Part shown: positions 1 through 64,000 of the stretch, in pieces | Layout of the letters: each line of letters opens with the position of its first letter | Numbering within the stretch: the stretch's first letter is position 1 | NCBI GenBank assembly: GCA_963754325.1 | Contig: CAVWFP010000002.1 | Span: 970,521-1,034,520, forward strand | DNA: 64,000 bases | Reading direction: 5' to 3' | Source of the DNA: an uncultured Verrucomicrobiae bacterium | Lineage (GTDB): Bacteria; Verrucomicrobiota; Verrucomicrobiia; Chthoniobacterales; UBA10450 | The notes under the pieces: model-generated | Told to the model about the DNA's origin: nothing | Databases searched by the model: none | What the model saw: the letters and a program-made list of their open reading frames with translations, nothing else | Program-made: the position numbers and the translations under genes

Positions 1-167
1 GAATCCTTCCCCATGGACCATGGCATGGCGATGTTCTTAAACGAGTGATAAGCCTCGCGAAAAATGAAGACGCTCTGGTTTTCCAGGACATCGAGATTTG
101 AGCGATTGGGCATGAGACTGTGGGTATCTTCTACTTGCGGCACCCTCCTGCAACCATACGTTGCCGC

Positions 168-704
168 ATGAGCGACGTCCGGCCGGCTGCCTACGACTCG
201 AAAATCGAGGGCAACATTATCTTTACTCGGCTCGATGCAGCTCTCAATTGGGTTCGCAAAAATTCTCTCTGGCCAATGCCAATGGGCCTGGCCTGTTGCG
301 CGATCGAACTAATGGCCACCGCCGCCTCCCGGTTCGACATTTCGCGTTTCGGCGCCGAGGTCATGCGATTTTCACCCAGGCAATGCGATGTCATGATCGT
401 CGCCGGGACCGTGACCTACAAGATGGCGCTGGCGGTCAAACGGATCTACGAGCAAATGCCCGAGCCGAAGTGGGTCATTGCCATGGGAGCCTGCGCCTCC
501 ACCGGTGGGATGTATCGGTCTTACGCGGTTTTGCAGGGAATCGATCAGTTGATTCCGGTCGATGTCTACGTCTCAGGCTGCCCCCCGCGTCCCGAAGCCT
601 TGCTCGAGGGCCTGATGAAATTGCAGCAGAAGATTTCCGGAGAAAAATCCTTTACCGGGCAAAAGCCGGAACTGGTCGCGAAACTCGACGAAGCGCTCCG
701 ATGA
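168..704 (+). CDS. nuoB: NADH-quinone oxidoreductase subunit B
   Basis: ORF 120..704. The translation has the NuoB cysteine motifs [17 protein letters not shown] and [12 protein letters not shown] at 168 is preferred over GTG at 120. Confidence 0.9.
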
Positions 705-1276
705 CCGGCCCCGAGCTCCTCAATTCGTTAAGCCAGCTCCTTGGCGCGAAACTTCTGAACAAAACCGAGTTTCGCGGCGAGACGACCTTTACGATTGCGG
801 CCGGGGACCTGCGCGAGGTGGCGAGGTTTTGTCGTGACGACCTTTCGTTCGACTACCTGATCGACGTCAGCAGCGTCGATAATTTTGGCGAAGAACCGCG
901 ATTTGAGATGATCTACGAGCTTTACTCGATGACGCTTTCGATTCACTTGCGATTGAAGGTTCGGATTCCCGAGGATCCGGCGGCTATCGACACCGTCTCC
1001 GATATCTGGCCGACGGCGAACTGGCATGAGCGCGAAGTCTTCGACATGATGGGAATCAAATTCAATGGTCACCCCGATCTTCGCCGCATCTTGATGTGGG
1101 ATGGTTATCCTTACTTTCCTCTTCGGAAAGAGTTTCCTCTCGAAGGTTTGCCGAGTGAGATGCCAGACGTTGCTTTCACCGCCGTGGCACCCATGGAGGG
1201 TGGCCCGTTCGTGACCATGCCTTCCACCGCGACGACCAAAGACCGGGAACCTCGGGCGCGACGCCCTGATTTATAA
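701..1276 (+). CDS. nuoC: NADH-quinone oxidoreductase subunit C
   Basis: Same frame as track ORF 161..1276, but NuoC-like sequence starts at ATG 701 (MTGPELL...). It contains [33 protein letters not shown] overlap with the nuoB stop. Confidence 0.85.
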
Positions 1277-1350
1277 AATTTGTCGACTGCGGCGACGGGT
1301 CTCTGACCGTCGCAGGCATTTGTAGGCCCAATTGAGGAACAGCCCGAGAG

Positions 1351-2121
1351 CTAAATTCCTGGCAAGGCAGCGTTGAGCAACCGCCCAAAATGGCCTGCCG
1401 CGCCTTTGCCCGTCTCGAGCACTTCTTCATGGCTCAATGGGGTTGGCGAGATGCCGGCGGCGAAGTTGGTTAGGCACGAAAAGGCGGCCACGTTCATCCC
1501 AAGCGCACGCGCCTGGATCGCCTCGAGGACCGTCGACATTCCGATCGCGTCGGCTCCAAGCTTTTGAATCATGCGCACTTCCGCAGGTGTCTCATATTGA
1601 GGCCCGAGCAGCCCCGCGTAGATCCCTTCATGTAGCAGAACCCCGGCTTGCTTGGCCGCATTTCGGAAAATCTCGCGCAACTTCAGCGAATAGGCCGCCG
1701 ACATATCGATAAAATGCGGGCCACCTAACAAAGGGGTCGTTCCGGTCAAATTCAGGTGGTCGTTGATCATCATCCATGTTCCGGGCGCGAACTGCGGATT
1801 AGCCGATCCGGCGGCATTGGTCAGAATAAGATTCGTCATCCCCGCGTCGCCTAATGTCCGCACGATCGCGGTGACGGCCCTGGCGTCGTGTCCTTCGTAA
1901 AGATGAACACGTCCCTGAGCGAAGATGACTTTAACCCCACCAACCTCGCAGAGGGCGAATCGGCCGGCGTGACCCGGACACGATGGCTTGGGAATTTCGC
2001 TAAACTCCGTGTAGGCAAGGCTCTCTGTTGGGTGGTCCGGAACGATCGGGTTCAGCCCCGATCCCAGGATGATCCCGGCGGTCGCCCCCCAATCTTTCAG
2101 TCGCTGAGTCGAGTCCTTCAC
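1351..2121 (-). CDS. purine nucleoside phosphorylase (trimeric PNP/MTAP family)
   Basis: ORF 1351..2313. PNP-like blocks IILGSGLN, GRVHLYEG, LTNAAGS and GPQYETPAE. The GTG at 2121 forms a GTGA overlap with the upstream gene's stop, giving a typical length of about 257 aa. Confidence 0.8.
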   Translation of the reverse strand: MKDSTQRLKDWGATAGIILGSGLNPIVPDHPTESLAYTEFSEIPKPSCPGHAGRFALCEVGGVKVIFAQGRVHLYEGHDARAVTAIVRTLGDAGMTNLILTNAAGSANPQFAPGTWMMINDHLNLTGTTPLLGGPHFIDMSAAYSLKLREIFRNAAKQAGVLLHEGIYAGLLGPQYETPAEVRMIQKLGADAIGMSTVLEAIQARALGMNVAAFSCLTNFAAGISPTPLSHEEVLETGKGAAGHFGRLLNAALPGI

Positions 2122-3782
2122 GCGGCCGAAACCGGAGGCGCCGACGCCGGCTTCTTCGTTGCCACCATGACATCGGTCCCGATACTTTCCTCGCGAGGTG
2201 TCGCGTACTTCGATTCCGCCTTGGGATAGGCAATCCGGCTGTGCAACATGGTCATGAGTGTAAAACGGAACCGTTCGGCGATGATTCGCAAATCGCCCAG
2301 AGTCAGCTCGCACTCATCGAGTTGACCGTCGGCGACACGTTCCTCAATCAATTCGTTAACCAGCTGCTCGACCTTCTGGGGCGTCGGTTTCGAGAGACTT
2401 CGCGAGGCGCTTTCCACCATATCGGCCAGGCTGACGATCGCGCTCTCTTTGCTTTGCGGTTTTGGGCCGGGATAACGGAAGCTCTCTTCGCGCACCTCGG
2501 GAATGTCTTCCTCGCGCATGTTCATGATCTTTCCGCCGGCGCGAGCGTCTTCCTGATGTTGCAGGGCGCGCTGGTAGAAATAATAGACTAACGAAGTGCC
2601 GTGATGTTCCTGGATAATGTCGATGATCCGGTGATTGAGCTTGTTCTTCAGGGCGAGATCGACGCCTTCCTTCACGTGCGCGATAATGATGAGCGCGCTC
2701 ATCGTCGGCGCGAGGTCGTCGTGCGGATTTCGTTCGAAGTTCATGTTCTCGGTGAAATATTCCGGTTTCACCAGTTTGCCGACGTCGTGAAAGTAAGAGC
2801 AAACACGGCAGGCGGTTGCGTTCGCGCCGATCGCCTCAGCCGCGGCCTCGGCAAGGTTGGCCACCACCAGACTGTGATGGTAGGTCCCGGGCGCTTCAAT
2901 CGTCATCCGCCGGAGAAGCGGATGATTCAGATCCGACGCTTCCAGCCAGGAGATGTCGGTCGTGATCTGAAAAAGCTGCTCGAGAAGAGGCAGGGCGCCG
3001 CCGACGAGCATGGCCGTCAGGATTCCGTTTCCAATCGCGTAGGCGCTTTGCAGACCGATCATTCGCCAGTCATTCTCGCCAAAGGCGGGCAGGTTGATCG
3101 GGCCGATCAGGCCGAAAGCGAGCGACAACAGCCAGATGGCGATGCCTACCCCAAAGCCAGCGCGCATCAGTTTGCTCCGGCGACGGACCTGGAGCGTCAA
3201 TGAGACCGCCGTAAATCCGCTGATCAGGCTCGTCACGAGCAAGGGCGCATCGATGGCGCCGAAGAGAACGCTGCTGAAAAGGCTAACGAACACGGCAGCG
3301 TAAAGGCCGTGGTTGCGTCCAAGCAACACACTAAACGCGAGCGGCGCGAAGGCGTAGGGGGTTACCAGTCCCGCCGTCTCCGGCCTCAGGATTCGGTAAT
3401 GGCCGCTATTACAAATCACCAGCAACAGTTTCGTCACCGCGAGCTGGAGGAGAATGATCCCGAAAACCAACAGGATGCGCGAAGTTCGCGAAAAGGTCTG
3501 GGGTTGATTGATCCAAAGCTGGACCAGGGCCGTCGCGAGAAAGAGCAGCGCGATCACGAAATTCTTCGTCGGCTCAACCACGAGCCCGCGATTCATGGGC
3601 GACTGTTGACCGCTGAAAACGAGGAAAGCGAGACCGGCCGCGAAGAGCGCGATCACGAAAACCTTGGCCGACGGCGAGCGCTCGAGCGTGAACAGGAGCT
3701 CGTTTCGCGTCCGTCGGCGCCGCGTCTTCTTGGAAGCAAGACCGCGCCGGACAAGCTGACCGCGTTTGAGAAAATCGAACAA
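2118..3782 (-). CDS. 7TM membrane protein with intracellular HD/HDIG phosphohydrolase domain (PgpH/YqfF-like)
   Basis: 554 aa. The N-terminal half is multiple hydrophobic helices. The C-terminal half has HD-domain motifs (HHSLVVANL, FHDVGK, IIAHVKEG, QEHHG). It sits directly downstream of phoH, which is the usual arrangement. Confidence 0.75.
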   Translation of the reverse strand: MFDFLKRGQLVRRGLASKKTRRRRTRNELLFTLERSPSAKVFVIALFAAGLAFLVFSGQQSPMNRGLVVEPTKNFVIALLFLATALVQLWINQPQTFSRTSRILLVFGIILLQLAVTKLLLVICNSGHYRILRPETAGLVTPYAFAPLAFSVLLGRNHGLYAAVFVSLFSSVLFGAIDAPLLVTSLISGFTAVSLTLQVRRRSKLMRAGFGVGIAIWLLSLAFGLIGPINLPAFGENDWRMIGLQSAYAIGNGILTAMLVGGALPLLEQLFQITTDISWLEASDLNHPLLRRMTIEAPGTYHHSLVVANLAEAAAEAIGANATACRVCSYFHDVGKLVKPEYFTENMNFERNPHDDLAPTMSALIIIAHVKEGVDLALKNKLNHRIIDIIQEHHGTSLVYYFYQRALQHQEDARAGGKIMNMREEDIPEVREESFRYPGPKPQSKESAIVSLADMVESASRSLSKPTPQKVEQLVNELIEERVADGQLDECELTLGDLRIIAERFRFTLMTMLHSRIAYPKAESKYATPREESIGTDVMVATKKPASAPPVSAA

Positions 3783-3784
3783 GG

Positions 3785-4759
3785 CTATTTGCGTGCGCCC
3801 GGCGCTGGCGACCGGTGCTGTTGATAGGCGTTGATGATCGACCTGACCAACTCATGTCTCACGACATCGCGGTCGTTGAAATAAACCATCGCGATTCCAG
3901 GAACGCTTTTGAGCGCCTGCAAGGCTTCGACCAGTCCGGATCGTTTGTTAGGCGGTAAATCGACCTGCGTGACGTCGCCCGTGACCACGCACTTTGAATT
4001 GTACCCGATTCGAGTCAGGAGCATGAACATTTGTTCCGTGGTGGTGTTTTGCGCCTCGTCCAGAATGACGAATGCATTCCCGAGAGTCCGCCCCCGCATA
4101 TACGCCAAAGGTGCAATCTCGATCGTTTGTCGCGCCACTAGTCGTTCGATCTCATCCGGCTCGAGCATGTCATGTAACGCGTCGTACAATGGGCGCAGGT
4201 AAGGCGTGATTTTTTCCTGAAGATCACCCGGCAGAAAACCGAGCGCCTCTCCGGCTTCGACGGCCGGTCGAGTGAGAATAATTCGGCTGACCTGTTCCTT
4301 CTTCAGCGCCGCCACTGCCATGGCTACCGCGAGATATGTTTTGCCGGTTCCGGCGGGACCAATCCCAAACACGACGTCGTGATGTTGAATAGCCTCGACA
4401 TACGAACGCTGACCGGCCGAGCGGGCTACGATGGCCGGCTTGCGGGCCGAGGTCGTAATCTTTGTGCTGACAACTTCGCCCAGATTTTCGTCGCGGGATT
4501 CTGCCACGGAATTTAAAGCGTAGCTAAATTCATGCTTGTGAATGTCCACTCCGCGCTGCCGGGCGCTCTCGAGCTGATCGAAAACTCGCTGAGCCTTGTC
4601 CAGGCCGGCTGGCTCTCCTTCGAGCTTCACCCAACCTTCACGAGTAGTCACCTTGACTCCGAGCGAGTCCTCCATCGTTTTGAGAAGTTTGAAGTCGTTC
4701 GCATAAAGCGATTGCAGAGCGCGGGCGCTCTCGAACTGCAGCGTGCGTGTTTCACTCAT
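3785..4759 (-). CDS. phoH: PhoH-family ATPase
   Basis: 324 aa. Walker A GPAGTGKTY, ILDEAQN, and the VTGDVTQVDLP PhoH signature. Confidence 0.9.
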   Translation of the reverse strand: MSETRTLQFESARALQSLYANDFKLLKTMEDSLGVKVTTREGWVKLEGEPAGLDKAQRVFDQLESARQRGVDIHKHEFSYALNSVAESRDENLGEVVSTKITTSARKPAIVARSAGQRSYVEAIQHHDVVFGIGPAGTGKTYLAVAMAVAALKKEQVSRIILTRPAVEAGEALGFLPGDLQEKITPYLRPLYDALHDMLEPDEIERLVARQTIEIAPLAYMRGRTLGNAFVILDEAQNTTTEQMFMLLTRIGYNSKCVVTGDVTQVDLPPNKRSGLVEALQALKSVPGIAMVYFNDRDVVRHELVRSIINAYQQHRSPAPGARK

Positions 4760-4888
4760 GGCCTAACGAAATGCAACGCCGGACTGGGCAAACCACGGGC
4801 CGGGATCGCCGGATCGATGAACCGCCGAACGCGACAGATCTGTCTGTGAATGTTGCGAGCGACAGTGCTCTGGCCTTTCGCGATTCAA

Positions 4889-5338
4889 TCAACGGAAGCC
4901 GTAAACCAGGGCCCAGTGCGTCCGTTCCTCCGTCGACTCCTCGATGGCCACGATGATAAAATAACTGCCGGTGGCTTTGGGAATGATGTGCGCCGCGGCA
5001 AAGTGTCCTTTCTCCCAGCCGTCCGTCTGTTCCGCCAGTTTCCCTTCGGAATCGTAGATGTGAACGGACACCTTGGCGCGTTCGACCTCTGTCCCCATCC
5101 AAAACCAGTATTCGTTGCCTTTGAAGAGTTGCTGGCGAACGGCCTTCTTCTCCCCTACCCCGAGATCGCCGCCCCAGTAGTCCTCCCGGACCTGGAACCC
5201 TTCCTTCACGTAAGGTTCGGCGGCTTGAAGCGCGAAGGATTGCGCGTCGTCCACTGAGGCGCGGGCCGCGAAAAAAGCCACGCCAAAAGAAGCAACGAGC
5301 AAACTTCGCGCGATGAATAGATGCAAAGAGCGCTTCAT
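4889..5338 (-). CDS. hypothetical secreted protein
   Basis: 149-aa ORF with an N-terminal signal-like segment (MKRSLHLFIARSLLVASFGVAFFAARA). No family recognised. Confidence 0.5.
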   Translation of the reverse strand: MKRSLHLFIARSLLVASFGVAFFAARASVDDAQSFALQAAEPYVKEGFQVREDYWGGDLGVGEKKAVRQQLFKGNEYWFWMGTEVERAKVSVHIYDSEGKLAEQTDGWEKGHFAAAHIIPKATGSYFIIVAIEESTEERTHWALVYGFR

Positions 5339-5348
5339 TTGGGCCCCC

Positions 5349-6152
5349 TTATTCTTTCGTCACGATGGCGTTATCCAGCCGGGTCGTAATGTCGTTGATC
5401 TTCTTGACTGACTCTGGAGAAATTCTCTGGGTCGGAGTGATATCGATGAGCGGCTTCACTTCGACAAGTGCCCCGTGGATCTGTTTAAGTAATTCCAGTT
5501 TAAACTCCGGCATGGCCTTTAATTTGTCCTGGAAATAGGAAAGCAAATCGGGCTGATGAAGAAGTTCGGCGCCGTTCGGGGAATAATTCTTAGTCACTAC
5601 GGCGGTTAACACTTCTGTGCCGCGCAGCCAGCCACCGAGGCTGACGAGTTGCGACAATTGCTGATCGTGCACTTCATTCATGGCCTGCTGAACGCTGTTC
5701 TGCGTTGCGTCAAGTTCGGAGCGAACATTCTCCCACCGACTTTTGTCCGCCGATTCCATGATCGCTTTTGCATGGGAGGTGATGGAATTGCCCACTCCAA
5801 TTGCTGTCGAAAGCTTAAGCACGCGCTGGCCTATGTCTTTCACTGCCGGCGCATCCTTTGCCTGAACCGCGATAAACCCGTCGGCAATGACCGAGCCGAG
5901 CAAAAGGGCAATCCGCGGGCGTTCCGTAAAGTTATTGCCGCGGTCGGCGCGCACATATTCCTTCCAGTTCACGGAACCGAGCTTGTTAAGCGCCCCGAAC
6001 ACTTCGTTCGGCAATGGCACCACCACATCTTCCACCCGGGTGGAGTATTTGGTCACATCGATACTCTTGGGGGCCGTGGCCGCGTGGGCGGTTAATGTCA
6101 TCGCCGCGAGGGCGATACTGCTAAAATTCAGGTATTGAACGAATTGAGTCAT
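5349..6152 (-). CDS. hypothetical secreted, mostly helical protein
   Basis: 267-aa ORF with a signal-like N-terminus (SSIALAAMTLTAHAAT). It lies 10 nt upstream of the previous ORF on the same strand. No family recognised. Confidence 0.5.
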   Translation of the reverse strand: MTQFVQYLNFSSIALAAMTLTAHAATAPKSIDVTKYSTRVEDVVVPLPNEVFGALNKLGSVNWKEYVRADRGNNFTERPRIALLLGSVIADGFIAVQAKDAPAVKDIGQRVLKLSTAIGVGNSITSHAKAIMESADKSRWENVRSELDATQNSVQQAMNEVHDQQLSQLVSLGGWLRGTEVLTAVVTKNYSPNGAELLHQPDLLSYFQDKLKAMPEFKLELLKQIHGALVEVKPLIDITPTQRISPESVKKINDITTRLDNAIVTKE

Positions 6153-6424
6153 CGGAAGCTTCGACTGTTGGTTTGGCGATCCTATTCAGGTTTACTGGCG
6201 GGAACTCTAGGCATTTTTGCTTCAACGTCTAGCAAGTGTCCTGCGCCGGACCGGAGGCGCGGGAGGTTGAGTGGTGACCCAGAGTTTGAGCCCGCCGTCC
6301 AACCGGCGAGAGATGAAGACAGAGTGAGCATGCAGCGCGGGACAAATTCTGAACGTTGGGAAACACGACATTTTGACGTTCCGTAAGTTTCTGGCAACGA
6401 TAGGCTGCGCTACAAGTGCAATTT

Positions 6425-7435
6425 ATGACAACCAACCGTCTCCACACAATTCTTAAAGAGGCGGCTGCCAAGCGACTGCTGGTTATCGGCGATCTGATGC
6501 TCGACGAGTTCGTTTGGGGCAAGGTTGGGCGCATCTCGCCGGAAGCCCCCGTCCCAGTGGTCGAAGTGACCGGCGAATCGTTCTACCCGGGCGGCGCCGC
6601 CAACGTCGCGCGTAATCTGCGGGAGTTTGTCGCGAATGCCTCCGTCATCGGCCTTATCGGCTCGGACAGCCGGGGTCGGCAGCTGCGCGACCTTCTCAAG
6701 GAAGAGGGCATCGACACTTCCGACGTTGTCGAAGAGCCGAAATTTCAGACCATCGTGAAGACGCGCATCATCGCCCGTCATCAACAGGTCGTACGTGTCG
6801 ATCGCGAGGCGGTTGGCCCGTTGGCGGCCAAACATGTCGCTACCGTGGCGGCGGCCGTCCGCAAAAAGCTTGGTTCAATCGACGCCATTATCTTTGAGGA
6901 TTACGGCAAAGGCTTTATCGGCGGGGAACTCGTCGCCAAGATTGTTAAAGACGCCGCCGACGCCGGCAAGATTGTGGCGGCCGATCCGAATCCGAAAAAT
7001 TCCCTGGATTGGAGCGGCACGACGGTGGTGAAACCAAATCGATCTGAAGCCTTCGCCGCTGCCGGAATCCTCCCGCATGACCGTGACTGCGAGCCGGAGG
7101 AAGATGCGGATCTTCTGAAGGTGGGAGAGATCCTTCTCAACAAGTGGAAGACAAACCTTGTTCTTATCACGTTAGGCGAGCACGGAATGATGCTTTTCCA
7201 AAAGGGCGAGGCGCCGCATCACATTCCGACCAAGGCCCGCCAGGTATTTGATGTCTCTGGCGCGGGCGACACTGCCATCGCACTTTTCACTCTCGCGCTC
7301 GCCAGCGGCGCGACGCCCACCGAGGCCGCCGAAGTTGCCAACCACGCCAGCGCCGTCGTTGTCGGCAAACTCGGAACGGCCACGGTCACTCGGGACGAAT
7401 TGATTTCCAGTTTCCAATCAGAATCCACCATTTGA
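6425..7435 (+). CDS. hldA: D-glycero-beta-D-manno-heptose-7-phosphate kinase (RfaE domain I / PfkB fold)
   Basis: ORF 6416..7435. LLVIGDLMLDEFVWGKVGRISPEAPVPVVEV is typical of the HldE kinase domain, and the C-terminal DVSGAGDT is a PfkB motif. ATG at 6425 is preferred. Confidence 0.75.
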   Translation: MTTNRLHTILKEAAAKRLLVIGDLMLDEFVWGKVGRISPEAPVPVVEVTGESFYPGGAANVARNLREFVANASVIGLIGSDSRGRQLRDLLKEEGIDTSDVVEEPKFQTIVKTRIIARHQQVVRVDREAVGPLAAKHVATVAAAVRKKLGSIDAIIFEDYGKGFIGGELVAKIVKDAADAGKIVAADPNPKNSLDWSGTTVVKPNRSEAFAAAGILPHDRDCEPEEDADLLKVGEILLNKWKTNLVLITLGEHGMMLFQKGEAPHHIPTKARQVFDVSGAGDTAIALFTLALASGATPTEAAEVANHASAVVVGKLGTATVTRDELISSFQSESTI

Positions 7436-7974
7436 AGCAGTCTCCGCAGTCTTCAGCCCGGGCTGTCTTTTTCGATCGCGACGGTACTTTAATGCGCGAT
7501 GCGGATTACTGCGATGATCCCGCCAAGGTGGAAGTCTTTCCCGGTGCGGGCGATGCGCTCCGGCAGTTGAAAGATCGCGGCTTCAAAATCGTCGTGATTA
7601 CCAATCAAAGCGGGATCGGGCGCGGGTATATGACCGAAGAAGATTACCGAGCTGTGGAAAGTGAATTTGAATCGCAGTTAGGCAGCGACGTGATCGAGGC
7701 GACTTACTTTTGTCCGCACTCTCCAGATGAGTCATGCGACTGCCGAAAACCAGAGCCCGGAATGCTTCGACAAGCGGCGGAAGAACATCAAATCGATCTG
7801 ACGAAGTCTTATTTCGTGGGAGACAAGGACAGCGACATCGCGTGCGGCAAGCGCGCCGGTACAAAAACGATCCTTGTCGAGACCGGCTACGGTCGCTCCG
7901 CAGACCATAATTTACCGGAGGCCGTCGCCGCCGACATCAACGCCGCCGTGCAGATCATTCTGGCAAGTTCGTAA
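7432..7974 (+). CDS. gmhB: D-glycero-D-manno-heptose-1,7-bisphosphate phosphatase (HAD superfamily)
   Basis: 180 aa. FFDRDGTL HAD motif I, ITNQSG, and CPHSPDESCDCRKPEPGM (the Zn-binding GmhB signature). TTGA overlap with the hldA stop. Confidence 0.85.
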   Translation: MKQSPQSSARAVFFDRDGTLMRDADYCDDPAKVEVFPGAGDALRQLKDRGFKIVVITNQSGIGRGYMTEEDYRAVESEFESQLGSDVIEATYFCPHSPDESCDCRKPEPGMLRQAAEEHQIDLTKSYFVGDKDSDIACGKRAGTKTILVETGYGRSADHNLPEAVAADINAAVQIILASS

Positions 7975-8045
7975 CCGTCATAGTGGAGATCCGGGACGAC
8001 CCCGTTCCGATCAAATCCCTTCGAGCCGGTGAGCTCGCTCGATGA

Positions 8046-8933
8046 TTGCAGGGAGGAACCCTGGTCGTCCTAAGTTTGCAATTTACAATCGCGCCCGTAG
8101 CGCCCTTTGTGTTCGTAGTGCGAACCAACCCGCCATCGACAATCGGCAATCCGAAATCTGGCAAAGTCCTCGCGGTCATCCCGGCTCGCTACGCTTCCAC
8201 GCGGTTCCCGGGAAAATCGCTCTTCCCGATCGCCGGCGTATCTCTCCTGCGACGCGTCTGGGAACGTTGTCGCAAGGCGCGCACGATCGATCGTTTGGTT
8301 ATCGCCACCGACGATGCCCGCATCTGGCGAGTGGCCGCGCAAATGGGTGCCGACGTTGTCCTGACCTCGAAAGATCATACGAGCGGAACCGATCGCGTCG
8401 CCGAGGTCGCCCGCACGGCGCGGGATTTTGCGTACATTATTAATATCCAAGGCGACGAGCCCTTGATCGACCCGCGGGTCATCGACGCCCTTGTGCGGCT
8501 GCTCAAATCCAAACCCCAAATCGGAATGGTCACCGCGGCACATCCTTTTTCGCGACCGGCCGATGTCTCCTCTCCACACCAGGTCAAGGTGACGATCGAC
8601 AAAACCGGCTTGGCCCTGAATTTCTCCCGGAAGGCGATTCCCGGACGTCCCCTGGCGAAGACCGCTTCCAAGACAAAGGCTGGGAAATCCGTCTTCTTCC
8701 GTCACCAGGGGATTTACGGGTTCCGCCGCAAGACGCTTTTGGATTTCGTGCGCTGGAAACCATCGCCGCGCGAGGAGGTCGAGCGACTCGAGCAATTGCG
8801 GGCTTTAGAAAATGGTGTAACTGTTCATGTGCTCGTCACGAAACAGGGTTCACCTGGCGTAGACACGCCGGAAGACGCAGCCGCGCTCGAGAAAATCATC
8901 AATCGCGCGGAGAAAAAGGGAGTCTCGCGATGA
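8046..8933 (+). CDS. kdsB: 3-deoxy-manno-octulosonate cytidylyltransferase (CMP-KDO synthetase)
   Basis: Contains VIPARYASTRFPGKSL and INIQGDEPLI. The true start is uncertain because the conserved core begins about 40 codons after the TTG at 8046. Confidence 0.8.
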   Translation: MQGGTLVVLSLQFTIAPVAPFVFVVRTNPPSTIGNPKSGKVLAVIPARYASTRFPGKSLFPIAGVSLLRRVWERCRKARTIDRLVIATDDARIWRVAAQMGADVVLTSKDHTSGTDRVAEVARTARDFAYIINIQGDEPLIDPRVIDALVRLLKSKPQIGMVTAAHPFSRPADVSSPHQVKVTIDKTGLALNFSRKAIPGRPLAKTASKTKAGKSVFFRHQGIYGFRRKTLLDFVRWKPSPREEVERLEQLRALENGVTVHVLVTKQGSPGVDTPEDAAALEKIINRAEKKGVSR

Positions 8934-9015
8934 TTTTTCGCTCTTCTGTCGCGGCGATCTTGGAGGGACGAGCTCGTCTCCTCCGCTCTTACAGCCAGAA
9001 TTTGGAGTTCAGTAA

Positions 9016-10617
<1,602 letters not shown>

Positions 10618-10703
10618 TCCTTTTGTAGGGCGATCACTTTGTCCGCGATTGTTAGTGGCGGCCGACCTCCCGCTCGAGAGCCTCGGTCCTGACTCAGACT
10701 TGT

Positions 10704-10931
10704 ATGAATAAAACTGAAGATGAGTGGACCAAGACTTGGCTGGACTCGGTCGCCGACGGTTCCAACACGATGAGTCAGCGCAAACTCTCCTCGATCGAGA
10801 AGCGCGGCGGCGGGATCAGCGCCGTCAAAGCTTTGGCGAAGAGGAAGGGTATGCATTTGCTACTCCTCGAAGATGACAAAGGCAACGAACTGGTCGCCGC
10901 CAGTATGAAACCATTCAAGGTCGTTTGCTGA
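10704..10931 (+). CDS. hypothetical small protein
   Basis: 75-aa ORF in an otherwise empty gap. No family recognised. Confidence 0.35.
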   Translation: MNKTEDEWTKTWLDSVADGSNTMSQRKLSSIEKRGGGISAVKALAKRKGMHLLLLEDDKGNELVAASMKPFKVVC

Positions 10932-10953
10932 GGCGAGCCCAGCAAGGCAAACA

Positions 10954-11415
10954 ATGACCGACGAAGGCGGCGATCCATATCATCTCGAACGATTCGTCAG
11001 CGCTCAACGGGGCTCGTACGAGACCGCCTTGAGGGAGCTGCAGAACGGACAGAAGCGCAGCCACTGGATGTGGTTCGTGTTTCCTCAGGTCGCCGGCCTT
11101 GGGAGCAGTGCGATGGCCGATCGTTATGCCATCAAATCGAGAGCCGAAGCGGGGGCTTACCTGGCGCACCCGGCGCTCGGCGCGCGATTAAATGAATGCG
11201 CGAATGCACTGCTCCAGCTCAAAGGGCGAACGGCCGAGGAAATCATGGGCTATCCGGATGACCTGAAACTTCGGTCGTCAATGACACTCTTCGCGGCAGT
11301 GTCCCCGCCGGATTCGCCGTTTCAGAAGGTGCTCGAAATTTACTTCTCTGGAGTTCCCGACAATCGGACGATGGCCTTCCTGGCGGCGCGTGGCGACACT
11401 GACGCTTCAGATTAG
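10954..11415 (+). CDS. DUF1810-family protein
   Basis: 153 aa. LERFVSAQ...YETALRELQNGQKRSHWMWFVFPQ matches my recollection of DUF1810. Confidence 0.65.
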   Translation: MTDEGGDPYHLERFVSAQRGSYETALRELQNGQKRSHWMWFVFPQVAGLGSSAMADRYAIKSRAEAGAYLAHPALGARLNECANALLQLKGRTAEEIMGYPDDLKLRSSMTLFAAVSPPDSPFQKVLEIYFSGVPDNRTMAFLAARGDTDASD

Positions 11416-13809
11416 ACGTCTCTGCTGCTGGCTGGCGAGCAGCGGAGGCAATTCGACCAAGGCCGGAGATTTCGTGCTCTCAGCATACTTTTCTGCAAGG
11501 GCCTTCAGATCACGCCAGCGCGCGAGATCATGATCTGGCGCAGCGACAATGTGGCGAAGCAGGCTGCGCCACTCCATGAGAGCGCGCTCGATATCGCCAT
11601 GGCGCAAGACTTCGTTAGTCAATTTGTAGCGACTGGCGGGACTGGTGACAAGCTCGCGAACCACTTCCGACGCTCCGGATCCGTATTGAACGGGCACGCC
11701 CATCGAAAGGTACCCGGGAAAATCGAGTCGCTTGTAAACGCGCTGGCAAAGGATGCCCAGTTTTCCGCCAAACGGAGCGTCTTCTCCGGCAAACCGCGGG
11801 CCGGCACGGATATTCGCCAGATCGAACACGAGCGCCTCGAGATCGTAGGTTTCATCTTCCAGGGCGACGGCGATCGCGAGGCCTTCGCCGCCGTGAAAGA
11901 AAGAGAAAATAATGCCGCGTTGTGTCGGAGTTCCGTCCGCTTCGATCAATCCGAGCTGACGCCACGCGTATGCAGGAGAGCCACTGATCGCTACGGTTCG
12001 ATCGTGTTCGAGTTGATCGCAGGTTGCACAAACGGCCGGAATATTTTCTCGCGTTGGCGGCGAGATCAGGGCGTTTCCCGCGGAATCGAGATAGCCGTCG
12101 ATGGGCGCGTTGGAAAAATCGATGCGCAGGGACAGGGTTACGCCGCGCACGATTTCGTCGCAAATGACGCCCGGCCTAACCAGTGAAGACAAGGCCGGAA
12201 GCACTTCCTTCTCGAAGAGAACGCGATTGACGAATTTATGACCGGCAGTCTTGCGCAGCGATTTCGCGATCACGAGATCCCCGTTCTCCGCTAGCGTGGC
12301 CACTGTCATTTCGCGGCCGTAGACATTGAGATCGGCCAGGCGGCAAAGGTTCCCCTGCCCCAATCCATCGAGCATTCGGGGAACAAGAAGTGCGCGCCGC
12401 CACTGATCCTGCTCGCGGATCCATGCTTCTCCCAGGGTCGAGCTGGTAACAGAGGGCTGCGGCTCCCACTTGCCGTGGGAATTCAAAATCTCGACCACTC
12501 CGCGGCGGACAAACCTGGCGCGCTCGTCTGTCGCCCAGAGTCCGCAGGGCCGAGCGCCTGTTTCCAGCGAATGTTCGACCCCTAACGACACGCGATTCGA
12601 GCTGAAGAGAGATTTGACGACTTCAACCGCCGCGGCGAGTGGAAACTCTCCCCGTTTCGCGGCTGCGTTCATCACGCTGATCAGGCTCGGCCAGTCGACT
12701 GGCGCAGCGCGCTTCAAACGAAGCGGCCGCGCGTCACCGAGGCGTGGGAACTCTGACGAATAGAGAACGTACCCGGCATCGTCCAAGCCACGGCGCCCGG
12801 CGCGTCCGAACATTTGCAGAAGCTCATCCGCCTCGACCTGACGCTCGAAATTGTTCGCGTAATATCTGCGGTCGGTCACGAGCACTGAGCGCATCGAGAA
12901 ATTGATTCCTGCAGCCAGGCCCGTCGTGGCAACGACCACGTTCAGTTGTCCGGATTTTGCGAGCGGCTCGATCAGGCCCGCACGCGCGGCATAACTCAAC
13001 CCGCTGTGATGATAGGCCACGCGGTTTCGCAGCAGCTTTGCTAATTGCTTCCCGGCGAGCGCCTCCTGCGCCGGCGTCAGCGAAAGCGGATCGCGAATCG
13101 GGACACCGGACGCAATCGAGCGCGCAATCTCTTCGGCAGCTGCGCGCCGCGGGGCAAAGAGAAGCAGCGGGGTCATCTCCGCGCGAGCCACCCGCCCAAC
13201 GACACGCGCCCAGTAGTTACGGCTTTGCACGAACTGAGAGTCCGACATGCTCTGAAGATCGCGTTCCTCGAGCGGCACCGGCCGTTCCTTGTGTTCGATC
13301 AGAATAGCTTTGCGCCCGATCCGTTCGAGCCAGGCAACGACGTCCCGCGAATTGGCCACGCTGCCGCTGAGCAGAAGCAATTGTGTGTGCCGCGGCGCGA
13401 GCGCAATCGCGAGCTCGTAATGGACGCCACGCATCGGATCGCCCAGCATTTGAAATTCATCGATCACCAGCAGGCACGGACCTTCGCCTCTAAGAAACCG
13501 GCCGCGTTGGGTCTCAAGGGTGGCAACGACGACGCGAGCGCCGAGGTTAACGGCGATGTCGCCGGTGGAGATGCCAACGTCCCATCCGCGGCTGCGCCAT
13601 TCGGCCAGTTTGTCGTTTGCGAGCGCCCGAGTTGGAACGGTGAAGACCGCCTGCTGCTTCAGGTTCGGATAGAGAAGCTCAAATATATATGTCTTGCCGG
13701 AGCCGGTGGGCGCCTGGACGACGACGTCGTTTCCATCTTGTAAGGCACGCAGAGCTTCCTGCTGCCACAAATCGGGAATGGTTAAGTTGACCCTCAGACC
13801 CTCAAGCAC
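11407..13809 (-). CDS. DEAD/DEAH-box superfamily-2 helicase (Ski2/HelY-like) with a long C-terminal extension
   Basis: 800 aa. Motif I APTGSGKTY, motif II DEFQ, SGS, and motif VI-like GRAGRRG. GTG start. Confidence 0.8.
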   Translation of the reverse strand: MLEGLRVNLTIPDLWQQEALRALQDGNDVVVQAPTGSGKTYIFELLYPNLKQQAVFTVPTRALANDKLAEWRSRGWDVGISTGDIAVNLGARVVVATLETQRGRFLRGEGPCLLVIDEFQMLGDPMRGVHYELAIALAPRHTQLLLLSGSVANSRDVVAWLERIGRKAILIEHKERPVPLEERDLQSMSDSQFVQSRNYWARVVGRVARAEMTPLLLFAPRRAAAEEIARSIASGVPIRDPLSLTPAQEALAGKQLAKLLRNRVAYHHSGLSYAARAGLIEPLAKSGQLNVVVATTGLAAGINFSMRSVLVTDRRYYANNFERQVEADELLQMFGRAGRRGLDDAGYVLYSSEFPRLGDARPLRLKRAAPVDWPSLISVMNAAAKRGEFPLAAAVEVVKSLFSSNRVSLGVEHSLETGARPCGLWATDERARFVRRGVVEILNSHGKWEPQPSVTSSTLGEAWIREQDQWRRALLVPRMLDGLGQGNLCRLADLNVYGREMTVATLAENGDLVIAKSLRKTAGHKFVNRVLFEKEVLPALSSLVRPGVICDEIVRGVTLSLRIDFSNAPIDGYLDSAGNALISPPTRENIPAVCATCDQLEHDRTVAISGSPAYAWRQLGLIEADGTPTQRGIIFSFFHGGEGLAIAVALEDETYDLEALVFDLANIRAGPRFAGEDAPFGGKLGILCQRVYKRLDFPGYLSMGVPVQYGSGASEVVRELVTSPASRYKLTNEVLRHGDIERALMEWRSLLRHIVAAPDHDLARWRDLKALAEKYAESTKSPALVELPPLLASQQQRRLI

Positions 13810-13957
13810 GGGGCAACATCCCGGCGCCGCGGTGAAGGATCAAGAATTGAAAGTCGGGGAGTTGGCGCCAGGAGGGCGTCCCTCCAATCGACGCCATGTG
13901 CGAGAGACCATGATGCGGTGTCTAGGGGTGAGCTTCTGCCAATCCCTTTTCCTCCGA

Positions 13958-14932
13958 TCAACTACGGGCGCTCGCGCGTCGTAGACGGTCCATGATGGCT
14001 TCGCCGATGCCGGTTTCGGGGACGGACTCCGCGACGATGAACTCGAGCCTGGCGGTATCGAGCTCGCGAAGGAGTGAGAAAAGACGGGAGGCGGCCTCGA
14101 TCAGGTCTTGATTGGGACTGAGCCACCGCACTTCGGCGAAGCGCTGGGAGTCGGACGCGTCCCACGCGAGGAGGCCCACCTTGTCGCTGGCCCCGGTAAA
14201 TTCGGATGCCTTTCCCACCAGAAGCAAAGGCGTAGAAGGCGCGTAATGACTCGGGGTTTGTCCAGGGGATATGATTCGTCCGACGTGTTCAACATTGATC
14301 ACCTCAGCTATTTCCGATAGTTCTTCTGTAGTTACAGGACCTTTTCGAAGCACCTCAATCCTACCGCCCGTAACTCGGATAACAGTCGATTCAACGCCTT
14401 TGCTTGCTGGCCCGCCGTTCACGACAAGACGAATTCGGCCTTCCAACTCCTCCAGGACATGCTGCGCGGTCGTCGGACTGATTCGCCCAAACCGATTGGC
14501 GCTTGGTGCGGCCAAGGGATTCCCCACCCCTTTAACAATAAGATCGAAAACCGGGTGCGCACTCATTCGGACGGCGACGGTCGGAAGGCCGGCTGCCACG
14601 AGGTCAGGAACAATCGGCTGTCGCGGGAGGACCATCGTTAAGGGACCGGGCCAAAAGCGCGCGACCAGACGATCGACAAGCGGCCGCTCTCCCGTGGGGA
14701 TGGCTGCGACCTTGTCCAGCCAACCTTTGTCGGGCAAATGAACAATGAGCGGATTAAAACTCGGGCGCTCCTTTGCCGCGAAGATCTTCGCCACGGCCTC
14801 CGGATTCAGCGCGTCGGCCGCAAGCCCGTAAACCGTTTCGGTCGGGAGCGCCACCATTTCACCGCTTCGCAACAGTTCGACCGCGCGATCAATGGCGGAT
14901 TTGTCGGCCGCGTTTACGAGTTCGGTTTGCAA
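13958..14932 (-). CDS. tsaC: L-threonylcarbamoyladenylate synthase (Sua5/YwlC long form)
   Basis: 324 aa. YrdC-domain sequence (PTETVYGLAADA, SANRFG) followed by a Sua5-type C-terminal domain. Confidence 0.8.
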   Translation of the reverse strand: MQTELVNAADKSAIDRAVELLRSGEMVALPTETVYGLAADALNPEAVAKIFAAKERPSFNPLIVHLPDKGWLDKVAAIPTGERPLVDRLVARFWPGPLTMVLPRQPIVPDLVAAGLPTVAVRMSAHPVFDLIVKGVGNPLAAPSANRFGRISPTTAQHVLEELEGRIRLVVNGGPASKGVESTVIRVTGGRIEVLRKGPVTTEELSEIAEVINVEHVGRIISPGQTPSHYAPSTPLLLVGKASEFTGASDKVGLLAWDASDSQRFAEVRWLSPNQDLIEAASRLFSLLRELDTARLEFIVAESVPETGIGEAIMDRLRRASARS

Positions 14933-16056
14933 AGATTGTCTCGCGCGACCCGGACGGCGGCGGCCGCTTCCCTGGCCGTGGCAGCCAGCGCTGTCAGGTG
15001 TCCCATTTTGCGACGCGGCCGTGGTTCCGTTTTTCCGTAGAGATGAAGGTGGACCGCCGGCACCGCGAGCGCCGCCGCCCAGTTCGGTTCACCCTCCTGC
15101 CAGACGTCGCCTAACAAATTTGCCATCGCGGCGGGGCGCAATAAATCGACCGACCCAAGTTTCAGACCGCAGACTGCTCGCACGTGCTGCTCGAACTGGC
15201 TGGTCACGCAACCTTCGATCGACCAATGCCCGGAGTTGTGCGGACGCGGCGCGAGCTCGTTAACGAGCACTTCGCCGGACTGATTGACAAACATCTCCAC
15301 GGCAAGCAGCCCGATCACATCGAGTTTTTCGGCGATGGCGGTTGCGATATCGATGGCTTGTGTTGCGACTGATTCCGAAACACCCGCCGGGACCACGGTC
15401 ACGTCGAGGATGTGATTCCGATGAACATTCTCCGCGATCGGAAAGGTGATGACGTTGCCGCCGGGATCGCGAGCGACAATGACGCTGATTTCCTTTTCGA
15501 AATCGATCGCTCGTTCCAGAACGAGCTCATCGCCCGCGCGAGTCGACCAGACATCGTCCAGCTCGCGCGACGCGATTGTTTGCTGGCCTTTGCCATCGTA
15601 ACCGAAGGCCGCCGTTTTGAGGATGGCGGCGCGACCGATCAATTCCACGGCCGATTCCAGTTCAGCACGGTCTTTGACCGCGTGGAACTGCGGGACAGGA
15701 AAGCCGTTTTCGGCCAGGAAGTTTTTCTCACGCAACCGGTGCTGCGCGATTGCGAGGACGTTCCCGTTAGGCCGCACTTCGCGATGAAAGGCACACCAGC
15801 TGACGGTTTCGGCCGGGATGTTTTCGAATTCAAACGTGATGAGATCGACTTCGCGGGCGAATCGGCGAACGGCATTTTCATCGAGGTAATCGGCCTCGGT
15901 GGCGGCATCGGCGAATTGCGCCGCCGGCCCGTTTCGCTCGGGCGTGTAAACGTGAACCCGGTAGCCCATGCGGCGCGCCGCCATGGCAAACATCCGGCCG
16001 AGCTGCCCGCCGCCCATGACTCCAATCGTGGAACCCGGCAGGTAAACGCGACTCAT
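14914..16056 (-). CDS. purK: N5-carboxyaminoimidazole ribonucleotide synthase
   Basis: 380 aa. ATP-grasp fold, [12 protein letters not shown]-terminus, immediately downstream of purE. Confidence 0.9.
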
Positions 16057-16550
16057 GACAACCGCTGCTTGAGAACGGAACGCGTCTGCTTCTTGCGGAA
16101 GTTTTCCACGCGCCGCCGCACTTTCGGATCGCGCAGCCCAACGATGCTCGCGGCAAGCAAGGCGGCGTTTTTCGCGCCAGCGTCGCCAATCGCAAGGGTC
16201 CCGACCGGCACGCCGGCCGGCATTTGGGCGATCGAAAGCAAAGAATCGATTCCCTTGAGCGACTTCGAAAGAATCGGCACACCGAGAACCGGCAGCCAGG
16301 TGTGTGAAGCGATCATTCCAGGGAGATGCGCGGCCCCGCCGGCACAGGCAATGATCACTTCGATTCCCCGCCCAGCGGCTTCGCGGCCAAACTTCGCCAG
16401 TAAATCAGGCGTGCGATGCGCAGACACGATCCGGTATTCACACGGAATTCGGAATTCCTTGAGAGTATCGACGGCGAGGCGCGCAGTTTTCCAGTCTGAG
16501 GAGCTCCCCATGACGACGGCAACAATCGGACGCGGTTTGGAACGAGGCAT
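16053..16550 (-). CDS. purE: N5-carboxyaminoimidazole ribonucleotide mutase
   Basis: 165 aa. [18 protein letters not shown] and [13 protein letters not shown] overlap with the purK start. Confidence 0.95.
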
Positions 16551-16635
16551 CGGTCCCGAAAGGGTGAATCATTCGGGAGCGGGCGCAAGCGAGAAGCGAT
16601 CCCTTTTTCGCAAATCCGATGTACAATCCGGACGA

Positions 16636-17178
16636 ATGGACCCGTTAACTCGATCGATCGTCCTCATCGGAATGATGGGCGCGGGCAAGTCCACGGTGGG
16701 CGCAGTCCTACAACGCCGGACCGGAATCGCGTGTGTGGATCTTGATGATGTGATGGAAGAGAAGGCCGGTGCAAGCATCGCCGAAATTTTCAGCCGGCAG
16801 GGCGAGGACGGGTTTCGGGATCTTGAGGCCAAGGTTTTAGCGGATGTACCGACAACTCTGCGTGCGATCATCGTGACCGGCGGCGGCCTCGTCCAGCGGC
16901 CGGAAAACCAAGCCAAATTGCGGCAGCTGGGCACGATCGTCTGGCTGGACGCCGATCCCGAAATTTTGTTTGCCCGGGCAACCGAGAATCGACTAAGGCC
17001 CCTGCTTGCGTCGGCCGAGGATGCGAAGAAGACCTTCGCGGAATTACTTCTGAAGCGTCGCCCGATCTACCAGCAGTTAGCCGATCTCCGAATCGACACC
17101 AGCGGCCTGACGCAGGTAGAAGCGGCCGACAAGGTACTGCGGGAAGTCGCTGTGTTTGCCGAAAGAGATCGGCCGTGA
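16636..17178 (+). CDS. aroK: shikimate kinase
   Basis: This is the last 180 codons of track ORF 15412..17178. It starts at ATG 16636 (MDPLTRSIVLIGMMGAGKSTVG). The rest of that ORF is antisense to purK/purE. Confidence 0.85.
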   Translation: MDPLTRSIVLIGMMGAGKSTVGAVLQRRTGIACVDLDDVMEEKAGASIAEIFSRQGEDGFRDLEAKVLADVPTTLRAIIVTGGGLVQRPENQAKLRQLGTIVWLDADPEILFARATENRLRPLLASAEDAKKTFAELLLKRRPIYQQLADLRIDTSGLTQVEAADKVLREVAVFAERDRP

Positions 17179-18269
17179 ACGCGACGATGCCTGACTTGAA
17201 AGAAGAACTGATCAAGTTCGCGACCGAAGCCGGCTTTGACCGTTGTCGCATCGCCCGATGCGATTATCCGGACCACGGCCACGAATTCCAGGAATGGCTT
17301 AAAGCGGGCGCCGCCGGCGAAATGACTTACATGGTACGAGGCGCGGAGAAGCGGGTTGATCCCCAGAAAATTCTGCCGGGAGCGCGCTCGGTGATTTCGT
17401 TAGCCTTGAACTACTGGCAAGGCGAACCCGAGGCGCGGTCGCTAGAGCATGCCACCGGCAGAATCGCGCGCTACGCCTGGGGCGATGATTATCATGAGCT
17501 CATCGAGGAGAAGCTGGCGCAGATCGAGCAGTTCCTGGAAGCGCGCGGGGGCACCCAGAAATGTTACGTCGATACCGGACCAGTGCTCGAACGGGATTTT
17601 GCGGCGCGAGCGGGTCTCGGGTGGCACGGCAAGAGTACCATGCTGATTGATCGCGAGCTTGGCACCTGGTTTTTCATCGCGGAAATCCTAACGACTTTAG
17701 AACTCGCTCCCGATTCTCCTCAACCGGACCGATGCGGCACCTGCGAACGATGCATGACGGCCTGCCCGACAGGGGCCATCACTTCGCCCCATCGTCTGGA
17801 CGCCCGCCGCTGCATTTCGTATCTGACGATCGAGCTCAAATCGAGCATCCCGCTCGAGTTTAGAAGCTTGATTGGCGACCGGATTTTCGGCTGCGACGAT
17901 TGCCTGAGCGCGTGTCCGTGGAACCGATTTGCACAAAAGTCGCAGGAGACGGCATTCGCGGCCCGGCCGGCGACCGCTGGGATGGCCCTGCGGGATTATC
18001 TGACGCTGTCAGACGAGCAATTCCGCGGTCTTTTTAAGAGGTCGCCGATCAAGCGAATCAAGCGTCGAGGTTTTCTGCGGAACGTGTGCGTCGCCCTCGG
18101 GAACGTAGGCGGCCAAGGGGACTTGCCAGCCTTGGAGAGTGCCGCCGCCGACCCGGACGAGTTGATTTCGGAACATGCCCGGTGGGCCATCGATCAGATT
18201 CGGACCCGCCTATCAGGCGGTGCGACCGATTTTCCGAATCTAATCTCTCCTCGAACCGCTTCTAATTGA
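17175..18269 (+). CDS. queG: epoxyqueuosine reductase
   Basis: 364 aa. Two ferredoxin-type clusters (CGTCERCMTACPTGAI and CDDCLSACPWN) and a QueG-like N-terminus. GTGA overlap with the aroK stop. Confidence 0.85.
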   Translation: MNATMPDLKEELIKFATEAGFDRCRIARCDYPDHGHEFQEWLKAGAAGEMTYMVRGAEKRVDPQKILPGARSVISLALNYWQGEPEARSLEHATGRIARYAWGDDYHELIEEKLAQIEQFLEARGGTQKCYVDTGPVLERDFAARAGLGWHGKSTMLIDRELGTWFFIAEILTTLELAPDSPQPDRCGTCERCMTACPTGAITSPHRLDARRCISYLTIELKSSIPLEFRSLIGDRIFGCDDCLSACPWNRFAQKSQETAFAARPATAGMALRDYLTLSDEQFRGLFKRSPIKRIKRRGFLRNVCVALGNVGGQGDLPALESAAADPDELISEHARWAIDQIRTRLSGGATDFPNLISPRTASN

Positions 18270-18293
18270 AGAAAGGATTCCGCCCGAATTCCG

Positions 18294-19712
18294 TTGCAAA
18301 CGTCCGACGAAATATTAATGGTTTCGCCTCCCGCCGGCCCCCCGGCGCCTCCCATGCATCAACCTGCCACTTCCACCGGTGTCGCACCTGCTTCCCAGAA
18401 GAAGCGCCGGCCGCGTCGTCGCCGCATCATTATTTTTAGTGTCGTTGGGCTTCTGCTGCTCTGGATTGTCGTATCGGTCATTCTCGGAAAACGCGAAAAG
18501 CCTGTGCCGGTGACGACGGATAAGGCCGCACGTCGGACGATTTTGCAGACTGTGTCGGCGACCGGGAAGATTCAGCCTGAGATAGAAGTGAAAATTTCGC
18601 CCGAAGTCGCCGGGGAAATCATCGAGCTACCTGTCGACGACGGGAAGAACGTAAAGAAGGGCGACCTCCTTTTTCGAATCAAACCGGATCCCTACAGAGC
18701 GGTCCTCGAGCAACAGGAGGCGGCCATTAGTTCGGCCAAGGCGAACAATCTTCAGCAGAAGGCCACAATGCTGAAGACAACCCTCGATTTGAAACGCGCC
18801 GAGGACATGTACAACAAGAAAACGATCTCGATTCAGGAATATAATGCGGCCCAGGCGGCTGCCGATGTTGCCAAAAATACTTTCGAAAGCTCGTTGCACG
18901 AAATCGAGCGGGCGCAGGCCGCTTCGAGCCAGGCCCGCGATCAGTTTGAGAAGACAACGATTTATTCTCCCCTCGACGGCACCGTGACTCTGTTGAACAG
19001 CAAGCTCGGCGAGCGACTGGTCGCCACTGGGCAATTCGCGGGCACCGAAGTCATGCGCGTAGCTGACCTGCATCACATGGAGGCACGTGTTGACGTGAAC
19101 GAGAACGACGTAGTGAACGTAAAGATCGGCGATAAGACAAACGTGAAAATTGACGCCTACGGCGATCGCAAATTCAACGGCACGGTCTACCAGATCGCGA
19201 ATACCGGGACGACCACCGGCTCTGGCACTCAGGAAGAGGTCACGAATTTCCAAGTGAAGGTACGAATCGATGACCATGACGTTGTCTTAAAGCCAGGATT
19301 GAGCTGCACCGCGGAAATCCAGACAAGCATGGTGAAAGATGCGGTCGCCGTGCCCATGCAGAGCGTGACCATTCGGACCGACAGCGCTCTAAGCCCGGAG
19401 GAGATTGAAAAGAACAAGGCCAAGCAGGCAGCGAAGGAAAAGAGCGATAGCAACGCCGAGGTCACTAACGAGCGCCTGGAAAAGGTGACCCAAAAGGAAC
19501 AGCGCGAAAAAATCAAGAAGGGTGTCTTCAAGAAGGTTGGCAACAAGAGTGTCTGGACGCCTGTGACGACCGGGATTGCGGACGATACCTACATGGAGAT
19601 CAAGAGCGGCATCAATCCGGGTGACGAAGTGATTTCCGGGAGCTACAGCGCGATCAGCCGCAAGCTGAAGGACGGCGCCAAGGTCGTTATCGACAAGGAA
19701 GCAGGCAAATAG
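18294..19712 (+). CDS. efflux transporter periplasmic adaptor (HlyD/MacA family)
   Basis: 472 aa. N-terminal membrane anchor, coiled-coil hairpin region and beta-barrel domains typical of membrane fusion proteins. It precedes the ABC ATPase and permeases. Confidence 0.8.
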   Translation: MQTSDEILMVSPPAGPPAPPMHQPATSTGVAPASQKKRRPRRRRIIIFSVVGLLLLWIVVSVILGKREKPVPVTTDKAARRTILQTVSATGKIQPEIEVKISPEVAGEIIELPVDDGKNVKKGDLLFRIKPDPYRAVLEQQEAAISSAKANNLQQKATMLKTTLDLKRAEDMYNKKTISIQEYNAAQAAADVAKNTFESSLHEIERAQAASSQARDQFEKTTIYSPLDGTVTLLNSKLGERLVATGQFAGTEVMRVADLHHMEARVDVNENDVVNVKIGDKTNVKIDAYGDRKFNGTVYQIANTGTTTGSGTQEEVTNFQVKVRIDDHDVVLKPGLSCTAEIQTSMVKDAVAVPMQSVTIRTDSALSPEEIEKNKAKQAAKEKSDSNAEVTNERLEKVTQKEQREKIKKGVFKKVGNKSVWTPVTTGIADDTYMEIKSGINPGDEVISGSYSAISRKLKDGAKVVIDKEAGK

Positions 19713-19793
19713 CGGAGGCTCCGCCATGCTGCGTACGGTGGCTACGGAAGCATTGAAAGGAGAGCGGCGATCTTCGCCCGTTTTCAGAATAGC

Positions 19794-20537
<744 letters not shown>

Positions 20538-20547
20538 CTCTTCGACG

Positions 20548-21798
20548 ATGAAACGCTTCCTCTACGAGCTGACGGAGAGTTGGAAGATCGCCGCATCGCA
20601 GATGCTCTCCAACAAGACGCGGTCCATCCTGACGGCCCTTGGAGTGATCATTGGCATCGTCGCGGTCACTCTCATGGGAACCGCCATTAGCGGCATCCAG
20701 ATCGGGTTCGACAAAAGCATGGCCGTTTTTGGCGACGACGTTCTTTACGTCGAACAATGGCCCTGGCGAAAAGTCGATGATTGGTGGAACTATCGCGACC
20801 GCAAAAAAATCAAAACCGAATATTCCGAGCCGATCAATCGGATGATCGCGGCGACACCGAATACGAATCTGGTGGTGGCGGTGCCTAGCTCGGCTTTTTT
20901 CCGGTCGATCAAATACGGAGACAACGAGGTCGACAACATTCTCGTTCGCGGAACGCTTTCCGATTACATCATCACGTCGACTTTCGATTTCCAGGAGGGC
21001 CGTTTTTTCAACGAACTCGAGTCGCGCGCCGGGGATAATGTCTGTGTGATCGGTTACGACGTCGCCGAAGCTTTGTTCCCTTCGGGAAGTCCCCTCGGGA
21101 AATCGGTCCAAATCCAGGGACAACAATTTCGGGTGATCGGAGTGATATCACGCCAGGGGACCTTCCTCGGCTTGTTCAGTCTCGACGCGATTGTGGTTAT
21201 GCCGTTGCCGGCTTTTCAGAAATATTTCAGCGCCAAGAGCGACTCCGATATCCTGGTCAAGGTCAAAGACAAAACCAGGATCAACGACGCCAAGGACGAA
21301 CTCACCGGCCTGATGCGGCGCGTTCGCGGTCTGCCTCCGGAGAAGCCGGACGACTTCAGCATCAATGAGCAACAGGCGTTGAAGAGCACTCTCGATCCAA
21401 TCAAGAATTCCATCGCAGTCGCGGGATTGTTCATCACCGGCCTTTCCCTCTTCGTGGGCGCGATCGGGATCATGAACATCACCTTCGTCAGCGTGAAAGA
21501 GCGCACGAAAGAAATCGGGACCCGCAAAGCTCTGGGCGCGCGGCGTCGTACCATCCTGCTTCAGTTTCTCATCGAATCGACTGCGCTGTGCCTGCTCGGC
21601 GGAATCATTGGCTTAACTTTCGCCTACCTGATGTGCTTCGGAATCGGAGCGGCTCTTCCTTCTTTTCCGATCAGGTTTTCCGCCGGCCTTGTTATCATCA
21701 GCATGATTGTCTCGATCATGACCGGACTTGTTTCCGGGTTCGCACCGGCCTGGAGCGCATCACGCCTCGATCCGGTGACGGCGCTTCGTTATGAGTGA
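20548..21798 (+). CDS. ABC transporter permease (MacB/FtsX family), copy 1
   Basis: 416 aa. N-terminal TM helix, large periplasmic domain, and a C-terminal FtsX domain (KERTKEIGTRKALGA). Confidence 0.85.
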   Translation: MKRFLYELTESWKIAASQMLSNKTRSILTALGVIIGIVAVTLMGTAISGIQIGFDKSMAVFGDDVLYVEQWPWRKVDDWWNYRDRKKIKTEYSEPINRMIAATPNTNLVVAVPSSAFFRSIKYGDNEVDNILVRGTLSDYIITSTFDFQEGRFFNELESRAGDNVCVIGYDVAEALFPSGSPLGKSVQIQGQQFRVIGVISRQGTFLGLFSLDAIVVMPLPAFQKYFSAKSDSDILVKVKDKTRINDAKDELTGLMRRVRGLPPEKPDDFSINEQQALKSTLDPIKNSIAVAGLFITGLSLFVGAIGIMNITFVSVKERTKEIGTRKALGARRRTILLQFLIESTALCLLGGIIGLTFAYLMCFGIGAALPSFPIRFSAGLVIISMIVSIMTGLVSGFAPAWSASRLDPVTALRYE

Positions 21799-21805
21799 GA
21801 CTGAG

Positions 21806-22135
21806 TTCACCGCAGAGAACGCCGAGGGCGCAGAGGAGAGAAACATAAACGGACTTACATCGTTGCCAATCCCTCTCCGAGTACAAGGACGTCGTCTTGG
21901 ACCGTGGATATCGCGCTGATGTGGTCGCCGCGGGGAAAATCTTAGTCGAAGTCAAATCGGTTGAGGCATTGCTCCCGATTCATGAAGCTCAGCTTCTCAG
22001 TTATCACAAGCTGGGTGGGTGGCAGGTCGGCTTGATTATCAATTTCAACGTAACTCGATTGAAACGAGGAATCCGGCGGCGAGTTTTGAATCTGAAAGAA
22101 GAAAACTCGGCGGACTCCGCAATCTCTGCGGTAAA
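21806..22135. repeat. imperfect inverted repeats flanking the GxxExxY gene fragment
   Basis: Left arm TTCACCGCAGAGAACGCCGAG (21806-21826). Right arm CTCGGCGGACTCCGCAATCTCTGCGGTAAA (22106-22135). The core ACCGCAGAGA / TCTCTGCGGT is perfectly complementary. Confidence 0.55.
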
Positions 22136-22148
22136 TCTGTTGTCATGA
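21847..22148 (+). pseudogene. 5'-truncated GxxExxY-family (PD-(D/E)XK-like) gene remnant
   Basis: Open frame after the TAA at 21844-21846. Sequence is ...SEYKDVVLDRGYRADVVAAGKILVEVKSVEALLPIHEAQLLSYHKLGGWQVGLIINFN..., which is only the C-terminal two thirds of the family. The segment holding the name-giving GxxExxY motif is absent. The first possible start is TTG at 21897. Confidence 0.6.
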
Positions 22149-23380
22149 GATTTAAAGAGGTTCTAGCCATGGCGATGGCCTCCCTCGGAGCGAACAAGCT
22201 TCGCTCCGCCCTGACCATGACTGGAATTACCATCGGCGTGTTTTCGGTCATATCGGTCATGACGGCGATCGGCGCGCTGCAAAGCTCGATCGAAAGCGGC
22301 ATCAGTTTCCTTGGGTCGAACATTTTCCAGTTCGCGAAATATCCGGCTAACGGAAATCAGGGCGGCAACGTGGCGAAGAAATTCGAGAACCGCCGCAACA
22401 TCACCTACCGAGAAGGGCTGAAGTACATGGAACTCATGGAAGGCTATGCGCGAGAGGTTTGCCTGAAGACATTCGACTTCAACGGCCAGGCCGTTTACAA
22501 CGGCGTCAAGACGACCCCGAGCCTGACGGTGGTCGGCAGCAACAAGAGCTTTCTGACGGCCAACGCCTACACCCTGGGCTATGGACGAAATATTTCCGAT
22601 GAAGACGTGGAACTCTCACGGCGCGTCCTGGTCATTGGACGAGCAATCGAAAAGCGCCTTTTCCCGCACGAGTCGCCCATCGGAAAAGAGATCCGGTTGA
22701 GCGGCCACACTTTCAACATCATCGGTGTGCTCGAAGAAAAAGGAACGTCGTTCGGCCAGAGCCAGGACGATATCTGTATCATGCCCATCACGCGCTTCTT
22801 CGAGAATTATGGCGAAGCCAAGCGCACGGTAAACGTCGCCACCCAATCGCATACGCAGCAAGATTACGAGCGCACGCTCGACCAGGGGGTTGGCGCGATG
22901 CGCATCGCCCGCGGCCTGCGGGCGGAGCAGCCTAACGATTTCGAGATTTATTCGAACGACTCTTTGAAGAGCGCCTTTACTTCGATTGCCGGAGTCGTGA
23001 GCATCGGTGCGTTTGTCATCAGCTTTATCGCTCTCGTGGCCGCTGGCATTGGGATCATGAACATCATGCTCGTCAGTGTCACCGAACGGACGAAGGAGAT
23101 CGGCGTACGCAAATCCATCGGTGCGCGATCCCGCGACATCCTTCGGCAGTTCCTGACCGAAGCGGTGCTCATTTCGGAGGCTGGCGGAGTTATCGGGATC
23201 ATTCTGGGAGTGCTCGGTGGCGACCTGCTGGCGGCGTGGTTGAAGGTCGATCTGATTTTCCCTTATGGATGGGCCCTGGCGGGATTGATTGTTTGCTCGG
23301 CGATTGGCATTGGCTTCGGGCTTTACCCGGCGTATCGGGCGGCATCTCTGGATCCGATTGAAGCGCTTCGATTCGAGTAG
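22145..23380 (+). CDS. ABC transporter permease (MacB/FtsX family), copy 2
   Basis: Same frame as track ORF 22019..23380. ATG at 22145 (MRFKEVLAMAMASLGANKLRS) forms an ATGA overlap with the stop of the GxxExxY remnant. FtsX motif ERTKEIGVRKSIGA. Confidence 0.85.
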   Translation: MRFKEVLAMAMASLGANKLRSALTMTGITIGVFSVISVMTAIGALQSSIESGISFLGSNIFQFAKYPANGNQGGNVAKKFENRRNITYREGLKYMELMEGYAREVCLKTFDFNGQAVYNGVKTTPSLTVVGSNKSFLTANAYTLGYGRNISDEDVELSRRVLVIGRAIEKRLFPHESPIGKEIRLSGHTFNIIGVLEEKGTSFGQSQDDICIMPITRFFENYGEAKRTVNVATQSHTQQDYERTLDQGVGAMRIARGLRAEQPNDFEIYSNDSLKSAFTSIAGVVSIGAFVISFIALVAAGIGIMNIMLVSVTERTKEIGVRKSIGARSRDILRQFLTEAVLISEAGGVIGIILGVLGGDLLAAWLKVDLIFPYGWALAGLIVCSAIGIGFGLYPAYRAASLDPIEALRFE

Positions 23381-23494
23381 TAATAACTATGGGGGCTATA
23401 GGGGACTCGAACCGAGGGGCACGCAACTTGCGCCTCTTCGAATTCGAGATGGTTTCCTCAGGCCCAATCACCTCAATCGAAAGCTTTTTCCGTC

Positions 23495-25690
23495 GTGTCT
23501 AATGTTCGAAAGGCAACAGCAACACAGGTTACCCCCAGTATCGTTTTGCTGGAGGACTACCCTGCCCTTGCCGCGGCTATCTCTTCGGCGCTGAAGAAGT
23601 TCGCTCCCCGCCACTTGACTCATACGGCGCGTTCGCTCAAGGAACTGGAATCGCTTTCGGCCAAGTTTCAGCCGGAACTCCTGGTGATCGACGTCGATCC
23701 GCCCTGGCCGAAGATCACTCAGTCGTTAGGTAAATTGCGCGCAACGCATCCGGCCACGCGCGCGTTGGTTATCGGCGCCACTGTGCCGAAGGAAATCATC
23801 GAGCAGCACGGCTCTGAACGGGCTCTTCAGTTCCTGCAAAAACCTTTCGATGTCCCCGAACTCGGCGCCGCCGTCCAGGCGCTCGTCGGTCCGTGGACGC
23901 ACGAAGAAAAGCTGCGGGGTACCTTGCGCTGTTTCGGCGCGATCGACGCAGCACTCCTGCAGTGCGCCAGTGCGCGCTCGGTCATTCTTGAAGTCAGCAA
24001 GAGAAACAGCACCAAGACGGGAGAACTTCATTTCGTCGACGGCCAGTTGCGCCATGCGGAGAACGGGCGCCAATCAGGATTGGAAGCGCTCGAAGAACTC
24101 TTCAGCTGGAATCAGCCGGAGCTTCGCGAGAAGGAACGGAAGTCCCGTGTCGCGTCGAAACGAACGATTCAAAGTCCGTGGACGGAGGCCTTCTTAAAGG
24201 CACTGCGCAATTCGGATGTCGATGCGGATGAGATCGTCCCGCACGCGCCCGCGCCGTCGGAACCAAAACAGGAGGCCAAAACCGGTAAGAGCCTCGTCCT
24301 GATCGACGATACCGACATGCTTTTGCTTTTCGTCGAGGATGTTCTCGCAACCGAGGACCCGACCTTGCGCATTTCAACGGCACCGACAGGGGCCGCAGGC
24401 GTAGAGGCGGTAACTGAGATTCTTCCGGACCTCGTCCTCCTCGATTACAGCTTGCCCGATTTCAACGGTGACGAAGTTTGCCGGCAGCTTCTCGAAAACG
24501 AACGCACGGCAAAGATCCCGATTCTTATGATGTCCGGCCACGTTCCGGAAATGAATCGGACAGCCTCCGAGATGGAAAACGTCGTCGCCACAATCGAGAA
24601 GCCGTTCTTGTCAGAGGCTCTTGTCGCACTGGTTCGCGAAACCTTGGAATCACCACCCGAACGGAAATCAAAGAAGCAGCCGGCGGCCCTCCCCACGCCC
24701 CAACCCGCCGCGCAGGTTCCGCCAACAATTCCCGATCAGAAAGCCGTTCCCGCGGCCGCACCGATCACTGCGCCGACACGCTCCCAGAGGACGACCGCAT
24801 CGCTAATCGATATTCCTGAACCCAGCCAGCCCATCGAGGGGAAAGAGCCACCTCCGCCGCCGTCATCGGAACCCGAAGTGACAGCAACGCCACCGCCACC
24901 TGTGCCGGTGGTTAGCGCTCCTCCTCCTCCCAGGGTCGAACCAACGCCAGCTCCGCCCGTGATCCCCGTCGCCAAACCGCCAGCGCCTGCCGTTGTAGCG
25001 ATCGAGTATCCCGTCCCTCACACAGTTGAGGTCATGCAAACGCCTCCTCCGAGGCCGCCCGTTCAGACGCTCGCTCCTTTCCCGGCCAGAATCGGACAGG
25101 AACCGGCCGCAGTTCCCGTCCTTGCACAAAAGCCTAACGAAATCGTGCTCGGCCTTTTTCTTGAGGTTGTTTCCATTCAGCTGACACCGTCGCTTCGACT
25201 GGGAACGCTTCGCGCCCGTCCCTCTTCCCAGACCATCTCACTGCAGGTTGCTTCACCTGCGTTGATCGCTGCGCTTCCACCGACCGGCTTCCAACTTGGG
25301 GCGGTCGACCTTGATCGCCACGGGCGAATTGCAAATCTCCGGGTCAAACCGTCGGTCCAGCCCTTCACGCCTTTGGCCACGCGAAACCTGCTCCAAATCG
25401 GAGGCGTTTCACTCGTGCCTCATAATTCACATGAAAATTTGCAACTCACACCGACTCCGAATGGACCGATGCGCATGCAACTCATTGCGCACTTGGAGAC
25501 CGCCGGTGTTGAGCTTTCAAACACCTTTCAAATCTCGAACATCGTCTTGAAAAACCGAAGTAACCGCGTGCGCGTCACACTGAGCGAGCACGCCATCACT
25601 CCGGAAAAAACCGGAACGGTTTGCGAGATTACTTCCGTGCAGATCGATGGCGGCGCGCACATCGTCGAGCTGACCCTGAATCCAGTCTAA
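23495..25690 (+). CDS. multidomain response-regulator-like protein: REC, DUF4388-like, REC, Pro-rich linker, unassigned C-terminal domain
   Basis: 731 aa. REC1 has ...LLVIDVDPPWP...QKPF. The DUF4388-like block is GTLRCFGAIDAALLQCA...GELHFVDGQLRHAE...GLEALEELFSW. REC2 has LVLIDDTD...LVLLDYSLPDFNG...MMSGH...EKPF. Residues about 385-545 are proline-rich. Confidence 0.7.
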   Translation: MSNVRKATATQVTPSIVLLEDYPALAAAISSALKKFAPRHLTHTARSLKELESLSAKFQPELLVIDVDPPWPKITQSLGKLRATHPATRALVIGATVPKEIIEQHGSERALQFLQKPFDVPELGAAVQALVGPWTHEEKLRGTLRCFGAIDAALLQCASARSVILEVSKRNSTKTGELHFVDGQLRHAENGRQSGLEALEELFSWNQPELREKERKSRVASKRTIQSPWTEAFLKALRNSDVDADEIVPHAPAPSEPKQEAKTGKSLVLIDDTDMLLLFVEDVLATEDPTLRISTAPTGAAGVEAVTEILPDLVLLDYSLPDFNGDEVCRQLLENERTAKIPILMMSGHVPEMNRTASEMENVVATIEKPFLSEALVALVRETLESPPERKSKKQPAALPTPQPAAQVPPTIPDQKAVPAAAPITAPTRSQRTTASLIDIPEPSQPIEGKEPPPPPSSEPEVTATPPPPVPVVSAPPPPRVEPTPAPPVIPVAKPPAPAVVAIEYPVPHTVEVMQTPPPRPPVQTLAPFPARIGQEPAAVPVLAQKPNEIVLGLFLEVVSIQLTPSLRLGTLRARPSSQTISLQVASPALIAALPPTGFQLGAVDLDRHGRIANLRVKPSVQPFTPLATRNLLQIGGVSLVPHNSHENLQLTPTPNGPMRMQLIAHLETAGVELSNTFQISNIVLKNRSNRVRVTLSEHAITPEKTGTVCEITSVQIDGGAHIVELTLNPV

Positions 25691-25953
25691 GAGGCTCCGT
25701 TGGCAGAGGAACCTGCCCGCTCGAGGAAACCTTCCAGCTCATCGACGCCGAAGTTTGCCAGAAGCTTGCCATTCAAGACCATCGTTGGAGTTTTCGTCTG
25801 ACCCGAGAGTTCCTTTAACTCTTTTAGCTTCGCGTCGTCGCCGCGCACCTCGATCCTCTCGTAGGTCACGCCTCGCTCATCGAGATAATGCATGGCCGCT
25901 TCGCAAAAGGGACAGCGGCCTTTGACGTACAAAATCGCGCTCACACCATGCAA
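25687..25953 (-). CDS. glutaredoxin-family protein
   Basis: 88 aa. CPFC active site, with TPTMVLNGK in the position of the cis-Pro loop. Confidence 0.75.
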   Translation of the reverse strand: MHGVSAILYVKGRCPFCEAAMHYLDERGVTYERIEVRGDDAKLKELKELSGQTKTPTMVLNGKLLANFGVDELEGFLERAGSSANGAS

Positions 25954-25988
25954 TCGTCACCGCGGCGCCCGGCGGCGGTATTTTCGTT

Positions 25989-27347
25989 CTACGAAAGGCC
26001 AACCGCCCGAAACGTTTCGTCGACTTGACGAAAATGCGGCTCCAGCGAACAAAGCCGGTCAATTTCGGTTTCGCCCAGGCTTATTTTGATCTCCGGTTCT
26101 TTTTTCGCATTCTCGGCGAATGTTCCGGACCCTTGCCAGGTCTTCATGGCGGCCCGTTGCACCGCTTCATAGGCCGACTTTCGATCGGCACCGGCGCGCG
26201 TGAGAGCCAGCAGAATCGATTGGCTGAAATAGAGTCCCTTTGTTCGCTCGAGGTTCTCTTTCATTCGCTCCGGATAAACCAGAAGGTTCGCGACAAGATT
26301 CGTTAGCGTGACCAGCATGTAGTCCAGCAGGGCGCACGAGTCCGGCAAGATGATGCGTTCGGCACTCGAGTGACTGATATCGCGTTCGTGCCACAGAGCC
26401 ACGTTTTCGAGCGCGGCCATGGCATTTCCTCGCACGACGCGCGCCAATCCGCTCAGCCGTTCGCTGGTGATCGGGTTGCGCTTGTGCGGCATCGCTGAGC
26501 TCCCCTTTTGACCCGCCCCAAAAAATTCTTCGACCTCCAGAACCTCCGTCCTCTGCAAGTGACGAAACTCGGTGGCCCATCGGTCGATGCTCGATGCGAT
26601 CAACGACAGGGTCAGCAAAAACTCCGCGTGCCGGTCCCTTTGCACAATCTGAGTCGAGATTGTCGCCGGTTTCAGTCCGAGCCGCTGGCAGACCATTTTC
26701 TCCACCGCCGGATCCAAATGTGCATGGGTACCGACAGCGCCGCTGAGTTTGCCGACCCGAACTCGTTCCAGCGTCTGGGTGAGGCGCTCTTCCGCGCGAC
26801 GAAACTCGTCGAACATCAACGCAAGTTTCAGCCCGAACGTAATCGGTTCAGCGTGAACTCCGTGACTTCGCCCGATCATCGGAGTCATCTTGTGACGCCG
26901 CGCCTGATCCCCGGCCGCCTTCCGAAGCTCGCTCAAATCGGCCAACAAAAGCTTCGCGGATTCGGTCATCTGAACTGCCAGCGTCGTGTCGAGAACGTCC
27001 GATGAGGTCAGTCCCTGGTGAATCCATCGCGCCGCCGGACCGACCGACTCGGCAACATTTTCGAGGAAAGCGATGACGTCGTGCCCGGTCCGCTTTTCGA
27101 TCTCGAGAATTTCCGGAACGGAAAACTTGGCGCGCTTCCGAATTTCGGCGGCGTCTTCCTTGGGAATTTGACCCAGCTCAGCCATGGCTTCGCATGCCAG
27201 AGTCTCGATCTCGAGCCAGATTTCGAATTTACGAACGTCGGACCAGATGGCGCGCATCTCTGCCCGGGAATAACGATCGATCACGTCAGGAACAAGATAC
27301 GGAGGTCGAGCAAAAGCAAAGGGCGATTTAAGATGGCTCTGCGCCAC
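25989..27347 (-). CDS. purB: adenylosuccinate lyase
   Basis: 452 aa. Fumarate-lyase signature SSAMPHKRNP and PurB-like flanks. Confidence 0.9.
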   Translation of the reverse strand: MAQSHLKSPFAFARPPYLVPDVIDRYSRAEMRAIWSDVRKFEIWLEIETLACEAMAELGQIPKEDAAEIRKRAKFSVPEILEIEKRTGHDVIAFLENVAESVGPAARWIHQGLTSSDVLDTTLAVQMTESAKLLLADLSELRKAAGDQARRHKMTPMIGRSHGVHAEPITFGLKLALMFDEFRRAEERLTQTLERVRVGKLSGAVGTHAHLDPAVEKMVCQRLGLKPATISTQIVQRDRHAEFLLTLSLIASSIDRWATEFRHLQRTEVLEVEEFFGAGQKGSSAMPHKRNPITSERLSGLARVVRGNAMAALENVALWHERDISHSSAERIILPDSCALLDYMLVTLTNLVANLLVYPERMKENLERTKGLYFSQSILLALTRAGADRKSAYEAVQRAAMKTWQGSGTFAENAKKEPEIKISLGETEIDRLCSLEPHFRQVDETFRAVGLS

Positions 27348-27466
27348 ATGCTCACGCCGCTCCTCTTAGCCGGGCGCGGGAAAAAATGCGGAACGCCGGA
27401 AAATCTGGACCGTTCGTTTAGCGGCTACTCCCAAAAACTTCTTCGGACTCGCTCCGGCTTGAGGGC

Positions 27467-27503
27467 AAAAAAAATCGCCCCGGCGGGACGCGCCGGAGCG
27501 ATT
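27467..27503 (-). terminator. rho-independent terminator after the 61-aa ORF
   Basis: On the minus strand, the hairpin AATCGC-(T)-CCGGCG-CGTCC-CGCCGG-(G)-GCGATT (T opposite G at the junction of the two stems) is followed by T8 (A8 on the plus strand at 27467-27474). Confidence 0.6.
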
Positions 27504-27526
27504 CGAAAGCTTCAGGTAATGTCTGC

Positions 27527-27712
27527 TTAGCAGACTTTGGCGCGGAGGAATCGGCCGTTGTTTTCGACGCGAACCTGTCCGCTGCCCAAAAGATCAGCCA
27601 CCGTAGCGACCGTTTCCTTGGTGTTTTTCGTGCAGGAACTGACCGCGAGGATCAGGTCACCGAGCGAAAGCTTCGTGCGGGGCTGTTTGAGGATTTGGCT
27701 GTTCTTTTTCAT
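27527..27712 (-). CDS. hypothetical small protein
   Basis: 61-aa ORF between dedA and purB. Its own terminator immediately downstream supports expression. No family recognised. Confidence 0.4.
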   Translation of the reverse strand: MKKNSQILKQPRTKLSLGDLILAVSSCTKNTKETVATVADLLGSGQVRVENNGRFLRAKVC

Positions 27713-27843
27713 ATGAATTACCTGCCTTGATAGACAGCAACTCTGGTGCCAGCGTTCAAAAACACCCTTCTGCGAGGGAAAACGGGCCGATCCTTAGGCT
27801 AAGCCGGTGTCAGAACCGCTCTGAAACCGACACAACTGTTCGA

Positions 27844-28494
27844 TTAATGAACACGGTCATCGCAGCTTTGTGGCCGTTTCATGAGCCGTACGGTGCCAAT
27901 ATAAAGCACCGCAAATACCGCGGTTACAGCTAGAACGACGACCGATTTCGCCTTCACGAAGTGAACCATCGCCTGCGGATCATTGAAAAGCTGCGGCTCG
28001 ACCCGGTAGGCGTAGCGTCCGAGGTATCCCAAAATCGCGCAGGAAATCCCGGAACCGGCGATCGTGACCGCGCTAAAGACGCCGAAATTCATCCGAACAA
28101 TACCTGCTGGGATGGAAATGAGATGGCGAACGACCGGCAGCAACCGCGCGAAGAATATTCCGCCTGCCTCGTAGCGAGCGAGCCATTGCTCGGCCTCGGT
28201 CAGCTTTTCAGGCGACAGTAGAAAATAGCGACCGTAACGAACCACCAGCGGCCGGCCAATCCAGCGAGAAGCCCAGTAAGTGATGGCCGCCCCGAGGTAT
28301 GCTCCCGCCGTTCCGGCAATCAGGACACCGGCGTAGTTCAATCGCCCCTGCGCCGCCAGAAACGCGGCCGGAGGCAAGACGGCTTCGGCCGGAACCGGGA
28401 TTGGCGTGCTGCCCAGCGCCATGAGAAGGACAATCAAGAGATACCCGTACGGGCCGCCCAGGCTGTTAAACCAGATTTCAATCAGCTGATGCAT
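27844..28494 (-). CDS. DedA/SNARE-associated family membrane protein
   Basis: 216 aa, multi-TM, with a DedA-like core (...IPVPAEAVLPPAAFLAAQG...RLLPVVRHLISIPAG). Confidence 0.75.
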   Translation of the reverse strand: MHQLIEIWFNSLGGPYGYLLIVLLMALGSTPIPVPAEAVLPPAAFLAAQGRLNYAGVLIAGTAGAYLGAAITYWASRWIGRPLVVRYGRYFLLSPEKLTEAEQWLARYEAGGIFFARLLPVVRHLISIPAGIVRMNFGVFSAVTIAGSGISCAILGYLGRYAYRVEPQLFNDPQAMVHFVKAKSVVVLAVTAVFAVLYIGTVRLMKRPQSCDDRVH

Positions 28495-28592
28495 CGGAAA
28501 GAATTTTGCATTTAGAATTTCGCATGTCGTAATAGTGGGAACCAGGGCGCCGCGCTAGTAAATCGAAACTGCCGAAACCGCAATCTCAATCC

Positions 28593-30368
28593 ATGATCTA
28601 CCGCCGCGTCCTCCGATATTACCGGCCCTTCCTCGGCCGGAGCGTGATTGGGCTGCTGCTCTCCTTCGCCGGCATTGGTCTGAATCTGCTCAAGCCGTGG
28701 CCGTTCAAGATCATTGTCGATAACGTCATTCCCCGGGTGACCGGCGGCGCAAAGACGCCTTTTCCATTTCATCAATCGTGGTGGCAATACGATCCAAAGA
28801 CTCTGGTACTATTCCTTTGTCTGGCGCTGATTTTGATCCAGGTCATCTGGAGTCTGCTCACCTGGGCCACTACCTACATTTTCGTTAAGATCGGTCTGCA
28901 AGCGCTGCTGAAGCTTCGCACGGATCTCTATTCGCACCTGCAGAGGCTTTCGCTGAAATTTCATGACGCGCGGCGTTCGGCTGATTCGAGTTTCCGCGTG
29001 GCCTACGATTCGCAGTCGATCCAAACGATTTATAACCGTGGCTTCACGAACGTTCTTGGATCCGCCATCACCCTGGTAAGCACCTTTGTCGTGATGCTGA
29101 AAATGGATTGGCAGCTCAGCCTTCTGTCTTTGATCGTTGTTCCGTTTCTGCTGGGCGCGATTTCTCTGTTCGGCAAACGCATTCGCAGCCAATCGACTTC
29201 GATCCAAGAAGTCGAAAGCGCCGTCCTCGTCCAGGCACAGGAAGGGTTGAGCTCGATCCGGATGGTGCACGCTTTTGGGCGCGAAGAGTATGAAGTGCAC
29301 GAATTCCATTCGCAGGCCGCACAAAGCCTGCGGGCAAATCTCCGCATGACTTTGACCAACATGAATAGCGCGCTGGTCATCAGCACGCTCATGGTCATCA
29401 GCACGGCGGCCATTTACTACATGGGCACGATGCACGTGCTCAACGGAACCCTCACCCTGGGTTCGCTATGGATTTTCAGCGCATACATCCTGATGCTTTA
29501 TGGCCCGCTCGAACAACTGACCTACACCGCGTGGGCCATGGAAGGCGCCACCGCCGGGGCCGGCCGTTGCTTCGAAGTTCTCGATAGCCCGGACGATGTA
29601 GCCGACGCTTCCGATGCCATCGAAATTGCCGGAACGACCGGCGCGATTCATTTCCAGAATGTTTCGTTCGGCTACAAAGATGAGCGAGAAATCCTCCACG
29701 ACATCGACCTCAAAATTGCGCCTAACCAAATCATGGCCATCGTGGGTGGTACCGGCGCAGGCAAAAGCACCCTGCTCAGCCTGGTCCCACGTTTTTACGA
29801 TCCATCTTCGGGATCGGTCACGCTCGACGGCCTGGACTTGAAAAAGATCACCAAGAAATCTTTGCGCACGCAGATCGGAATCGTTTTGCAGGACACTCTG
29901 CTTTTTTCAACCACCATCCGCGAAAACATCGCCTACGGGCGTCCCGATGCGAGCGAGGACGAAATCATTGACGCCGCCAAACGGGCGCAGGCCGATGACT
30001 TCATTCGCCAGATGCCAGACGGATATTCCAGTCAGGTCGGCGAACGCGGAGGACACCTCAGCGTGGGGCAACGCCAGCGCATCGGGATCGCACGGGCATT
30101 TCTCAAGAATGCGCCCATTCTCTTGTTGGACGAACCGACGTCGGCTCTCGATCCAACCACCGAATCGGCTATCATGGCGACGATCAAGGACCTGATGAAG
30201 GGCCGAACGACGTTGATCGTGACCCATCGCCTCGGCACCATTCACCGAATGGATAAGATCGTTGTCATGCAACATGGCCGCGTTGTCGAGCAGGGAACGG
30301 GGCCGGAGTTGTTAGGCCGGAACGGAATCTATGCGAATCTGTATCAATCGGGCAATTATCCGGAATGA
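28593..30368 (+). CDS. ABC exporter, fused TMD-NBD (MsbA-like type I exporter)
   Basis: 591 aa. Six-helix TMD followed by an NBD with GGTGAGKST, LSVGQRQR and LLLDEPTSALD. Confidence 0.85.
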   Translation: MIYRRVLRYYRPFLGRSVIGLLLSFAGIGLNLLKPWPFKIIVDNVIPRVTGGAKTPFPFHQSWWQYDPKTLVLFLCLALILIQVIWSLLTWATTYIFVKIGLQALLKLRTDLYSHLQRLSLKFHDARRSADSSFRVAYDSQSIQTIYNRGFTNVLGSAITLVSTFVVMLKMDWQLSLLSLIVVPFLLGAISLFGKRIRSQSTSIQEVESAVLVQAQEGLSSIRMVHAFGREEYEVHEFHSQAAQSLRANLRMTLTNMNSALVISTLMVISTAAIYYMGTMHVLNGTLTLGSLWIFSAYILMLYGPLEQLTYTAWAMEGATAGAGRCFEVLDSPDDVADASDAIEIAGTTGAIHFQNVSFGYKDEREILHDIDLKIAPNQIMAIVGGTGAGKSTLLSLVPRFYDPSSGSVTLDGLDLKKITKKSLRTQIGIVLQDTLLFSTTIRENIAYGRPDASEDEIIDAAKRAQADDFIRQMPDGYSSQVGERGGHLSVGQRQRIGIARAFLKNAPILLLDEPTSALDPTTESAIMATIKDLMKGRTTLIVTHRLGTIHRMDKIVVMQHGRVVEQGTGPELLGRNGIYANLYQSGNYPE

Positions 30369-30952
30369 CCAACGTAAATCCTGATCGCACCATCCAGCAC
30401 GACTGGTGGGACAAACCGATCCCGGAGAATGTCGAATTCGGCGAAGGCTTCTATTGCGAAACCGCGCAGGTGTTCCGCCATCTGCGCGCCAAGCATCCGC
30501 GCGCGATCGTTTTGGGAAACCACGTTTCCATCTATGCCGGTTGTTCTTTTTCGGTCGGCGCTGGAGGGAGCTGCTCTGTTGGCGATTTCACCCTCCTCAA
30601 CGGCGCGCTCGTCATGGTCGAAGAACGAATCGAGATCGGGTCGCACTGCCTCATTTCGTGGAACGTCGGCATCGCCGATTCAGATTTCCATCCCCTGGCG
30701 CCGGCGGAACGACTTATCGATGCAGAGGCCCTGGCTCCATTTTTCAAAGGTCGGCCGCCCCGTCCGAAGCTAACGACGCGGCCGGTTATCATCGGCGACA
30801 ACGTTTGGATCGGGATGAACGCCACCATCCTGAAGGGCGTCAGCATCGGGGATAATTCTGTTGTCGCCGCCGGGGCGGTGGTGACCAAAAGCGTCGCGCC
30901 GAACACCGTCGTCGCGGGAAATCCCGCGGTTCCGATCAAGACCTTCCAATGA
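30365..30952 (+). CDS. hexapeptide-repeat (LbH) acyl/acetyltransferase
   Basis: 195 aa. C-terminal IGDNVWIGMNATILKGVSIGDNSVVAAGAVV hexapeptide repeats. ATGA overlap with the exporter stop. Confidence 0.8.
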   Translation: MTNVNPDRTIQHDWWDKPIPENVEFGEGFYCETAQVFRHLRAKHPRAIVLGNHVSIYAGCSFSVGAGGSCSVGDFTLLNGALVMVEERIEIGSHCLISWNVGIADSDFHPLAPAERLIDAEALAPFFKGRPPRPKLTTRPVIIGDNVWIGMNATILKGVSIGDNSVVAAGAVVTKSVAPNTVVAGNPAVPIKTFQ

Positions 30953-32121
30953 AACGGAAAAGAATTGTCGTCATGGGCTTCATGGGCTCATGCCCCATCG
31001 CCGGCGTCATTTGGCAGCATATTCATTATATCGTCGGGCTGCAGCGGCTGGGTCACGACGTCTACTACATCGAGGACTCGGCACGGTTGCCCTACAACCC
31101 GGAGACGTTCGACACCAACGAAGATTTTGATTACGCATCGCGGCTGCTTTCGCGCCTGTCGCGGGAGTTCGAGTTCCAAGGACGCTGGGGATTTTGCGCC
31201 CGTTACTTGCCGAAACATCCAACCGCTGGTCTTTCCCTCAAAAAGATCCGCCAACTTTACCGAGACGCTGATGCGATCCTGAACGTCTGCGGCAGCCAGG
31301 AGTTCAACGAGGATCTGCTCGAGAGCGACCGCATTCTCTACGTTGAAAGCGATCCGGGACTGGAACAGATCAAAGTGGACAAAGGCGTCAGCACGACCCG
31401 TCGCTATCTTCGCCGTCATCACGCTCTTTTCACGTTCGGCGAAAACGTCGGTAAACCGGTCTTTCCCGTTCCGACGCACGGCCTCAAATGGCTCCCGACA
31501 CGGCAGCCGGTTGTGACCGATCTGTGGCGATCGGCGCGGCCGCCCGGAAAAAGCGCCGTCTTTACCTCCATCGCCAACTGGTCAACCAGTGGACTCAAGG
31601 ACGTCACCTGGCGCGGAAAAAAATATCTCTGGAGCAAATCGCTGGAGTTTCTTCGTTTCATTGGCGCGCCTGAGTCCTGCGGCGAAACCTTCGAGCTGGC
31701 GACCGACGTGAAGGATCCGAAACTGGAAGCGCGCTTTGCGCGAAATGGCTGGAGACTGACTTCGCCAAATCAACTCAGCGTGGATTATTGGTCATATCAA
31801 AAGTACATCCAGCGATCAAAAGGCGAATTCACGGTCGCGAAAGACCAGTACGTCCGTTTGAAGACCGGTTGGTTCAGCGATCGAAGCGCCTGTTATCTGG
31901 CCGCCGGCCGGCCGGTGATTACGCAGGAGACGGGGTTTACGAAAATTTACGGACAGAGTGGCGGCCTGTTCGGCTTCAAGTCGTTAGGCGATATTGTCGA
32001 GGCCGCCAGGGAAATTCGCCTGGATTACCGGAAACATTGTCGCGCAGCCGCAAATATCGGACGCGAGGTTTTCGAAGCCAGCAAGGTCGTCGCGTCGCTC
32101 CTGGAACGCGCCGGCGTGTAG
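30949..32121 (+). CDS. unassigned protein, possibly a GT-B/CgeB-like glycosyltransferase (paralogue of 40117..41259)
   Basis: 390 aa. ATGA overlap with the acyltransferase stop. The C-terminal part (TGWFSDRSACYLAAGRPVITQETG...FKSLGDIVEAAREI...) resembles the C-terminal domain of CgeB-type glycosyltransferases. This assignment is from memory only. Confidence 0.4.
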   Translation: MKRKRIVVMGFMGSCPIAGVIWQHIHYIVGLQRLGHDVYYIEDSARLPYNPETFDTNEDFDYASRLLSRLSREFEFQGRWGFCARYLPKHPTAGLSLKKIRQLYRDADAILNVCGSQEFNEDLLESDRILYVESDPGLEQIKVDKGVSTTRRYLRRHHALFTFGENVGKPVFPVPTHGLKWLPTRQPVVTDLWRSARPPGKSAVFTSIANWSTSGLKDVTWRGKKYLWSKSLEFLRFIGAPESCGETFELATDVKDPKLEARFARNGWRLTSPNQLSVDYWSYQKYIQRSKGEFTVAKDQYVRLKTGWFSDRSACYLAAGRPVITQETGFTKIYGQSGGLFGFKSLGDIVEAAREIRLDYRKHCRAAANIGREVFEASKVVASLLERAGV

Positions 32122-32198
32122 GATTTGGCCGAGCGATTGGTCTTCTCCGGGGAATCCAATTTGCTTTTCGGGGACATCGTTTCATCTTCTCGAACTTC

Positions 32199-33854
32199 AT
32201 GCGGCGCCTTTTCTTGTTTTGTGGGTTTCTGGCAATGGCTGAACTGGCGCTCGCTCAGCAGCCAGCTCAACAACCAGAAGGACCGCCTTCGGCTCAGGAG
32301 CCGGGAGCGCCGAATGATGGGCAACCGGGAAAGCCGCCGGGGCCGCCGGGCCAGGCGCGAAATCCCGTCGCTGCCCCCGCTCCGGCTGTCGTAGCGGTCC
32401 CGATTACTCCGCCACGGCCTAACGGGCCCATTCAGAAAAGCCTTGTGCGTATCACCGCGACTGCGGTTGAACCCGATTACAAAGCCCCGTGGAATGCCGG
32501 CGTCATCGCTCGCGGAATCGGCGCCGGGTTCGTCATCGAAGGCCACCGCATCCTGACCAATGCGCACGTCGTCAGCAACAGCCGCTATCTGACTGTCGAG
32601 CGCGACGGTGATCCTAACAAATACCCGGCGACGGTGCTTTTTGTGGCGCACGATTGCGACCTCGCGCTCGTGACCGTTTCCTCTCCGGATTTCTTCAAGG
32701 ACATGATCCCGCTGAAGTTCGGCGGTATTCCCGAGCTTGAATCGGTCGTGTCAGCCTACGGATTCCCGCTCGGAGGCGAGCGCATGTCGGTCACCACAGG
32801 CATCGTGTCGCGGATCGACTTCCAACTCTACACGCATTCGTCGATTGATCAGCACCTGGCAGTCCAGATCAGCGCGCAGATCAATCCTGGAAACAGCGGT
32901 GGACCGGTGATGCAGAATGCCAAGGTCGTCGGCGTGGCCTTTCAGGGATACAGCGGCGACGTCGCGCAAGGCGTGGCCTATATGATCCCGACGCCGGTCA
33001 TTCAACGCTTCCTGAAGGACATTTCCGACGGTCACTACGACAAGTATGTCGATCTCGGGATGACTTATTCGAAGTTGCTCAACCCGGTGCAGCGGCGTTT
33101 TCTCGGGCTCAAGAACGATGACCGCGGCATTTTGATTAACACCGTGGTCGCTGCGGGTCCGTGCGCAAAGGCCCTCAAGCCCGGTGATGTCCTCGTTGGG
33201 ATCGACGATCACCCCATCGCAAGTGACGGAAACGTCGAACTCGAGGGCGAGCGCGTCGATATGCCGGAAGTGGTCGAGCGGAAATTCAAAGGCGACAAGG
33301 TGAAGCTCGACATCATTCGCGATAAAACGGCCTCAAGTGCGACCGTCGAACTCGACACAGTGAAGCCTTATCTCATCCAGGGGCACACCTATGATGTTCG
33401 CCCGCGTTACGTGGTTTATGGCGGGCTGCTTTTTCAACCGCTCAACCTCGAACTGGTCGATGCCTATCAACCGAGCGACCTCCGGTTGCGCCATTTCTTC
33501 GATTTCTTCGTGCTCGATCAGATTTACCTGGAACATCCGGAAGTCATCGTGCTGACGAATATTTTACCCGATCCGATCAATACCTATCTCAGTCCGTATC
33601 GCGGAAATATCGTGGACGATGTGAATGGGAAAAAGATCCGAACACTCAACGACCTGGCCAGCGCGCTGGCCGAACCGGCCGACAGATTGGTGATTAACAT
33701 GATTGGCGAAGGGCCGCCCCTGATTCTCGATCCCAAACAGGTGGCCGAGGCGCGCGAGCGCATCAACACGCGCTACAACGTCACCAAGGAACAGAATCTC
33801 GGCGAGCAACCAATCGCGAAAACACCCCCGCCGCCAGCCGAACCGAAGAGTTGA
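32199..33854 (+). CDS. secreted HtrA/Deg-family (S1C) serine protease with a PDZ-like C-terminal region
   Basis: Starts at ATG 32199 within track ORF 31788..33854 (signal peptide MRRLFLFCGFLAMAELALA). Catalytic motifs TNAHVV (His), DCDLALV (Asp) and GNSGGPV (Ser). The Pro/Gln-rich segment follows the signal peptide. Confidence 0.8.
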   Translation: MRRLFLFCGFLAMAELALAQQPAQQPEGPPSAQEPGAPNDGQPGKPPGPPGQARNPVAAPAPAVVAVPITPPRPNGPIQKSLVRITATAVEPDYKAPWNAGVIARGIGAGFVIEGHRILTNAHVVSNSRYLTVERDGDPNKYPATVLFVAHDCDLALVTVSSPDFFKDMIPLKFGGIPELESVVSAYGFPLGGERMSVTTGIVSRIDFQLYTHSSIDQHLAVQISAQINPGNSGGPVMQNAKVVGVAFQGYSGDVAQGVAYMIPTPVIQRFLKDISDGHYDKYVDLGMTYSKLLNPVQRRFLGLKNDDRGILINTVVAAGPCAKALKPGDVLVGIDDHPIASDGNVELEGERVDMPEVVERKFKGDKVKLDIIRDKTASSATVELDTVKPYLIQGHTYDVRPRYVVYGGLLFQPLNLELVDAYQPSDLRLRHFFDFFVLDQIYLEHPEVIVLTNILPDPINTYLSPYRGNIVDDVNGKKIRTLNDLASALAEPADRLVINMIGEGPPLILDPKQVAEARERINTRYNVTKEQNLGEQPIAKTPPPPAEPKS

Positions 33855-33855
33855 T

Positions 33856-35409
33856 ATGCGACGCTTGATTATCATATTGATTGCGGCCTCGTTAGGCGTC
33901 GCCGGACATGCTGCGGTTAAGAAGGATCCGGTCGTCCCCAGCGGCCAAAAAGGCACTGGCAAAGCCAGGGAGCTTTCTCTTGTCAGAGTGAATGTCACCG
34001 GCCAGCCCTATGACTACTTCAGGCCCTGGCAAAAGAAGGCGCCTTTTTCCAAGCGCGGGCTTGGCGCGGTTCTCTCGCAAGGGCGCGTCCTGGTAACGGC
34101 TGATCTGGTGACAAGCCAGAATTACGTGGAACTGGAGCGCGCTGAGTCCGGAGAGAAAAACGCCGCCACCGTCGAGGTCATCGACTACGAAGCGAACCTT
34201 GCTCTGCTTCAACCGACCGACAAAAAATTCCTGGATGGTCTTCCGCCACTCGAACTGGGGCACGACACACTTGTTGGCGATCGCGTGGCTGCCTGGCAGC
34301 TTGAACCGACAGGCGCTCTCGCGGTAACCGACGGTCTTGTCACGACTGTGCAGATGATGCATTACCCGATCGACGTCGGCGAATTTCTCGCCTACCGAGT
34401 GAGCATAGCCATGCAATATCGCGAGAACAGTTACACCGTGCCTTTAGTGAAGAATAACAAACTGGCGGGTTTGTTGCTGCGATACGATCCCCGATCGCAG
34501 CTCCTCGACGCAATTCCGGCGCCGATCATCGCGCATTTCCTGAAGGACGCGGAGAGTAAACATTATCAGGGCTTCCCATCCGCCGGTTTCTCTTTCTTCC
34601 CAACGCGTGATCCGCAGCTTCGAACGTTCGCAGGGCAAACCGGCAAACCTGGCGGTGTTTACGTAACCAGCGTCGAACCGAACTCGCCGGCAATGAAAGG
34701 CGGATTGCGGGCCGGCGACATAGTCACAGCGATTTCTAACAACGAAATCGATCAGAACGGCAATTACGTCGACCCGTTATACGGCAAGCTACTATTCACG
34801 AACTTGTTAACCGCTCACACTTTTTCCGGAGACACCGTGCCCTTCAAAATTCAACGCACCGGAAAAGTCATGACGCTCAATATTACCGTGCAACATCGGG
34901 CGCCCAGCGATTACGTCATTCCGCCTTACAGTCTGACTGAACCACCCGACTACTACGTTCTCGGCGGTCTCATTTTCCAGGAACTCACGCGGCAGTATCT
35001 CAAGGAATGGGGCGCCAACTGGCAGAAAGATGCGCCGCCCCGATTCGTCTATATGGACCGATTCCAGACGGAAATGTTTCCGGATGCCAAGCGCCGCGTC
35101 GTCATCCTGAGTCAGGTGCTGCCTGCGACAGGAACGATTGGTTACGATGACTTCTCGTATCTCACCGTGACGAAGGTGAACGGCAAGGAGGTGAAGTCAC
35201 TGGCCGATTTGGCTGCGGCGGTGAAAGAGCCAATCAACGGTTTTATCAAAGTGGAGACTGAAGAGGATCCCAAGCAACTCGAGTTGGATGCGAAGGAAGT
35301 CGATCAAGAAGCGGCCGATTTGCAGCAAAGCTACGGGATCCCTTCACTGCAACGTCTCGACTCGACACCGGCGCCTTCGGCTTCGCCGGCGCCCAGCCCC
35401 GGCAACTAG
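33856..35409 (+). CDS. HtrA/Deg-like paralogue lacking the catalytic His and Asp (predicted pseudoprotease) with PDZ domain
   Basis: 517 aa, starts 2 nt after the previous stop and is collinear with it. The aligned positions read VTADLV (His to Asp), EANLALL (Asp to Asn) and ENSYTVPL instead of GNSGGPV. PDZ-like sequence GVYVTSVEPNSPAMKGGLRAGDIV. Confidence 0.7.
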   Translation: MRRLIIILIAASLGVAGHAAVKKDPVVPSGQKGTGKARELSLVRVNVTGQPYDYFRPWQKKAPFSKRGLGAVLSQGRVLVTADLVTSQNYVELERAESGEKNAATVEVIDYEANLALLQPTDKKFLDGLPPLELGHDTLVGDRVAAWQLEPTGALAVTDGLVTTVQMMHYPIDVGEFLAYRVSIAMQYRENSYTVPLVKNNKLAGLLLRYDPRSQLLDAIPAPIIAHFLKDAESKHYQGFPSAGFSFFPTRDPQLRTFAGQTGKPGGVYVTSVEPNSPAMKGGLRAGDIVTAISNNEIDQNGNYVDPLYGKLLFTNLLTAHTFSGDTVPFKIQRTGKVMTLNITVQHRAPSDYVIPPYSLTEPPDYYVLGGLIFQELTRQYLKEWGANWQKDAPPRFVYMDRFQTEMFPDAKRRVVILSQVLPATGTIGYDDFSYLTVTKVNGKEVKSLADLAAAVKEPINGFIKVETEEDPKQLELDAKEVDQEAADLQQSYGIPSLQRLDSTPAPSASPAPSPGN

Positions 35410-36839
35410 GCGGGTTCGTCAGTTTCGCCTGAGGTCGATCTCTCCCGCGCGAGGAATGTCTGAACCTCGTCGCTGTAGGTTTGAAAAGGATCGCCCATGA
35501 CGAGAAAATCCCGACTGTCGAACGCGATCGAATCCCAGTTCACAACGTAGGGCCGGTTCTCTTTCTGAAAATGAGCCACGGCTAGTGAGCGGCCCGTGGC
35601 CCTGGTGTTCGCCGGCGGTTCGCGCATGGCCGCAGGGCGGCGGACGCCATTGTTCCAATCCGCAATCCGTTTTCCCGGTGCCACGCTGAAGAACAATCCG
35701 CGCGCCGGATCGATGTTGTGATACTCGAGATCGATGCTCTGAAGCCACGGATCGTTCCACTCGACGCCTTCAGCCTCAACGAACGTATCCAAAAGCCATT
35801 TCTTGGTGATCCAATCGACTCCGCCGATGAGCGCCTGCTGATTTCCCTCGAGCGATTCAAGAGTGAAATTCCAACTGTCCAACAGCCAGTCGGTTTCGGG
35901 ATTCTGGCCGCCGAGATGTTTCTGCGCGAGATCGTAAAATTTCCATTGCACCTCGAGTGCACCCATGGTTTTGCCGTTCTCAAGATCGACGAGCCACTGC
36001 CCATCCCAGTCACGGGAAATATCACGCGTGCTCTGGACCGCATCGTTCAGGATGAGGTTGCGCGGCAAGTGGCCACCCTCCAGTAAAGCCAGCACGCAAA
36101 CCGTCGTTCCCACTTTCAGAGCGGTGGCAAACGGGCTCATGTTGGAATCGCCGATCAAAAGGTGAAGCCGGCGATATTTCCGATAATCGGCCAGGGGTTC
36201 ATCGCGTGCGTTGATGATCGCGCGGTTGAATTGCACCCACTGGTAAATGTCGTTGACGATATGATCGGCGCGCTGGCTGAGTTGGAATTGCACGCGAGCC
36301 TCTGCGCGCGGTGGCTCGAAGTCGAAGGCCAACGGATTCGCCTGCCCTACCCGGCCCGCGCCGGTGAAAATTTGGCGAGTCGCCAGAAAACTGAGCAGTG
36401 TGCCAAGAATCGGAGGCGTGAATTGCGCCTCGCGCTTCATCAGATAATTCTCGTGGCACCCAAACGTCGCGCCCGTGTAGTGATCGACGTTGTTCTTAAT
36501 GAAAGAGACCTGTTCGGCGACGCCGAGCGCGCAGAGCGAAGTATACAGCAATTCGTCGCCAGCAAGGTCGTATGTCACAAGGTCGCGGAGGTTGAGGCAT
36601 TCCGGTGAGGCGTATTCGATGTGCCCCATGTCGAGATAAAGTCGCCCCCCGTTGAGCAGAAATCCGCCGTTGCCCGGTGGCTCCTCATAATCCCGATAAT
36701 GCAGGTCGATACTTCCGGCCGACGCTTTCCGGAACAGGTAATTTTTCACCTTCGACGGCCAGACATCGGCGCTGAAATGGACCGCTTCGTCTGTCAAAAG
36801 ACAGCCGTATTCGGTCTCGATTCCGACGATCCGGTCCAT
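35406..36839 (-). CDS. Pup-ligase/deamidase family protein (PafA/Dop-like)
   Basis: ORF 35406..36944. The family-typical N-terminus MDRIVGIETEYG begins at ATG 36839. It also has GGRLYLDMGHIEYASPEC and GCHENY blocks. Confidence 0.75.
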   Translation of the reverse strand: MDRIVGIETEYGCLLTDEAVHFSADVWPSKVKNYLFRKASAGSIDLHYRDYEEPPGNGGFLLNGGRLYLDMGHIEYASPECLNLRDLVTYDLAGDELLYTSLCALGVAEQVSFIKNNVDHYTGATFGCHENYLMKREAQFTPPILGTLLSFLATRQIFTGAGRVGQANPLAFDFEPPRAEARVQFQLSQRADHIVNDIYQWVQFNRAIINARDEPLADYRKYRRLHLLIGDSNMSPFATALKVGTTVCVLALLEGGHLPRNLILNDAVQSTRDISRDWDGQWLVDLENGKTMGALEVQWKFYDLAQKHLGGQNPETDWLLDSWNFTLESLEGNQQALIGGVDWITKKWLLDTFVEAEGVEWNDPWLQSIDLEYHNIDPARGLFFSVAPGKRIADWNNGVRRPAAMREPPANTRATGRSLAVAHFQKENRPYVVNWDSIAFDSRDFLVMGDPFQTYSDEVQTFLARERSTSGETDEPA

Positions 36840-36977
36840 GCCACTGGACAATCCCTCAGAGGAAGACACCCGACAAGCCTCCAAATCGACCCACATTCTC
36901 CGCCAGAATTCTCTCCCTTCCGCCTCAAAATCCGCGAAGGACAAGTTCTAGAGGTTGTTCAGAGCACGCACCCTGCT

Positions 36978-39039
36978 TTGAGACTGTCGGTGGATTCAAC
37001 CCTGCAAACGAGCGGAAGAACTGTTTTTAGCGCCCGGACGTCCTGGTCAATCGCGGCTCTTCTCGCCTTAACACACCTTGCCCTTGCGGTTACGGCGGCT
37101 CTCAACGAGTCCCCGACCTTTGATGAACCGACACATCTGACCGCTGGTTACAGCTATTGGATCAAAGACGATTACCGCCTCGACCCGGAAAACGGCAACC
37201 TTCCGGCGCGCTGGGCTTCGCTGCCCCTGCTCTTTGGCCACCTTCGCTTCCCAGCGCAATCCAGTGTCGCCTGGCAGCACTCCTCGGTTGGCCTAACCAG
37301 TCGCCAATTCCTCTTCGAGCTGGGGAACGACGCTGAAGGGATTCTTTTTCCCGGAAGAATAATGATGTCCCTCTTCGGCGCGGCTTTGTGCCTCCTGATA
37401 TTCGCATGGACCAGATCGCTGTTCGGAACAGTCGCCGGCCTGATCGCCGAAACACTGATGGTCTTCGATCCAAACATGCTCGCGCACAGCGCTCTGGTAA
37501 CTTCGGATGTAGCCGCGGCCTTCTTCTTCACCGCCGCTGTCTGGAGTGTGTGGCGGCTGTTTCACCTCGTCACATGGGGGGCGCTGATCCTATCGGCCCT
37601 GAGCATTGCCGGCTTGTTCCTAACGAAGATGTCCGCGCCCTGTTTTGTGATCATGGCCGGTCTTCTTGGGCTTCTGCGGATCTGGTCGAAGGAGCCGATC
37701 ACGGTGGCGCTGGCGGGAATGAGGACGAGCGCTTCCAGGAAAATTGCCAAGACCGCTACGATCGCAGCCCTCGGAGCTGTCATCGGTGGCTTTGTCTTCC
37801 TGTCGATCTGGGCTGCGTTCGGTTTCCGCTATTCCGCGCTCACGGAAAACGGACTGCCACGCGATATCTTGAATGCGCGCTGGGATTTCTACCTCGATGA
37901 CACCGGACCGACCGGAAAAATCCTCGAAGCCGCTCGGGATCACCACATTCTTCCCGAAGCCTTTGTTTATGGCGCCACTTATGTGACGAAAAACTCACAA
38001 TCGCGCCCCTCCTTTCTCGACCAGCACTGGAGCAACGTGGGATTCCGAAACTTCTTTCTGAAAGCCTTTCTCTACAAGACACCGTTGGCGGTCATCGCCC
38101 TCCTGATTTTAGCGGTGGCGCCCTTGACCATTCTGGTCGTTCGCTGGCGATCTACGCGCAACGAGACTTCTGCCTCTAATCAATCTGTGCCCGCTTCAAT
38201 TATCCCCCCTCCTCGTTCTCATCGCGGTTTACAGCGTTTTCGCATGGTCCACTCGACTCAACATCGGGCATCGCCACCTTCTTCCGATGTATCCGGCGAT
38301 TTTCATCTTATGCGGGTTCTGCTCATGGTTTTTCAAACAGCGGCGTTCCGTGGTCGCCGCGACAGTCGTCTGTTTGCTGATCTCGTGGGACATTTTCTCA
38401 TCCTTCTCCGCCAGGCCTCATTATCTCGCCTACTTCAATGAGTCTGTCGGCGGACCGGCGAACGGATACAAGCATCTGGTCGACAGTTCACTCGATTGGG
38501 GCCAGGACCTGCCGGAGTTGAAGTCATGGATCAGTCAGCTCCCGCCCGGTCAAGCCCAGCGCCCGAATCTGTATCTCGCATATTTCGGCACAGCCAAACC
38601 GGCCTACTACGGGATCGACGCGACCATCCTTCCGGAAGAACGATTTGGCGCTCCCTTGAGCTCGTTAGGGCCGGGAATCTATTGCGTCAGCGCGACGACG
38701 CTGCAGCATGTCTACGAAGTCGAACGCGGTCCGTGGGCCGCAGTTTACGAAAAGGCCTACCAAAACGGACTCGCTTGGTCGGGAACACGTGAAGCCGGCG
38801 ATTCTTCGGTTGTTGCAGTGGATTCCGAGGCCCCCGACACGGATAAGCGTTCCGCGAGGTTGCGGACCTTCCGTGCCCTCCGTTTCGGGCGGCTCTGCGC
38901 CTACTTGCGCCACCAGAAACCGATCGCCAACGTGGGCTATTCGATCCTGGTCTTCCACTTGTCGCAGGCGGATCTCGACGCAGCCCTCACCGGCCCACCG
39001 GCCGAGCTGACACCCGGTATCGAGGTTGCCGTCGATTAG
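36978..39039 (+). pseudogene. GT-C-fold (family 39/PMT-like) membrane glycosyltransferase interrupted by a +1 frameshift
   Basis: Frame of track ORF 36621..38441 (start probably TTG 36978 or GTG 36990). It has the DEPTHLTAGYSYW motif and many TM helices. Protein-like sequence then continues in the frame of ORF 38287..39039 (...NIGHRHLLPMYPAIFILCGF...). The switch is best explained at the C6 run 38204-38209. Confidence 0.6.
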
Positions 39040-39094
39040 CCCGTGACGGGGCTTGAATCCGGGACCAAAACGAGAAAGAATCGCTTACGTCCTG

Positions 39095-39532
39095 ATGGAG
39101 CGACCTCCTCTGCGCAGTCCTTTCGCTAAGGTTAACGGCTTCGTCTATTTTGGACGGATGCTGGATAAGATTCGTGCGCACGTGAAAGGCGATCTCCCGG
39201 ATGATTATCAGGCCAACCTCGGAAAAGGATTTGACGGCAGTTGCGTGCATTTCCTGCGCATCGACTACAACGACCTTGTCGATCAGGTGAAAAAAGGAGG
39301 CCAGGACGAAGACATTCTCAATTGGTGCTTCACCAACGGCCGGCGCCCGACCGATGAAGAGATCTACGTCTGGAACGAGTTCATGCGGAAGCGGGGGTGG
39401 AATGACGAGGTCACAGAAACACTGAAGCGGCGAAAGAAAGAAGCCGGAATGGCGGGCCGTTCCGAGATTGAAACAATGTTCGCCTTCATTGACGCCGACG
39501 AAGGACGTTCGCCGATCGGAAACCACCACTGA
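39095..39532 (+). CDS. DUF5069-family protein
   Basis: ATG at 39095 within ORF 39053..39532. FGRMLDKIR...LGKGFDGSCVHFLRIDY matches my recollection of DUF5069. Confidence 0.6.
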   Translation: MERPPLRSPFAKVNGFVYFGRMLDKIRAHVKGDLPDDYQANLGKGFDGSCVHFLRIDYNDLVDQVKKGGQDEDILNWCFTNGRRPTDEEIYVWNEFMRKRGWNDEVTETLKRRKKEAGMAGRSEIETMFAFIDADEGRSPIGNHH

Positions 39533-39614
39533 GTGGTTAGGCGATCCTGCTTCGGTTCCCAGGGGCGCTCTCGCGGCCCACTCGGGACGCGTTGCAACAG
39601 GTTCTGTCTATGCC

Positions 39615-39752
39615 TTACGGCAGCGAAACCGCCGGTGTCGGCGGCGGGGGCGGTTGCATGCGCCAGTCGATAATTTTCCAGACAGCCAGGATCAGCACCA
39701 CAACCACCAGGGCGGCCAGCCACCGCCGAAACGCAGATGGGGGCTGCTGCAT
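39615..39752 (-). CDS. possible 45-aa single-pass membrane peptide
   Basis: Not in the ORF track because it is under 60 aa. The ATG lies 4 nt after the PCD stop. Sequence MQQPPSAFRRWLAALVVVVLILAVWKIIDWRMQPPPPPTPAVSLP has a clear TM helix. Confidence 0.35.
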   Translation of the reverse strand: MQQPPSAFRRWLAALVVVVLILAVWKIIDWRMQPPPPPTPAVSLP

Positions 39753-39755
39753 CGC

Positions 39756-40040
39756 CTATTCGGCGAGCGTGTCGATGCGTTCCGCGAGCGCGAAGTCAAG
39801 CTCGGTCAACCCGCCTTTGCTGTGAGTCGAAAGAAGCAGGCGGACCTTGTTGTAGCGGATGTCGATGTCGGGATGATGCTCTTCCTCCTCCGCCACCTCG
39901 GAAACGGCGTTCACGAAATCGATCGAGTCGGAAAAGTCGTCGAACTCGAACGTTCTCTCGATGTGTTTCTTCTCAAGTTCCCACTCGGGGATCTTTTTGA
40001 GCCTGGTTTTCAGCTCGTCCGATTTCAGTAAATCCGCCAT
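39756..40040 (-). CDS. phhB: 4a-hydroxytetrahydrobiopterin (pterin-4a-carbinolamine) dehydratase
   Basis: 94 aa. EEEHHPDIDIRYNKVRLLLSTH is the PCD signature. Confidence 0.85.
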   Translation of the reverse strand: MADLLKSDELKTRLKKIPEWELEKKHIERTFEFDDFSDSIDFVNAVSEVAEEEEHHPDIDIRYNKVRLLLSTHSKGGLTELDFALAERIDTLAE

Positions 40041-40116
40041 ATCGTGGGAACGAGTAACATCCCAAAAGGGTTTTGCAATGCCGAATCGTGGTTACTTTTT
40101 TCAGGGCCGGACTCCC

Positions 40117-41259
40117 TTAAAGATTCAGGATCCGCCTGAGGTTCAGCGTAGAGTCGAAAACCTCTTCCGCGCAGGCGCGCGATCGTTTCGACCAGTAACT
40201 CCAACGACCGAGGATCTCGCGCGTCGCCTCGGCCGCTTCGGCCACTCCACGGACAAAGAACATGCCGCTCCATTCCGGGAGATATTTCGCCGCTCCGTCG
40301 TCTTCGGTGATGGCTGGACGGCCCAGGGCCATGAACGCCGCCGCGCGGTCGCTGATCCACCCTGTCTTCCAGCTGACATCCACCCCCTTGATTGCGGTAA
40401 ATTCCCCCAAGGCCGACTTGAGATACTGCCGGTAGACCCTGGGACTTCTCGCCACCCGATGCGGGTCGACCAACCGCCAGCCATAACCCTTGAGGCGGTT
40501 CATTTCGACCTCGTCGGCCCCAATGTTCATCGCCAGCTCAAAAGCGGCCTCCGGCACCAGCGTCGGGAGAGTCAGGTAAGGCTCGAAGGCGTATCGCTTC
40601 GAGAGGTCCGGGAATTCGCCGTCCACTTCCACGGCCCCGTTCCAATACCATTGGCCAATAGTGGTGAATTTCGGGCCGGAAGGGCGCGGCTGCCTCTTCA
40701 GCAAAGCGCAATCTGCCAGGGGATAAAACGTCTGCCATTTCAGCGGCGACCCGGGCAGCCGGCAATCAGGCCCGTCGACATTCAAGCCGATCGTCCAGAA
40801 TTCATGATGAAATGACTGCCCCATCTCCATCTTCGTCATCCAGTAAAAGATTTCGCTCGGATCGAGATCGCAAAAAATCCTGCGCTCGAATTTAAGAAGC
40901 AGCGGAGGATGGAGGGAATAACTGAGATTGAGGAGAATATTTGGTCCGGCCAAACGCTCGAGGAGTTGCTTCTTGGAAATTCCGAAACACTCCATGCCCT
41001 CGAGGCTATGCTCGTCATTCTTGAGCTTCTGGAACAAGAGGCAGTAACGACCGGAGAGGCCATGCTCTCTCAAATGGCGCTGGAAAGATTGAATGTTCTG
41101 CCGATCCACCTTTTCACTGCCGGTGGAAGGCAACACCTCCAGCCAGATCGCGTCGAGCTTGAGTCGCCGCAGGCCGAGCATCCATTGCAGCGGCACCGAG
41201 AAATTCCCCCCACCTTCGCGATATTTGGCGGCGAAGCCGCAGCCGAGAAAGATGGTCAC
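40117..41259 (-). CDS. unassigned protein, paralogue of 30949..32121 (possible GT-B/CgeB-like)
   Basis: 380 aa. It shares collinear blocks with 30949..32121: ...GW(R)L..P......Y..Y(I/L)..S.GEFT..K......TGW.SDR.A...A.GRP.IT...... Confidence 0.4.
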   Translation of the reverse strand: MTIFLGCGFAAKYREGGGNFSVPLQWMLGLRRLKLDAIWLEVLPSTGSEKVDRQNIQSFQRHLREHGLSGRYCLLFQKLKNDEHSLEGMECFGISKKQLLERLAGPNILLNLSYSLHPPLLLKFERRIFCDLDPSEIFYWMTKMEMGQSFHHEFWTIGLNVDGPDCRLPGSPLKWQTFYPLADCALLKRQPRPSGPKFTTIGQWYWNGAVEVDGEFPDLSKRYAFEPYLTLPTLVPEAAFELAMNIGADEVEMNRLKGYGWRLVDPHRVARSPRVYRQYLKSALGEFTAIKGVDVSWKTGWISDRAAAFMALGRPAITEDDGAAKYLPEWSGMFFVRGVAEAAEATREILGRWSYWSKRSRACAEEVFDSTLNLRRILNL

Positions 41260-41446
41260 CGGACGGACTTCTATCGCCGTGTATCGTCAAGCTCAACTGC
41301 TTTACGTCTTGAATCCAGCGCCCTGACCTCCGCCAGATCACCCGACCGTGCGGCGTCGGGCTTATTCTCCGACAAGTTAGGGGCCGCTCGAAGGAGCCGA
41401 GCTCGTCGTTTGTGACTGTTGCGCGGGCTCCTGTCGGCCCACAATT

Positions 41447-42397
41447 CTAAATTTCCGCTGGATTGCCCGTTTCCGGCAGCGGACGGCCGCGGTTAGACCT
41501 CAGCGGCGGCAAGTCTGGATCAAGAAACCCGAGGGCATGCGGTGTTTTGATGACGCGAACACCGGCCGCTTTCTGTTCGTTGAGAATCTGATCGCGAAAG
41601 GCTTGCATGCGTGTCCAATGAACCTTGGGACGAAAATGATGCTCTGCGTGGTAGCCGTTGTAGAACCACGTCCAGTTGTAGAGCCTTTCGTAACTGCTGA
41701 CGCCCCAGGCAATCGGTTCGTCCGGATTGCCGCCGTAGTGCCGGTAGTAGCCGTTCAAATACGAGAGGCAATGACCAAAATACCAGAAGGCGAGCAGGAA
41801 ACAGATGTAATGCCAGTTCATGACTCCAAGAATCACGAACGTTCCAACAAATAGGACCAGTTCGGTCACGCCCCAGAAAGCTTCCCGCAAATTTTTCCGC
41901 TTCAATTCCTTGAAGACCGTTTTGGGATCTTCACGAAAGAAACTGAGGAAGGTGTATTTCAGCGGATGCTCCGCTTCGCCGTGGTCTCCATGCTTATAAA
42001 TCGAAATCCAATCGATCGTATCACCCTTCTCGTCGGGGCGATCGGCGTTCCCTTTGTGATGCTGCATGTGGATGCATTCGTAGAACACCTGGCTGAAGCC
42101 GACTGTGACCGATTCGAGAATGCTGAACAACCGGTTCAGGAGCGGGGATCGAAAATACGGATTATGAATAAAGTTGTGCGATATCCCGTTGATGTTCCAC
42201 GAGATACTCACGGAGTAGATGAAGCCAAGAATGAGCATCACCCACAGCGGCACCCGCGTGAAGAGGAAGAACATCCCAAAGAAGTAGGTGCAGTGCAGCA
42301 AAGCTGCCGCGACCGGGATGGCATCCCATCGGGTGTAGGCAAAAAGACGCGAATTCGTCTCAAGTCGTTCGGTGGCGACATCGCTGGGGAGTCTCAT
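41447..42397 (-). CDS. membrane fatty-acid-desaturase-family di-iron enzyme
   Basis: Three His boxes: HNFIH, HMQHH and HAEHH. ATG at 42397 (MRLPSDV...) is preferred because the longer ORF to 42550 would run into the tRNA gene. Confidence 0.75.
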   Translation of the reverse strand: MRLPSDVATERLETNSRLFAYTRWDAIPVAAALLHCTYFFGMFFLFTRVPLWVMLILGFIYSVSISWNINGISHNFIHNPYFRSPLLNRLFSILESVTVGFSQVFYECIHMQHHKGNADRPDEKGDTIDWISIYKHGDHGEAEHPLKYTFLSFFREDPKTVFKELKRKNLREAFWGVTELVLFVGTFVILGVMNWHYICFLLAFWYFGHCLSYLNGYYRHYGGNPDEPIAWGVSSYERLYNWTWFYNGYHAEHHFRPKVHWTRMQAFRDQILNEQKAAGVRVIKTPHALGFLDPDLPPLRSNRGRPLPETGNPAEI

Positions 42398-42535
42398 CGG
42401 CCCCAATTTTAGACGATTATTTATCCTTCGCAACGCTCTCCGGCCGCACGGCGAGAGGACCTGCGCGCAAGCTGTTTGACGATCCCCCCATCTAAAGCTA
42501 ATTAGGGCTCCCGCACTTTTCGAAGTGCGGTCAAA

Positions 42536-42609
42536 GCGCCCGTAGCTCAACTGGATAGAGCATCTGACTACGGATCAGAAGGTTTGAAGTTCGAATCTTC
42601 ACGGGCGCG
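42536..42609 (+). tRNA. tRNA-Arg (anticodon ACG)
   Basis: Hand-folded cloverleaf. Acceptor GCGCCCG/CGGGCGC, D arm GCTC-AACTGGATA-GAGC, anticodon arm TCTGA-CTACGGA-TCAGA, variable loop AGGTT, T arm TGAAG-TTCGAAT-CTTCA, discriminator G. CCA is not encoded. Confidence 0.9.
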
Positions 42610-42782
42610 CATCTTCGCAAAGCAGCTGGCACTGCCGCGGTCTCTCACCTCTCTGCGGTCTTTGCGACTTCTGGGGCGAAGAAGTTGCCCTTCAGTTCCC
42701 TGTCAGGCTGAATCTCTCATAAAAATCCGGTTGACCGTTCCGCGACGGCGCCGCAATGCGTTTTTAGAAAGGTTAAACGCGT

Positions 42783-42926
42783 ATGAACGAGAAGAAACCA
42801 GAACCAGAGGATCATAAGAATCGAAAAAAGGAACTGGGCGACCTTCCGCCCGACAAGGACGCGAGGGGCGGAAGCAAACCACCCAGCGGAAAGCCATTCA
42901 ATCCTCAACCAGACCCTCCGGGCTAG
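42783..42926 (+). CDS. candidate 47-aa peptide (Lys-rich N-terminus, GG, Pro-rich tail)
   Basis: Hand-translated, below the track cut-off: MNEKKPEPEDHKNRKKELGDLPPDKDARGGSKPPSGKPFNPQPDPPG. It is a paralogue of the next ORF. Confidence 0.45.
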   Translation: MNEKKPEPEDHKNRKKELGDLPPDKDARGGSKPPSGKPFNPQPDPPG

Positions 42927-42930
42927 TCTG

Positions 42931-43059
42931 ATGAACTCAAAAGCCAAGTCGGACAAACCGGCGAAGGACAGGGTGCGGGATCTGCCGCCGACAAAAGATG
43001 CGAAAGGCGGCTCCAAACCGCCAAATCCGCCGCCGCCCTTCCCACCGGGGCCTTCTTAG
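42931..43059 (+). CDS. candidate 42-aa peptide (Lys-rich N-terminus, GG, Pro-rich tail)
   Basis: Hand-translated: MNSKAKSDKPAKDRVRDLPPTKDAKGGSKPPNPPPPFPPGPS. It shares the DLPPxKDAxGGSKPP block with the preceding ORF and starts 4 nt after that ORF's stop. Confidence 0.45.
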   Translation: MNSKAKSDKPAKDRVRDLPPTKDAKGGSKPPNPPPPFPPGPS

Positions 43060-43090
43060 CCCGGACCTCTAGAACTCAGTTTAAAAGCGG

Positions 43091-43125
43091 GCGTTGTCTC
43101 ACGGTTGAGACCGCGCTTTCATTTT
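43091..43125. terminator. hairpin with T-rich tail (possibly a bidirectional terminator)
   Basis: GCGTT-GTCTCA-cggt-TGAGAC-CGCGC followed by TTTCATTTT, and preceded by AAAA. It lies between the peptide ORFs (+) and the end of the convergent gene at 43119. Confidence 0.5.
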
Positions 43126-43538
43126 GCCTGCGGCGGTTCCTTCTTCTCCCAGCCGTTGATCTGTTTGGCGTATTGATCGATCCATTTTATCACGTTGCTG
43201 ATTTCGTCCTCCGAAATCATGCACCCTTGGATGCGCTTCACCCGCGAATGATTTGAACGATAAGGTTCCGCCAAGCGGTCATAGTCCGACGCTCCCAACT
43301 GTCGAAGCCCATAAAGGGCATAGAGGCGCCCGGCTTGCGTTCCCTCACTCAAAATTTTGCGCAGTTGTTCCTCCGCTTTCGGACCATCCCGGACTTCGCG
43401 CAATGCCAGTTCCGACGCCGAAAGGGTTCCTGCGACGCCGATGCCGCCAATGGCGAATTCCTGCGCATTCTTAACCGCATCGTAAGCGCCGGCGGAGGCG
43501 GGGACAATGTCAACGACGAGGATCGCAAGAATCAACAT
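43119..43538 (-). CDS. hypothetical exported helical protein
   Basis: The protein-like part of ORF 43119..43790 starts at ATG 43538 (MLILAILVVDIVPASAGA signal-like). No family recognised. Confidence 0.45.
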   Translation of the reverse strand: MLILAILVVDIVPASAGAYDAVKNAQEFAIGGIGVAGTLSASELALREVRDGPKAEEQLRKILSEGTQAGRLYALYGLRQLGASDYDRLAEPYRSNHSRVKRIQGCMISEDEISNVIKWIDQYAKQINGWEKKEPPQAK

Positions 43539-43573
43539 CGTCCGAATCGAACGCGGAATTTTGAATGATGAAG

Positions 43574-44062
43574 TTACGTTGATGCGTTTCGAATGAATCC
43601 GACGTTCGCCGGCGACAGGGCTCGATCGAGAAACCATGAAGCGATTCCGAGACAAGTGAAGACCGCAACCGAGATCACGGAGATGTAGGCGCCGTAAAGC
43701 CAGGTGGCCCCGAAGCCGTGAAATGACAAGACGTCGAGCCAGTAGATTGTTCCGGTGCAAAGGCACAACTCCAGGATTCGAAAGACCCATTTGGTTCGTG
43801 GATGAAGATTTCGCCTAACGGCCAATGCAAATGCCAGCGGCCATCCAAAGGCGATAACCGTAAAGAGACCGGAGAGATCCAGGGCTATGGAGCGGTATCC
43901 ATATTGGTAACTGAACTGTGCGTTGGATTGGGGATGAATCCGCTGGACCACGGACTTTGGCGCCGCCTGAGGATGCTTTTCGTCCTGAGAGCATTCGCTC
44001 AGGGGCAAAAAGACGGCGCACACCAGAAGAATCGCGGCCGCCAGTCGCAGTTTGCGGATCAT
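43574..44062 (-). CDS. hypothetical integral membrane protein
   Basis: 162 aa with about four hydrophobic helices. No family recognised. Confidence 0.5.
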   Translation of the reverse strand: MIRKLRLAAAILLVCAVFLPLSECSQDEKHPQAAPKSVVQRIHPQSNAQFSYQYGYRSIALDLSGLFTVIAFGWPLAFALAVRRNLHPRTKWVFRILELCLCTGTIYWLDVLSFHGFGATWLYGAYISVISVAVFTCLGIASWFLDRALSPANVGFIRNAST

Positions 44063-44248
44063 TGGAATTTCAGGCTAACGGCGCCGTCGGGCGCGGATCG
44101 AGACTTAAAGTTGGATAACAAACCTTGCCCGCCATGGAGTTGATACGTCATAAAGGCTTGCCTTCTTTCACAAGGTTTTAGGTCGCGGCCTTACAGGCAA
44201 ACGTGACGCTGCAGCGCGGATGATGGCGCCGAAATTTTCAAAGAAGTG

Positions 44249-45163
44249 TCACTCTACCATTTCGAATTGACTCATAAGCTTAAACATCTCGTAACGCTCA
44301 TTCACTTCATCCATCGTCAGCTTGCGCAGTCGCTCCAGGCTGAACGCTTCGACCGTAAAGCTGGCGAGGACGCTGCCGTAAATCATCGCCTTTCGCAGAT
44401 CGGCGAAATGAACCGTGCCGGCATTCGCAGCCAAATATCCAGCGATGGCCCCGGCGAAGGTATCTCCGGCCCCCGTGGGATCATGGATGTCTTCCAGTGG
44501 ATAGGCGCCGCAGCTGAAAAACTCGTTCTCGCCAAAAAGCAGCGCGCCATGTTCGCCCTTCTTGATGGCAACATACCGGGCGCCCATCGAGCGAATGGCG
44601 CGGCCGGCTTTGATAAGACTCGTTTCCTTGGTCATCTGACGAGCTTCGCTATCGTTCAGAATCAGGAGGTCTACGCGGGGAATCAATTTGTCCAAATCAT
44701 GCCGGGCCGTCTCGATCCAAAGGTCCATCGTGTCGGCCACGATGAATCGTGGCTCTTCCATTTGATCGAGAACGTGACCCTGCAAAGCGGGCGCAATATT
44801 GGCCAACAAAACGAAATCGCTCGACCGATAAGATGCGGGCAGATCAGGCTTAAACGTTTCGAAAACATTCAGCGCGACTGAGCGGGTTTCGCGGGTGTTC
44901 AGGTCCCACGCGTATTCGCCCGACCAGCGGAACGTCTTCCCATCGGCGCGTTGCACGCCTTCGGTGTCGATTCGGCGGCTTTTCCAGAACTGGAATTCGC
45001 CCGACGGAAAATCCGAGCCGACGATCCCCACCAGTCGAACCGGCGAAAAGAAGCTCGCGCTCAAAGCGGCGTAAGAGGCCGAGCCGCCTAACAGATCGGC
45101 GTGTTCTTCGACGGGAGTTTTAACGGTATCAAGTGCGATCGAGCCGACAACAAGGACAGACAT
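44249..45163 (-). CDS. PfkB-family carbohydrate/nucleoside kinase
   Basis: DPTGAGDTFAGA motif and VVGSIALD N-terminus. ATG at 45163 (MSVLVVG) is preferred because the upstream ATG at 45184 lies inside the tandem-repeat sequence. Confidence 0.8.
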   Translation of the reverse strand: MSVLVVGSIALDTVKTPVEEHADLLGGSASYAALSASFFSPVRLVGIVGSDFPSGEFQFWKSRRIDTEGVQRADGKTFRWSGEYAWDLNTRETRSVALNVFETFKPDLPASYRSSDFVLLANIAPALQGHVLDQMEEPRFIVADTMDLWIETARHDLDKLIPRVDLLILNDSEARQMTKETSLIKAGRAIRSMGARYVAIKKGEHGALLFGENEFFSCGAYPLEDIHDPTGAGDTFAGAIAGYLAANAGTVHFADLRKAMIYGSVLASFTVEAFSLERLRKLTMDEVNERYEMFKLMSQFEMVE

Positions 45164-45456
45164 AATTTTAGCAACGTTCAGCATTTGTCCCGCCGCGACT
45201 TAGCGCGGCGGGAGGGTGAGTGATGGCGACAGAGTTTAATCCTAACAACGTTCAGCATTTGTCCCGCCGCGACTTAGCGCGGCGGGAGGGTGAGTGATGG
45301 CGACAGAGTTTAATCCTAACAACGTTCAGCATTTGTCCCGCCGCGACTTAGCGCGGCGGGAGGGTGAGTGATGGCGACAGAGTTTAATCCTAACAACGTT
45401 CAGCATTTGTCCCGCTGCGGCTTAGCGCGGCGGGAGGTGAGTGATGGCGACAGATC
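45153..45456. repeat. tandem repeat, 74-bp unit, three identical copies plus one diverged copy
   Basis: Units start at 45173, 45247, 45321 and 45395 (AACGTTCAGCATTTGTCCCGCCGCGACTTAGCGCGGCGGGAGGGTGAGTGATGGCGACAGAGTTTAATCCTAAC). Each holds a 10-bp GC-rich stem, TCCCGCCGCG-acttag-CGCGGCGGGA. Homology extends left into the kinase start region. Confidence 0.9.
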
Positions 45457-45473
45457 CATTAAAATATATGATT

Positions 45474-46106
45474 TCAGATTGAGGCAGATAGCAGAGTTTT
45501 TACAGCTCGCGTGTACTTCGCGATCTCGGGCGCAAGCAGTAAACCGGAAACAATAACCACTCGCTTGGCGCCAGCGGCAATCACTTGCGCCAGATTTTCC
45601 AAATTAATTCCGCCAATGCAAAAGATAGGAATCTTCACCAATCGATGCGCCTCGGCGATATCCGCAAGGCCGATTGGCTTGTAATCGGGCTTGGTCGGGG
45701 TGGCGAAGAGTGGGCCGAAACCGATATAATCGGCGCCTTCATCGACAGCCGCGCGGGCTTGTTCGACGCTGTGGGTCGATTTTCCAACCAATAATCCTCC
45801 CCCGCCCTGTTCGCGCGCCTCCTTAACGGAAAGATCTTCCTGTCCGACGTGCACTCCGTCGGCTCCCACAGCTCGGGCAATTTGCGGATAATCGTTAATG
45901 ATCAGCGGCACGGAATGCTTTGAGGTCACAGGTCGAAGATTCATTGCGACAGCTTCGATTTCCGACGCGCTCTTTGTTTTACCTCGCACCTGCAGGAGGT
46001 CTACACCGCCTTCGATCATTTCCTCGGCAACGCGCACGGCCTCCGCCGATGAGACGTAATTGAGATCGAGAATGCCGTAGAGACGGCCGTCGGACACCGA
46101 TCCCAA
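45474..46106 (-). CDS. thiE: thiamine-phosphate synthase
   Basis: 210 aa. LQVRGK, INDYPQIA, GVHVGQEDL and GFGPLFATPTK motifs. Confidence 0.85.
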   Translation of the reverse strand: MGSVSDGRLYGILDLNYVSSAEAVRVAEEMIEGGVDLLQVRGKTKSASEIEAVAMNLRPVTSKHSVPLIINDYPQIARAVGADGVHVGQEDLSVKEAREQGGGGLLVGKSTHSVEQARAAVDEGADYIGFGPLFATPTKPDYKPIGLADIAEAHRLVKIPIFCIGGINLENLAQVIAAGAKRVVIVSGLLLAPEIAKYTRAVKTLLSASI

Positions 46107-46108
46107 AG

Positions 46109-47500
46109 CTACTGGAGCAAACCCCGCGGCGGTGAGCTCAGCTCGAATTTTCCGGAATCCATCAAGCGTTGAATGAATCCGGTGTCGTAATTGCCGGCAC
46201 GAAACTCGGAGTTCCGCATCATGGCAGCGTGGAATGGTACCGTGGTTTTGATTCCGGTAATATAGTACTCGTCGAGAGCGCGACGCATGCGGTCGATCGC
46301 CGATGTCCGTGTGGCACCGATGGTGATGATCTTGCCGATCATGGAATCGTAATAAGGCGGAACGGTGTAGCCGGTATAAACGTGCGAATCGATGCGCACT
46401 CCGCGCCCGCCCGGGGCGTAATAGAAAGCGATTCTGCCTGGTGAGGGCTGGAAATTATTGGCCGGGTCTTCGGCGTTGATGCGGCATTGAATGGCGTGCA
46501 GACGGGGCTCGGCCCGTTGAACGTGCGGTGACAGGGGCTGGCCTGCGGCGATTCTGATCTGCTCCTTCACCAGGTCGCACCCGTAAACCTCTTCGGTCAC
46601 GGTGTGCTCCACCTGGATGCGCGTGTTCATCTCGATGAAGTAGAAATTCCGATCTTGATCGACCAAAAACTCCATCGTACCCGCGTTTTCGTAACCGACT
46701 AATTTCGCCAGCTTCACAGCGGCCGCGCCCATTTTTTTGCGCAGCGCCGGCGTCAGAAACGGGGACGGACATTCCTCGATGACTTTTTGGTTGCGGCGCT
46801 GAATCGAGCAATCGCGCTCGCCCATTTGAATGGTGTGTCCATGCTGATCGGCGATGATCTGGAACTCGATATGGTGAGGGTTCACAATCAGCTTCTCGAT
46901 GTAGACCTCAGCATTCCCGAACGCTTTCTCAGCTTCCATGCGCGCGCCGTGGAAACCGGTGAGCAGACTGGGTTCGTTATGCGCCGTGCGCATGCCGCGA
47001 CCGCCTCCACCTGAAACAGCTTTGATCATCAGCGGGTAGCCGACCTTCTTGGCAACTTTGATGGCGTCTTTTTCGGTCTCGACGATGCCGTCGCTTCCGG
47101 GCGTGACTGGAACACCGGCTTTGCGCGCCCAGGAACGCGCCGAATTCTTATCGCCCATCGCACGCATCGCGCTGACAGGCGGCCCGATGAACTTGATCTT
47201 GCAGCTTTCGCAAACCTCTGCGAAATGCGCGTTCTCGGAAAGGAAACCGTAGCCCGGATGGATCGCGTCGACATCGCCGACTTCAGCGGCGCTCAGGATA
47301 CGATCGATCCGTAGATAACTTTCTGAACTCGGCGCCGAACCGATGCAGATCGATTCGTCCGCCAGCTGCACATGCAAGGAATCGACATCGGCTTCGGAAT
47401 AAACCGCGAGCGTGCGAATCCCAAGCTCTTTGCAGGCACGAATGACGCGCAGAGCGATTTCGCCGCGATTTGCGATCAGGACTTTTTCGAACACGCGCAA
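46109..47500 (-). CDS. accC: acetyl-CoA carboxylase biotin carboxylase subunit
   Basis: [21 protein letters not shown]-grasp core, [10 protein letters not shown]. An alternative GTG start is at 47494. Confidence 0.95.
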
Positions 47501-47583
47501 AGACTTACAGAGTCACGCCGTCGCGCGACCAAATTTCACTGACCTCCACGAGACCAACGGCGATTCTCAAGGCGCCCCTGGAC

Positions 47584-48045
47584 TCAACGAACACGGAATA
47601 GGACCTGCCCGAATTGGACCGGCTTTCCGTTTTCCGCGATAACCTCGGCAATCACGCCGCTTGTTTCGGCTTTGATCTCATTCATCACCTTCATCGCCTC
47701 AATAATACAAACGACGGTGTCTTCGTTAACAGTCTTGCCGACCTCGACAAATGACGATGATTCAGGAGAAGCGGCGCGATAAAAGGTTCCGACCATCGGC
47801 GAAACAATATCTTTCAGGGCCGGTCCGTCGGGCTTTGCCGGCGGCGTTGCAGGGGCTGCCGCTCCCGTCCCGGCGGGCGCAGCGGCGGTGACGGCTGGGA
47901 TTGCAATCGGCGTAGCCAGGACCGGTTGGTTTGTCGTGCCCTCTTTTTGGAGCTTCAACTTGAAGCCGTCCTTCTCCATTTCGAAGACCGAGAGCTCGTT
48001 CTCCTTCATCAAGTCGATGATCGCTTTGATGTCTTTCAGTTCCAC
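47584..48045 (-). CDS. accB: biotin carboxyl carrier protein
   Basis: 153 aa. Ala/Pro-rich linker and the biotinyl-lysine motif EAMKVMNEI. Confidence 0.9.
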   Translation of the reverse strand: MELKDIKAIIDLMKENELSVFEMEKDGFKLKLQKEGTTNQPVLATPIAIPAVTAAAPAGTGAAAPATPPAKPDGPALKDIVSPMVGTFYRAASPESSSFVEVGKTVNEDTVVCIIEAMKVMNEIKAETSGVIAEVIAENGKPVQFGQVLFRVR

Positions 48046-48342
48046 AGTTCGATCTCCGAGCTAGAGGCCGCTAGGTAAAGCGCTTTTAGGGGTTAGGTCA
48101 AGCCTGATGGCTAGCCCCCCCTTCCAGTTTCCATCTTGGCCAAGCCGCGCGGGCCTTCGCGGCGATAGGGTCACACTCTGCGGGATGTAGCTCCCTCCTC
48201 GGGGCGGGCGATCACGCGGCGCCTTTCCGCCGTAACAGGGCACGACATGAGAACGGGAATCCCCTAAAGACGTATCCTAGGTTCTTGCGATCCTATATTC
48301 TGATGCATGGCCAGAGACTTTCGGCCATCACATTTGATCAAG

Positions 48343-48819
48343 TCAGCGCAACGAGCCCTCAGACAAATTGACCCTTTCCAGCGCTTTTGCCCGATAATCG
48401 AAAATGGACGTCAGTTGCCGCTTGATGATGAAGCTGTTGATCAGACCACCCAACGGGCCAAGCGGTGGGATGTAATGAACAAGGTCCCGCACTTCGATCT
48501 GCCCGTCGCCCATGTCGCGGAAGAAATGTTCGTGATGCCAAAGGCTGTAGGGGCCATGCCGCTGTTCATCCGCAAAATAGTGTGGTTCTTGCATCTGAAC
48601 AATTTCCGTTAGCCACGACATTCGGATTCCGAAGACCGGTGTAACAGTGTAACGAATCATCAAGCCGGGATAAATCTTCGCCGGCAATTCGCTGCGGATC
48701 TGAAAATTGAGTGCCGACGGCGTGATTTTCGACAGATTGCGCGGGTCGGAAAAAAAGTTCCAGCAGTCGCTTAGCGACATTCGAACCTTTTGCGTTCGTC
48801 TTAGAGTATAGATCGGCAT
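48343..48819 (-). CDS. SRPBCC (START/cyclase-dehydrase-like) family protein
   Basis: 158 aa. The pattern ...FADEQRHGPYSLWHHEHFF... resembles SRPBCC-superfamily members as I recall them. Confidence 0.55.
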   Translation of the reverse strand: MPIYTLRRTQKVRMSLSDCWNFFSDPRNLSKITPSALNFQIRSELPAKIYPGLMIRYTVTPVFGIRMSWLTEIVQMQEPHYFADEQRHGPYSLWHHEHFFRDMGDGQIEVRDLVHYIPPLGPLGGLINSFIIKRQLTSIFDYRAKALERVNLSEGSLR

Positions 48820-48943
48820 AGTCGTTAGGGGGGAGATTTGGTGCTCGCGCTACCCAGGAAACTACAGAGGCGCTTGTGCCCAGCGCCTATTTACTTTAGA
48901 CAGGCGTTTGGCACAAACGCCTCTACCCCACCTTCGGTTCCGC

Positions 48944-49663
48944 ATGATCGACGAGACTGAGGACTACGTCGTGGTCGATAAGCCAGCCCTTTTGCTGACA
49001 CACCCGAAGAAGCCGGATGGAACGCCGACACTTTGGAAAGCCTTGCGAGAAGTTCTGGCGTTTGAAATCGCCAACGGCGGACAGGTCTCCATCGTTAATC
49101 GGCTCGATCGCGAAACGAGCGGCCTGATTCTTGTCGCCAAGACCCCGGCGGCGGCGCGCCGGTTCGGTCTGCTCATGCAACGGCAGGGATTTCTGAAGGA
49201 ATACCTCGCAATCGTGTGGGGTTGGCCACTTTGGGAAACGCACGTCGTCGATGCGCCTCTCGACCGACAGGGAAATCACGGGCCTTCCACGATTTGGCTG
49301 AAGCAGGCAATTTGCGATGCTGGCTCCCCTGCTCGCACGGAGTTTCAGGTGGTTCAGCGTTTCGAAAAGCGGACCACGAATGGCGACCGCTTCGCTGTGA
49401 TTCGCGCACGACCGCGCACCGGGCGGACGCACCAGATCCGGGTTCATCTCGCGTCGGCCGGATACCCAATTGTTGGGGACAAGATTTATGGGCCGGCCGA
49501 AGAGCTTTACCTGGAGTTTATCCGAACCGGCTGGACGGGAGCACTCGAAGAGAAGCTGCTCATGCCGCGGCATGCCTTGCATGCGGCGAAGCTTGAGGCG
49601 GATGCGGATTTGCATTGGGAGAGCGCACTGCCGCCGGACATGGCCGACTTCATCATTCGATAA
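48944..49663 (+). CDS. RluA-family pseudouridine synthase
   Basis: NRLDRETSGL (catalytic Asp) and RTHQIRVHLA motifs. ATG at 48944 within ORF 48908..49663. Confidence 0.85.
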   Translation: MIDETEDYVVVDKPALLLTHPKKPDGTPTLWKALREVLAFEIANGGQVSIVNRLDRETSGLILVAKTPAAARRFGLLMQRQGFLKEYLAIVWGWPLWETHVVDAPLDRQGNHGPSTIWLKQAICDAGSPARTEFQVVQRFEKRTTNGDRFAVIRARPRTGRTHQIRVHLASAGYPIVGDKIYGPAEELYLEFIRTGWTGALEEKLLMPRHALHAAKLEADADLHWESALPPDMADFIIR

Positions 49664-49823
49664 TAACTTATTGCAGCGGCTAAGCGGAGTCACCCGCCTG
49701 GAGCGAGTCAACACTTAGCGCAACTCTAGGGCGGCCATCCTGGCCGCCGACCCACCAAGAATATCGCCGCCCTACAGTCGCTCGCGTTGCAAATGGTCCC
49801 GCTCAACATATCGTGAGCGGCTC

Positions 49824-50426
49824 GTGAAGCGACTTCTCCTCGCGCTAACCTTGGCCTCGGTTTCTGGCTCTGCTTACGCTGGCTCGTTCGAAACCGCGCC
49901 AAATGGTCGCGACCCGCTGGAGCCGCCACGCTTCGAAGTAGCGTTCGAATCAGCCTACCTCATGTGCATCGCGAACAATCCGCACGGATACGAAGTGGCG
50001 GCCGAGTTTCTGACCGGAAGAATTCGCTGGGGTGTAAACGATGCCGACAATTGGACGCGCGGGTATCAGCAGTTTTACGTCACAGCGGAAGGCCAGGCGA
50101 TCGTGCGCGGCGTAGAGAATCACTACTTCGGATTAAACTTCGGAATGCGTTACAACTTCGTGCAACCAAACAGCCGCTGGAGTCCATACATTTCCGGCGG
50201 CCTTGGTCTCGGATGGATCGATAGCAACGCGGCCGTCGGCGGATCACAGGGACAGGACTTCACCTTTAACATCCTGAGCGCCGCGGGAATTTCCTATCGC
50301 ATTAACGATCAATGGAAAGTGGACGTCGGTATTTTGTGGGAACATTTTTCGAACGGCGGACAAACCGATCCAAACCCCAGCCTGAATCTGCTCGGCCCGC
50401 AGTTAGCCGTAAGTTATTCATTTTAA
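49824..50426 (+). CDS. outer-membrane acyloxyacyl hydrolase / lipid A 3-O-deacylase (PagL-like) beta-barrel
   Basis: Signal peptide MKRLLLALTLASVSGSAYA, alternating beta-strand pattern, C-terminal WEHFSNGG motif and terminal Phe. Confidence 0.6.
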   Translation: MKRLLLALTLASVSGSAYAGSFETAPNGRDPLEPPRFEVAFESAYLMCIANNPHGYEVAAEFLTGRIRWGVNDADNWTRGYQQFYVTAEGQAIVRGVENHYFGLNFGMRYNFVQPNSRWSPYISGGLGLGWIDSNAAVGGSQGQDFTFNILSAAGISYRINDQWKVDVGILWEHFSNGGQTDPNPSLNLLGPQLAVSYSF

Positions 50427-50436
50427 AGGACGCTCC

Positions 50437-51045
50437 ATGCCGGAAGAAAACATCCTGGTCGTTAGGCGAAGCCTTTTTGACGAGCTGGGCGCCTTTCAAG
50501 GTTTAAACTTCGAGCCGAGACGTTACCTGGAAGCCTTGTTATCGCGCGGGAATAACTTCTTTCTGCCCCGCGGCAAAGCGGAGACCGATCCGACGCACAA
50601 ACAGATCATACCCTACGTCCTGATCTCCTGCGCCGGGCGCGTGCTCTACTATGTCCGCGGCAAAAAGGCGGGCGAGCAAAGACTGGTTGCGAAAGGGTCA
50701 ATCGGAATCGGCGGGCATATGAACGATACCGACGAATCGCTCTTTGCCTGGGACGAAGCGGCCTATCGTGCCGGAGTCGAGCGCGAGGTCAACGAGGAGA
50801 TCAGGATTGATTCGCCGTTCGAAGACAAAGTCGTCGCCCTGCTTAACGACGACGCCACCGAGGTCGGCCAGGTTCACCTCGGCGTCGTTCATGTGTTCAA
50901 ACTAGCGGAGCCCAAGGTGGAGAAACGCGAGGCCATGATCACTAATCTGTCGTTTTTGACGCCCCAAGAGCTTGGGCAACGCCGCGAGACGCTTGAGAGC
51001 TGGTCCCAGTATTGTCTGGACGGATTGGACCGATTGATTCGTTAG
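50437..51045 (+). CDS. NUDIX-like hydrolase (tentative)
   Basis: 202 aa. GIGGHMND...GVEREVNEEIRI approximates a Nudix box. Confidence 0.45.
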   Translation: MPEENILVVRRSLFDELGAFQGLNFEPRRYLEALLSRGNNFFLPRGKAETDPTHKQIIPYVLISCAGRVLYYVRGKKAGEQRLVAKGSIGIGGHMNDTDESLFAWDEAAYRAGVEREVNEEIRIDSPFEDKVVALLNDDATEVGQVHLGVVHVFKLAEPKVEKREAMITNLSFLTPQELGQRRETLESWSQYCLDGLDRLIR

Positions 51046-51184
51046 GAACTGGAAATCTCGCCGGGACTCCGCAAGGCTGAAAACGTTGTCGAGGCCTTTA
51101 TGCCAAAGGCCTAGCCAACTAAACGGGTCGTTGACACAACGACCTCGCCAAGATGCGCTGCCTCTACCTTATTGAGGGTCAACG

Positions 51185-51652
51185 CTACTGCGGCGGCGCT
51201 TTCCAGGTGATGGTGAGATTGTCCACCTGCCATTTTCCGACCGGATGGGAAATGGCCAGCTCCATTACGGACGGTCCGCTCGGGTAATTCAGATGAGCCG
51301 TGAAGAAACCGCGCGGTGAAAAGAATTGGGACTCGAAGGTGATGCTCTCATCGATCTTAATCGGCTGCACCGGCGTGCCCAGTTCGGTGAGTTTCTGAAT
51401 CACCATTTGTTGCATCGACGGCGGGTAATCCAGCTTTGCCTGAGGCCCGAGGTTATTGGCGAAGAATGCGAGGTCATGCTTCACCGTCAGGTTTTCAACC
51501 ATTTTCCGGCCGAACGCACGGGCCTCCTTCTCGCTGGTATTTTTGGTTGAGAAAAGCCACCACGCGCCCGCGCCGAGAATGAGGACAAGAATAACGACGA
51601 TGACCAGGCCTTCACCGCGCCTGTTGAATTGGGAGACACTTTGCTTTTTCAT
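51185..51652 (-). CDS. hypothetical membrane-anchored protein
   Basis: 155 aa with one N-terminal TM helix (GLVIVVILVLILGAGAWWLF). No family recognised. Confidence 0.5.
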   Translation of the reverse strand: MKKQSVSQFNRRGEGLVIVVILVLILGAGAWWLFSTKNTSEKEARAFGRKMVENLTVKHDLAFFANNLGPQAKLDYPPSMQQMVIQKLTELGTPVQPIKIDESITFESQFFSPRGFFTAHLNYPSGPSVMELAISHPVGKWQVDNLTITWKAPPQ

Positions 51653-51662
51653 ATTTGTAATT

Positions 51663-51730
51663 TAACTCTGCGCCAGCGCTCACCCTCCTCCGCCTCTGAG
51701 ACGGCGGAGGACAAGTGCTAAACGTTGTCT
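51663..51730. repeat. single diverged copy of the 74-bp hairpin element (inverted relative to the 45153..45456 array)
   Basis: AACTCTGCGCCAGCGCTCACCCTCC-TCCGCC-tctgagac-GGCGGA-GGACAAGTGCTAAACGTTGT aligns over its full length with the reverse complement of the tandem unit. Its stem is different but still base-paired. Confidence 0.75.
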
Positions 51731-51737
51731 GTTTTTG

Positions 51738-52097
51738 TTAGTAACCGAAGCCGTAGGTCTGCTTGATCTGATTATCACGAATTAGAGCCGCATGGCTCTG
51801 TTTGCCCGTGTAGGCGCCGAAACGATTGCGGGCGTTGACCTTGAAATTAATCAGCCAACCATAAAAGTGCTGGCCATTCTTGCCGATGTCGACCGGCTTA
51901 GGCTCTTCGGTCCATTCGATCTTTGCGCTGTCAGCGTCGACGAGCGCGCTTTTCATCCAGTTATAAATCACTTCTTTGTAGAACTTCGGAAGAGGCCCGC
52001 AAAGACTCGGATCGGCTGGAACGCTTTCAACCACCAGTGGTCCAGCCAGGCTCAGACAGATCGAACAGAGAAAAAAGAGGATCGTCACCCGCTTCAT
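51738..52097 (-). CDS. hypothetical exported protein
   Basis: 119 aa with signal peptide MKRVTILFFLCSICLSLAG. No family recognised. Confidence 0.5.
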   Translation of the reverse strand: MKRVTILFFLCSICLSLAGPLVVESVPADPSLCGPLPKFYKEVIYNWMKSALVDADSAKIEWTEEPKPVDIGKNGQHFYGWLINFKVNARNRFGAYTGKQSHAALIRDNQIKQTYGFGY

Positions 52098-52225
52098 GCG
52101 CAGCCTCAGTGCTTAGCGAAGGCCGGCAGCGCTGTCAATGAATGGAGGGTCAGCCACGGTTACGGGCTGCGGCCCGCGCAGCCGAGGCTTTCCTTTTGGA
52201 CGCCAACTCTCTAAAGAGGTCGGCC

Positions 52226-53545
52226 ATGAAAAGCCGCATCATCCTTGTCCTGCTGATGTTAGCCGCGATGGCCCTTTCGCTTGCAACGAGCGGGGCCTCA
52301 GTGGAGCCGTCGCCTTCTCCCCCACCAGCGGCGGTCTTGCATCCAGACGATCCAAAATCTTTCGACCCGGCTGCGGCGACACAAGCGTGGCTCGATACCG
52401 TGCCGGCGGAAAAACGAAAACAATCGGACGAATATTTCGAAGGCGGATACTGGTTGATCCTTTGGAACTTCCTGATCGGCGCCGCGATCCTCCTTTTGCT
52501 TCTGGGGACGGGACTCTCGAGGAGATGGCGCGACCTGGCGGAGCGCTGGACGCGTTCGCGTGTGCTGCAGGTCCTCCTCTACAGCGTTCCGTTTACGATA
52601 GCGACCCTGCTCCTGGGATTTCCGCTCGAATTCTACCAGAACTTCATCCGGGAACATCAGTATCACCTCTCGAACCAAAGTTTCACTTCGTGGATGGGCG
52701 ACGAGTGGAAGAACGCGCTCGTGACCGTGATTGCGAACGCAATTTTTCTTAGCGCGCTCTACGCGGTCTTTCGGCGAGCGCCGCGGCTTTGGTGGGCCTT
52801 CGGCGTGGCCGTTTCGTCTCTTCTCTTCATTGTCGCCGTGATGCTCGCTCCAGTATTCGTCTCTCCGCTCTTCAACAAATACCAACCGCTGACCGATCCA
52901 GTGATTCGCGACCCGATATTGGCGCTGGCGCGGGCGAACCAAATCCCGGTCGACCAGGTTTACGAGTTCGACGCCTCCAAGCAGACGAACCGGGTAAGCG
53001 CAAACGTCTCCGGCGCGTTGGGGACAACGCGCATTTCACTGAACGATAATCTGCTGAAACAGTGCTCGTTGCCAGAGATTCGGCAGGTCATGAGCCACGA
53101 GATGGGCCATTACGTCCTCAATCACACCGCCAAATTGATCAATGCCTTTCTCATCGCGGCGTTGATTGCGTTTCTGTTTGCCCGGCTGCTCTTCGATTGG
53201 GCAGTAGGCAGGTGGGGCGATCGATGGGGAGTTCGCGGCATCGCCGATCCCGCAGGATTTCCCCTGCTCGCCCTGATCTTCACGCTTTTTTCATTCGTGG
53301 TGACGCCGATCACAAACACCGGCTCGAGGGTCACTGAACGAGAAGCGGACGCCTTCAGTATCAATGCCTGTCGCGAGCCCGACGCCATGGCGCAAGTCGC
53401 GCTCAAGCTGGGGAGTTACCGAAAACTCAACCCAGGACCGATCGAAGAATTTATTTTTTATGACCACCCGAGCGGACGTGCCCGGATTCGCATGGCCATG
53501 GATTGGAAGGCTGCGCAGGTTCCCTGTGGGAACTCTTCGCGGTAG
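52226..53545 (+). CDS. M48-family zinc metallopeptidase (Ste24/HtpX-like)
   Basis: HEMGHYVLNH zinc motif and several TM helices. ATG at 52226 (MKSRIILVLLML) within ORF 52142..53545. Confidence 0.8.
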   Translation: MKSRIILVLLMLAAMALSLATSGASVEPSPSPPPAAVLHPDDPKSFDPAAATQAWLDTVPAEKRKQSDEYFEGGYWLILWNFLIGAAILLLLLGTGLSRRWRDLAERWTRSRVLQVLLYSVPFTIATLLLGFPLEFYQNFIREHQYHLSNQSFTSWMGDEWKNALVTVIANAIFLSALYAVFRRAPRLWWAFGVAVSSLLFIVAVMLAPVFVSPLFNKYQPLTDPVIRDPILALARANQIPVDQVYEFDASKQTNRVSANVSGALGTTRISLNDNLLKQCSLPEIRQVMSHEMGHYVLNHTAKLINAFLIAALIAFLFARLLFDWAVGRWGDRWGVRGIADPAGFPLLALIFTLFSFVVTPITNTGSRVTEREADAFSINACREPDAMAQVALKLGSYRKLNPGPIEEFIFYDHPSGRARIRMAMDWKAAQVPCGNSSR

Positions 53546-53596
53546 GGCGGTTCACCGCATCGCCGCGGCGATAAATCAGTCGCCCTTACCTTACGT

Positions 53597-55282
53597 TCAG
53601 GGAGAAGCGAGCGGCCGCAGACGCCAGAACGTTTGCGGGCTTGCCGCTGTATCGCCTAACGATCTCGTAGCCCATGGAAAACTCTCAACCACGGTGGTTG
53701 AGACCGGATCCCAGTGAGCCAGATCGGTCGATCGCTCCAGGCTGTAGGTGAACCCGAAGAGGCTGCCGTAACTCAAAGTCGCCATTCCGCCGTTCACGCT
53801 GACCACGGAAAACGCTGGCGGGTAATCGCGCTCGGCCAGTTCGTCCGGATCCTCCCGCGCAGGAAGAAGAAACTCGAAGACCTCCGGCAGGCGCACTGAC
53901 CAGGCAGCTTCGTTGTGTTGCTGGCCGCAGCCGGCGACATATTCCACGTCATCGTTCACTGAATAATTCTGCGCCAAATGCGTGTCATACATCGCCAGGC
54001 AGTTATCGAAATCGCTCTGCCCTTCGGCTGTTCCCATGTCCAAATGAACTCGAAGCGGCTTTTTGGTCTCACCGTTGACCTGCGAGACGTAGTTAGGCGA
54101 AATCCACAGTGCCGGCGACATCGCGGCAATTTTGCCGAAAGTCGTAAACTCACGCCCCAGATAAAGCGAAACCAGTCCACCCATGGAGGAACCAATGGTG
54201 ACCGTGTTTTTGGCGTCGTTGAGGGTGCGAAAGTTTGCATCGATGTAAGGCCGCACGTTGTTAATCACGAAACTGGCGTAGGCATCGGCGCGGCCTTGAA
54301 TTCCCTGGTAGGCATCGTTAGGCGGTTGATATTCCGGGATGCGCGCACTGTCGTTGTCGATCCCGACAAGGATTGTCTCACGCATCCTCCCCGCCCCAAT
54401 CTCCTTGGTGGCCGTCGCGTCGGCGCTCCACGAGCCGAAGGGACCGCCGGGATCAAAAACATTCTGCCCATCGTGAAAATACACCACCGGATAGCGCCGA
54501 TTCACGTTCTGGGTGTAACCGCGAGGCAGATAAACGCGGACGGTGCGTCCGGGAATATTTAAGACACTTGAGTCTACGAAGTGGGTCAGGATCGCGGGCG
54601 CGGAAAACGTCGGCGGCGGTTGATAGGCGAAGACGTTTCCGTCTTCGACCTCGAAGTCGTCAATACTCGTCAGGTAATTTCCGCCACCGGGTGGATTATC
54701 GAAGTTTCCGTGACCGTCGCTGAAGACGAACTCGAAATTTTCTCCGGCCTGTCCAACGCCATTGATCTTAAACAGCGATTCGCCGGCCACGCGTCCGGAG
54801 CCGATCTTCGTCATGGTCGCGCCAACGAATGTGCCGCCATTGTTATAAACAAGATCGGCCGAACTCCACGAGCTCAGGTAATAAATGGTCTTACCGTTAT
54901 AAGGCGCGGCCGGTTGCGGAGTGATGGACTGAGAAAGCGTCGAGCCCAGGCTGGTCGCGTTCGCGGAATCGCACCAGCTGCCCTGAGCTGTCGAACGCTT
55001 GATATAGTGATACTGCAACGCCGCTCCCGCCTGGATGGAGATCTGCCCCGTCCAGACGTTGTTGCCTGTGTAGCGAAGCTTAATCGCATGTGTAACATCG
55101 TTGGCACCGAGATCGGGATGGTTGCCGGTGACAAAAACGCTATTGCCGAAGCCAACATCGCTAGTGATGGAGAAATTGACTATTTCCTTGTGCGGACTGC
55201 TGGCATGCGCGAAGCCAGCGGCGCAGAGGAGGAAAACAACGAATCGGGGGAACACGGCCTGATGATAGTCGATCTCTGACAC
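53597..55282 (-). CDS. secreted esterase (esterase D / enterochelin-esterase-like alpha/beta hydrolase) with an N-terminal CBM20-like module and a C-terminal beta module
   Basis: 561 aa with a signal peptide. The N-terminal FGNSVFVTGNHPDLGANDVTHAIKL...WTGQISI resembles starch-binding CBM20. Core motifs are YPVVYFHDGQN and GSSMGG (nucleophile elbow). Confidence 0.65.
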   Translation of the reverse strand: MSEIDYHQAVFPRFVVFLLCAAGFAHASSPHKEIVNFSITSDVGFGNSVFVTGNHPDLGANDVTHAIKLRYTGNNVWTGQISIQAGAALQYHYIKRSTAQGSWCDSANATSLGSTLSQSITPQPAAPYNGKTIYYLSSWSSADLVYNNGGTFVGATMTKIGSGRVAGESLFKINGVGQAGENFEFVFSDGHGNFDNPPGGGNYLTSIDDFEVEDGNVFAYQPPPTFSAPAILTHFVDSSVLNIPGRTVRVYLPRGYTQNVNRRYPVVYFHDGQNVFDPGGPFGSWSADATATKEIGAGRMRETILVGIDNDSARIPEYQPPNDAYQGIQGRADAYASFVINNVRPYIDANFRTLNDAKNTVTIGSSMGGLVSLYLGREFTTFGKIAAMSPALWISPNYVSQVNGETKKPLRVHLDMGTAEGQSDFDNCLAMYDTHLAQNYSVNDDVEYVAGCGQQHNEAAWSVRLPEVFEFLLPAREDPDELAERDYPPAFSVVSVNGGMATLSYGSLFGFTYSLERSTDLAHWDPVSTTVVESFPWATRSLGDTAASPQTFWRLRPLASP

Positions 55283-55308
55283 TCCGCGAGCCAGAGGCCG
55301 GCCGAATT

Positions 55309-57891
55309 TTACGGGTAGGTGGCGCGGTAGAATCGCCTGGTTAATCCAATGGCGCCGTTGTCGGTGTATTGAAATGTGCCGGTCGAATCAGCCGTGACCG
55401 AAGCGAGAAAGCCGAAAGCCGTCAGTAAATCCGGCGATACCTGCATGGTCACTGTGAGATTCGGTCTCGTCAGGCCGGTGATGACAGCCGGGCCAGTTCC
55501 GGAACGCGTGATGGATGTGATCTGGACCAGGGCCGGATCGAAAACATAACCCTGGGCGACATCGATCAAATTGAACAAGGAGCCCCCGATCCCTCCAACC
55601 GATGGCGAAGTGTTGGCCGGCTGCGTCAATGTCATGGTGCTTGCGGTCACTTCGTGCAGTCTGTTGTCCACCGGATCGGCTTCGCTGACCTGCGAGAGGG
55701 GAACATAAATTGTGATGGTGCCGTTAGGGCCAAGGGTCGACTGGCAATTGGCCGCGGGTAATTGCGAGTTGCCGGGATAAGTCAGCACGCCGCCGCCACC
55801 CACGAGCATGACGGCGTTTTCACCGACGAAACATTGGAGCGCAGCGCCGTTGTTCGACTCGGCATAGACGTGGAAGTTTTTGCCCCCAGTCGGATCGGTC
55901 AGCGACGGGACAAACCATTGCGTGGACCAAACGAGGTCCGTATCCGGATCCTGGGCCAGCGTCGGTGCAAGACTCAAGTTGTTCAGCTGCATGTCGATCT
56001 TGTAGCAGGGCGCTGAGGGTGAGCAGGGGCTCGAGGTGACAAGCGCAACCTGTGATGACAAAATGTCCAGCTGCGGCATGTTTGCGCTGCTGCTGCCGGC
56101 AGCCTCGTATTTTCCGTCGCCGGAAACGTCGGTCACGGTGTTGTAGGGGACAATTCCGGGAACGCTCACCGGCGAAGAAGCTGCCAGCAGCCCGGTGCCC
56201 CCGTTCTGGTGGACGTACATGGCGTGTCCGGCAGCCGAGCCGATGATATTGTTTGAATCAACATAGGCGATGTGAGCTTCGCCCTGAACACCGATGCGTG
56301 TTTGCAGATAATCGCCTAACGAACGACTGGAGAGCTGATTCTGGCCGCCAATCAGGCTTTGGACGGCGCCGCGGTGAACCGGATGCTCGGTCGCGAGGAT
56401 CGGCGCGGTGAAAACAGGACCGTTGGGATCGTGAGCGTTGAGCGATTGCGTCATCCAAACGCTCCAGGTACAGGTGTTGCAATCGTCCGGGCCATTATTT
56501 CCGCCGCTCGGCATATCCGGCGTTCCGTACCAAACAATGTTGACGCGGCCATCGTCGCCCGCATTGATCCAGGCGAAAACATTCTGGTGAAGCGTGCCCA
56601 CAGACGAACCGCTCGTGTCGATGGTCATCGGCGCCGACCACGTATTTCCCTCGTTGGTCGAGTAGGCGAACTTCAACTGCACATCTCCGGAGAGGGCAGA
56701 CCCGTTGGCAGGCGCTTGCTCCCAGACGGCATAAAGGTTCCCGGCCTTATCGATCGCCATGGTCGCAAAATCGCCGCCCGTCTTTTGTTGGGCTCCGAGA
56801 TCAGACACCAGGATATCGGTGCAGTTTAACCCCGTCGGGTCGGCCACATTCGGCGTGGCCACCAGATTGAACGCCACCGGAAAACAGCGACCAATTCGCA
56901 CCTGCTGGAGGTTCGCGGTGTCGTGAATGACATAGATATGCTTTACCGCTGTCGCTAATTGCGTGAAACCTCCCAAGCCGTCCGGCTGTCCGGTTTTCGT
57001 AGCGATCGGGCTGATCTCGTCGTTGCCCATGATGGCTTCGTCGCAACCCCCGACGGCGGTTATGTGATTCGGCGGACCGAAGGCGATTCCGGCCGTGCTC
57101 CCTGGCGCCCCGGTAATTGGCGAGCGATACATGACAAGGACGTTATTCCCCGGAAGCGAAGTTCCCGGACAATTCACACCACCCGGGCCGACTTCATCGT
57201 TCGCCAGATAAAGGGTGCCGCCATTGGTCGGGTCGCCGTCAACCGCATACCACTGGCGATCGACCACGGTGTCGGGAACGCCGCTATTGCTGCAGGTAAA
57301 GGTGGCGCCGAAATCGTCCGATCGCGATGTGCTGAAGTTTAACAGCGTCAGGTCATTGAAATAGAGATGGCCGACGGTATCGATTGCAATTTCGGTGTCA
57401 CCGCCGCCGTGGCAGGTCGTTACTTTTCCTTCGAGCGGGGCCGCCCCAACGACCCATTTGAAAGTTTTGCCGCCATCGAGCGAATGCCAGATCCAGCTCG
57501 TGTCCGCGGAAGCGGTCCCGGGAGCGCTGGTATAAATGCGATTGGGATTAGTCGGATCGATACGGATCGATTCTTCGAAGCCGGTGCCGCCGATTCCACT
57601 GATGACCGGGTGCCCGAAAGTCGGCGCATTAGCCGGCAAGGAAGCCGGCCGGACCGACGGATCCAACGGGGTGCGAGGTCTCGGGATGAAAATGTTGGAT
57701 GGCCTAACGACGACAAGCTTTTCTCGCCCGAGGACCGGGCCGGAAGCGAGCCGTTTGCTCGGAGAAACGCTCACGGCGCCGAGGGCCGTTCCAAGAACGA
57801 TGAGCGAGGCAGCCAGCGCAAAGCGAATTCTGTTTCTCCGACCCTTCCTCGAAATTTTTTCGATCATTCTCCCAGTTCTTTCAAGCCACAA
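55309..57891 (-). CDS. large secreted BNR/Asp-box repeat (sialidase-fold-like) protein
   Basis: 860 aa with an N-terminal anchor or signal. Asp-box motifs SLDGGKTF and STNEGNTWS. The start may be the ATG at 57867. Confidence 0.6.
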   Translation of the reverse strand: MWLERTGRMIEKISRKGRRNRIRFALAASLIVLGTALGAVSVSPSKRLASGPVLGREKLVVVRPSNIFIPRPRTPLDPSVRPASLPANAPTFGHPVISGIGGTGFEESIRIDPTNPNRIYTSAPGTASADTSWIWHSLDGGKTFKWVVGAAPLEGKVTTCHGGGDTEIAIDTVGHLYFNDLTLLNFSTSRSDDFGATFTCSNSGVPDTVVDRQWYAVDGDPTNGGTLYLANDEVGPGGVNCPGTSLPGNNVLVMYRSPITGAPGSTAGIAFGPPNHITAVGGCDEAIMGNDEISPIATKTGQPDGLGGFTQLATAVKHIYVIHDTANLQQVRIGRCFPVAFNLVATPNVADPTGLNCTDILVSDLGAQQKTGGDFATMAIDKAGNLYAVWEQAPANGSALSGDVQLKFAYSTNEGNTWSAPMTIDTSGSSVGTLHQNVFAWINAGDDGRVNIVWYGTPDMPSGGNNGPDDCNTCTWSVWMTQSLNAHDPNGPVFTAPILATEHPVHRGAVQSLIGGQNQLSSRSLGDYLQTRIGVQGEAHIAYVDSNNIIGSAAGHAMYVHQNGGTGLLAASSPVSVPGIVPYNTVTDVSGDGKYEAAGSSSANMPQLDILSSQVALVTSSPCSPSAPCYKIDMQLNNLSLAPTLAQDPDTDLVWSTQWFVPSLTDPTGGKNFHVYAESNNGAALQCFVGENAVMLVGGGGVLTYPGNSQLPAANCQSTLGPNGTITIYVPLSQVSEADPVDNRLHEVTASTMTLTQPANTSPSVGGIGGSLFNLIDVAQGYVFDPALVQITSITRSGTGPAVITGLTRPNLTVTMQVSPDLLTAFGFLASVTADSTGTFQYTDNGAIGLTRRFYRATYP

Positions 57892-58160
57892 TGATACTAC
57901 AAGGCGGGCGGACTTCTCAATGAGTACCTCGCCTGACGGCCCTCGCTCCGGCTCAAGACGAAGGAATCATGCGCTCGACATACTCTAACTGGCGCGTCCT
58001 GTGCGCGTTACGATCGTTCGCGCGCCCCCATCGCCAAAAATGAATCAGCGGGACCTTCCGATAAACCAATGGGGTCAACGCACAAAGATGAGAAGTCCAG
58101 CCGCTGCGATGGCCCACGGCAGGATTCACATTTCGTTAGGCTGCTTTACCGTCATTGTGC

Positions 58161-58616
58161 TCAGTCGCGAGAGGAACCGCAGGCCCGGTAAAGGATGCGA
58201 TGTTCGCGAAAATCCGCCAAAAGCTCCTTGGCCTGCAGAAGAAATTCGCCCCGTCGAAGGCAGGTTTCATCTTCCACATTGAACTTGTTTGTCGAAACCA
58301 GGCGCGGGTGCTTCAGCGGTCCCAGGTGACGGTCCCATTTGTTATGAATGGTTTCGACCACCGAAACCAGGGTGCGCCGGTGAAAGTGATATTCGCGCCG
58401 AATAACCTCGCTGCCGCGTTCAGTCGTCCAGTCGACGGATTGAATATCGTCGCCTCTCAAAAAGACCTTTGTCCCGACGCCGTCGGCGGAAGGTTCATGG
58501 CGCGCTTTTTCCAAACAGTTCAGGCCGCCAACTTCCTGCGACTCCTGCTCCGCTGCGCTCAGCCGCGCGCCGCTCAGAAGGCATCCAATTGCCAGACTCG
58601 CGATGAATCTTTTCAG
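58161..58616 (-). CDS. hypothetical lipoprotein, probable non-canonical CTG start
   Basis: The track gives 58161..58514 (TTG start). The same frame stays open upstream and encodes (L/M)KRFIASLAIGCLLSG..., a signal peptide with lipobox LAIGC. The only start-like codon is a CTG at 58616-58614, which overlaps the gltA stop as CTGA. Confidence 0.45.
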   Translation of the reverse strand: MKRFIASLAIGCLLSGARLSAAEQESQEVGGLNCLEKARHEPSADGVGTKVFLRGDDIQSVDWTTERGSEVIRREYHFHRRTLVSVVETIHNKWDRHLGPLKHPRLVSTNKFNVEDETCLRRGEFLLQAKELLADFREHRILYRACGSSRD

Positions 58617-59770
58617 GGGCGTTGGTCTATAGGGATGACTTTCTTGCCGACTGGCTCGCCAACGTATTCGCTCAGAGGCCGGAACAGGCGGTTGTCCTCC
58701 AATTGCTCAAGAATATGGGCGCACCACCCGGAAGTGCGTGCAATCGCGAAGACCGGCGTAAAAAGATCGGTCGGAATTCCTAACGAGTAATAAACCGTTG
58801 CCGAATAGAAATCGACGTTGGCATTCAGGTTCTTCTTTTCCTTCATGATCTCGGCGATCCGCTCGCTCATCTTGATCCATTTCGGCTCGCCGAGTTTTTC
58901 GCTCAACTTGATCGCCATGTCGCGCAGGTGCGGCGCGCGCGGGTCGAGCGTCCTGTAAACCCGATGCCCGATGCCCATGATTTTCTTTTTCTGCGCCAGC
59001 TGATCATCGATGTAGCGATCGACATTTTCTATATCGCCGATTTTCTCGAGCATGTGAATGACACCTTCATTCGCGCCGCCGTGGAGTGGGCCTTTTAACG
59101 TTCCGATCGCCGAAGTGACCGCTGAGTACATGTCGGTCAAAGTCGAGATAGTCACACGCGCGCTAAAGGTGGATGCGTTTGTGCCGTGATCGGCATGCAA
59201 GACAAACGCCAGATCGAGAGTCTTGGCCGCTTCCGCTGTCGGCTCATGGCCCGACATAAGATAAAGAAAATGCGCCGCTTCGCCCAAATCTTCGCGGATC
59301 GGGGGCAGCGGCAAACTCTTGCGCGCCCGGTGAAAATACGCCGCGATCACGCCGATTTTCGCGGTGATGCTCCGGGCGCGCTGGCGGTTGATCTCAAGAG
59401 TGGCTTCACGATGGATGTCAGGATCGTAGAGCCCAAGCATCGAGACCGCCGTGCGCATTACATCCATGGGCAGGGCGTTCTTCGGGGCAGTTTTCAAAAA
59501 CTCGACAACTGCGTCCGGCAAACGCCGCAGAGATCGCAAAGTATTCGCGCAGGAAGTCAGCTCCTCGCGATTCGGCAGCCGGTTATTCCAAAGCAGAAAA
59601 ACCACTTCTTCATAACTGACCCGGCCGGCGAGCTCGTTGATATTGTAGCCGGCGTAGATGAGCTGGCCTTTGTCGCCAATGACGTCGCTCAACCGCGTGC
59701 TGTTCGCGACGATGCCTTCGAGTCCGCGTGAAACCATGGTTTGGGGTTGCCGCTGCTGCGGCCAAGCCAC
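58613..59770 (-). CDS. gltA: citrate synthase
   Basis: 385 aa. GPLHGGANE and MGIGHRVY motifs. An alternative ATG is at 59737. Confidence 0.9.
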   Translation of the reverse strand: MAWPQQRQPQTMVSRGLEGIVANSTRLSDVIGDKGQLIYAGYNINELAGRVSYEEVVFLLWNNRLPNREELTSCANTLRSLRRLPDAVVEFLKTAPKNALPMDVMRTAVSMLGLYDPDIHREATLEINRQRARSITAKIGVIAAYFHRARKSLPLPPIREDLGEAAHFLYLMSGHEPTAEAAKTLDLAFVLHADHGTNASTFSARVTISTLTDMYSAVTSAIGTLKGPLHGGANEGVIHMLEKIGDIENVDRYIDDQLAQKKKIMGIGHRVYRTLDPRAPHLRDMAIKLSEKLGEPKWIKMSERIAEIMKEKKNLNANVDFYSATVYYSLGIPTDLFTPVFAIARTSGWCAHILEQLEDNRLFRPLSEYVGEPVGKKVIPIDQRP

Positions 59771-60012
59771 TTACATCTGAGCCGCGACCGGTTCAACCGC
59801 GAAGTTAATCAACGCGCCGAAAGCAGTTCCTTTCACATCCTCGTTCTATCCGATCGCCTCTCGAATCGCTCGCTCCAACGCGTCGATATCGCTCCCGGAA
59901 ACTTCAGTGACCTCCGAAATTCTCGCCAACCGCACCAGGTGGTGGCAATGACCGACGCTCCCGCGCCCGCTACCTCGAGCGAGCGCCACGGCCAGGGTTC
60001 AACACTGCAAAA

Positions 60013-60891
60013 TCAATTCCGCCGCATTCGGGCGATCAACGTGTCTGCCATGGTCGCGGGTGTGTCCGCCACCGCGATACCGGCCGCTTTGAGGGCGTCG
60101 ATTTTCCCCGCGGCCGTCCCCTTCCCTCCGGAAACGATTGCGCCCGCATGCCCCATTCGGCGTCCAGGCGGCGCCGTCACTCCCGCGATAAATGCGGCCA
60201 CCGGTTTACGGCAATTGTCCTTGATCCATGCAGCCGCTTCTTCTTCGGCGGTGCCGCCGATCTCGCCGATGAGAATCATGGAATCGGTCTCGGGATCGTC
60301 ATTAAACAGCTTCACGGCATCGAGATGAGACATTCCGTTGATGGGATCGCCGCCAATGCCGATGCAGGTCGATTGCCCGAGGCCGCGCGACGTTAATTGC
60401 CAGACAGCTTCGTAGGTCAAAGTGCCGGACCGCGAAATCACTCCGACCTTGCCCGGCTTATGGATATATCCCGGCATGATTCCAATCTTGCAGGCGCCGG
60501 GGGTGATGATTCCCGGGCAGTTAGGGCCGATGAGGCGCGACGACTTGCCTTTCATAAGCGCTTTAACGCGCATCATGTCCATCACCGGGATCCCTTCGGT
60601 GATGCAAATGACCAGCTCAACGCCGGCATCGACCGCCTCGAGAATGGAATCCGCCGCGCCGGCAGCGGGAACAAAGATGACCGAAACGTTGCAACCGGTT
60701 TCCTTTCGCGCCTCCCAAACCGTGTCAAAGACCGGGACAGTGTCATCAAACTTCAGGCCGCCTTTCCCCGGGGTCACTCCGGCGACAACGTTCGTTCCGT
60801 AGGCCATGCATTGACGCGCGTGAAAACCGCCGGCGCTGCCGGTAATACCTTGAACGACGAGGCGGGTGTTTTTATCAACGAGGACGGACAT
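60013..60891 (-). CDS. sucD: succinyl-CoA ligase subunit alpha
   Basis: 292 aa. [18 protein letters not shown], and GHAGAI with the phosphohistidine. Confidence 0.95.
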
Positions 60892-60983
60892 GAGGATAGC
60901 TACGGTTGAAACGTTGAAAGCATGAAGGGTTGCAAAGGACCTCGGTTATTTATCTTCATCTAGCTCTTCAACTGTTCAATCCT

Positions 60984-61337
60984 TCAACTCTTTCTTTGGT
61001 GGATCACCAGCTTGTTTCCGGAAGGATCGCGAAACTGGGCCATGAAACAAACTGGCGTTTCAGTCTTGTCCATATCGAACGCCACGCCTTTGTCTTTCAA
61101 ACGTTGCAGTTCGGCCTCGATATCCTCAACTTCGAACGCCACGGTCGTTCCGTCGCGCGAAGGCTTCCAGGCTGGATGACAACCCACTCCGATGGTTGTG
61201 CCGCCGACTTCGTACTCCACCCATGCACCCTCCATGGCACTTGAAGATGGCTTTAAACCAAGGGTTTCCTGATAGAATTTGCGGGATTCTTCCGCATCGG
61301 CGACGGCAATTGCGACGAAAGCAACTTCTTTGATCAT
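60984..61337 (-). CDS. VOC/glyoxalase-family protein
   Basis: 117 aa. Paired beta-alpha-beta-beta-beta pattern, with FYQETLGL and DPSGNKLVI typical of VOC proteins. Confidence 0.65.
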   Translation of the reverse strand: MIKEVAFVAIAVADAEESRKFYQETLGLKPSSSAMEGAWVEYEVGGTTIGVGCHPAWKPSRDGTTVAFEVEDIEAELQRLKDKGVAFDMDKTETPVCFMAQFRDPSGNKLVIHQRKS

Positions 61338-61367
61338 AATCGTAACTTGTTAGGGGGGTTCAACTCC

Positions 61368-62741
61368 TCAACTCCTACTTCCACCTTTCGCGGACTCGTG
61401 TTCCTTGAACCAGTCGGTCAGGATCCGCAGCACCGCGGGGTCGAACGGCTGTTCTTTGCTGTGAAAAGCGTCTTCCATACTTCCGTAATGTTGAAACGTG
61501 TGTCCGGTTGACGGCAGCTCCTTGAAGTGAGCCAGCCCGGCCCTGTTCATGTTAACATAACCAGCCATAAGTTCGCAGTCTTCGCGACTCATGATCCAGT
61601 CGTATTGGCCGTGCAGAACCAGCGTCGGCACTTTCACCCGTGACCATGCTGACGCCAGATTCAATTTTTGAAGTTGCTCGTAGAAAGAGAGCGGCCGGCC
61701 ATAAAGATGACTTCGATCCGGTCCCTCCGGCCAGATTTCCCCCAGGGTTGACCGTTCGCGCACGATGTCTTCCACGGTTCGACCTTTGATGAGCCACTCC
61801 GGGTAAAGAGTTTCAGCGCCTTTCATTCGGTCGGAAATATCTCCGGGTGACTTCCCCAAAAGCGTGAAGCGACGCCGCTCGATCTCAAACATATGCTCGA
61901 GCCACGTCTTCACCCAGCCGCCTACGGACACGTAACCACGGATTCGCGCTTCTTCGGCTTCAGTTTCCGGCACCAGCGGCGCAATTCCGCCGCCGTTGCT
62001 GATTCCGAGCACATAAACTCGGTCCGGATCGATGAAATCGTAATTGCGAACGGCGCGGAAAGCGGCCCGATAACCAGCCAGCTCGGTTTCGAAATCGGTC
62101 TCAGCGCAATTCCCCTGGCTATCCCCCACTCCGGGTTTGTCGACCCGCATGAGAGCGAATCCTCCCATTTCGGCGAGTCCGCGAAAGACGAGTGACGTTG
62201 AGTCGGTCGCTCCATCCGGTGCTTCAACGGTGTCGGCGCTGAGCCAGCCGACCACCAGAATCACCGGCACTTTGCCCTCAACATTGTGCGGCTTCGTTAG
62301 GATCGTTCGCAGTTTTTGCCCTTTTGCCCCGACGACGCTGTCGTAGATGACGTCCGCATTCGCGTATTTCTCGCGCGGCATCTCCGGCAGAATCCCGGTG
62401 AGCAAGCGCGACTGCCCGCCGCGAGAAATGTCGACGGTCACGCGTTGACCGGCGCGAAGGCCTCTGCCGATCTCGGCCAGGTCGGCTCGACTGGCGGGAA
62501 GATGTTTCTCTATATAGACAAGGTCGTCTCCGACCTCGACGTCGAGCGCTGCTCCCAGACTGCCGGGCGCGACGCTCGAGACAATCGATGTGCGCGGCAC
62601 GGGACCGGGCTTGGTCGGGTCGATATCGAGCCCGAGGAAGCCTCTTCGCGGAAGATCCTCTTCCGCAAATCCCAAATCCCAGGCTCCAAATCCCAGGGAA
62701 ATTCCAATAACCAAATAGAGAAGTCGCCTACGCATTTCCAT
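61368..62741 (-). CDS. alpha/beta hydrolase with an N-terminal PDZ-like domain
   Basis: 457 aa. GFLGLDI...GDDLVYI... is PDZ-like, followed by the nucleophile elbow GISNGG and a C-terminal ...GHTF. The first roughly 25 codons are encoded by the inverted-repeat arm. Confidence 0.6.
   Translation of the reverse strand: MEMRRRLLYLVIGISLGFGAWDLGFAEEDLPRRGFLGLDIDPTKPGPVPRTSIVSSVAPGSLGAALDVEVGDDLVYIEKHLPASRADLAEIGRGLRAGQRVTVDISRGGQSRLLTGILPEMPREKYANADVIYDSVVGAKGQKLRTILTKPHNVEGKVPVILVVGWLSADTVEAPDGATDSTSLVFRGLAEMGGFALMRVDKPGVGDSQGNCAETDFETELAGYRAAFRAVRNYDFIDPDRVYVLGISNGGGIAPLVPETEAEEARIRGYVSVGGWVKTWLEHMFEIERRRFTLLGKSPGDISDRMKGAETLYPEWLIKGRTVEDIVRERSTLGEIWPEGPDRSHLYGRPLSFYEQLQKLNLASAWSRVKVPTLVLHGQYDWIMSREDCELMAGYVNMNRAGLAHFKELPSTGHTFQHYGSMEDAFHSKEQPFDPAVLRILTDWFKEHESAKGGSRS
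62666..62691. repeat. left arm of a 26-bp perfect inverted repeat
   Basis: CAAATCCCAAATCCCAGGCTCCAAAT. Its exact reverse complement lies at 63149-63174. Confidence 0.9.
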
Positions 62742-63095
62742 CGCACTTCGAGATGATAGCCGAAAAGATCAACGTTAACTCACGCGCTTCCGTCGAGAGA
62801 TGGTCGCGGGCGGCGGGATTGTCGCCTCCATGCCCCGCATCCAATAGTCTGAGGAACAAGCGGCTCTCCTTCGCTTCTTTCCGACAAATCTTTAGACGCA
62901 TAAGAAAATCTTTTTTACTAAGAGCTTCGTCGGCCTCAATCCAGTTAGCGCCCCAGAGCCTGAGGCCCTAACAAGTTGACGGATATCCTCATCGTTCGGA
63001 ACATGTTGCGGCAACTGCTTGACAAAGCTGCGCACCGCCGCGGCAAACAGGAACGTCCGCTCCTTGAGCCTTTGCGGTTTCTCGCCGTTCTCCAT
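62728..63095 (-). pseudogene. four-helix-bundle protein gene (23S rRNA intervening-sequence protein family) with a -1 frameshift
   Basis: Track ORF 62892..63095 encodes MENGEKPQRLKERTFLFAAAVRSFVKQLPQ...QLVRASGSG. The family sequence continues in another frame (ANWIEADEALSKKDFLMRLKICRKEAKESRLFLRLL...) to the TAG at 62728. The break is at a G4 run (C4 on the plus strand, 62951-62954). Confidence 0.7.
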
Positions 63096-63139
63096 TTGTG
63101 ATTTGAGAGTTACCTGGGCTTGGGATTTGCCCTTGGCCT

Positions 63140-64000
63140 TTACTTGGAATTTGGAGCCTGGGATTTGGGATTTGTCGCGGCGGCTGCCGCCTCAACGACT
63201 TTTTTCGCAGCATCGCCGAGATCATCCGCCGTAATGACCGGCAGCCCCGATTCTGCGATTAGCTGTTTGCCCTCCTTCACGTTGGTTCCTTCAAGGCGGA
63301 CCACCAACGGGACGTCCAGTTGGACGGTTTTGGCGGCGTTGATGATCCCCTGGGCAATCACATCGCACTTCATGATCCCACCAAAGATGTTGACCAGGAT
63401 CGCCTGAACATTCTTGTCGGCGATCAGGATCTTGAAAGCAGAGGTCACCTGCTCTTCGGTCGCCCCGCCGCCGACATCGAGAAAATTCGCCGGACTGCCG
63501 CCATTGAATTTGATGATGTCCATGGTCGCCATCGCCAGGCCGGCGCCGTTAACCAGACAGGCGATGTTTCCATCGAGACCGATGTAATTGAGGCCGTACT
63601 TCGACGCCTCAACCTCGCGCGGATCTTCTTCGGCCGTGTCGCGCATGGCAGCGACTTCCGGGTGCCGATAAAGCGCGTTATCGTCGAAATTAAATTTGGC
63701 GTCGAGCGCGAGCACTTCGCCCTTCTTCGTCACCACCAGCGGGTTTACCTCGACCATCGAACAATCCAGCCCGATGAACGTCCGGAAGAGTCCATCGAAT
63801 AACTTGGCCGCGGCTTTGATTTGACCCGGCTCAAAGTTCAATTGCTTCGCGAGTTTTCGCGCTTGATAGGGCGCAAATCCGCCAAGCGGATCGATCGATT
63901 CCCGGATGATTTTCTCGGGCGACTTCTCGGCCACGGATTCGATCTCCACACCGCCCTCGGTGCTGGCAACAACCAGCGGTGCAGCTGTGGCGCGATCCAA
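63140..64000 (-). CDS. sucC: succinyl-CoA ligase subunit beta (the N-terminus lies beyond the window)
   Basis: 286 aa, partial. [24 protein letters not shown] and [10 protein letters not shown]. The last roughly 11 codons ([11 protein letters not shown]) are encoded by the right inverted-repeat arm. Confidence 0.9.
63149..63174. repeat. right arm of the 26-bp perfect inverted repeat
   Basis: ATTTGGAGCCTGGGATTTGGGATTTG, the exact reverse complement of 62666-62691. Confidence 0.9.

Follow-up and report, generated by a model that had tools for sequence, protein, structure and literature searches.

The octamer TCGTTAGG is a lineage-specific word found in one clade of uncultured Chthoniobacterales from soil. 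It is written at the DNA level, in genes and spacers alike and in either orientation, without a longer repeat. It is created by the replacement of common codons with rare ones, sometimes by an amino-acid change, and established copies persist at orthologous sites despite about 26% nucleotide divergence. The window referred to below is the whole 64-kb stretch of DNA that was analyzed.

Abundance and placement in the window

Counting both strands, the window holds 21 exact copies of TCGTTAGG, 10 on the plus and 11 on the minus strand. A sequence-only reading had reported 21 copies, with coordinates and orientations that all proved exact, and the codon contexts it gave for the genic copies are also correct. 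The copies are as follows.

4762..4769 (-): intergenic, ends 2 nt before the start codon ATG of phoH-like gene 3785-4759(-); TCGTTAGGccATG
12581..12588 (-): Hel308-like helicase gene 11407-13809(-); sense, TCG TTA GG, Ser-Leu-Gly
17687..17694 (-): queG 17175-18269(+); antisense, C CTA ACG A, Leu-Thr; one mismatch to the word in relatives L001 and L013
20244..20251 (-): ABC ATPase gene 19794-20537(+); antisense, CCT AAC GA, Pro-Asn-Glu; conserved in L001
22931..22938 (-): MacB/FtsX permease gene 22019-23380(+); Pro-Asn-Asp
23723..23730 (+): response-regulator-domain gene 23495-25690(+); Ser-Leu-Gly
25133..25140 (-): the same gene, 23495-25690(+); antisense, Pro-Asn-Glu
31981..31988 (+): ORF 30949-32121(+), Ser-Leu-Gly; overlaps the over-extended 5' end of htrA-like ORF 31788-33854
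33889..33896 (+): PDZ-protein gene 33856-35409(+); Ser-Leu-Gly
37619..37626 (-): membrane-protein gene 36621-38441(+); antisense, Leu-Thr
38662..38669 (+): ORF 38287-39039(+), Ser-Leu-Gly frame; gene call uncertain because the ORF has no family match
48822..48829 (+): intergenic, between divergent genes 48343-48819(-) and rluA-like 48908-49663(+)
50459..50466 (+): gene 50437-51045(+); GTC GTT AGG, Val-Val-Arg
51039..51046 (+): gene 50437-51045(+), whose stop codon is the TAG of the word (51043-51045), as had been noted
53655..53662 (-): esterase/CBM20 gene 53597-55282(-); Ser-Leu-Gly; conserved in L163
54315..54322 (+): the same gene, 53597-55282(-); antisense, Pro-Asn-Asp; conserved in L162 and L163
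56315..56322 (-): 860-aa gene 55309-57891(-); Ser-Leu-Gly; conserved in L082, L094, L162 and L163
57703..57710 (-): the same gene, 55309-57891(-); Val-Val-Arg; conserved in L162 and L163
58133..58140 (+): intergenic; the 860-aa gene starts on one side and gltA ends on the other
58779..58786 (-): citrate synthase gene 58613-59770(-); Ser-Leu-Gly; conserved in L163
62294..62301 (+): hydrolase gene 61368-62741(-); antisense, Leu-Thr

The earlier mental estimate of 1–3 expected copies agrees with Markov models of orders 0–4 (1.0–2.9 copies) and with dinucleotide-preserving shuffles (n = 100; mean 1.17, sd 1.05, max 4). Orders 5–6 predict 14–20 copies, because at that length the sub-words are almost entirely TCGTTAGG itself. 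Synonymous-codon shuffling that kept every protein (n = 300) gave 1.11 ± 1.06 copies (max 4) vs. 18 genic copies observed. By Markov orders 0–4, the shuffles and this codon-aware null, enrichment is ~15–20-fold, which upholds the view of a word under selection or drive at the DNA level. This view came through all the tests that the sequence-only reading had listed as able to overturn it. Against a Markov-3 model TCGTTAGG ranks first among all 8-mers of the window (P about 2e-17), followed by its own overlaps and the variant TTGTTAGG.

The flanks of the copies are unrelated and no longer conserved repeat surrounds them, as the sequence-only reading had held. It was likewise right that the host genes are unrelated and that a peptide motif is not the cause: the word occurs in unrelated housekeeping genes and in spacers. 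Its statement that all three reading frames are used does not stand as worded, as the copies occupy all four stop-free strand/frame combinations, the remaining two containing TAG or TAA. Density is 0.46 per kb in non-coding vs. 0.35 per kb in coding DNA, so that non-coding DNA is not clearly richer. Spacing, a check that had been proposed, is not distinguishable from random in stretches of 13–64 kb, and the 10-kb gap at 38.7–48.8 kb is not significant (P = 0.47). The fuller consensus reads T-[C>T>G]-GTTAGG-C, in which GTTA forms a strict core; one-mismatch variants are over-represented where the change falls at an outer position, and few have it in the core. A C directly 3' of the word, said to be present in about half of the copies, was found in 11/21 window copies and 46/77 pooled copies.

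Codon replacement and conservation among relatives

Within genes, TCGTTAGG imposes the rare codons TTA, AGG, CTA, and CCT and displaces common ones. TTA makes up 4.2% of Leu codons, and Ser-Leu-Gly is encoded as TCG-TTA-GG at 6 of 17–18 positions in the window vs. 1.25% expected. By frame, 35%, 50%, 12%, and 15% of compatible peptide positions in the window hold the word; for Ser-Leu-Gly and Pro-Asn-Asp/Glu, 35–50% of positions carry it, via rare codons. Its two best frames are completely filled in relative L094 (4/4 and 6/6), and in outgroups 0/193 compatible positions hold it. The variant TTGTTAGG and one "empty" site in pyrG are located as follows.

1724..1731 (-): variant TTGTTAGG
3945..3952 (+): variant TTGTTAGG; relatives have TTGTTCGG at the same site
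9052..9059 (+): "empty" pyrG site; the Ser-Leu-Gly of an invariant motif is TCT CTC GG here and TCG TTA GG in six relatives
10552..10559 (-): variant TTGTTAGG in pyrG; CCT AAC AA in the window, CCG AAC AA in relatives
15110..15117 (-): variant TTGTTAGG
30309..30316 (+): variant TTGTTAGG
32613..32620 (-): variant TTGTTAGG
61347..61354 (+): variant TTGTTAGG
62967..62974 (-): variant TTGTTAGG

Substitution is directional, from preferred codons to the word core. At 10552..10559 the preferred Pro codon CCG has become the rare CCT in the window, and at 56315, where other relatives encode Ala-Leu-Gly in common codons, the window encodes Ser-Leu-Gly with TCGTTAGG. Since relatives carry TTGTTCGG at 3945..3952, the GTTAGG core there arose in the lineage of the window.

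Enrichment in related genomes had been predicted and was found, specific to one clade, across which it reaches 50–100-fold. Density within the clade is 0.19–0.33 per kb and rises to as much as 0.85 per kb in L094 and L096. Sister clades, some of them with the same G+C, lack the word: outgroup loci (1.65 Mb), including sister lineages of G+C 0.55–0.59, have 0.002–0.006 per kb. The word takes dialect-like forms (TYGTTAGG in the window, TTCGTTAGK in L094). An independent Logan assembly (L161) shows the same sites as the window, and TCGTTAGG is also present in many metagenome contigs and MAGs of other projects.

Orthologous site-pairs keep the word in 32 of 55 cases vs. 8.3 expected, far above the retention of ordinary 8-mers, and L163 has kept 5/5 aligned window sites at 74% nucleotide identity. 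In pyrG, TCGTTAGGC is invariant in six relatives while adjacent synonymous sites are scrambled. A second word, AAGATCGACA, unrelated to the first, reaches 1.9 per kb in sister lineages; both words occur together in some genomes (L002, L013, L096), and the pyrG copy of TCGTTAGG is still kept in lineages rich in AAGATCGACA.

Candidate explanations for the word

USS and DUS are the only hyper-abundant, non-palindromic, orientation-neutral 9–12-mers that have been explained experimentally (PMC3630211, PMC1939737, bioRxiv 10.1101/2025.10.24.684340). Our preferred explanation, advanced tentatively, is that TCGTTAGG may be a "self" word of this type, read on double-stranded DNA and spread by DNA-level drive. 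A lineage-specific sequence-reading protein would recognize it on double-stranded DNA, contacting the central GTTA strongly and the flanks more weakly, and the word would accumulate by directional per-site drive rather than through any site's benefit to its gene. Cells would preferentially take up, then recombine, fragments bearing TCGTTAGG, a mechanism established for USS/DUS, and word-bearing alleles would therefore replace wordless ones where the protein tolerates the change. Like USS (Pasteurellaceae) and DUS (Neisseriaceae), the word is a non-palindromic 9–12-mer whose short core is strict and whose flanks are graded, implies thousands of copies per genome (here 0.2–0.85 per kb), is equally common in both orientations, lies in genes in the frames that tolerate it, and is lineage-specific with dialect-like variants and enriched one-mismatch forms. 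It differs in phylum (Verrucomicrobiota), in its unrelated sequence, and in having a second unrelated word beside it in some genomes. Terminators hold about half of the known DUS/USS copies, which frequently form inverted pairs there (bioRxiv 10.1101/2025.10.24.684340); TCGTTAGG has no such association and no close inverted pairs, with 0/115 copies within 60 nt of another, and this counts against uptake, as does the lack of clear intergenic enrichment. The 64-kb window contains no competence genes, which also weighs against it. In relative L162 a generic prepilin-type gene adjoins sucC, the sole hint of competence. If a single site per fragment suffices for uptake, the near-saturation in L094 is not an obvious outcome. 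The coexistence of both words, with the pyrG copy kept, is easier to reconcile with several independent readers than with a single uptake receptor.

Ranking second to an uptake-type word, and in our view possible but rather doubtful, is a mechanism similar to that suggested for HIP1 (GCGATCGC), in which an orphan or accessory DNA methyltransferase reads the core, and methylation-linked mismatch correction (Elhai's ratchet) and/or selection on methylated sites makes and keeps the word. To our knowledge all described HIPs are palindromic, which neither TCGTTAGG nor AAGATCGACA is, and we know of no enzyme that corrects mismatches towards an asymmetric 8–9-bp word. The resemblance to HIP1 and the alternate cyanobacterial HIPs is otherwise close: a hyper-abundant word of octamer scale, enriched at least 15-fold and within the 16–317-fold range reported for HIP1, present outside genes and, inside them, in each usable reading frame, without terminator or inverted-pair association. 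Orthologous sites are conserved above control 8-mers (PMC5861425), deviations cluster at outer positions (PMC4390886), and two words share a genome in some cases and replace each other between lineages (PMC5861425, PMC4390886). Gain or loss of a methyltransferase would explain the differing dominant words of sister lineages, near-saturation fits local conversion acting on each site independently, and both words contain CpG, AAGATCGACA also GATC. However, TCGTTAGG is not G+C-rich, its host is not cyanobacterial, and no methyltransferase or Vsr-like gene was found in the 64-kb window. Deamination would be expected to yield the variant TTGTTAGG if C2 carried a 5-methyl group and were repaired back; this variant is enriched rather than depleted in the genome, and at the two alignable sites it came from TTGTTCGG, not TCGTTAGG. 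The ratchet is hypothetical even for HIP1, for which recent evidence links the word to transformation (bioRxiv 10.1101/2024.09.10.611283).

It is unlikely that the copies are selected sites of an abundant lineage-specific DNA-binding protein (nucleoid-associated or chromosome-organizing), kept for a collective effect on chromosome structure. We know of no bacterial nucleoid protein that has written its site into genes so heavily. Orientation neutrality, positions conserved across about 26% divergence, and a footprint-like pattern (strict 4-bp core, graded flanks over 9–10 bp) would suit such a protein, and a chromosome-structure function has been proposed for HIP1 (Xu et al., PMC5861425), but random-like spacing, 10-fold density variation among close relatives, and the coming and going of AAGATCGACA do not, and the filling of 35–100% of compatible codon contexts looks like per-site drive rather than a need for number or spacing. 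A Chi-like recombination hotspot or a KOPS/AIMS-like polar octamer of chromosome architecture is very improbable. TCGTTAGG shares with these motifs a non-palindromic 8-bp form and chromosome-wide over-representation; it is G+T-rich and occurs about once per 3 kb, a frequency similar to that of Chi in E. coli. Those motifs are strongly co-oriented with replication and few-fold enriched, whereas TCGTTAGG is 15–50-fold enriched, much above what is known for Chi, and lacks strand polarity, which rules them out. The balance seen in the window (10:11) holds over about 90 sites in relatives, with 54:35 for majority vs. minority orientation summed over all loci. The log-likelihood favors p = 0.5 over p = 0.75 by 7.7 units for TCGTTAGG (a polarity of 0.75 being about 2000-fold less likely, and 0.9 excluded) and by 8.8 for AAGATCGACA, and the window and L001, compared over their syntenic pyrG regions, have opposite orientations. 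There is practically no chance that the word is a by-product without a DNA-level cause, such as codon or dicodon usage, a paralogue peptide, a dispersed repeat, or a sequencing or assembly artefact. Eight copies do encode Ser-Leu-Gly, and the window seemingly comes from a long-read metagenome assembly, but these candidates are refuted by the synonymous-shuffle null (1.1 vs. 18), the four frames on both strands plus spacers, the unrelated housekeeping genes and flanks, and the recurrence of the same sites in L161 and of the word in other projects' contigs and MAGs. REP/MITE-type repeats also have many dispersed copies; TCGTTAGG shares only 8–9 bp among its copies, with no conserved flank, hairpin, or intergenic restriction.

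The shortlist drawn up by the sequence-only reading (uptake signal, HIP1-like word, or site of a DNA-binding or -modifying protein) in our judgment is still the right one. Under the preferred reading as an uptake-type "self" word, AAGATCGACA in the sister lineages would reflect a second or switched receptor specificity. A hyper-abundant word of the TCGTTAGG type has not previously been described in the phylum Verrucomicrobiota.

Abundance and placement of the first word in the window

A search of both strands recovered all 21 copies of TCGTTAGG reported in the sequence-only reading, 10 on the plus strand and 11 on the minus strand (where the word reads as its reverse complement, CCTAACGA). The excess noted there also stands: dinucleotide-preserving shuffles give 1.17 copies (sd 1.05, maximum 4), and Markov models of orders 0–4 predict 1.0–2.9. 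Expectations from orders 5 and 6, and the maximal-order expectation, come close to the observed count and are uninformative, because the 6–7-mer sub-words are mostly copies of TCGTTAGG itself. Against a Markov-3 background, TCGTTAGG is the most over-represented 8-mer of the window (P about 2e-17), followed by the overlapping words CGTTAGGC, CTAACGAA, and CGCCTAAC, and then by the variant TTGTTAGG. Enrichment is 16–19-fold in the window and about 36–50-fold in L094, a locus from a relative, which places the word above the level of at least 15-fold used to recognize HIP words.

Inside genes lie 17–18 of the 21 copies, and three are in spacers; TAG of the copy at 51039 is the stop codon of the gene at 50437–51045. 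Shuffling of synonymous codons gives 1.11 ± 1.06 copies inside genes (maximum 4 in 300 shuffles), compared to 18 observed. The hosts are unrelated housekeeping genes: nuoB, phoH, kdsB, pyrG, a Hel308-like helicase, sua5, purK, aroK, queG, macAB, purB, msbA, htrA, a Pup ligase, accBC, thiE, rluA, gltA, and sucCD. Density is 0.46 per kb in non-coding and 0.35 per kb in coding DNA, based on crude gene calls and 13 non-coding copies. Orientation relative to transcription is balanced, and the 15 bases on either side show no relationship between copies, in agreement with the earlier description of the flanks as unrelated. Gaps between copies (CV 0.91 vs. 0.93 simulated) resemble random placement, and no significant regular spacing was found in the window. 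Local features of the window include the following.

38287–41259 and 42717–44062: run of open reading frames without a Pfam match
42536–42610: tRNA-Arg, between the two parts of this run
45172–45454: 74-bp tandem repeat, 3.8 copies, 98% identity, between a pfkB-family kinase gene and thiE

The open reading frames around tRNA-Arg fall within the sole 10-kb stretch without exact TCGTTAGG (38.7–48.8 kb), where G+C content is lowest (0.554); they could represent a foreign island, the word gap itself not being statistically significant (P = 0.47). Each unit of the tandem repeat contains a G+C-rich hairpin (CCCGCCGCG ACTTAG CGCGGCGGG), with the variant word CCTAACAA at the unit junction, and the repeat matches no Rfam family.

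Consensus, codon contexts, and conservation of sites

Pooled over 210 kb of word-rich sequence, TCGTTAGG has 77 copies vs. 4.8 expected. C follows in 46 of the 77 and T precedes in 37, the latter bias being weak, and other flanking columns are near background. One-mismatch variants are enriched when the change is at positions 1, 2, 7, or 8 (e.g., TTGTTAGG, TGGTTAGG, CCGTTAGG, TCGTTAGT) and scarce at positions 3–6. This scarcity is only suggestive, since the word itself raises the expectation for these neighbors. From these biases we derive the consensus T-[C>T>G]-GTTAGG-C, in which the GTTA core is strict. Forms differ between genomes in a dialect-like manner: TYGTTAGG in the window and TCGTTAGK in L094, where the preference is TTCGTTAG followed by G or T.

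The variant TTGTTAGG occurs 11 times in the window (0.56 expected), including three copies in a tandem repeat, and seven times inside genes (0.5 under the codon-aware null). At the two alignable TTGTTAGG sites the relatives show TTGTTCGG, so the GTTAGG core was newly made in the window lineage; at the site in pyrG, the rare Pro codon CCT replaced the preferred CCG.

Two of the six readings of TCGTTAGG hold a stop codon, TAG in a sense frame and TAA in an antisense frame. The four stop-free combinations of strand and frame are all in use, in addition to spacers, which is the all-frame distribution by which HIP words are recognized.

Occupancy of compatible positions by TCGTTAGG. Occupancy is the fraction carrying the word among those peptide positions where synonymous codons would permit it.
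TCG TTA GG, Ser-Leu-Gly: window 35%, L094 4/4
CCT AAC GA, Pro-Asn-Asp/Glu: window 50%, L094 6/6
nTC GTT AGG, x-Val-Arg ([FILV]-Val-Arg): window 12%, L094 3/6
C CTA ACG A, Leu-Thr (x-Leu-Thr-x): window 15%, L094 3/8

In G+C-richer outgroup loci, 0 of 193 such positions are occupied. The word forces rare codons, namely TTA (4.2% of Leu), CTA (2.7%), AGG (6% of Arg), and CCT (12% of Pro). Codon usage predicts the spelling TCG-TTA-GG for 1.25% of Ser-Leu-Gly tripeptides, of which 6 of 17–18 have it, and Pro-Asn-Asp/Glu tripeptides themselves occur in word-rich loci at 2–5 times their frequency in outgroups.

Sites are conserved beyond control octamers, which is also a property by which HIP words are recognized. 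Over all alignable pairs, which are partly non-independent, 32 of 55 orthologous site-pairs are kept vs. 8.3 expected. The nearest relatives found, L163 and L162, share 74% nucleotide identity with the window and keep 5 of 5 and 3 of 7 aligned window sites, respectively, where background 8-mer conservation is about 10%. An invariant PyrG peptide is spelled ...TCG TTA GGC... in six relatives, with adjoining synonymous sites scrambled. The window is the sole alignable genome without this copy: pyrG codons 13–15 (9052–9059) read TCT CTC GGC between conserved flanks, with three synonymous differences within 5 nt. At site 56315, word-bearing lineages encode Ser-Leu-Gly (TCG TTA GG) and others Ala-Leu-Gly in common codons, so an amino-acid change went with creation of the word.

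Distribution of two words across the clade

Window PyrG (9016–10617) shares 82–86% identity with proteins of metagenome-assembled genomes (MAGs) labeled Verrucomicrobiae or Chthoniobacterales, and 66–76% with further Verrucomicrobia MAGs, several of them labeled Chthoniobacter or Chthoniobacteraceae; an exact look-up found no record of an identical PyrG. An 860-aa protein (55309–57891, minus strand) matches one from a public contig at 100% identity, and has hundreds of homologs in public metagenome and genome collections; the few with a named source are from Chthoniobacterales MAGs. The sequence-only reading had proposed looking for the word in related genomes, and it is indeed enriched there, at 0.19–0.85 per kb in the clade vs. 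0.002–0.006 in outgroups.

Density of TCGTTAGG in the window and in other sequence sets, in copies per kb.
Window: 0.33
Close relatives, 97-kb and 375-kb sets: 0.19–0.20
L094 (18 in 21.4 kb) and L096 (6 in 7 kb): about 0.85
Outgroup loci, 1.65 Mb: 0.002–0.006

When loci are ordered by similarity of the 860-aa protein, all those with at least 67% identity fall in the clade that has the word. At 60% identity or less, sister clades have no TCGTTAGG, even at a G+C content of 0.55–0.59; base composition is therefore not the cause.

Sister lineages (L002, L013, L083, L085, L086, L092, L095, and L105) carry a second, unrelated word, AAGATCGACA, or (A)AGATCGAC(A), at up to 1.9 copies per kb (14 in 7.3 kb, 13 in 13.9 kb, and 15 in 17.6 kb). 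Example stretches are:

L085, 1102–17546
L002, 111–6907

Pooled, the second word has 99 copies vs. 12.5 expected, with A at -1 in 76 and A at +1 in 78; its copies are dispersed, orientation-neutral, and otherwise unrelated in their flanks. The main frames are AAG-ATC-GAC and GTC-GAT-CTT, and counts far exceed the codon-aware null (15 vs. 2.5, 13 vs. 1.6, and 11 vs. 2.1). L083 and L085 have 8 of 8 counted sites in common, vs. a background of 45%. In the window the second word is at background level, with nine copies (8 vs. 4.5 ± 1.9 under the codon-aware null). Across the clade, the abundance of one word is semi-independent of that of the other, and both are present in L096, L002, and L013.

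Other candidate words were rejected. The top words of L003, L016, and L114 are tandem repeats; in L114, a distant relative, a 126-bp repeat of at least 15 units within an open reading frame (7919–10068) produces the false top word GGGATGCT. L006 is more distant (PyrG 76% identical), and its word TCGTTCAT, which has TCGTT in common with the window's word, forms close inverted pairs with ATGAACGA (616/624, 13636/13644, and 14539/14547) that lie mainly between genes. This arrangement resembles an operator bound by a dimeric regulator more than a dispersed word. In G+C-rich Chthoniobacter, CTGCTCGA is confined to two or three frames and shows weak enrichment. Within the window, weaker dispersed words were seen (e.g., at 9363, 12873, 15396, 16872, 28063, and 29815): CGGTCACG/CGTGACCG, with 14 copies in genes vs. 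4.1 under synonymous shuffling, and the palindrome AGCGCGCT, at 10 positions vs. 2.2. These may reflect codon-pair effects or be additional, weaker words of this type.

Candidate mechanisms and meaning

The DNA sequence itself is subject to a strong directional force that is genome-wide, lineage-specific, and independent of orientation. This force opposes codon preference and sometimes protein sequence, and sites persist once made. It would be exerted by a protein that reads the sequence, with a footprint spanning about 9 bp around a strict GTTA center, and that biases allele fixation.

Several readings do not account for the words. Chi, KOPS, or AIMS sites are contradicted by the model comparison, in which absence of polarity is ahead of 75% polarity by 7.7 log-likelihood units for the first word and 8.8 for the second, and by the opposite orientation seen in pyrG regions that are syntenic between the window and L001, a relative's locus. 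Repeat elements, hairpins, REPs, and MITEs do not fit the unconserved flanks or the spacing, since none of 115 copies has a neighbor within 60 nt. Use of four frames plus spacers, together with the synonymous-codon null, excludes a peptide or codon artifact. An RNA motif is rejected because both orientations relative to transcription occur and there is no Rfam match; Rfam and tRNA scans of the window returned tRNA-Arg only, so the word is not explained by an RNA family. Assembly or Nanopore basecalling artifacts are ruled out by the independent Logan assembly of run ERR11523676, which has the 860-aa protein (on a 5.5-kb contig) and the same six TCGTTAGG copies, and by the word's presence in many contigs of other metagenome projects.

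A full-text search of a literature library returned primers and telomere papers only, with no mention there of the first word or of any hyper-abundant Verrucomicrobia word. No competence machinery genes were found within the 64-kb window. Just past its right end by synteny, L162 (3045–4558) encodes a 132-aa prepilin-type protein (GFxxxE N-methylation motif) with weak matches to GspG, ComGC, and 'Verru_Chthon cassette protein D', so pilin-like proteins are present in this lineage. The prepilin-type gene, a hypothetical protein, and a TadA-like deaminase adjoin sucC there. We do not take these genes as a sign of competence: the prepilin is a generic one, and nothing seen ties it to DNA uptake.

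Hyper-abundant short words are, to our knowledge, rare, and two kinds are well studied: USS/DUS, which occur in two proteobacterial families and have a known function, and HIP1 of cyanobacteria, the function of which is debated even after 30 years. As the best single explanation we tentatively favor that cells preferentially take up and recombine DNA carrying the word, as for USS/DUS, because this is the only process that we know to have been shown experimentally to yield such words. TCGTTAGG resembles DUS/USS, which are 9–12-mers, in being hyper-abundant and non-palindromic with about equal orientations (10:11; p = 0.5 favored), and in being restricted to one lineage with sub-lineage dialects or variant forms. 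Preferential uptake and recombination have been demonstrated for both USS and DUS (PMC1939737, PMC3630211), and a 2025 survey lists uptake sequences only for Neisseriaceae and Pasteurellaceae. About half of known DUS/USS copies lie in terminators or inverted pairs (bioRxiv 10.1101/2025.10.24.684340), in contrast to TCGTTAGG, for which no such close pairs occur.

A HIP1-like, methyltransferase-linked process is possible, if somewhat doubtful. It stays close as a rival because of three differences from USS/DUS: the words lack an association with terminators or inverted pairs, two unrelated words are found together in some genomes, and compatible positions are nearly saturated in L094. However, every HIP known to us is a palindrome, whereas TCGTTAGG is not equal to CCTAACGA and AAGATCGACA is likewise asymmetric. 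All-frame distribution, positional conservation, deviations at outer positions, and co-occurrence or replacement of words, as described for HIP1 (PMC5861425, PMC4390886), are also common to the words of this clade. For HIP1, a link with natural transformation has recently been reported (bioRxiv 10.1101/2024.09.10.611283). That the words are instead selected binding sites of a putative nucleoid protein seems improbable.

New here are hyper-abundant DNA-level words in a new phylum, their asymmetry, and the two-word contrast among sister lineages. We see an evenly balanced case for a broader proposal: that globally common, uncultured soil Verrucomicrobia run an undescribed genome-writing system, which inserts at least two unrelated asymmetric 9–10-bp words, TCGTTAGGC and AAGATCGACA, into essentially all codon contexts that fit, each word being switched on or off by sub-lineage. 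This would be either the first sequence-specific DNA uptake known beyond Proteobacteria, or a new process of repair or gene conversion specific to the word, a non-palindromic counterpart of HIP1.

The clade adds a third case of such words, from another phylum and with words that are asymmetric. Its sister lineages provide a natural on/off contrast (first word only, second-rich, or neither), which makes phylogenetic profiling for the word-reading protein feasible. This case could reveal whether abundant uncultured soil bacteria swap DNA selectively with their own kind, and would put to the test the idea that a single process underlies both HIP-type and uptake-type words. As marks of 'self' DNA, the words could aid contig binning, detection of foreign islands in MAGs, and DNA design for genetic access.

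Follow-up and report, generated by a model that had tools for sequence, protein, structure and literature searches.

Is the inverted repeat that encloses a four-helix-bundle (FHB) gene between sucC and an alpha/beta-hydrolase gene a relative of the intervening sequences (IVSs) of 23S rRNA genes, and are its arms read as parts of both neighbouring proteins? Both claims were made in a preliminary description of a 64,000-nucleotide stretch of DNA (the window), the host of which is, with high confidence, a soil verrucomicrobium (Chthoniobacterales, Udaeobacter-like). The window and a set of related loci were analysed computationally.

The inverted repeat and the enclosed gene

The window carries the gene string sucC-(FHB)-hydrolase-glyoxalase-sucD, with all genes in the same direction as the cassette (Table 1), and the neighbouring genes are in the same order in the related loci L001, L002 and L262 to L264.

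Table 1. Features of the cassette and its neighbours in the window, and empty elements in related loci
Feature	Position	Strand	Remarks
sucC, 3' part	63140-64000	-	runs off the window; stop 63140-63142; codons 63143-63175 are the arm-encoded extension
5' arm (gene strand)	63133-63174	-	A/C-rich heptamer array: CAAATCC CAAATCC CAGGCTC CAAATTC CAAGTAA ...
Inner leader, 5' arm to FHB ATG	63096-63132	-	further degenerate heptamer-like units GGGCAAATCCCAAGCCCAGG..CAAATCACAAATG
FHB gene	62728-63095	-	PF05635/TIGR02436 (23S-rRNA-IVS protein/Avd-like family); ATG 63095, stop 62728-62730
3' arm (gene strand)	62666-62707	-	G/T-rich complement TTGGAATTTCCCTGGGATTTGGAGCCTGGGATTTGGGATTTG
PDZ-alpha/beta-hydrolase gene	61368-62741	-	start overlaps FHB stop
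Glyoxalase-family gene	60984-61337	-	downstream operon context
sucD	60013-60891	-	downstream operon context
Empty elements	L021 4026-4215; L022 746-898; L047 4490-4635		FHB start region AAACAAATTCAAATG kept

The sequence CAAATCCCAAATCCCAGGCTCCAAAT was present in exactly two copies in the 64-kb window, at 62666-62691 on the plus strand and at 63149-63174 on the minus strand. No match was expected by chance (0 in 100 shuffles), and no third copy was detected in the window when up to three mismatches were allowed. As described previously, the outer 26 nt of the 5' arm (63149-63174) match the 3' arm as a perfect reverse complement; a repeat finder extended the pair to 42 nt with 88% complementarity (62666-62707 and 63133-63174), with 425 nt separating the extended arms. 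The claim that the arms consist of AAATCCC-type short repeats was also upheld, since they are built of CAAATCC-type heptamer units, and clusters of AAATCCC or GGGATTT occurred in the window only at the two arms. Neither a Shine-Dalgarno motif nor a promoter-like site was seen in the inner leader, the equivalent of which is conserved in related loci. Both arms of the window share a derived AGGCTCC unit, whereas in L001, the closest orthologue, one arm reads AAGCTCC and the other AGGTCCC; the two window arms have therefore changed together recently.

The FHB gene is read in two frames, and one base missing from the C4/G4 run at 62951-62954, where a frameshift had been noted before, accounts for the change of frame and leaves the open reading frame at this locus not intact. 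With one base restored, the product is 122 amino acids long and scored above the cutoffs of both TIGR02436 (1.2e-15, 57.7 bits, cutoff 24) and PF05635 (4e-9, 37.1 bits, cutoff 33.8), in agreement with the original assignment of the enclosed gene to the four-helix-bundle family. Thousands of proteins annotated as 'four helix bundle proteins' are 72-82% identical to it, and the nearest solved structure is 2rld. A single FHB gene lies between the arms; the earlier statement that it is the only coding content of the segment has to be amended, because the first 11 or so hydrolase codons overlap its 3' end and stop (62728-62741). Apart from the missing base, both halves of the reading frame are intact, with 82% identity to an intact orthologue. 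Judged from these sequences, the window copy is either a very recent pseudogene or the product of a homopolymer sequencing error. Elsewhere in the family, dN/dS was below 0.1 wherever dS was measurable, and the protein is, on this comparison, under purifying selection. A phage-borne origin was rejected because no close FHB relative was found in viral contigs (IMG/VR), and a role as a defence-system component was rejected because FHB had no PADLOC match.

The arms as parts of the neighbouring proteins

The NCBIfam SucC model stops at residue 273 of the 286 residues visible in the window, and the last 11 SucC codons and the TAA stop, all supplied by the right arm (the 5' arm on the gene strand), are therefore extra, as the preliminary description had proposed. 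Arm-encoded C-terminal tails were present in 90 of 117 close SucC homologues. The corresponding claim for the left arm, that it encodes the hydrophobic N-terminus of the hydrolase, also held: the hydrolase starts at 62741, and residues 12 to 25, approximately, are encoded by the arm as a signal-peptide-like segment ahead of the conserved mature part, which begins at ..EDLPRRGFLGL. The N-termini of approximately 10 of the 27 closest hydrolase homologues are arm-encoded, and the remainder have ordinary signal peptides before the conserved (D/E)ELPRRGFLGL. Between the window and L001, the third positions of the arm-encoded hydrolase codons are identical at 13 of 14 sites, compared to 61% in the rest of the gene.

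At the orthologous loci that have no cassette, L262 and L264, SucC is short, ending without the tail, and the signal peptide of the hydrolase is an ordinary, unrelated one. Identical terminal residues in such genomes would speak against co-option; since the termini at L262 and L264 differ, they do not do so here. Comparison of the filled and empty loci confirmed, at the level of sequence, that the arms have been co-opted as a SucC tail and a hydrolase signal peptide.

Arrays of (CAAATCC)n and their complement are open in all reading frames and would be translated as QIPNPKS and GFGIWDL repeats. A cassette inserted between two genes would therefore lengthen the upstream reading frame with a polar tail; it would also provide the downstream gene with a hydrophobic N-terminus, which at this locus has replaced the original signal peptide. 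Two practical observations concern the arrays in general: gene callers make spurious QIPNPKS and GFGIWDL reading frames out of them, and metagenome contigs tend to break at them.

Recurrence of the cassette

Inverted arrays of C-N-AAATC-type heptamers flank the FHB gene in 66 of 74 related loci, as defined by an inverted-repeat score above that of all 30 shuffles, so that other FHB loci do carry arms of the same kind. The array-flanked loci come from at least eight phyla (Verrucomicrobiota, Planctomycetota, Deltaproteobacteria, Acidobacteriota, Patescibacteria, Nitrospirota, Armatimonadota and Bacteroidota), and near-identical arms with the cassette are found at many unrelated insertion points. 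The common layout is an A/C-rich C-N-AAATC-type array with a short leader, then the FHB gene, then a complementary G/T-rich array, and in 44 of 55 loci the two arms share the variable base N (C, G or T). At many loci the pairing reaches and spans the ATG, and no Shine-Dalgarno motif is present in the A/C-rich leader. Because the layout recurs in independent assemblies, chance and assembly artefact were ruled out as explanations.

The arm itself is not unique to the window. An arm probe of 24 specified bases (the 26-mer with two free positions) matched 59 metagenome stretches, 11 of which adjoin an FHB gene and several of which lie just after sucC; one more, L248, adjoins a divergent FHB gene. 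The 15-mer AAATCCCAAATCCCA lacked the length needed for specificity and was rejected as a probe; used as a negative control, it gave more than 120 viral matches, with FHB in none of the 80 loci listed.

The expectation that some FHB cassettes might lie in 23S rRNA was not borne out: similarity to E. coli 23S rRNA was absent from all 144 related loci, and the cassette is for that reason best called IVS-like and not an IVS. A known RNA family was likewise rejected, as an Rfam scan of positions 60000-64000 was empty at E values up to 1.

With high confidence, the cassette is one copy of a widespread palindromic cassette family. We estimate a probability of about 0.85 that the locus belongs to a family of IVS-like FHB cassettes and that its arms have been co-opted. 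The family is seemingly undescribed so far; no description of free-standing hairpin-flanked FHB cassettes was found in the literature searched, the coverage of which was incomplete and makes this weak evidence of novelty.

Transcription and folding of the cassette

No intrinsic terminator and no promoter were found within the cassette, which led us to reject the idea that it has its own, and with high confidence it has no room for its own promoter. Among the related loci, the neighbours are co-directional with FHB in 52 of 65 cases upstream and 51 of 63 downstream, and the FHB ATG follows the upstream stop codon at a median distance of 54 nt.

In the minimum-free-energy fold of the 541-nt transcript the arms pair in a long stem (-227 kcal/mol, z = -6.5), consistent with what the preliminary description had anticipated; the arms alone gave -65.1 kcal/mol (z = -10.6). 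Selection on the sense-strand RNA, as measured by G.U versus A.C mismatches, gave a null result, with 134 arm mismatches G.U-compatible in the sense and 121 in the antisense orientation (p = 0.45), and 309 of 564 arm mismatches were transversions. Typical arm complementarity across loci was only about 80%. Arms matched their own partner slightly better than the arms of loci of the same type (p = 0.004), and the own pair ranked first in 10 of 74 cases; since own arms barely outmatch those of other loci, the complementarity is mostly shared sequence consensus. RNAalifold analysis of 10 Chthoniobacterales cassettes revealed two conserved helices of 9-10 bp with zero compensatory pairs, the arms being conserved in sequence. 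Furthermore, each arm type, 5' or 3', keeps a conserved consensus of its own in which mismatches are fixed, and protein or DNA recognition would explain this as well as pairing does.

On the modelled fold, the arm stem is a plausible RNase III substrate. In the mechanism that we propose, read-through transcription of the host operon would include the cassette, the arms of which would pair in the RNA to give a stem of approximately 30-40 bp closing a loop with the FHB reading frame, as in ORF-bearing 23S IVSs. RNase III would then cut the stem, releasing the FHB mRNA and separating sucC from the downstream genes in the operon transcript, in a manner likened to the fragmentation of 23S rRNA by IVSs. 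The FHB protein would presumably be the element's own factor, with the heptamer arrays, at a guess, as its binding site. The co-transcription, the cut by RNase III and the FHB binding are steps that we infer. The odds of this RNA-stem and RNase III mechanism are, in our judgement, somewhat short of even; when it is blended with membership of a cassette family with co-opted arms, our confidence in the whole is modestly positive. The FHB frameshift counts against activity of the window copy, which may be inactive.

Alternative explanations

The alternative that fares best, and that we nevertheless regard as rather unlikely, is a mobile element acting at the DNA level. The heptamer arrays would be terminal inverted repeats or hairpin ends, as in REPINs, recognised in DNA; full cassettes would be 'autonomous', arm-only hairpins would be internally deleted, MITE-like copies, and FHB would be a factor for spread or maintenance. 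Such an element would be compatible with RNA processing. In its favour, arm-only elements of approximately 100-190 nt that have no FHB gene do exist, and about 25 of the 48 non-FHB matches to the arm motif are short hairpins, with loops of 4-91 nt and energies of -60 to -71 kcal/mol. Some contigs with a full cassette also have, 1-2 kb away, an empty element of the same heptamer type that still carries the FHB start (Table 1), and deletion remnants fused to the hydrolase were found in P0312 (MNDGEKPRDL joined to GFGIWELGF) and P0299. Contigs with the arm motif differ greatly in G+C (52-56% beside FHB, median 63% elsewhere), and many carrier contigs are short or end within an arm. SucC groups of less than 8% distance include both tail-present and tail-absent members. 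In 41 of 45 pairs, FHB had diverged more at synonymous sites than the flanking sucC (0.80 for FHB, 0.51 for sucC and 0.54 for the hydrolase between the window and L001), a difference in sequence which suggests that the cassette content has been exchanged.

Several results weigh against a DNA-level element. Genes for a transposase, a recombinase or a reverse transcriptase are absent from the cassette, no catalytic activity is known for FHB, the viral contigs contained no close relative, the 64-kb window has no second copy of the arms, and the sucC-linked cassette has been stably inherited across a whole clade. A target-site duplication was not definable from filled and empty sites (L262, L264), where the junctions are ambiguous, with a shared CAAA, and the original signal peptide is gone in the window; the close filled/empty pair P0170 and L262 provided the 5' junction only, the P0170 contig ending 56 nt past the SucC stop, inside the FHB start.

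An improbable alternative is that FHB is a host gene with self-complementary untranslated regions (UTRs), in which pairing of the 5' and 3' UTRs controls FHB translation or mRNA stability, with no mobility and no RNase III excision. The start codon would be in or next to the stem, and the arm-only hairpins would be unrelated REP-like stabilisers made from the same motif. Pairing that spans the ATG and an A/C-rich leader devoid of a Shine-Dalgarno motif at many loci agree with this explanation, as do the purifying selection on FHB, the vertical stability of the sucC-linked copy and arms that are conserved in sequence rather than covarying. It accords poorly with near-identical arms at insertion points that are numerous, unrelated and spread over at least eight phyla, with internally deleted copies that keep both 'UTRs', with the existence of filled and empty orthologous sites, and with FHB synonymous divergence that is out of step with the flanking genes.

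Very improbable is an inert relic, its arms kept only as coding sequence for the SucC tail and the hydrolase signal peptide and its FHB gene decaying: FHB is frameshifted, both arms are read as protein and the Coxiella IVS reading frame is also decaying (PMC4990558), but the FHB halves are intact bar one base and match an intact orthologue closely, the perfect 26 nt and the shared AGGCTCC unit point to arms that changed together recently, and the synonymous positions of the arm-encoded codons are unusually conserved.

Comparison with known systems

The cassette of the preferred reading, an IVS-like element with co-opted arms, resembles the ORF-bearing 23S IVSs of Leptospira, Coxiella burnetii and Xanthomonas ('S23p' ORF), in which an inverted-repeat stem closes a loop with a PF05635 reading frame. 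Both have a total size of approximately 430-510 nt, depend on host transcription, have a reading frame that is prone to decay and exist in short versions that lack it. In the Coxiella 23S IVS, three tandem GACAGAT heptamers lie just upstream of the FHB reading frame, at the RNase III cleavage site, and the reading frame is thought to be untranslated (PMC4990558). The cassette also has heptamers just upstream of its FHB gene, although its heptamer is C-N-AAATC. Unlike a 23S IVS, which lies in helix 9, 25 or 45 of the 23S rRNA, the cassette lies between protein-coding genes of the sucCD operon and its arms are translated as parts of neighbouring proteins, and RNase III excision, a feature of IVSs, is only predicted for it. 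The rRNA-IVS architecture claimed originally, a long stem closing a loop with the FHB gene at a site outside rRNA, is supported, and each of the checks suggested with it that was carried out agreed with it.

FHB belongs to the same superfamily (PF05635-like, CDD cd16375-16377) as Avd of diversity-generating retroelements (bAvd, PDB 4DWL), a small pentamer that binds nucleic acid and reverse transcriptase and is encoded by a selfish or retro-element. No reverse transcriptase and no template or variable repeat was found among the genes within 3 kb of FHB, and there was no long direct repeat near the cassette. Unlike Avd, FHB has sucC, the hydrolase, the glyoxalase-family gene and sucD as neighbours and drew no PADLOC match.

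Bacterial MITEs and palindromic repeats (Neisseria Correia elements, ERIC, REP/REPIN-RAYT) are transcribed into long hairpins, and Correia elements are RNase III substrates. Such elements resemble the cassette in having inverted repeats just after stop codons, in being co-transcribed and in donating coding sequence to neighbours, and the FHB gene, flanked by repeats that also occur dispersed in the form of short hairpins, is reminiscent of RAYT genes between REPs. In contrast to all of these elements, the cassette arms are tandem heptamer arrays and not a unique terminal repeat, the cargo is a non-enzymatic-looking FHB protein and not a transposase, no target-site duplication was found and the spread crosses phyla. 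Cyanobacterial short tandemly repeated heptamers (STRRs) are heptanucleotide tandem arrays in intergenic regions, and TGACCAA/TTGGTCA-like units lie beside FHB in a few loci (L065, L068); we know of no documented link of STRRs to FHB genes or inverted arrays.

Implications

Bacterial rRNA IVSs and their 'S23p' FHB reading frames have been known since the early 1990s; to our knowledge, the origin of the IVSs and the function of the FHB protein are still unexplained. A tentative and, in our view, doubtful broader reading is that FHB genes with inverted heptamer arrays constitute an unrecognised, phylum-spanning class of selfish palindromic elements, and that ORF-bearing 23S IVSs are copies that landed in rRNA. 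If so, the Avd-like FHB protein encoded by full copies would serve these as their own factor and bind the arrays, be it in RNA or in DNA; hairpins that consist of arms only would be non-autonomous derivatives, and neighbouring genes would gain ready-made polar tails and hydrophobic signal peptides as a by-product. If the combination of heptamer stem and FHB reading frame is common outside rRNA, thousands of natural variants would be available, among them copies that are complete, frameshifted or internally deleted, as well as orthologous sites with and without the element. These would make it possible to test what the arms are for, whether as an RNase III stem or as DNA ends, and what FHB and Avd-like proteins bind. 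The locus also offers a clean case of repeat DNA turned into protein parts, in the form of a SucC tail common among close homologues and a replacement signal peptide.

Organization of the cassette in the sucC-sucD region

The 26-mer CAAATCCCAAATCCCAGGCTCCAAAT was located at 62666-62691 (+ strand) and its reverse complement at 63149-63174, confirming the 26-bp perfect inverted repeat that the preliminary description had placed around a four-helix-bundle (FHB) gene. No third copy was present in the 64-kb window with up to three mismatches allowed; none was expected by chance. With extension, the inverted pair occupied 62666-62707 and 63133-63174 (42 nt, 88% complementarity). The FHB gene had been described as the only coding content between these arms; it does lie there, but the start of the PDZ-alpha/beta-hydrolase gene overlaps the FHB stop codon within the same "loop". 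No promoter-like or terminator-like site was seen in the window's cassette.

The reported frameshift was a 1-base deletion in the G4/C4 run at 62951-62954. Restoring one base there gave a 122-aa product that scored above the curated cutoffs of TIGR02436 (four helix bundle protein) and PF05635 (23S rRNA-intervening sequence protein). Since both half-frames were otherwise intact and 82% identical to an intact orthologue, the frameshift reflects either a mutation of very recent date or a sequencing error in the homopolymer.

The sucC and sucD genes were non-adjacent in this lineage (window 60013-64000; the closest orthologous locus, L001; L002; L262-L264), as glyoxalase-family genes (one or two) lay between them, often together with a gene for a secreted PDZ-alpha/beta-hydrolase; the FHB cassette was usually there as well. 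In L262-L264, sucD was followed by citrate synthase.

Coordinates of the sucC-sucD genes in the window and of elements lacking the FHB gene in other genomic loci
Feature	Sequence	Position	Strand
sucC	window	..63140	-
FHB, short gene read in two frames	window	63095-62728	-
PDZ-alpha/beta-hydrolase	window	62741-61368	-
Glyoxalase-family gene	window	61337-60984	-
sucD	window	60891-60013	-
Empty element	L021	4026-4215	
Empty element	L022	746-898	
Empty element	L047	4490-4635	

Related cassettes in other bacteria

The repaired FHB protein had thousands of relatives (72-82% identity), many on short contigs; in FHB ORF calls begun too far upstream, "QIPNPKSQIPSK" is the upstream repeat in translation. 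Eighty genomic and two metagenome loci were fetched, their selection by FHB similarity introducing an ascertainment bias. The nearest belonged to Verrucomicrobiae, Chthoniobacterales and Ca. Udaeobacter; others came from Planctomycetota, Deltaproteobacteria, Acidobacteriota, Patescibacteria, Nitrospirota, Armatimonadota and Bacteroidota. Alignment of the 5' flank with the reverse complement of the 3' flank beat all 30 shuffles, which kept mononucleotide composition only, in 66 of the 74 testable FHB loci (median 41 nt, 80% identity). Arms of this kind were therefore carried by most of these FHB loci. None of 144 related loci was located in 23S rRNA.

Read side by side, both flanks gave a consensus of tandem C-N-A-A-A/G/T-T/C-C/T/A heptamers and then AAACAAATTCAAATG, start codon included; alignments of such arrays are ambiguous. 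The variable base N was C in Chthoniobacterales, mostly T in Planctomycetota and Kiritimatiellales, and G in most others. It was the same in both arms of 44 of 55 loci (C 7, G 22, T 14), the sole two-sided arm change documented. Neighbouring genes, as crude open-frame calls, were co-directional with FHB in about 80% of loci. The median distance from the upstream stop codon to the FHB ATG was 54 nt, so that the arm begins at or over that stop codon.

A different heptamer-array hairpin, in which (GCAGAAT)n pairs with (ATTCTGC)n around a loop of ~80 nt, was found 1 kb from an FHB cassette (L014, 4403-4554); heptamer-array palindromes thus comprise several sequence families. In six loci (L031, L040, L049, L060, L065 and L068) a G/T-rich arm of the 3' type formed the upstream FHB flank, and scores for direct repeats were high (maximum 252, L031), indicating tandem or back-to-back occurrence of elements. 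FHB carrier contigs were typically 0.5-5 kb long, and the L266 contig (2681-2737) ended 56 nt beyond the SucC stop, directly after the 5' arm, as would be expected if the repeats interrupt short-read assembly.

Co-option of the arms by neighbouring genes

Both arms are read as protein, as had been proposed. The SucC profile match stopped 13 residues short of the stop codon, and an 11-residue tail and the TAA stop lay inside the right arm; the left arm coded for 14 residues near the hydrolase N-terminus. Arm-encoded tails of one to three units ended 90 of 117 close SucC homologues (82-97% identity), the remaining 27 ending directly after ..AAK/AAS. Loci without the insert were recovered: L262 (sucC-glyoxalase-glyoxalase-sucD) had neither cassette nor arms, and in L264 only 4 nt separated sucC from the hydrolase gene. 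In L263, a filled site, the SucC stop preceded the arm. The L264 hydrolase began with an ordinary signal peptide (MARALLTRGSRALFVIALALSITMPSTRGLGA/PDELPRRGFLGL), to which the 26-residue segment before EEDLPRRGFLGL in the window was unrelated. Hydrolase N-termini were arm-encoded in about 10 of the 27 closest homologues; the others had unrelated signal peptides and the same mature start.

The array (CAAATCC)n encodes QIPNPKS, and its complement GFGIWDL, in every frame and with no stop codon. Such arrays are open, with the same peptide in all frames, because seven is coprime to three, and this stop-free nature accounts for the co-option of the arms. Spurious ORFs rich in GFGIWDL or QIPNPKS were seen in the window (63120-63407, +; 62989-63225, -; 62588-62718, +) and in L207 (85-456, -); gene callers may annotate array-derived ORFs as hypothetical proteins. 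In the cassette-less L264 (4670-4700), SucC ended ..AASSHSR (agttcccattcccgc), with a weak likeness to a degenerate AGCTCCAAATCCCAA arm unit that may be what is left of a lost cassette or may be due to chance.

Arms without the FHB gene

The arm motif was not confined to the window: a form of the 26-mer with 24 specified bases and two free positions matched 59 metagenome stretches. Eleven adjoined an FHB gene (tblastn), several again directly after sucC, and L248 adjoined a more divergent FHB. About 25 of the 48 remaining stretches were compact hairpins (arm, loop of 4-91 nt, complementary arm) with folding energies of -60 to -71 kcal/mol; the others lacking FHB were solitary arrays. Median G+C was 63% in arm-motif loci without FHB versus 52-56% in FHB-linked loci, so the former derive from organisms other than the window's lineage.

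Empty elements of the same heptamer type, with the FHB start region kept, also lay 1-2 kb from full cassettes in genomic loci (Table). Furthermore, two hydrolase ORF calls (P0312 and P0299) opened with the first 9-20 residues of FHB, joined directly to arm-encoded GFGIWELGF or to the hydrolase; these fusions appear to be traces of deletions within FHB. Because of the retained start regions and fused remnants, the arm-only elements look like internal-deletion derivatives of full cassettes.

In L207, an A/C-rich array of >13 heptamer units (120-255) preceded a 178-aa ORF whose beginning resembled a signal peptide, and this ORF was followed by a short hairpin (790-880) built from that motif. Some higher-G+C soil genomes seem to have many of their intergenic spaces filled with heptamer arrays.

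Selection and history of the cassette

FHB dN/dS was 0.07-0.09 where dS was measurable, and dN was 0.06-0.25 where dS was saturated; by these values, FHB is under purifying selection. When the window was compared with L001, the synonymous-difference proportion was 0.51 for sucC, 0.54 for the hydrolase and 0.80 for FHB. Among 45 pairs of sucC-linked cassettes, synonymous divergence was greater for FHB than for the adjoining sucC in 41, which hints that cassette content is exchanged between copies, codon-usage effects being an alternative; the reverse held for one close pair (L003-L012). The cassette may not share the history of its flanks. Third positions of the arm-encoded hydrolase codons were identical between the window and L001 at 13 of 14 sites, versus 61% in the rest of the gene. 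Both window arms contained AGGCTCC where L001 had AAGCTCC and AGGTCCC; the window arms therefore changed in concert.

Proposed mode of action and classification

As anticipated, the arms paired in the predicted transcript fold (z = -6.5), and alone they gave a predicted helix of ~30 bp (-65 kcal/mol), long enough for RNase III. In the Coxiella 23S rRNA intervening sequence (IVS), three heptamer repeats lie directly upstream of the FHB ORF, the first being the site of RNase III cleavage (PMC4990558). Because of this precedent and the predicted pairing, we favour a reading in which the cassette would be co-transcribed with the operon and the arm stem would then be processed by RNase III.

Several results counted against an RNA-only role. 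There was no sense-strand wobble bias between arms (134 vs 121), many arm mismatches were transversions, own-locus arms matched only slightly better than arms of other loci, no compensatory pairs were found among close relatives, and each arm had a separate conserved consensus. A life cycle at the DNA level, like that of MITEs or REPINs and with FHB serving the element as its factor, fits the existence of full as well as empty forms and also the patchiness of the distribution, but it has neither an enzyme nor a target-site duplication to its credit.

No match was obtained in Rfam or PADLOC, and free-standing hairpin-flanked FHB cassettes were not described in the literature accessible to search. 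The FHB protein belongs to the PF05635/Avd superfamily, although the window gene lacks the DGR context of Avd. The element resembles an ORF-bearing 23S rRNA IVS in its probable working but lies outside 23S rRNA, the location that defines such sequences. Overall, the feature was real and its IVS-like interpretation was supported. We classify it as an FHB cassette of IVS-like type that lies outside rRNA, with arms that have been exapted and with derivatives consisting of arms alone; it is one of a family and not an isolated case.
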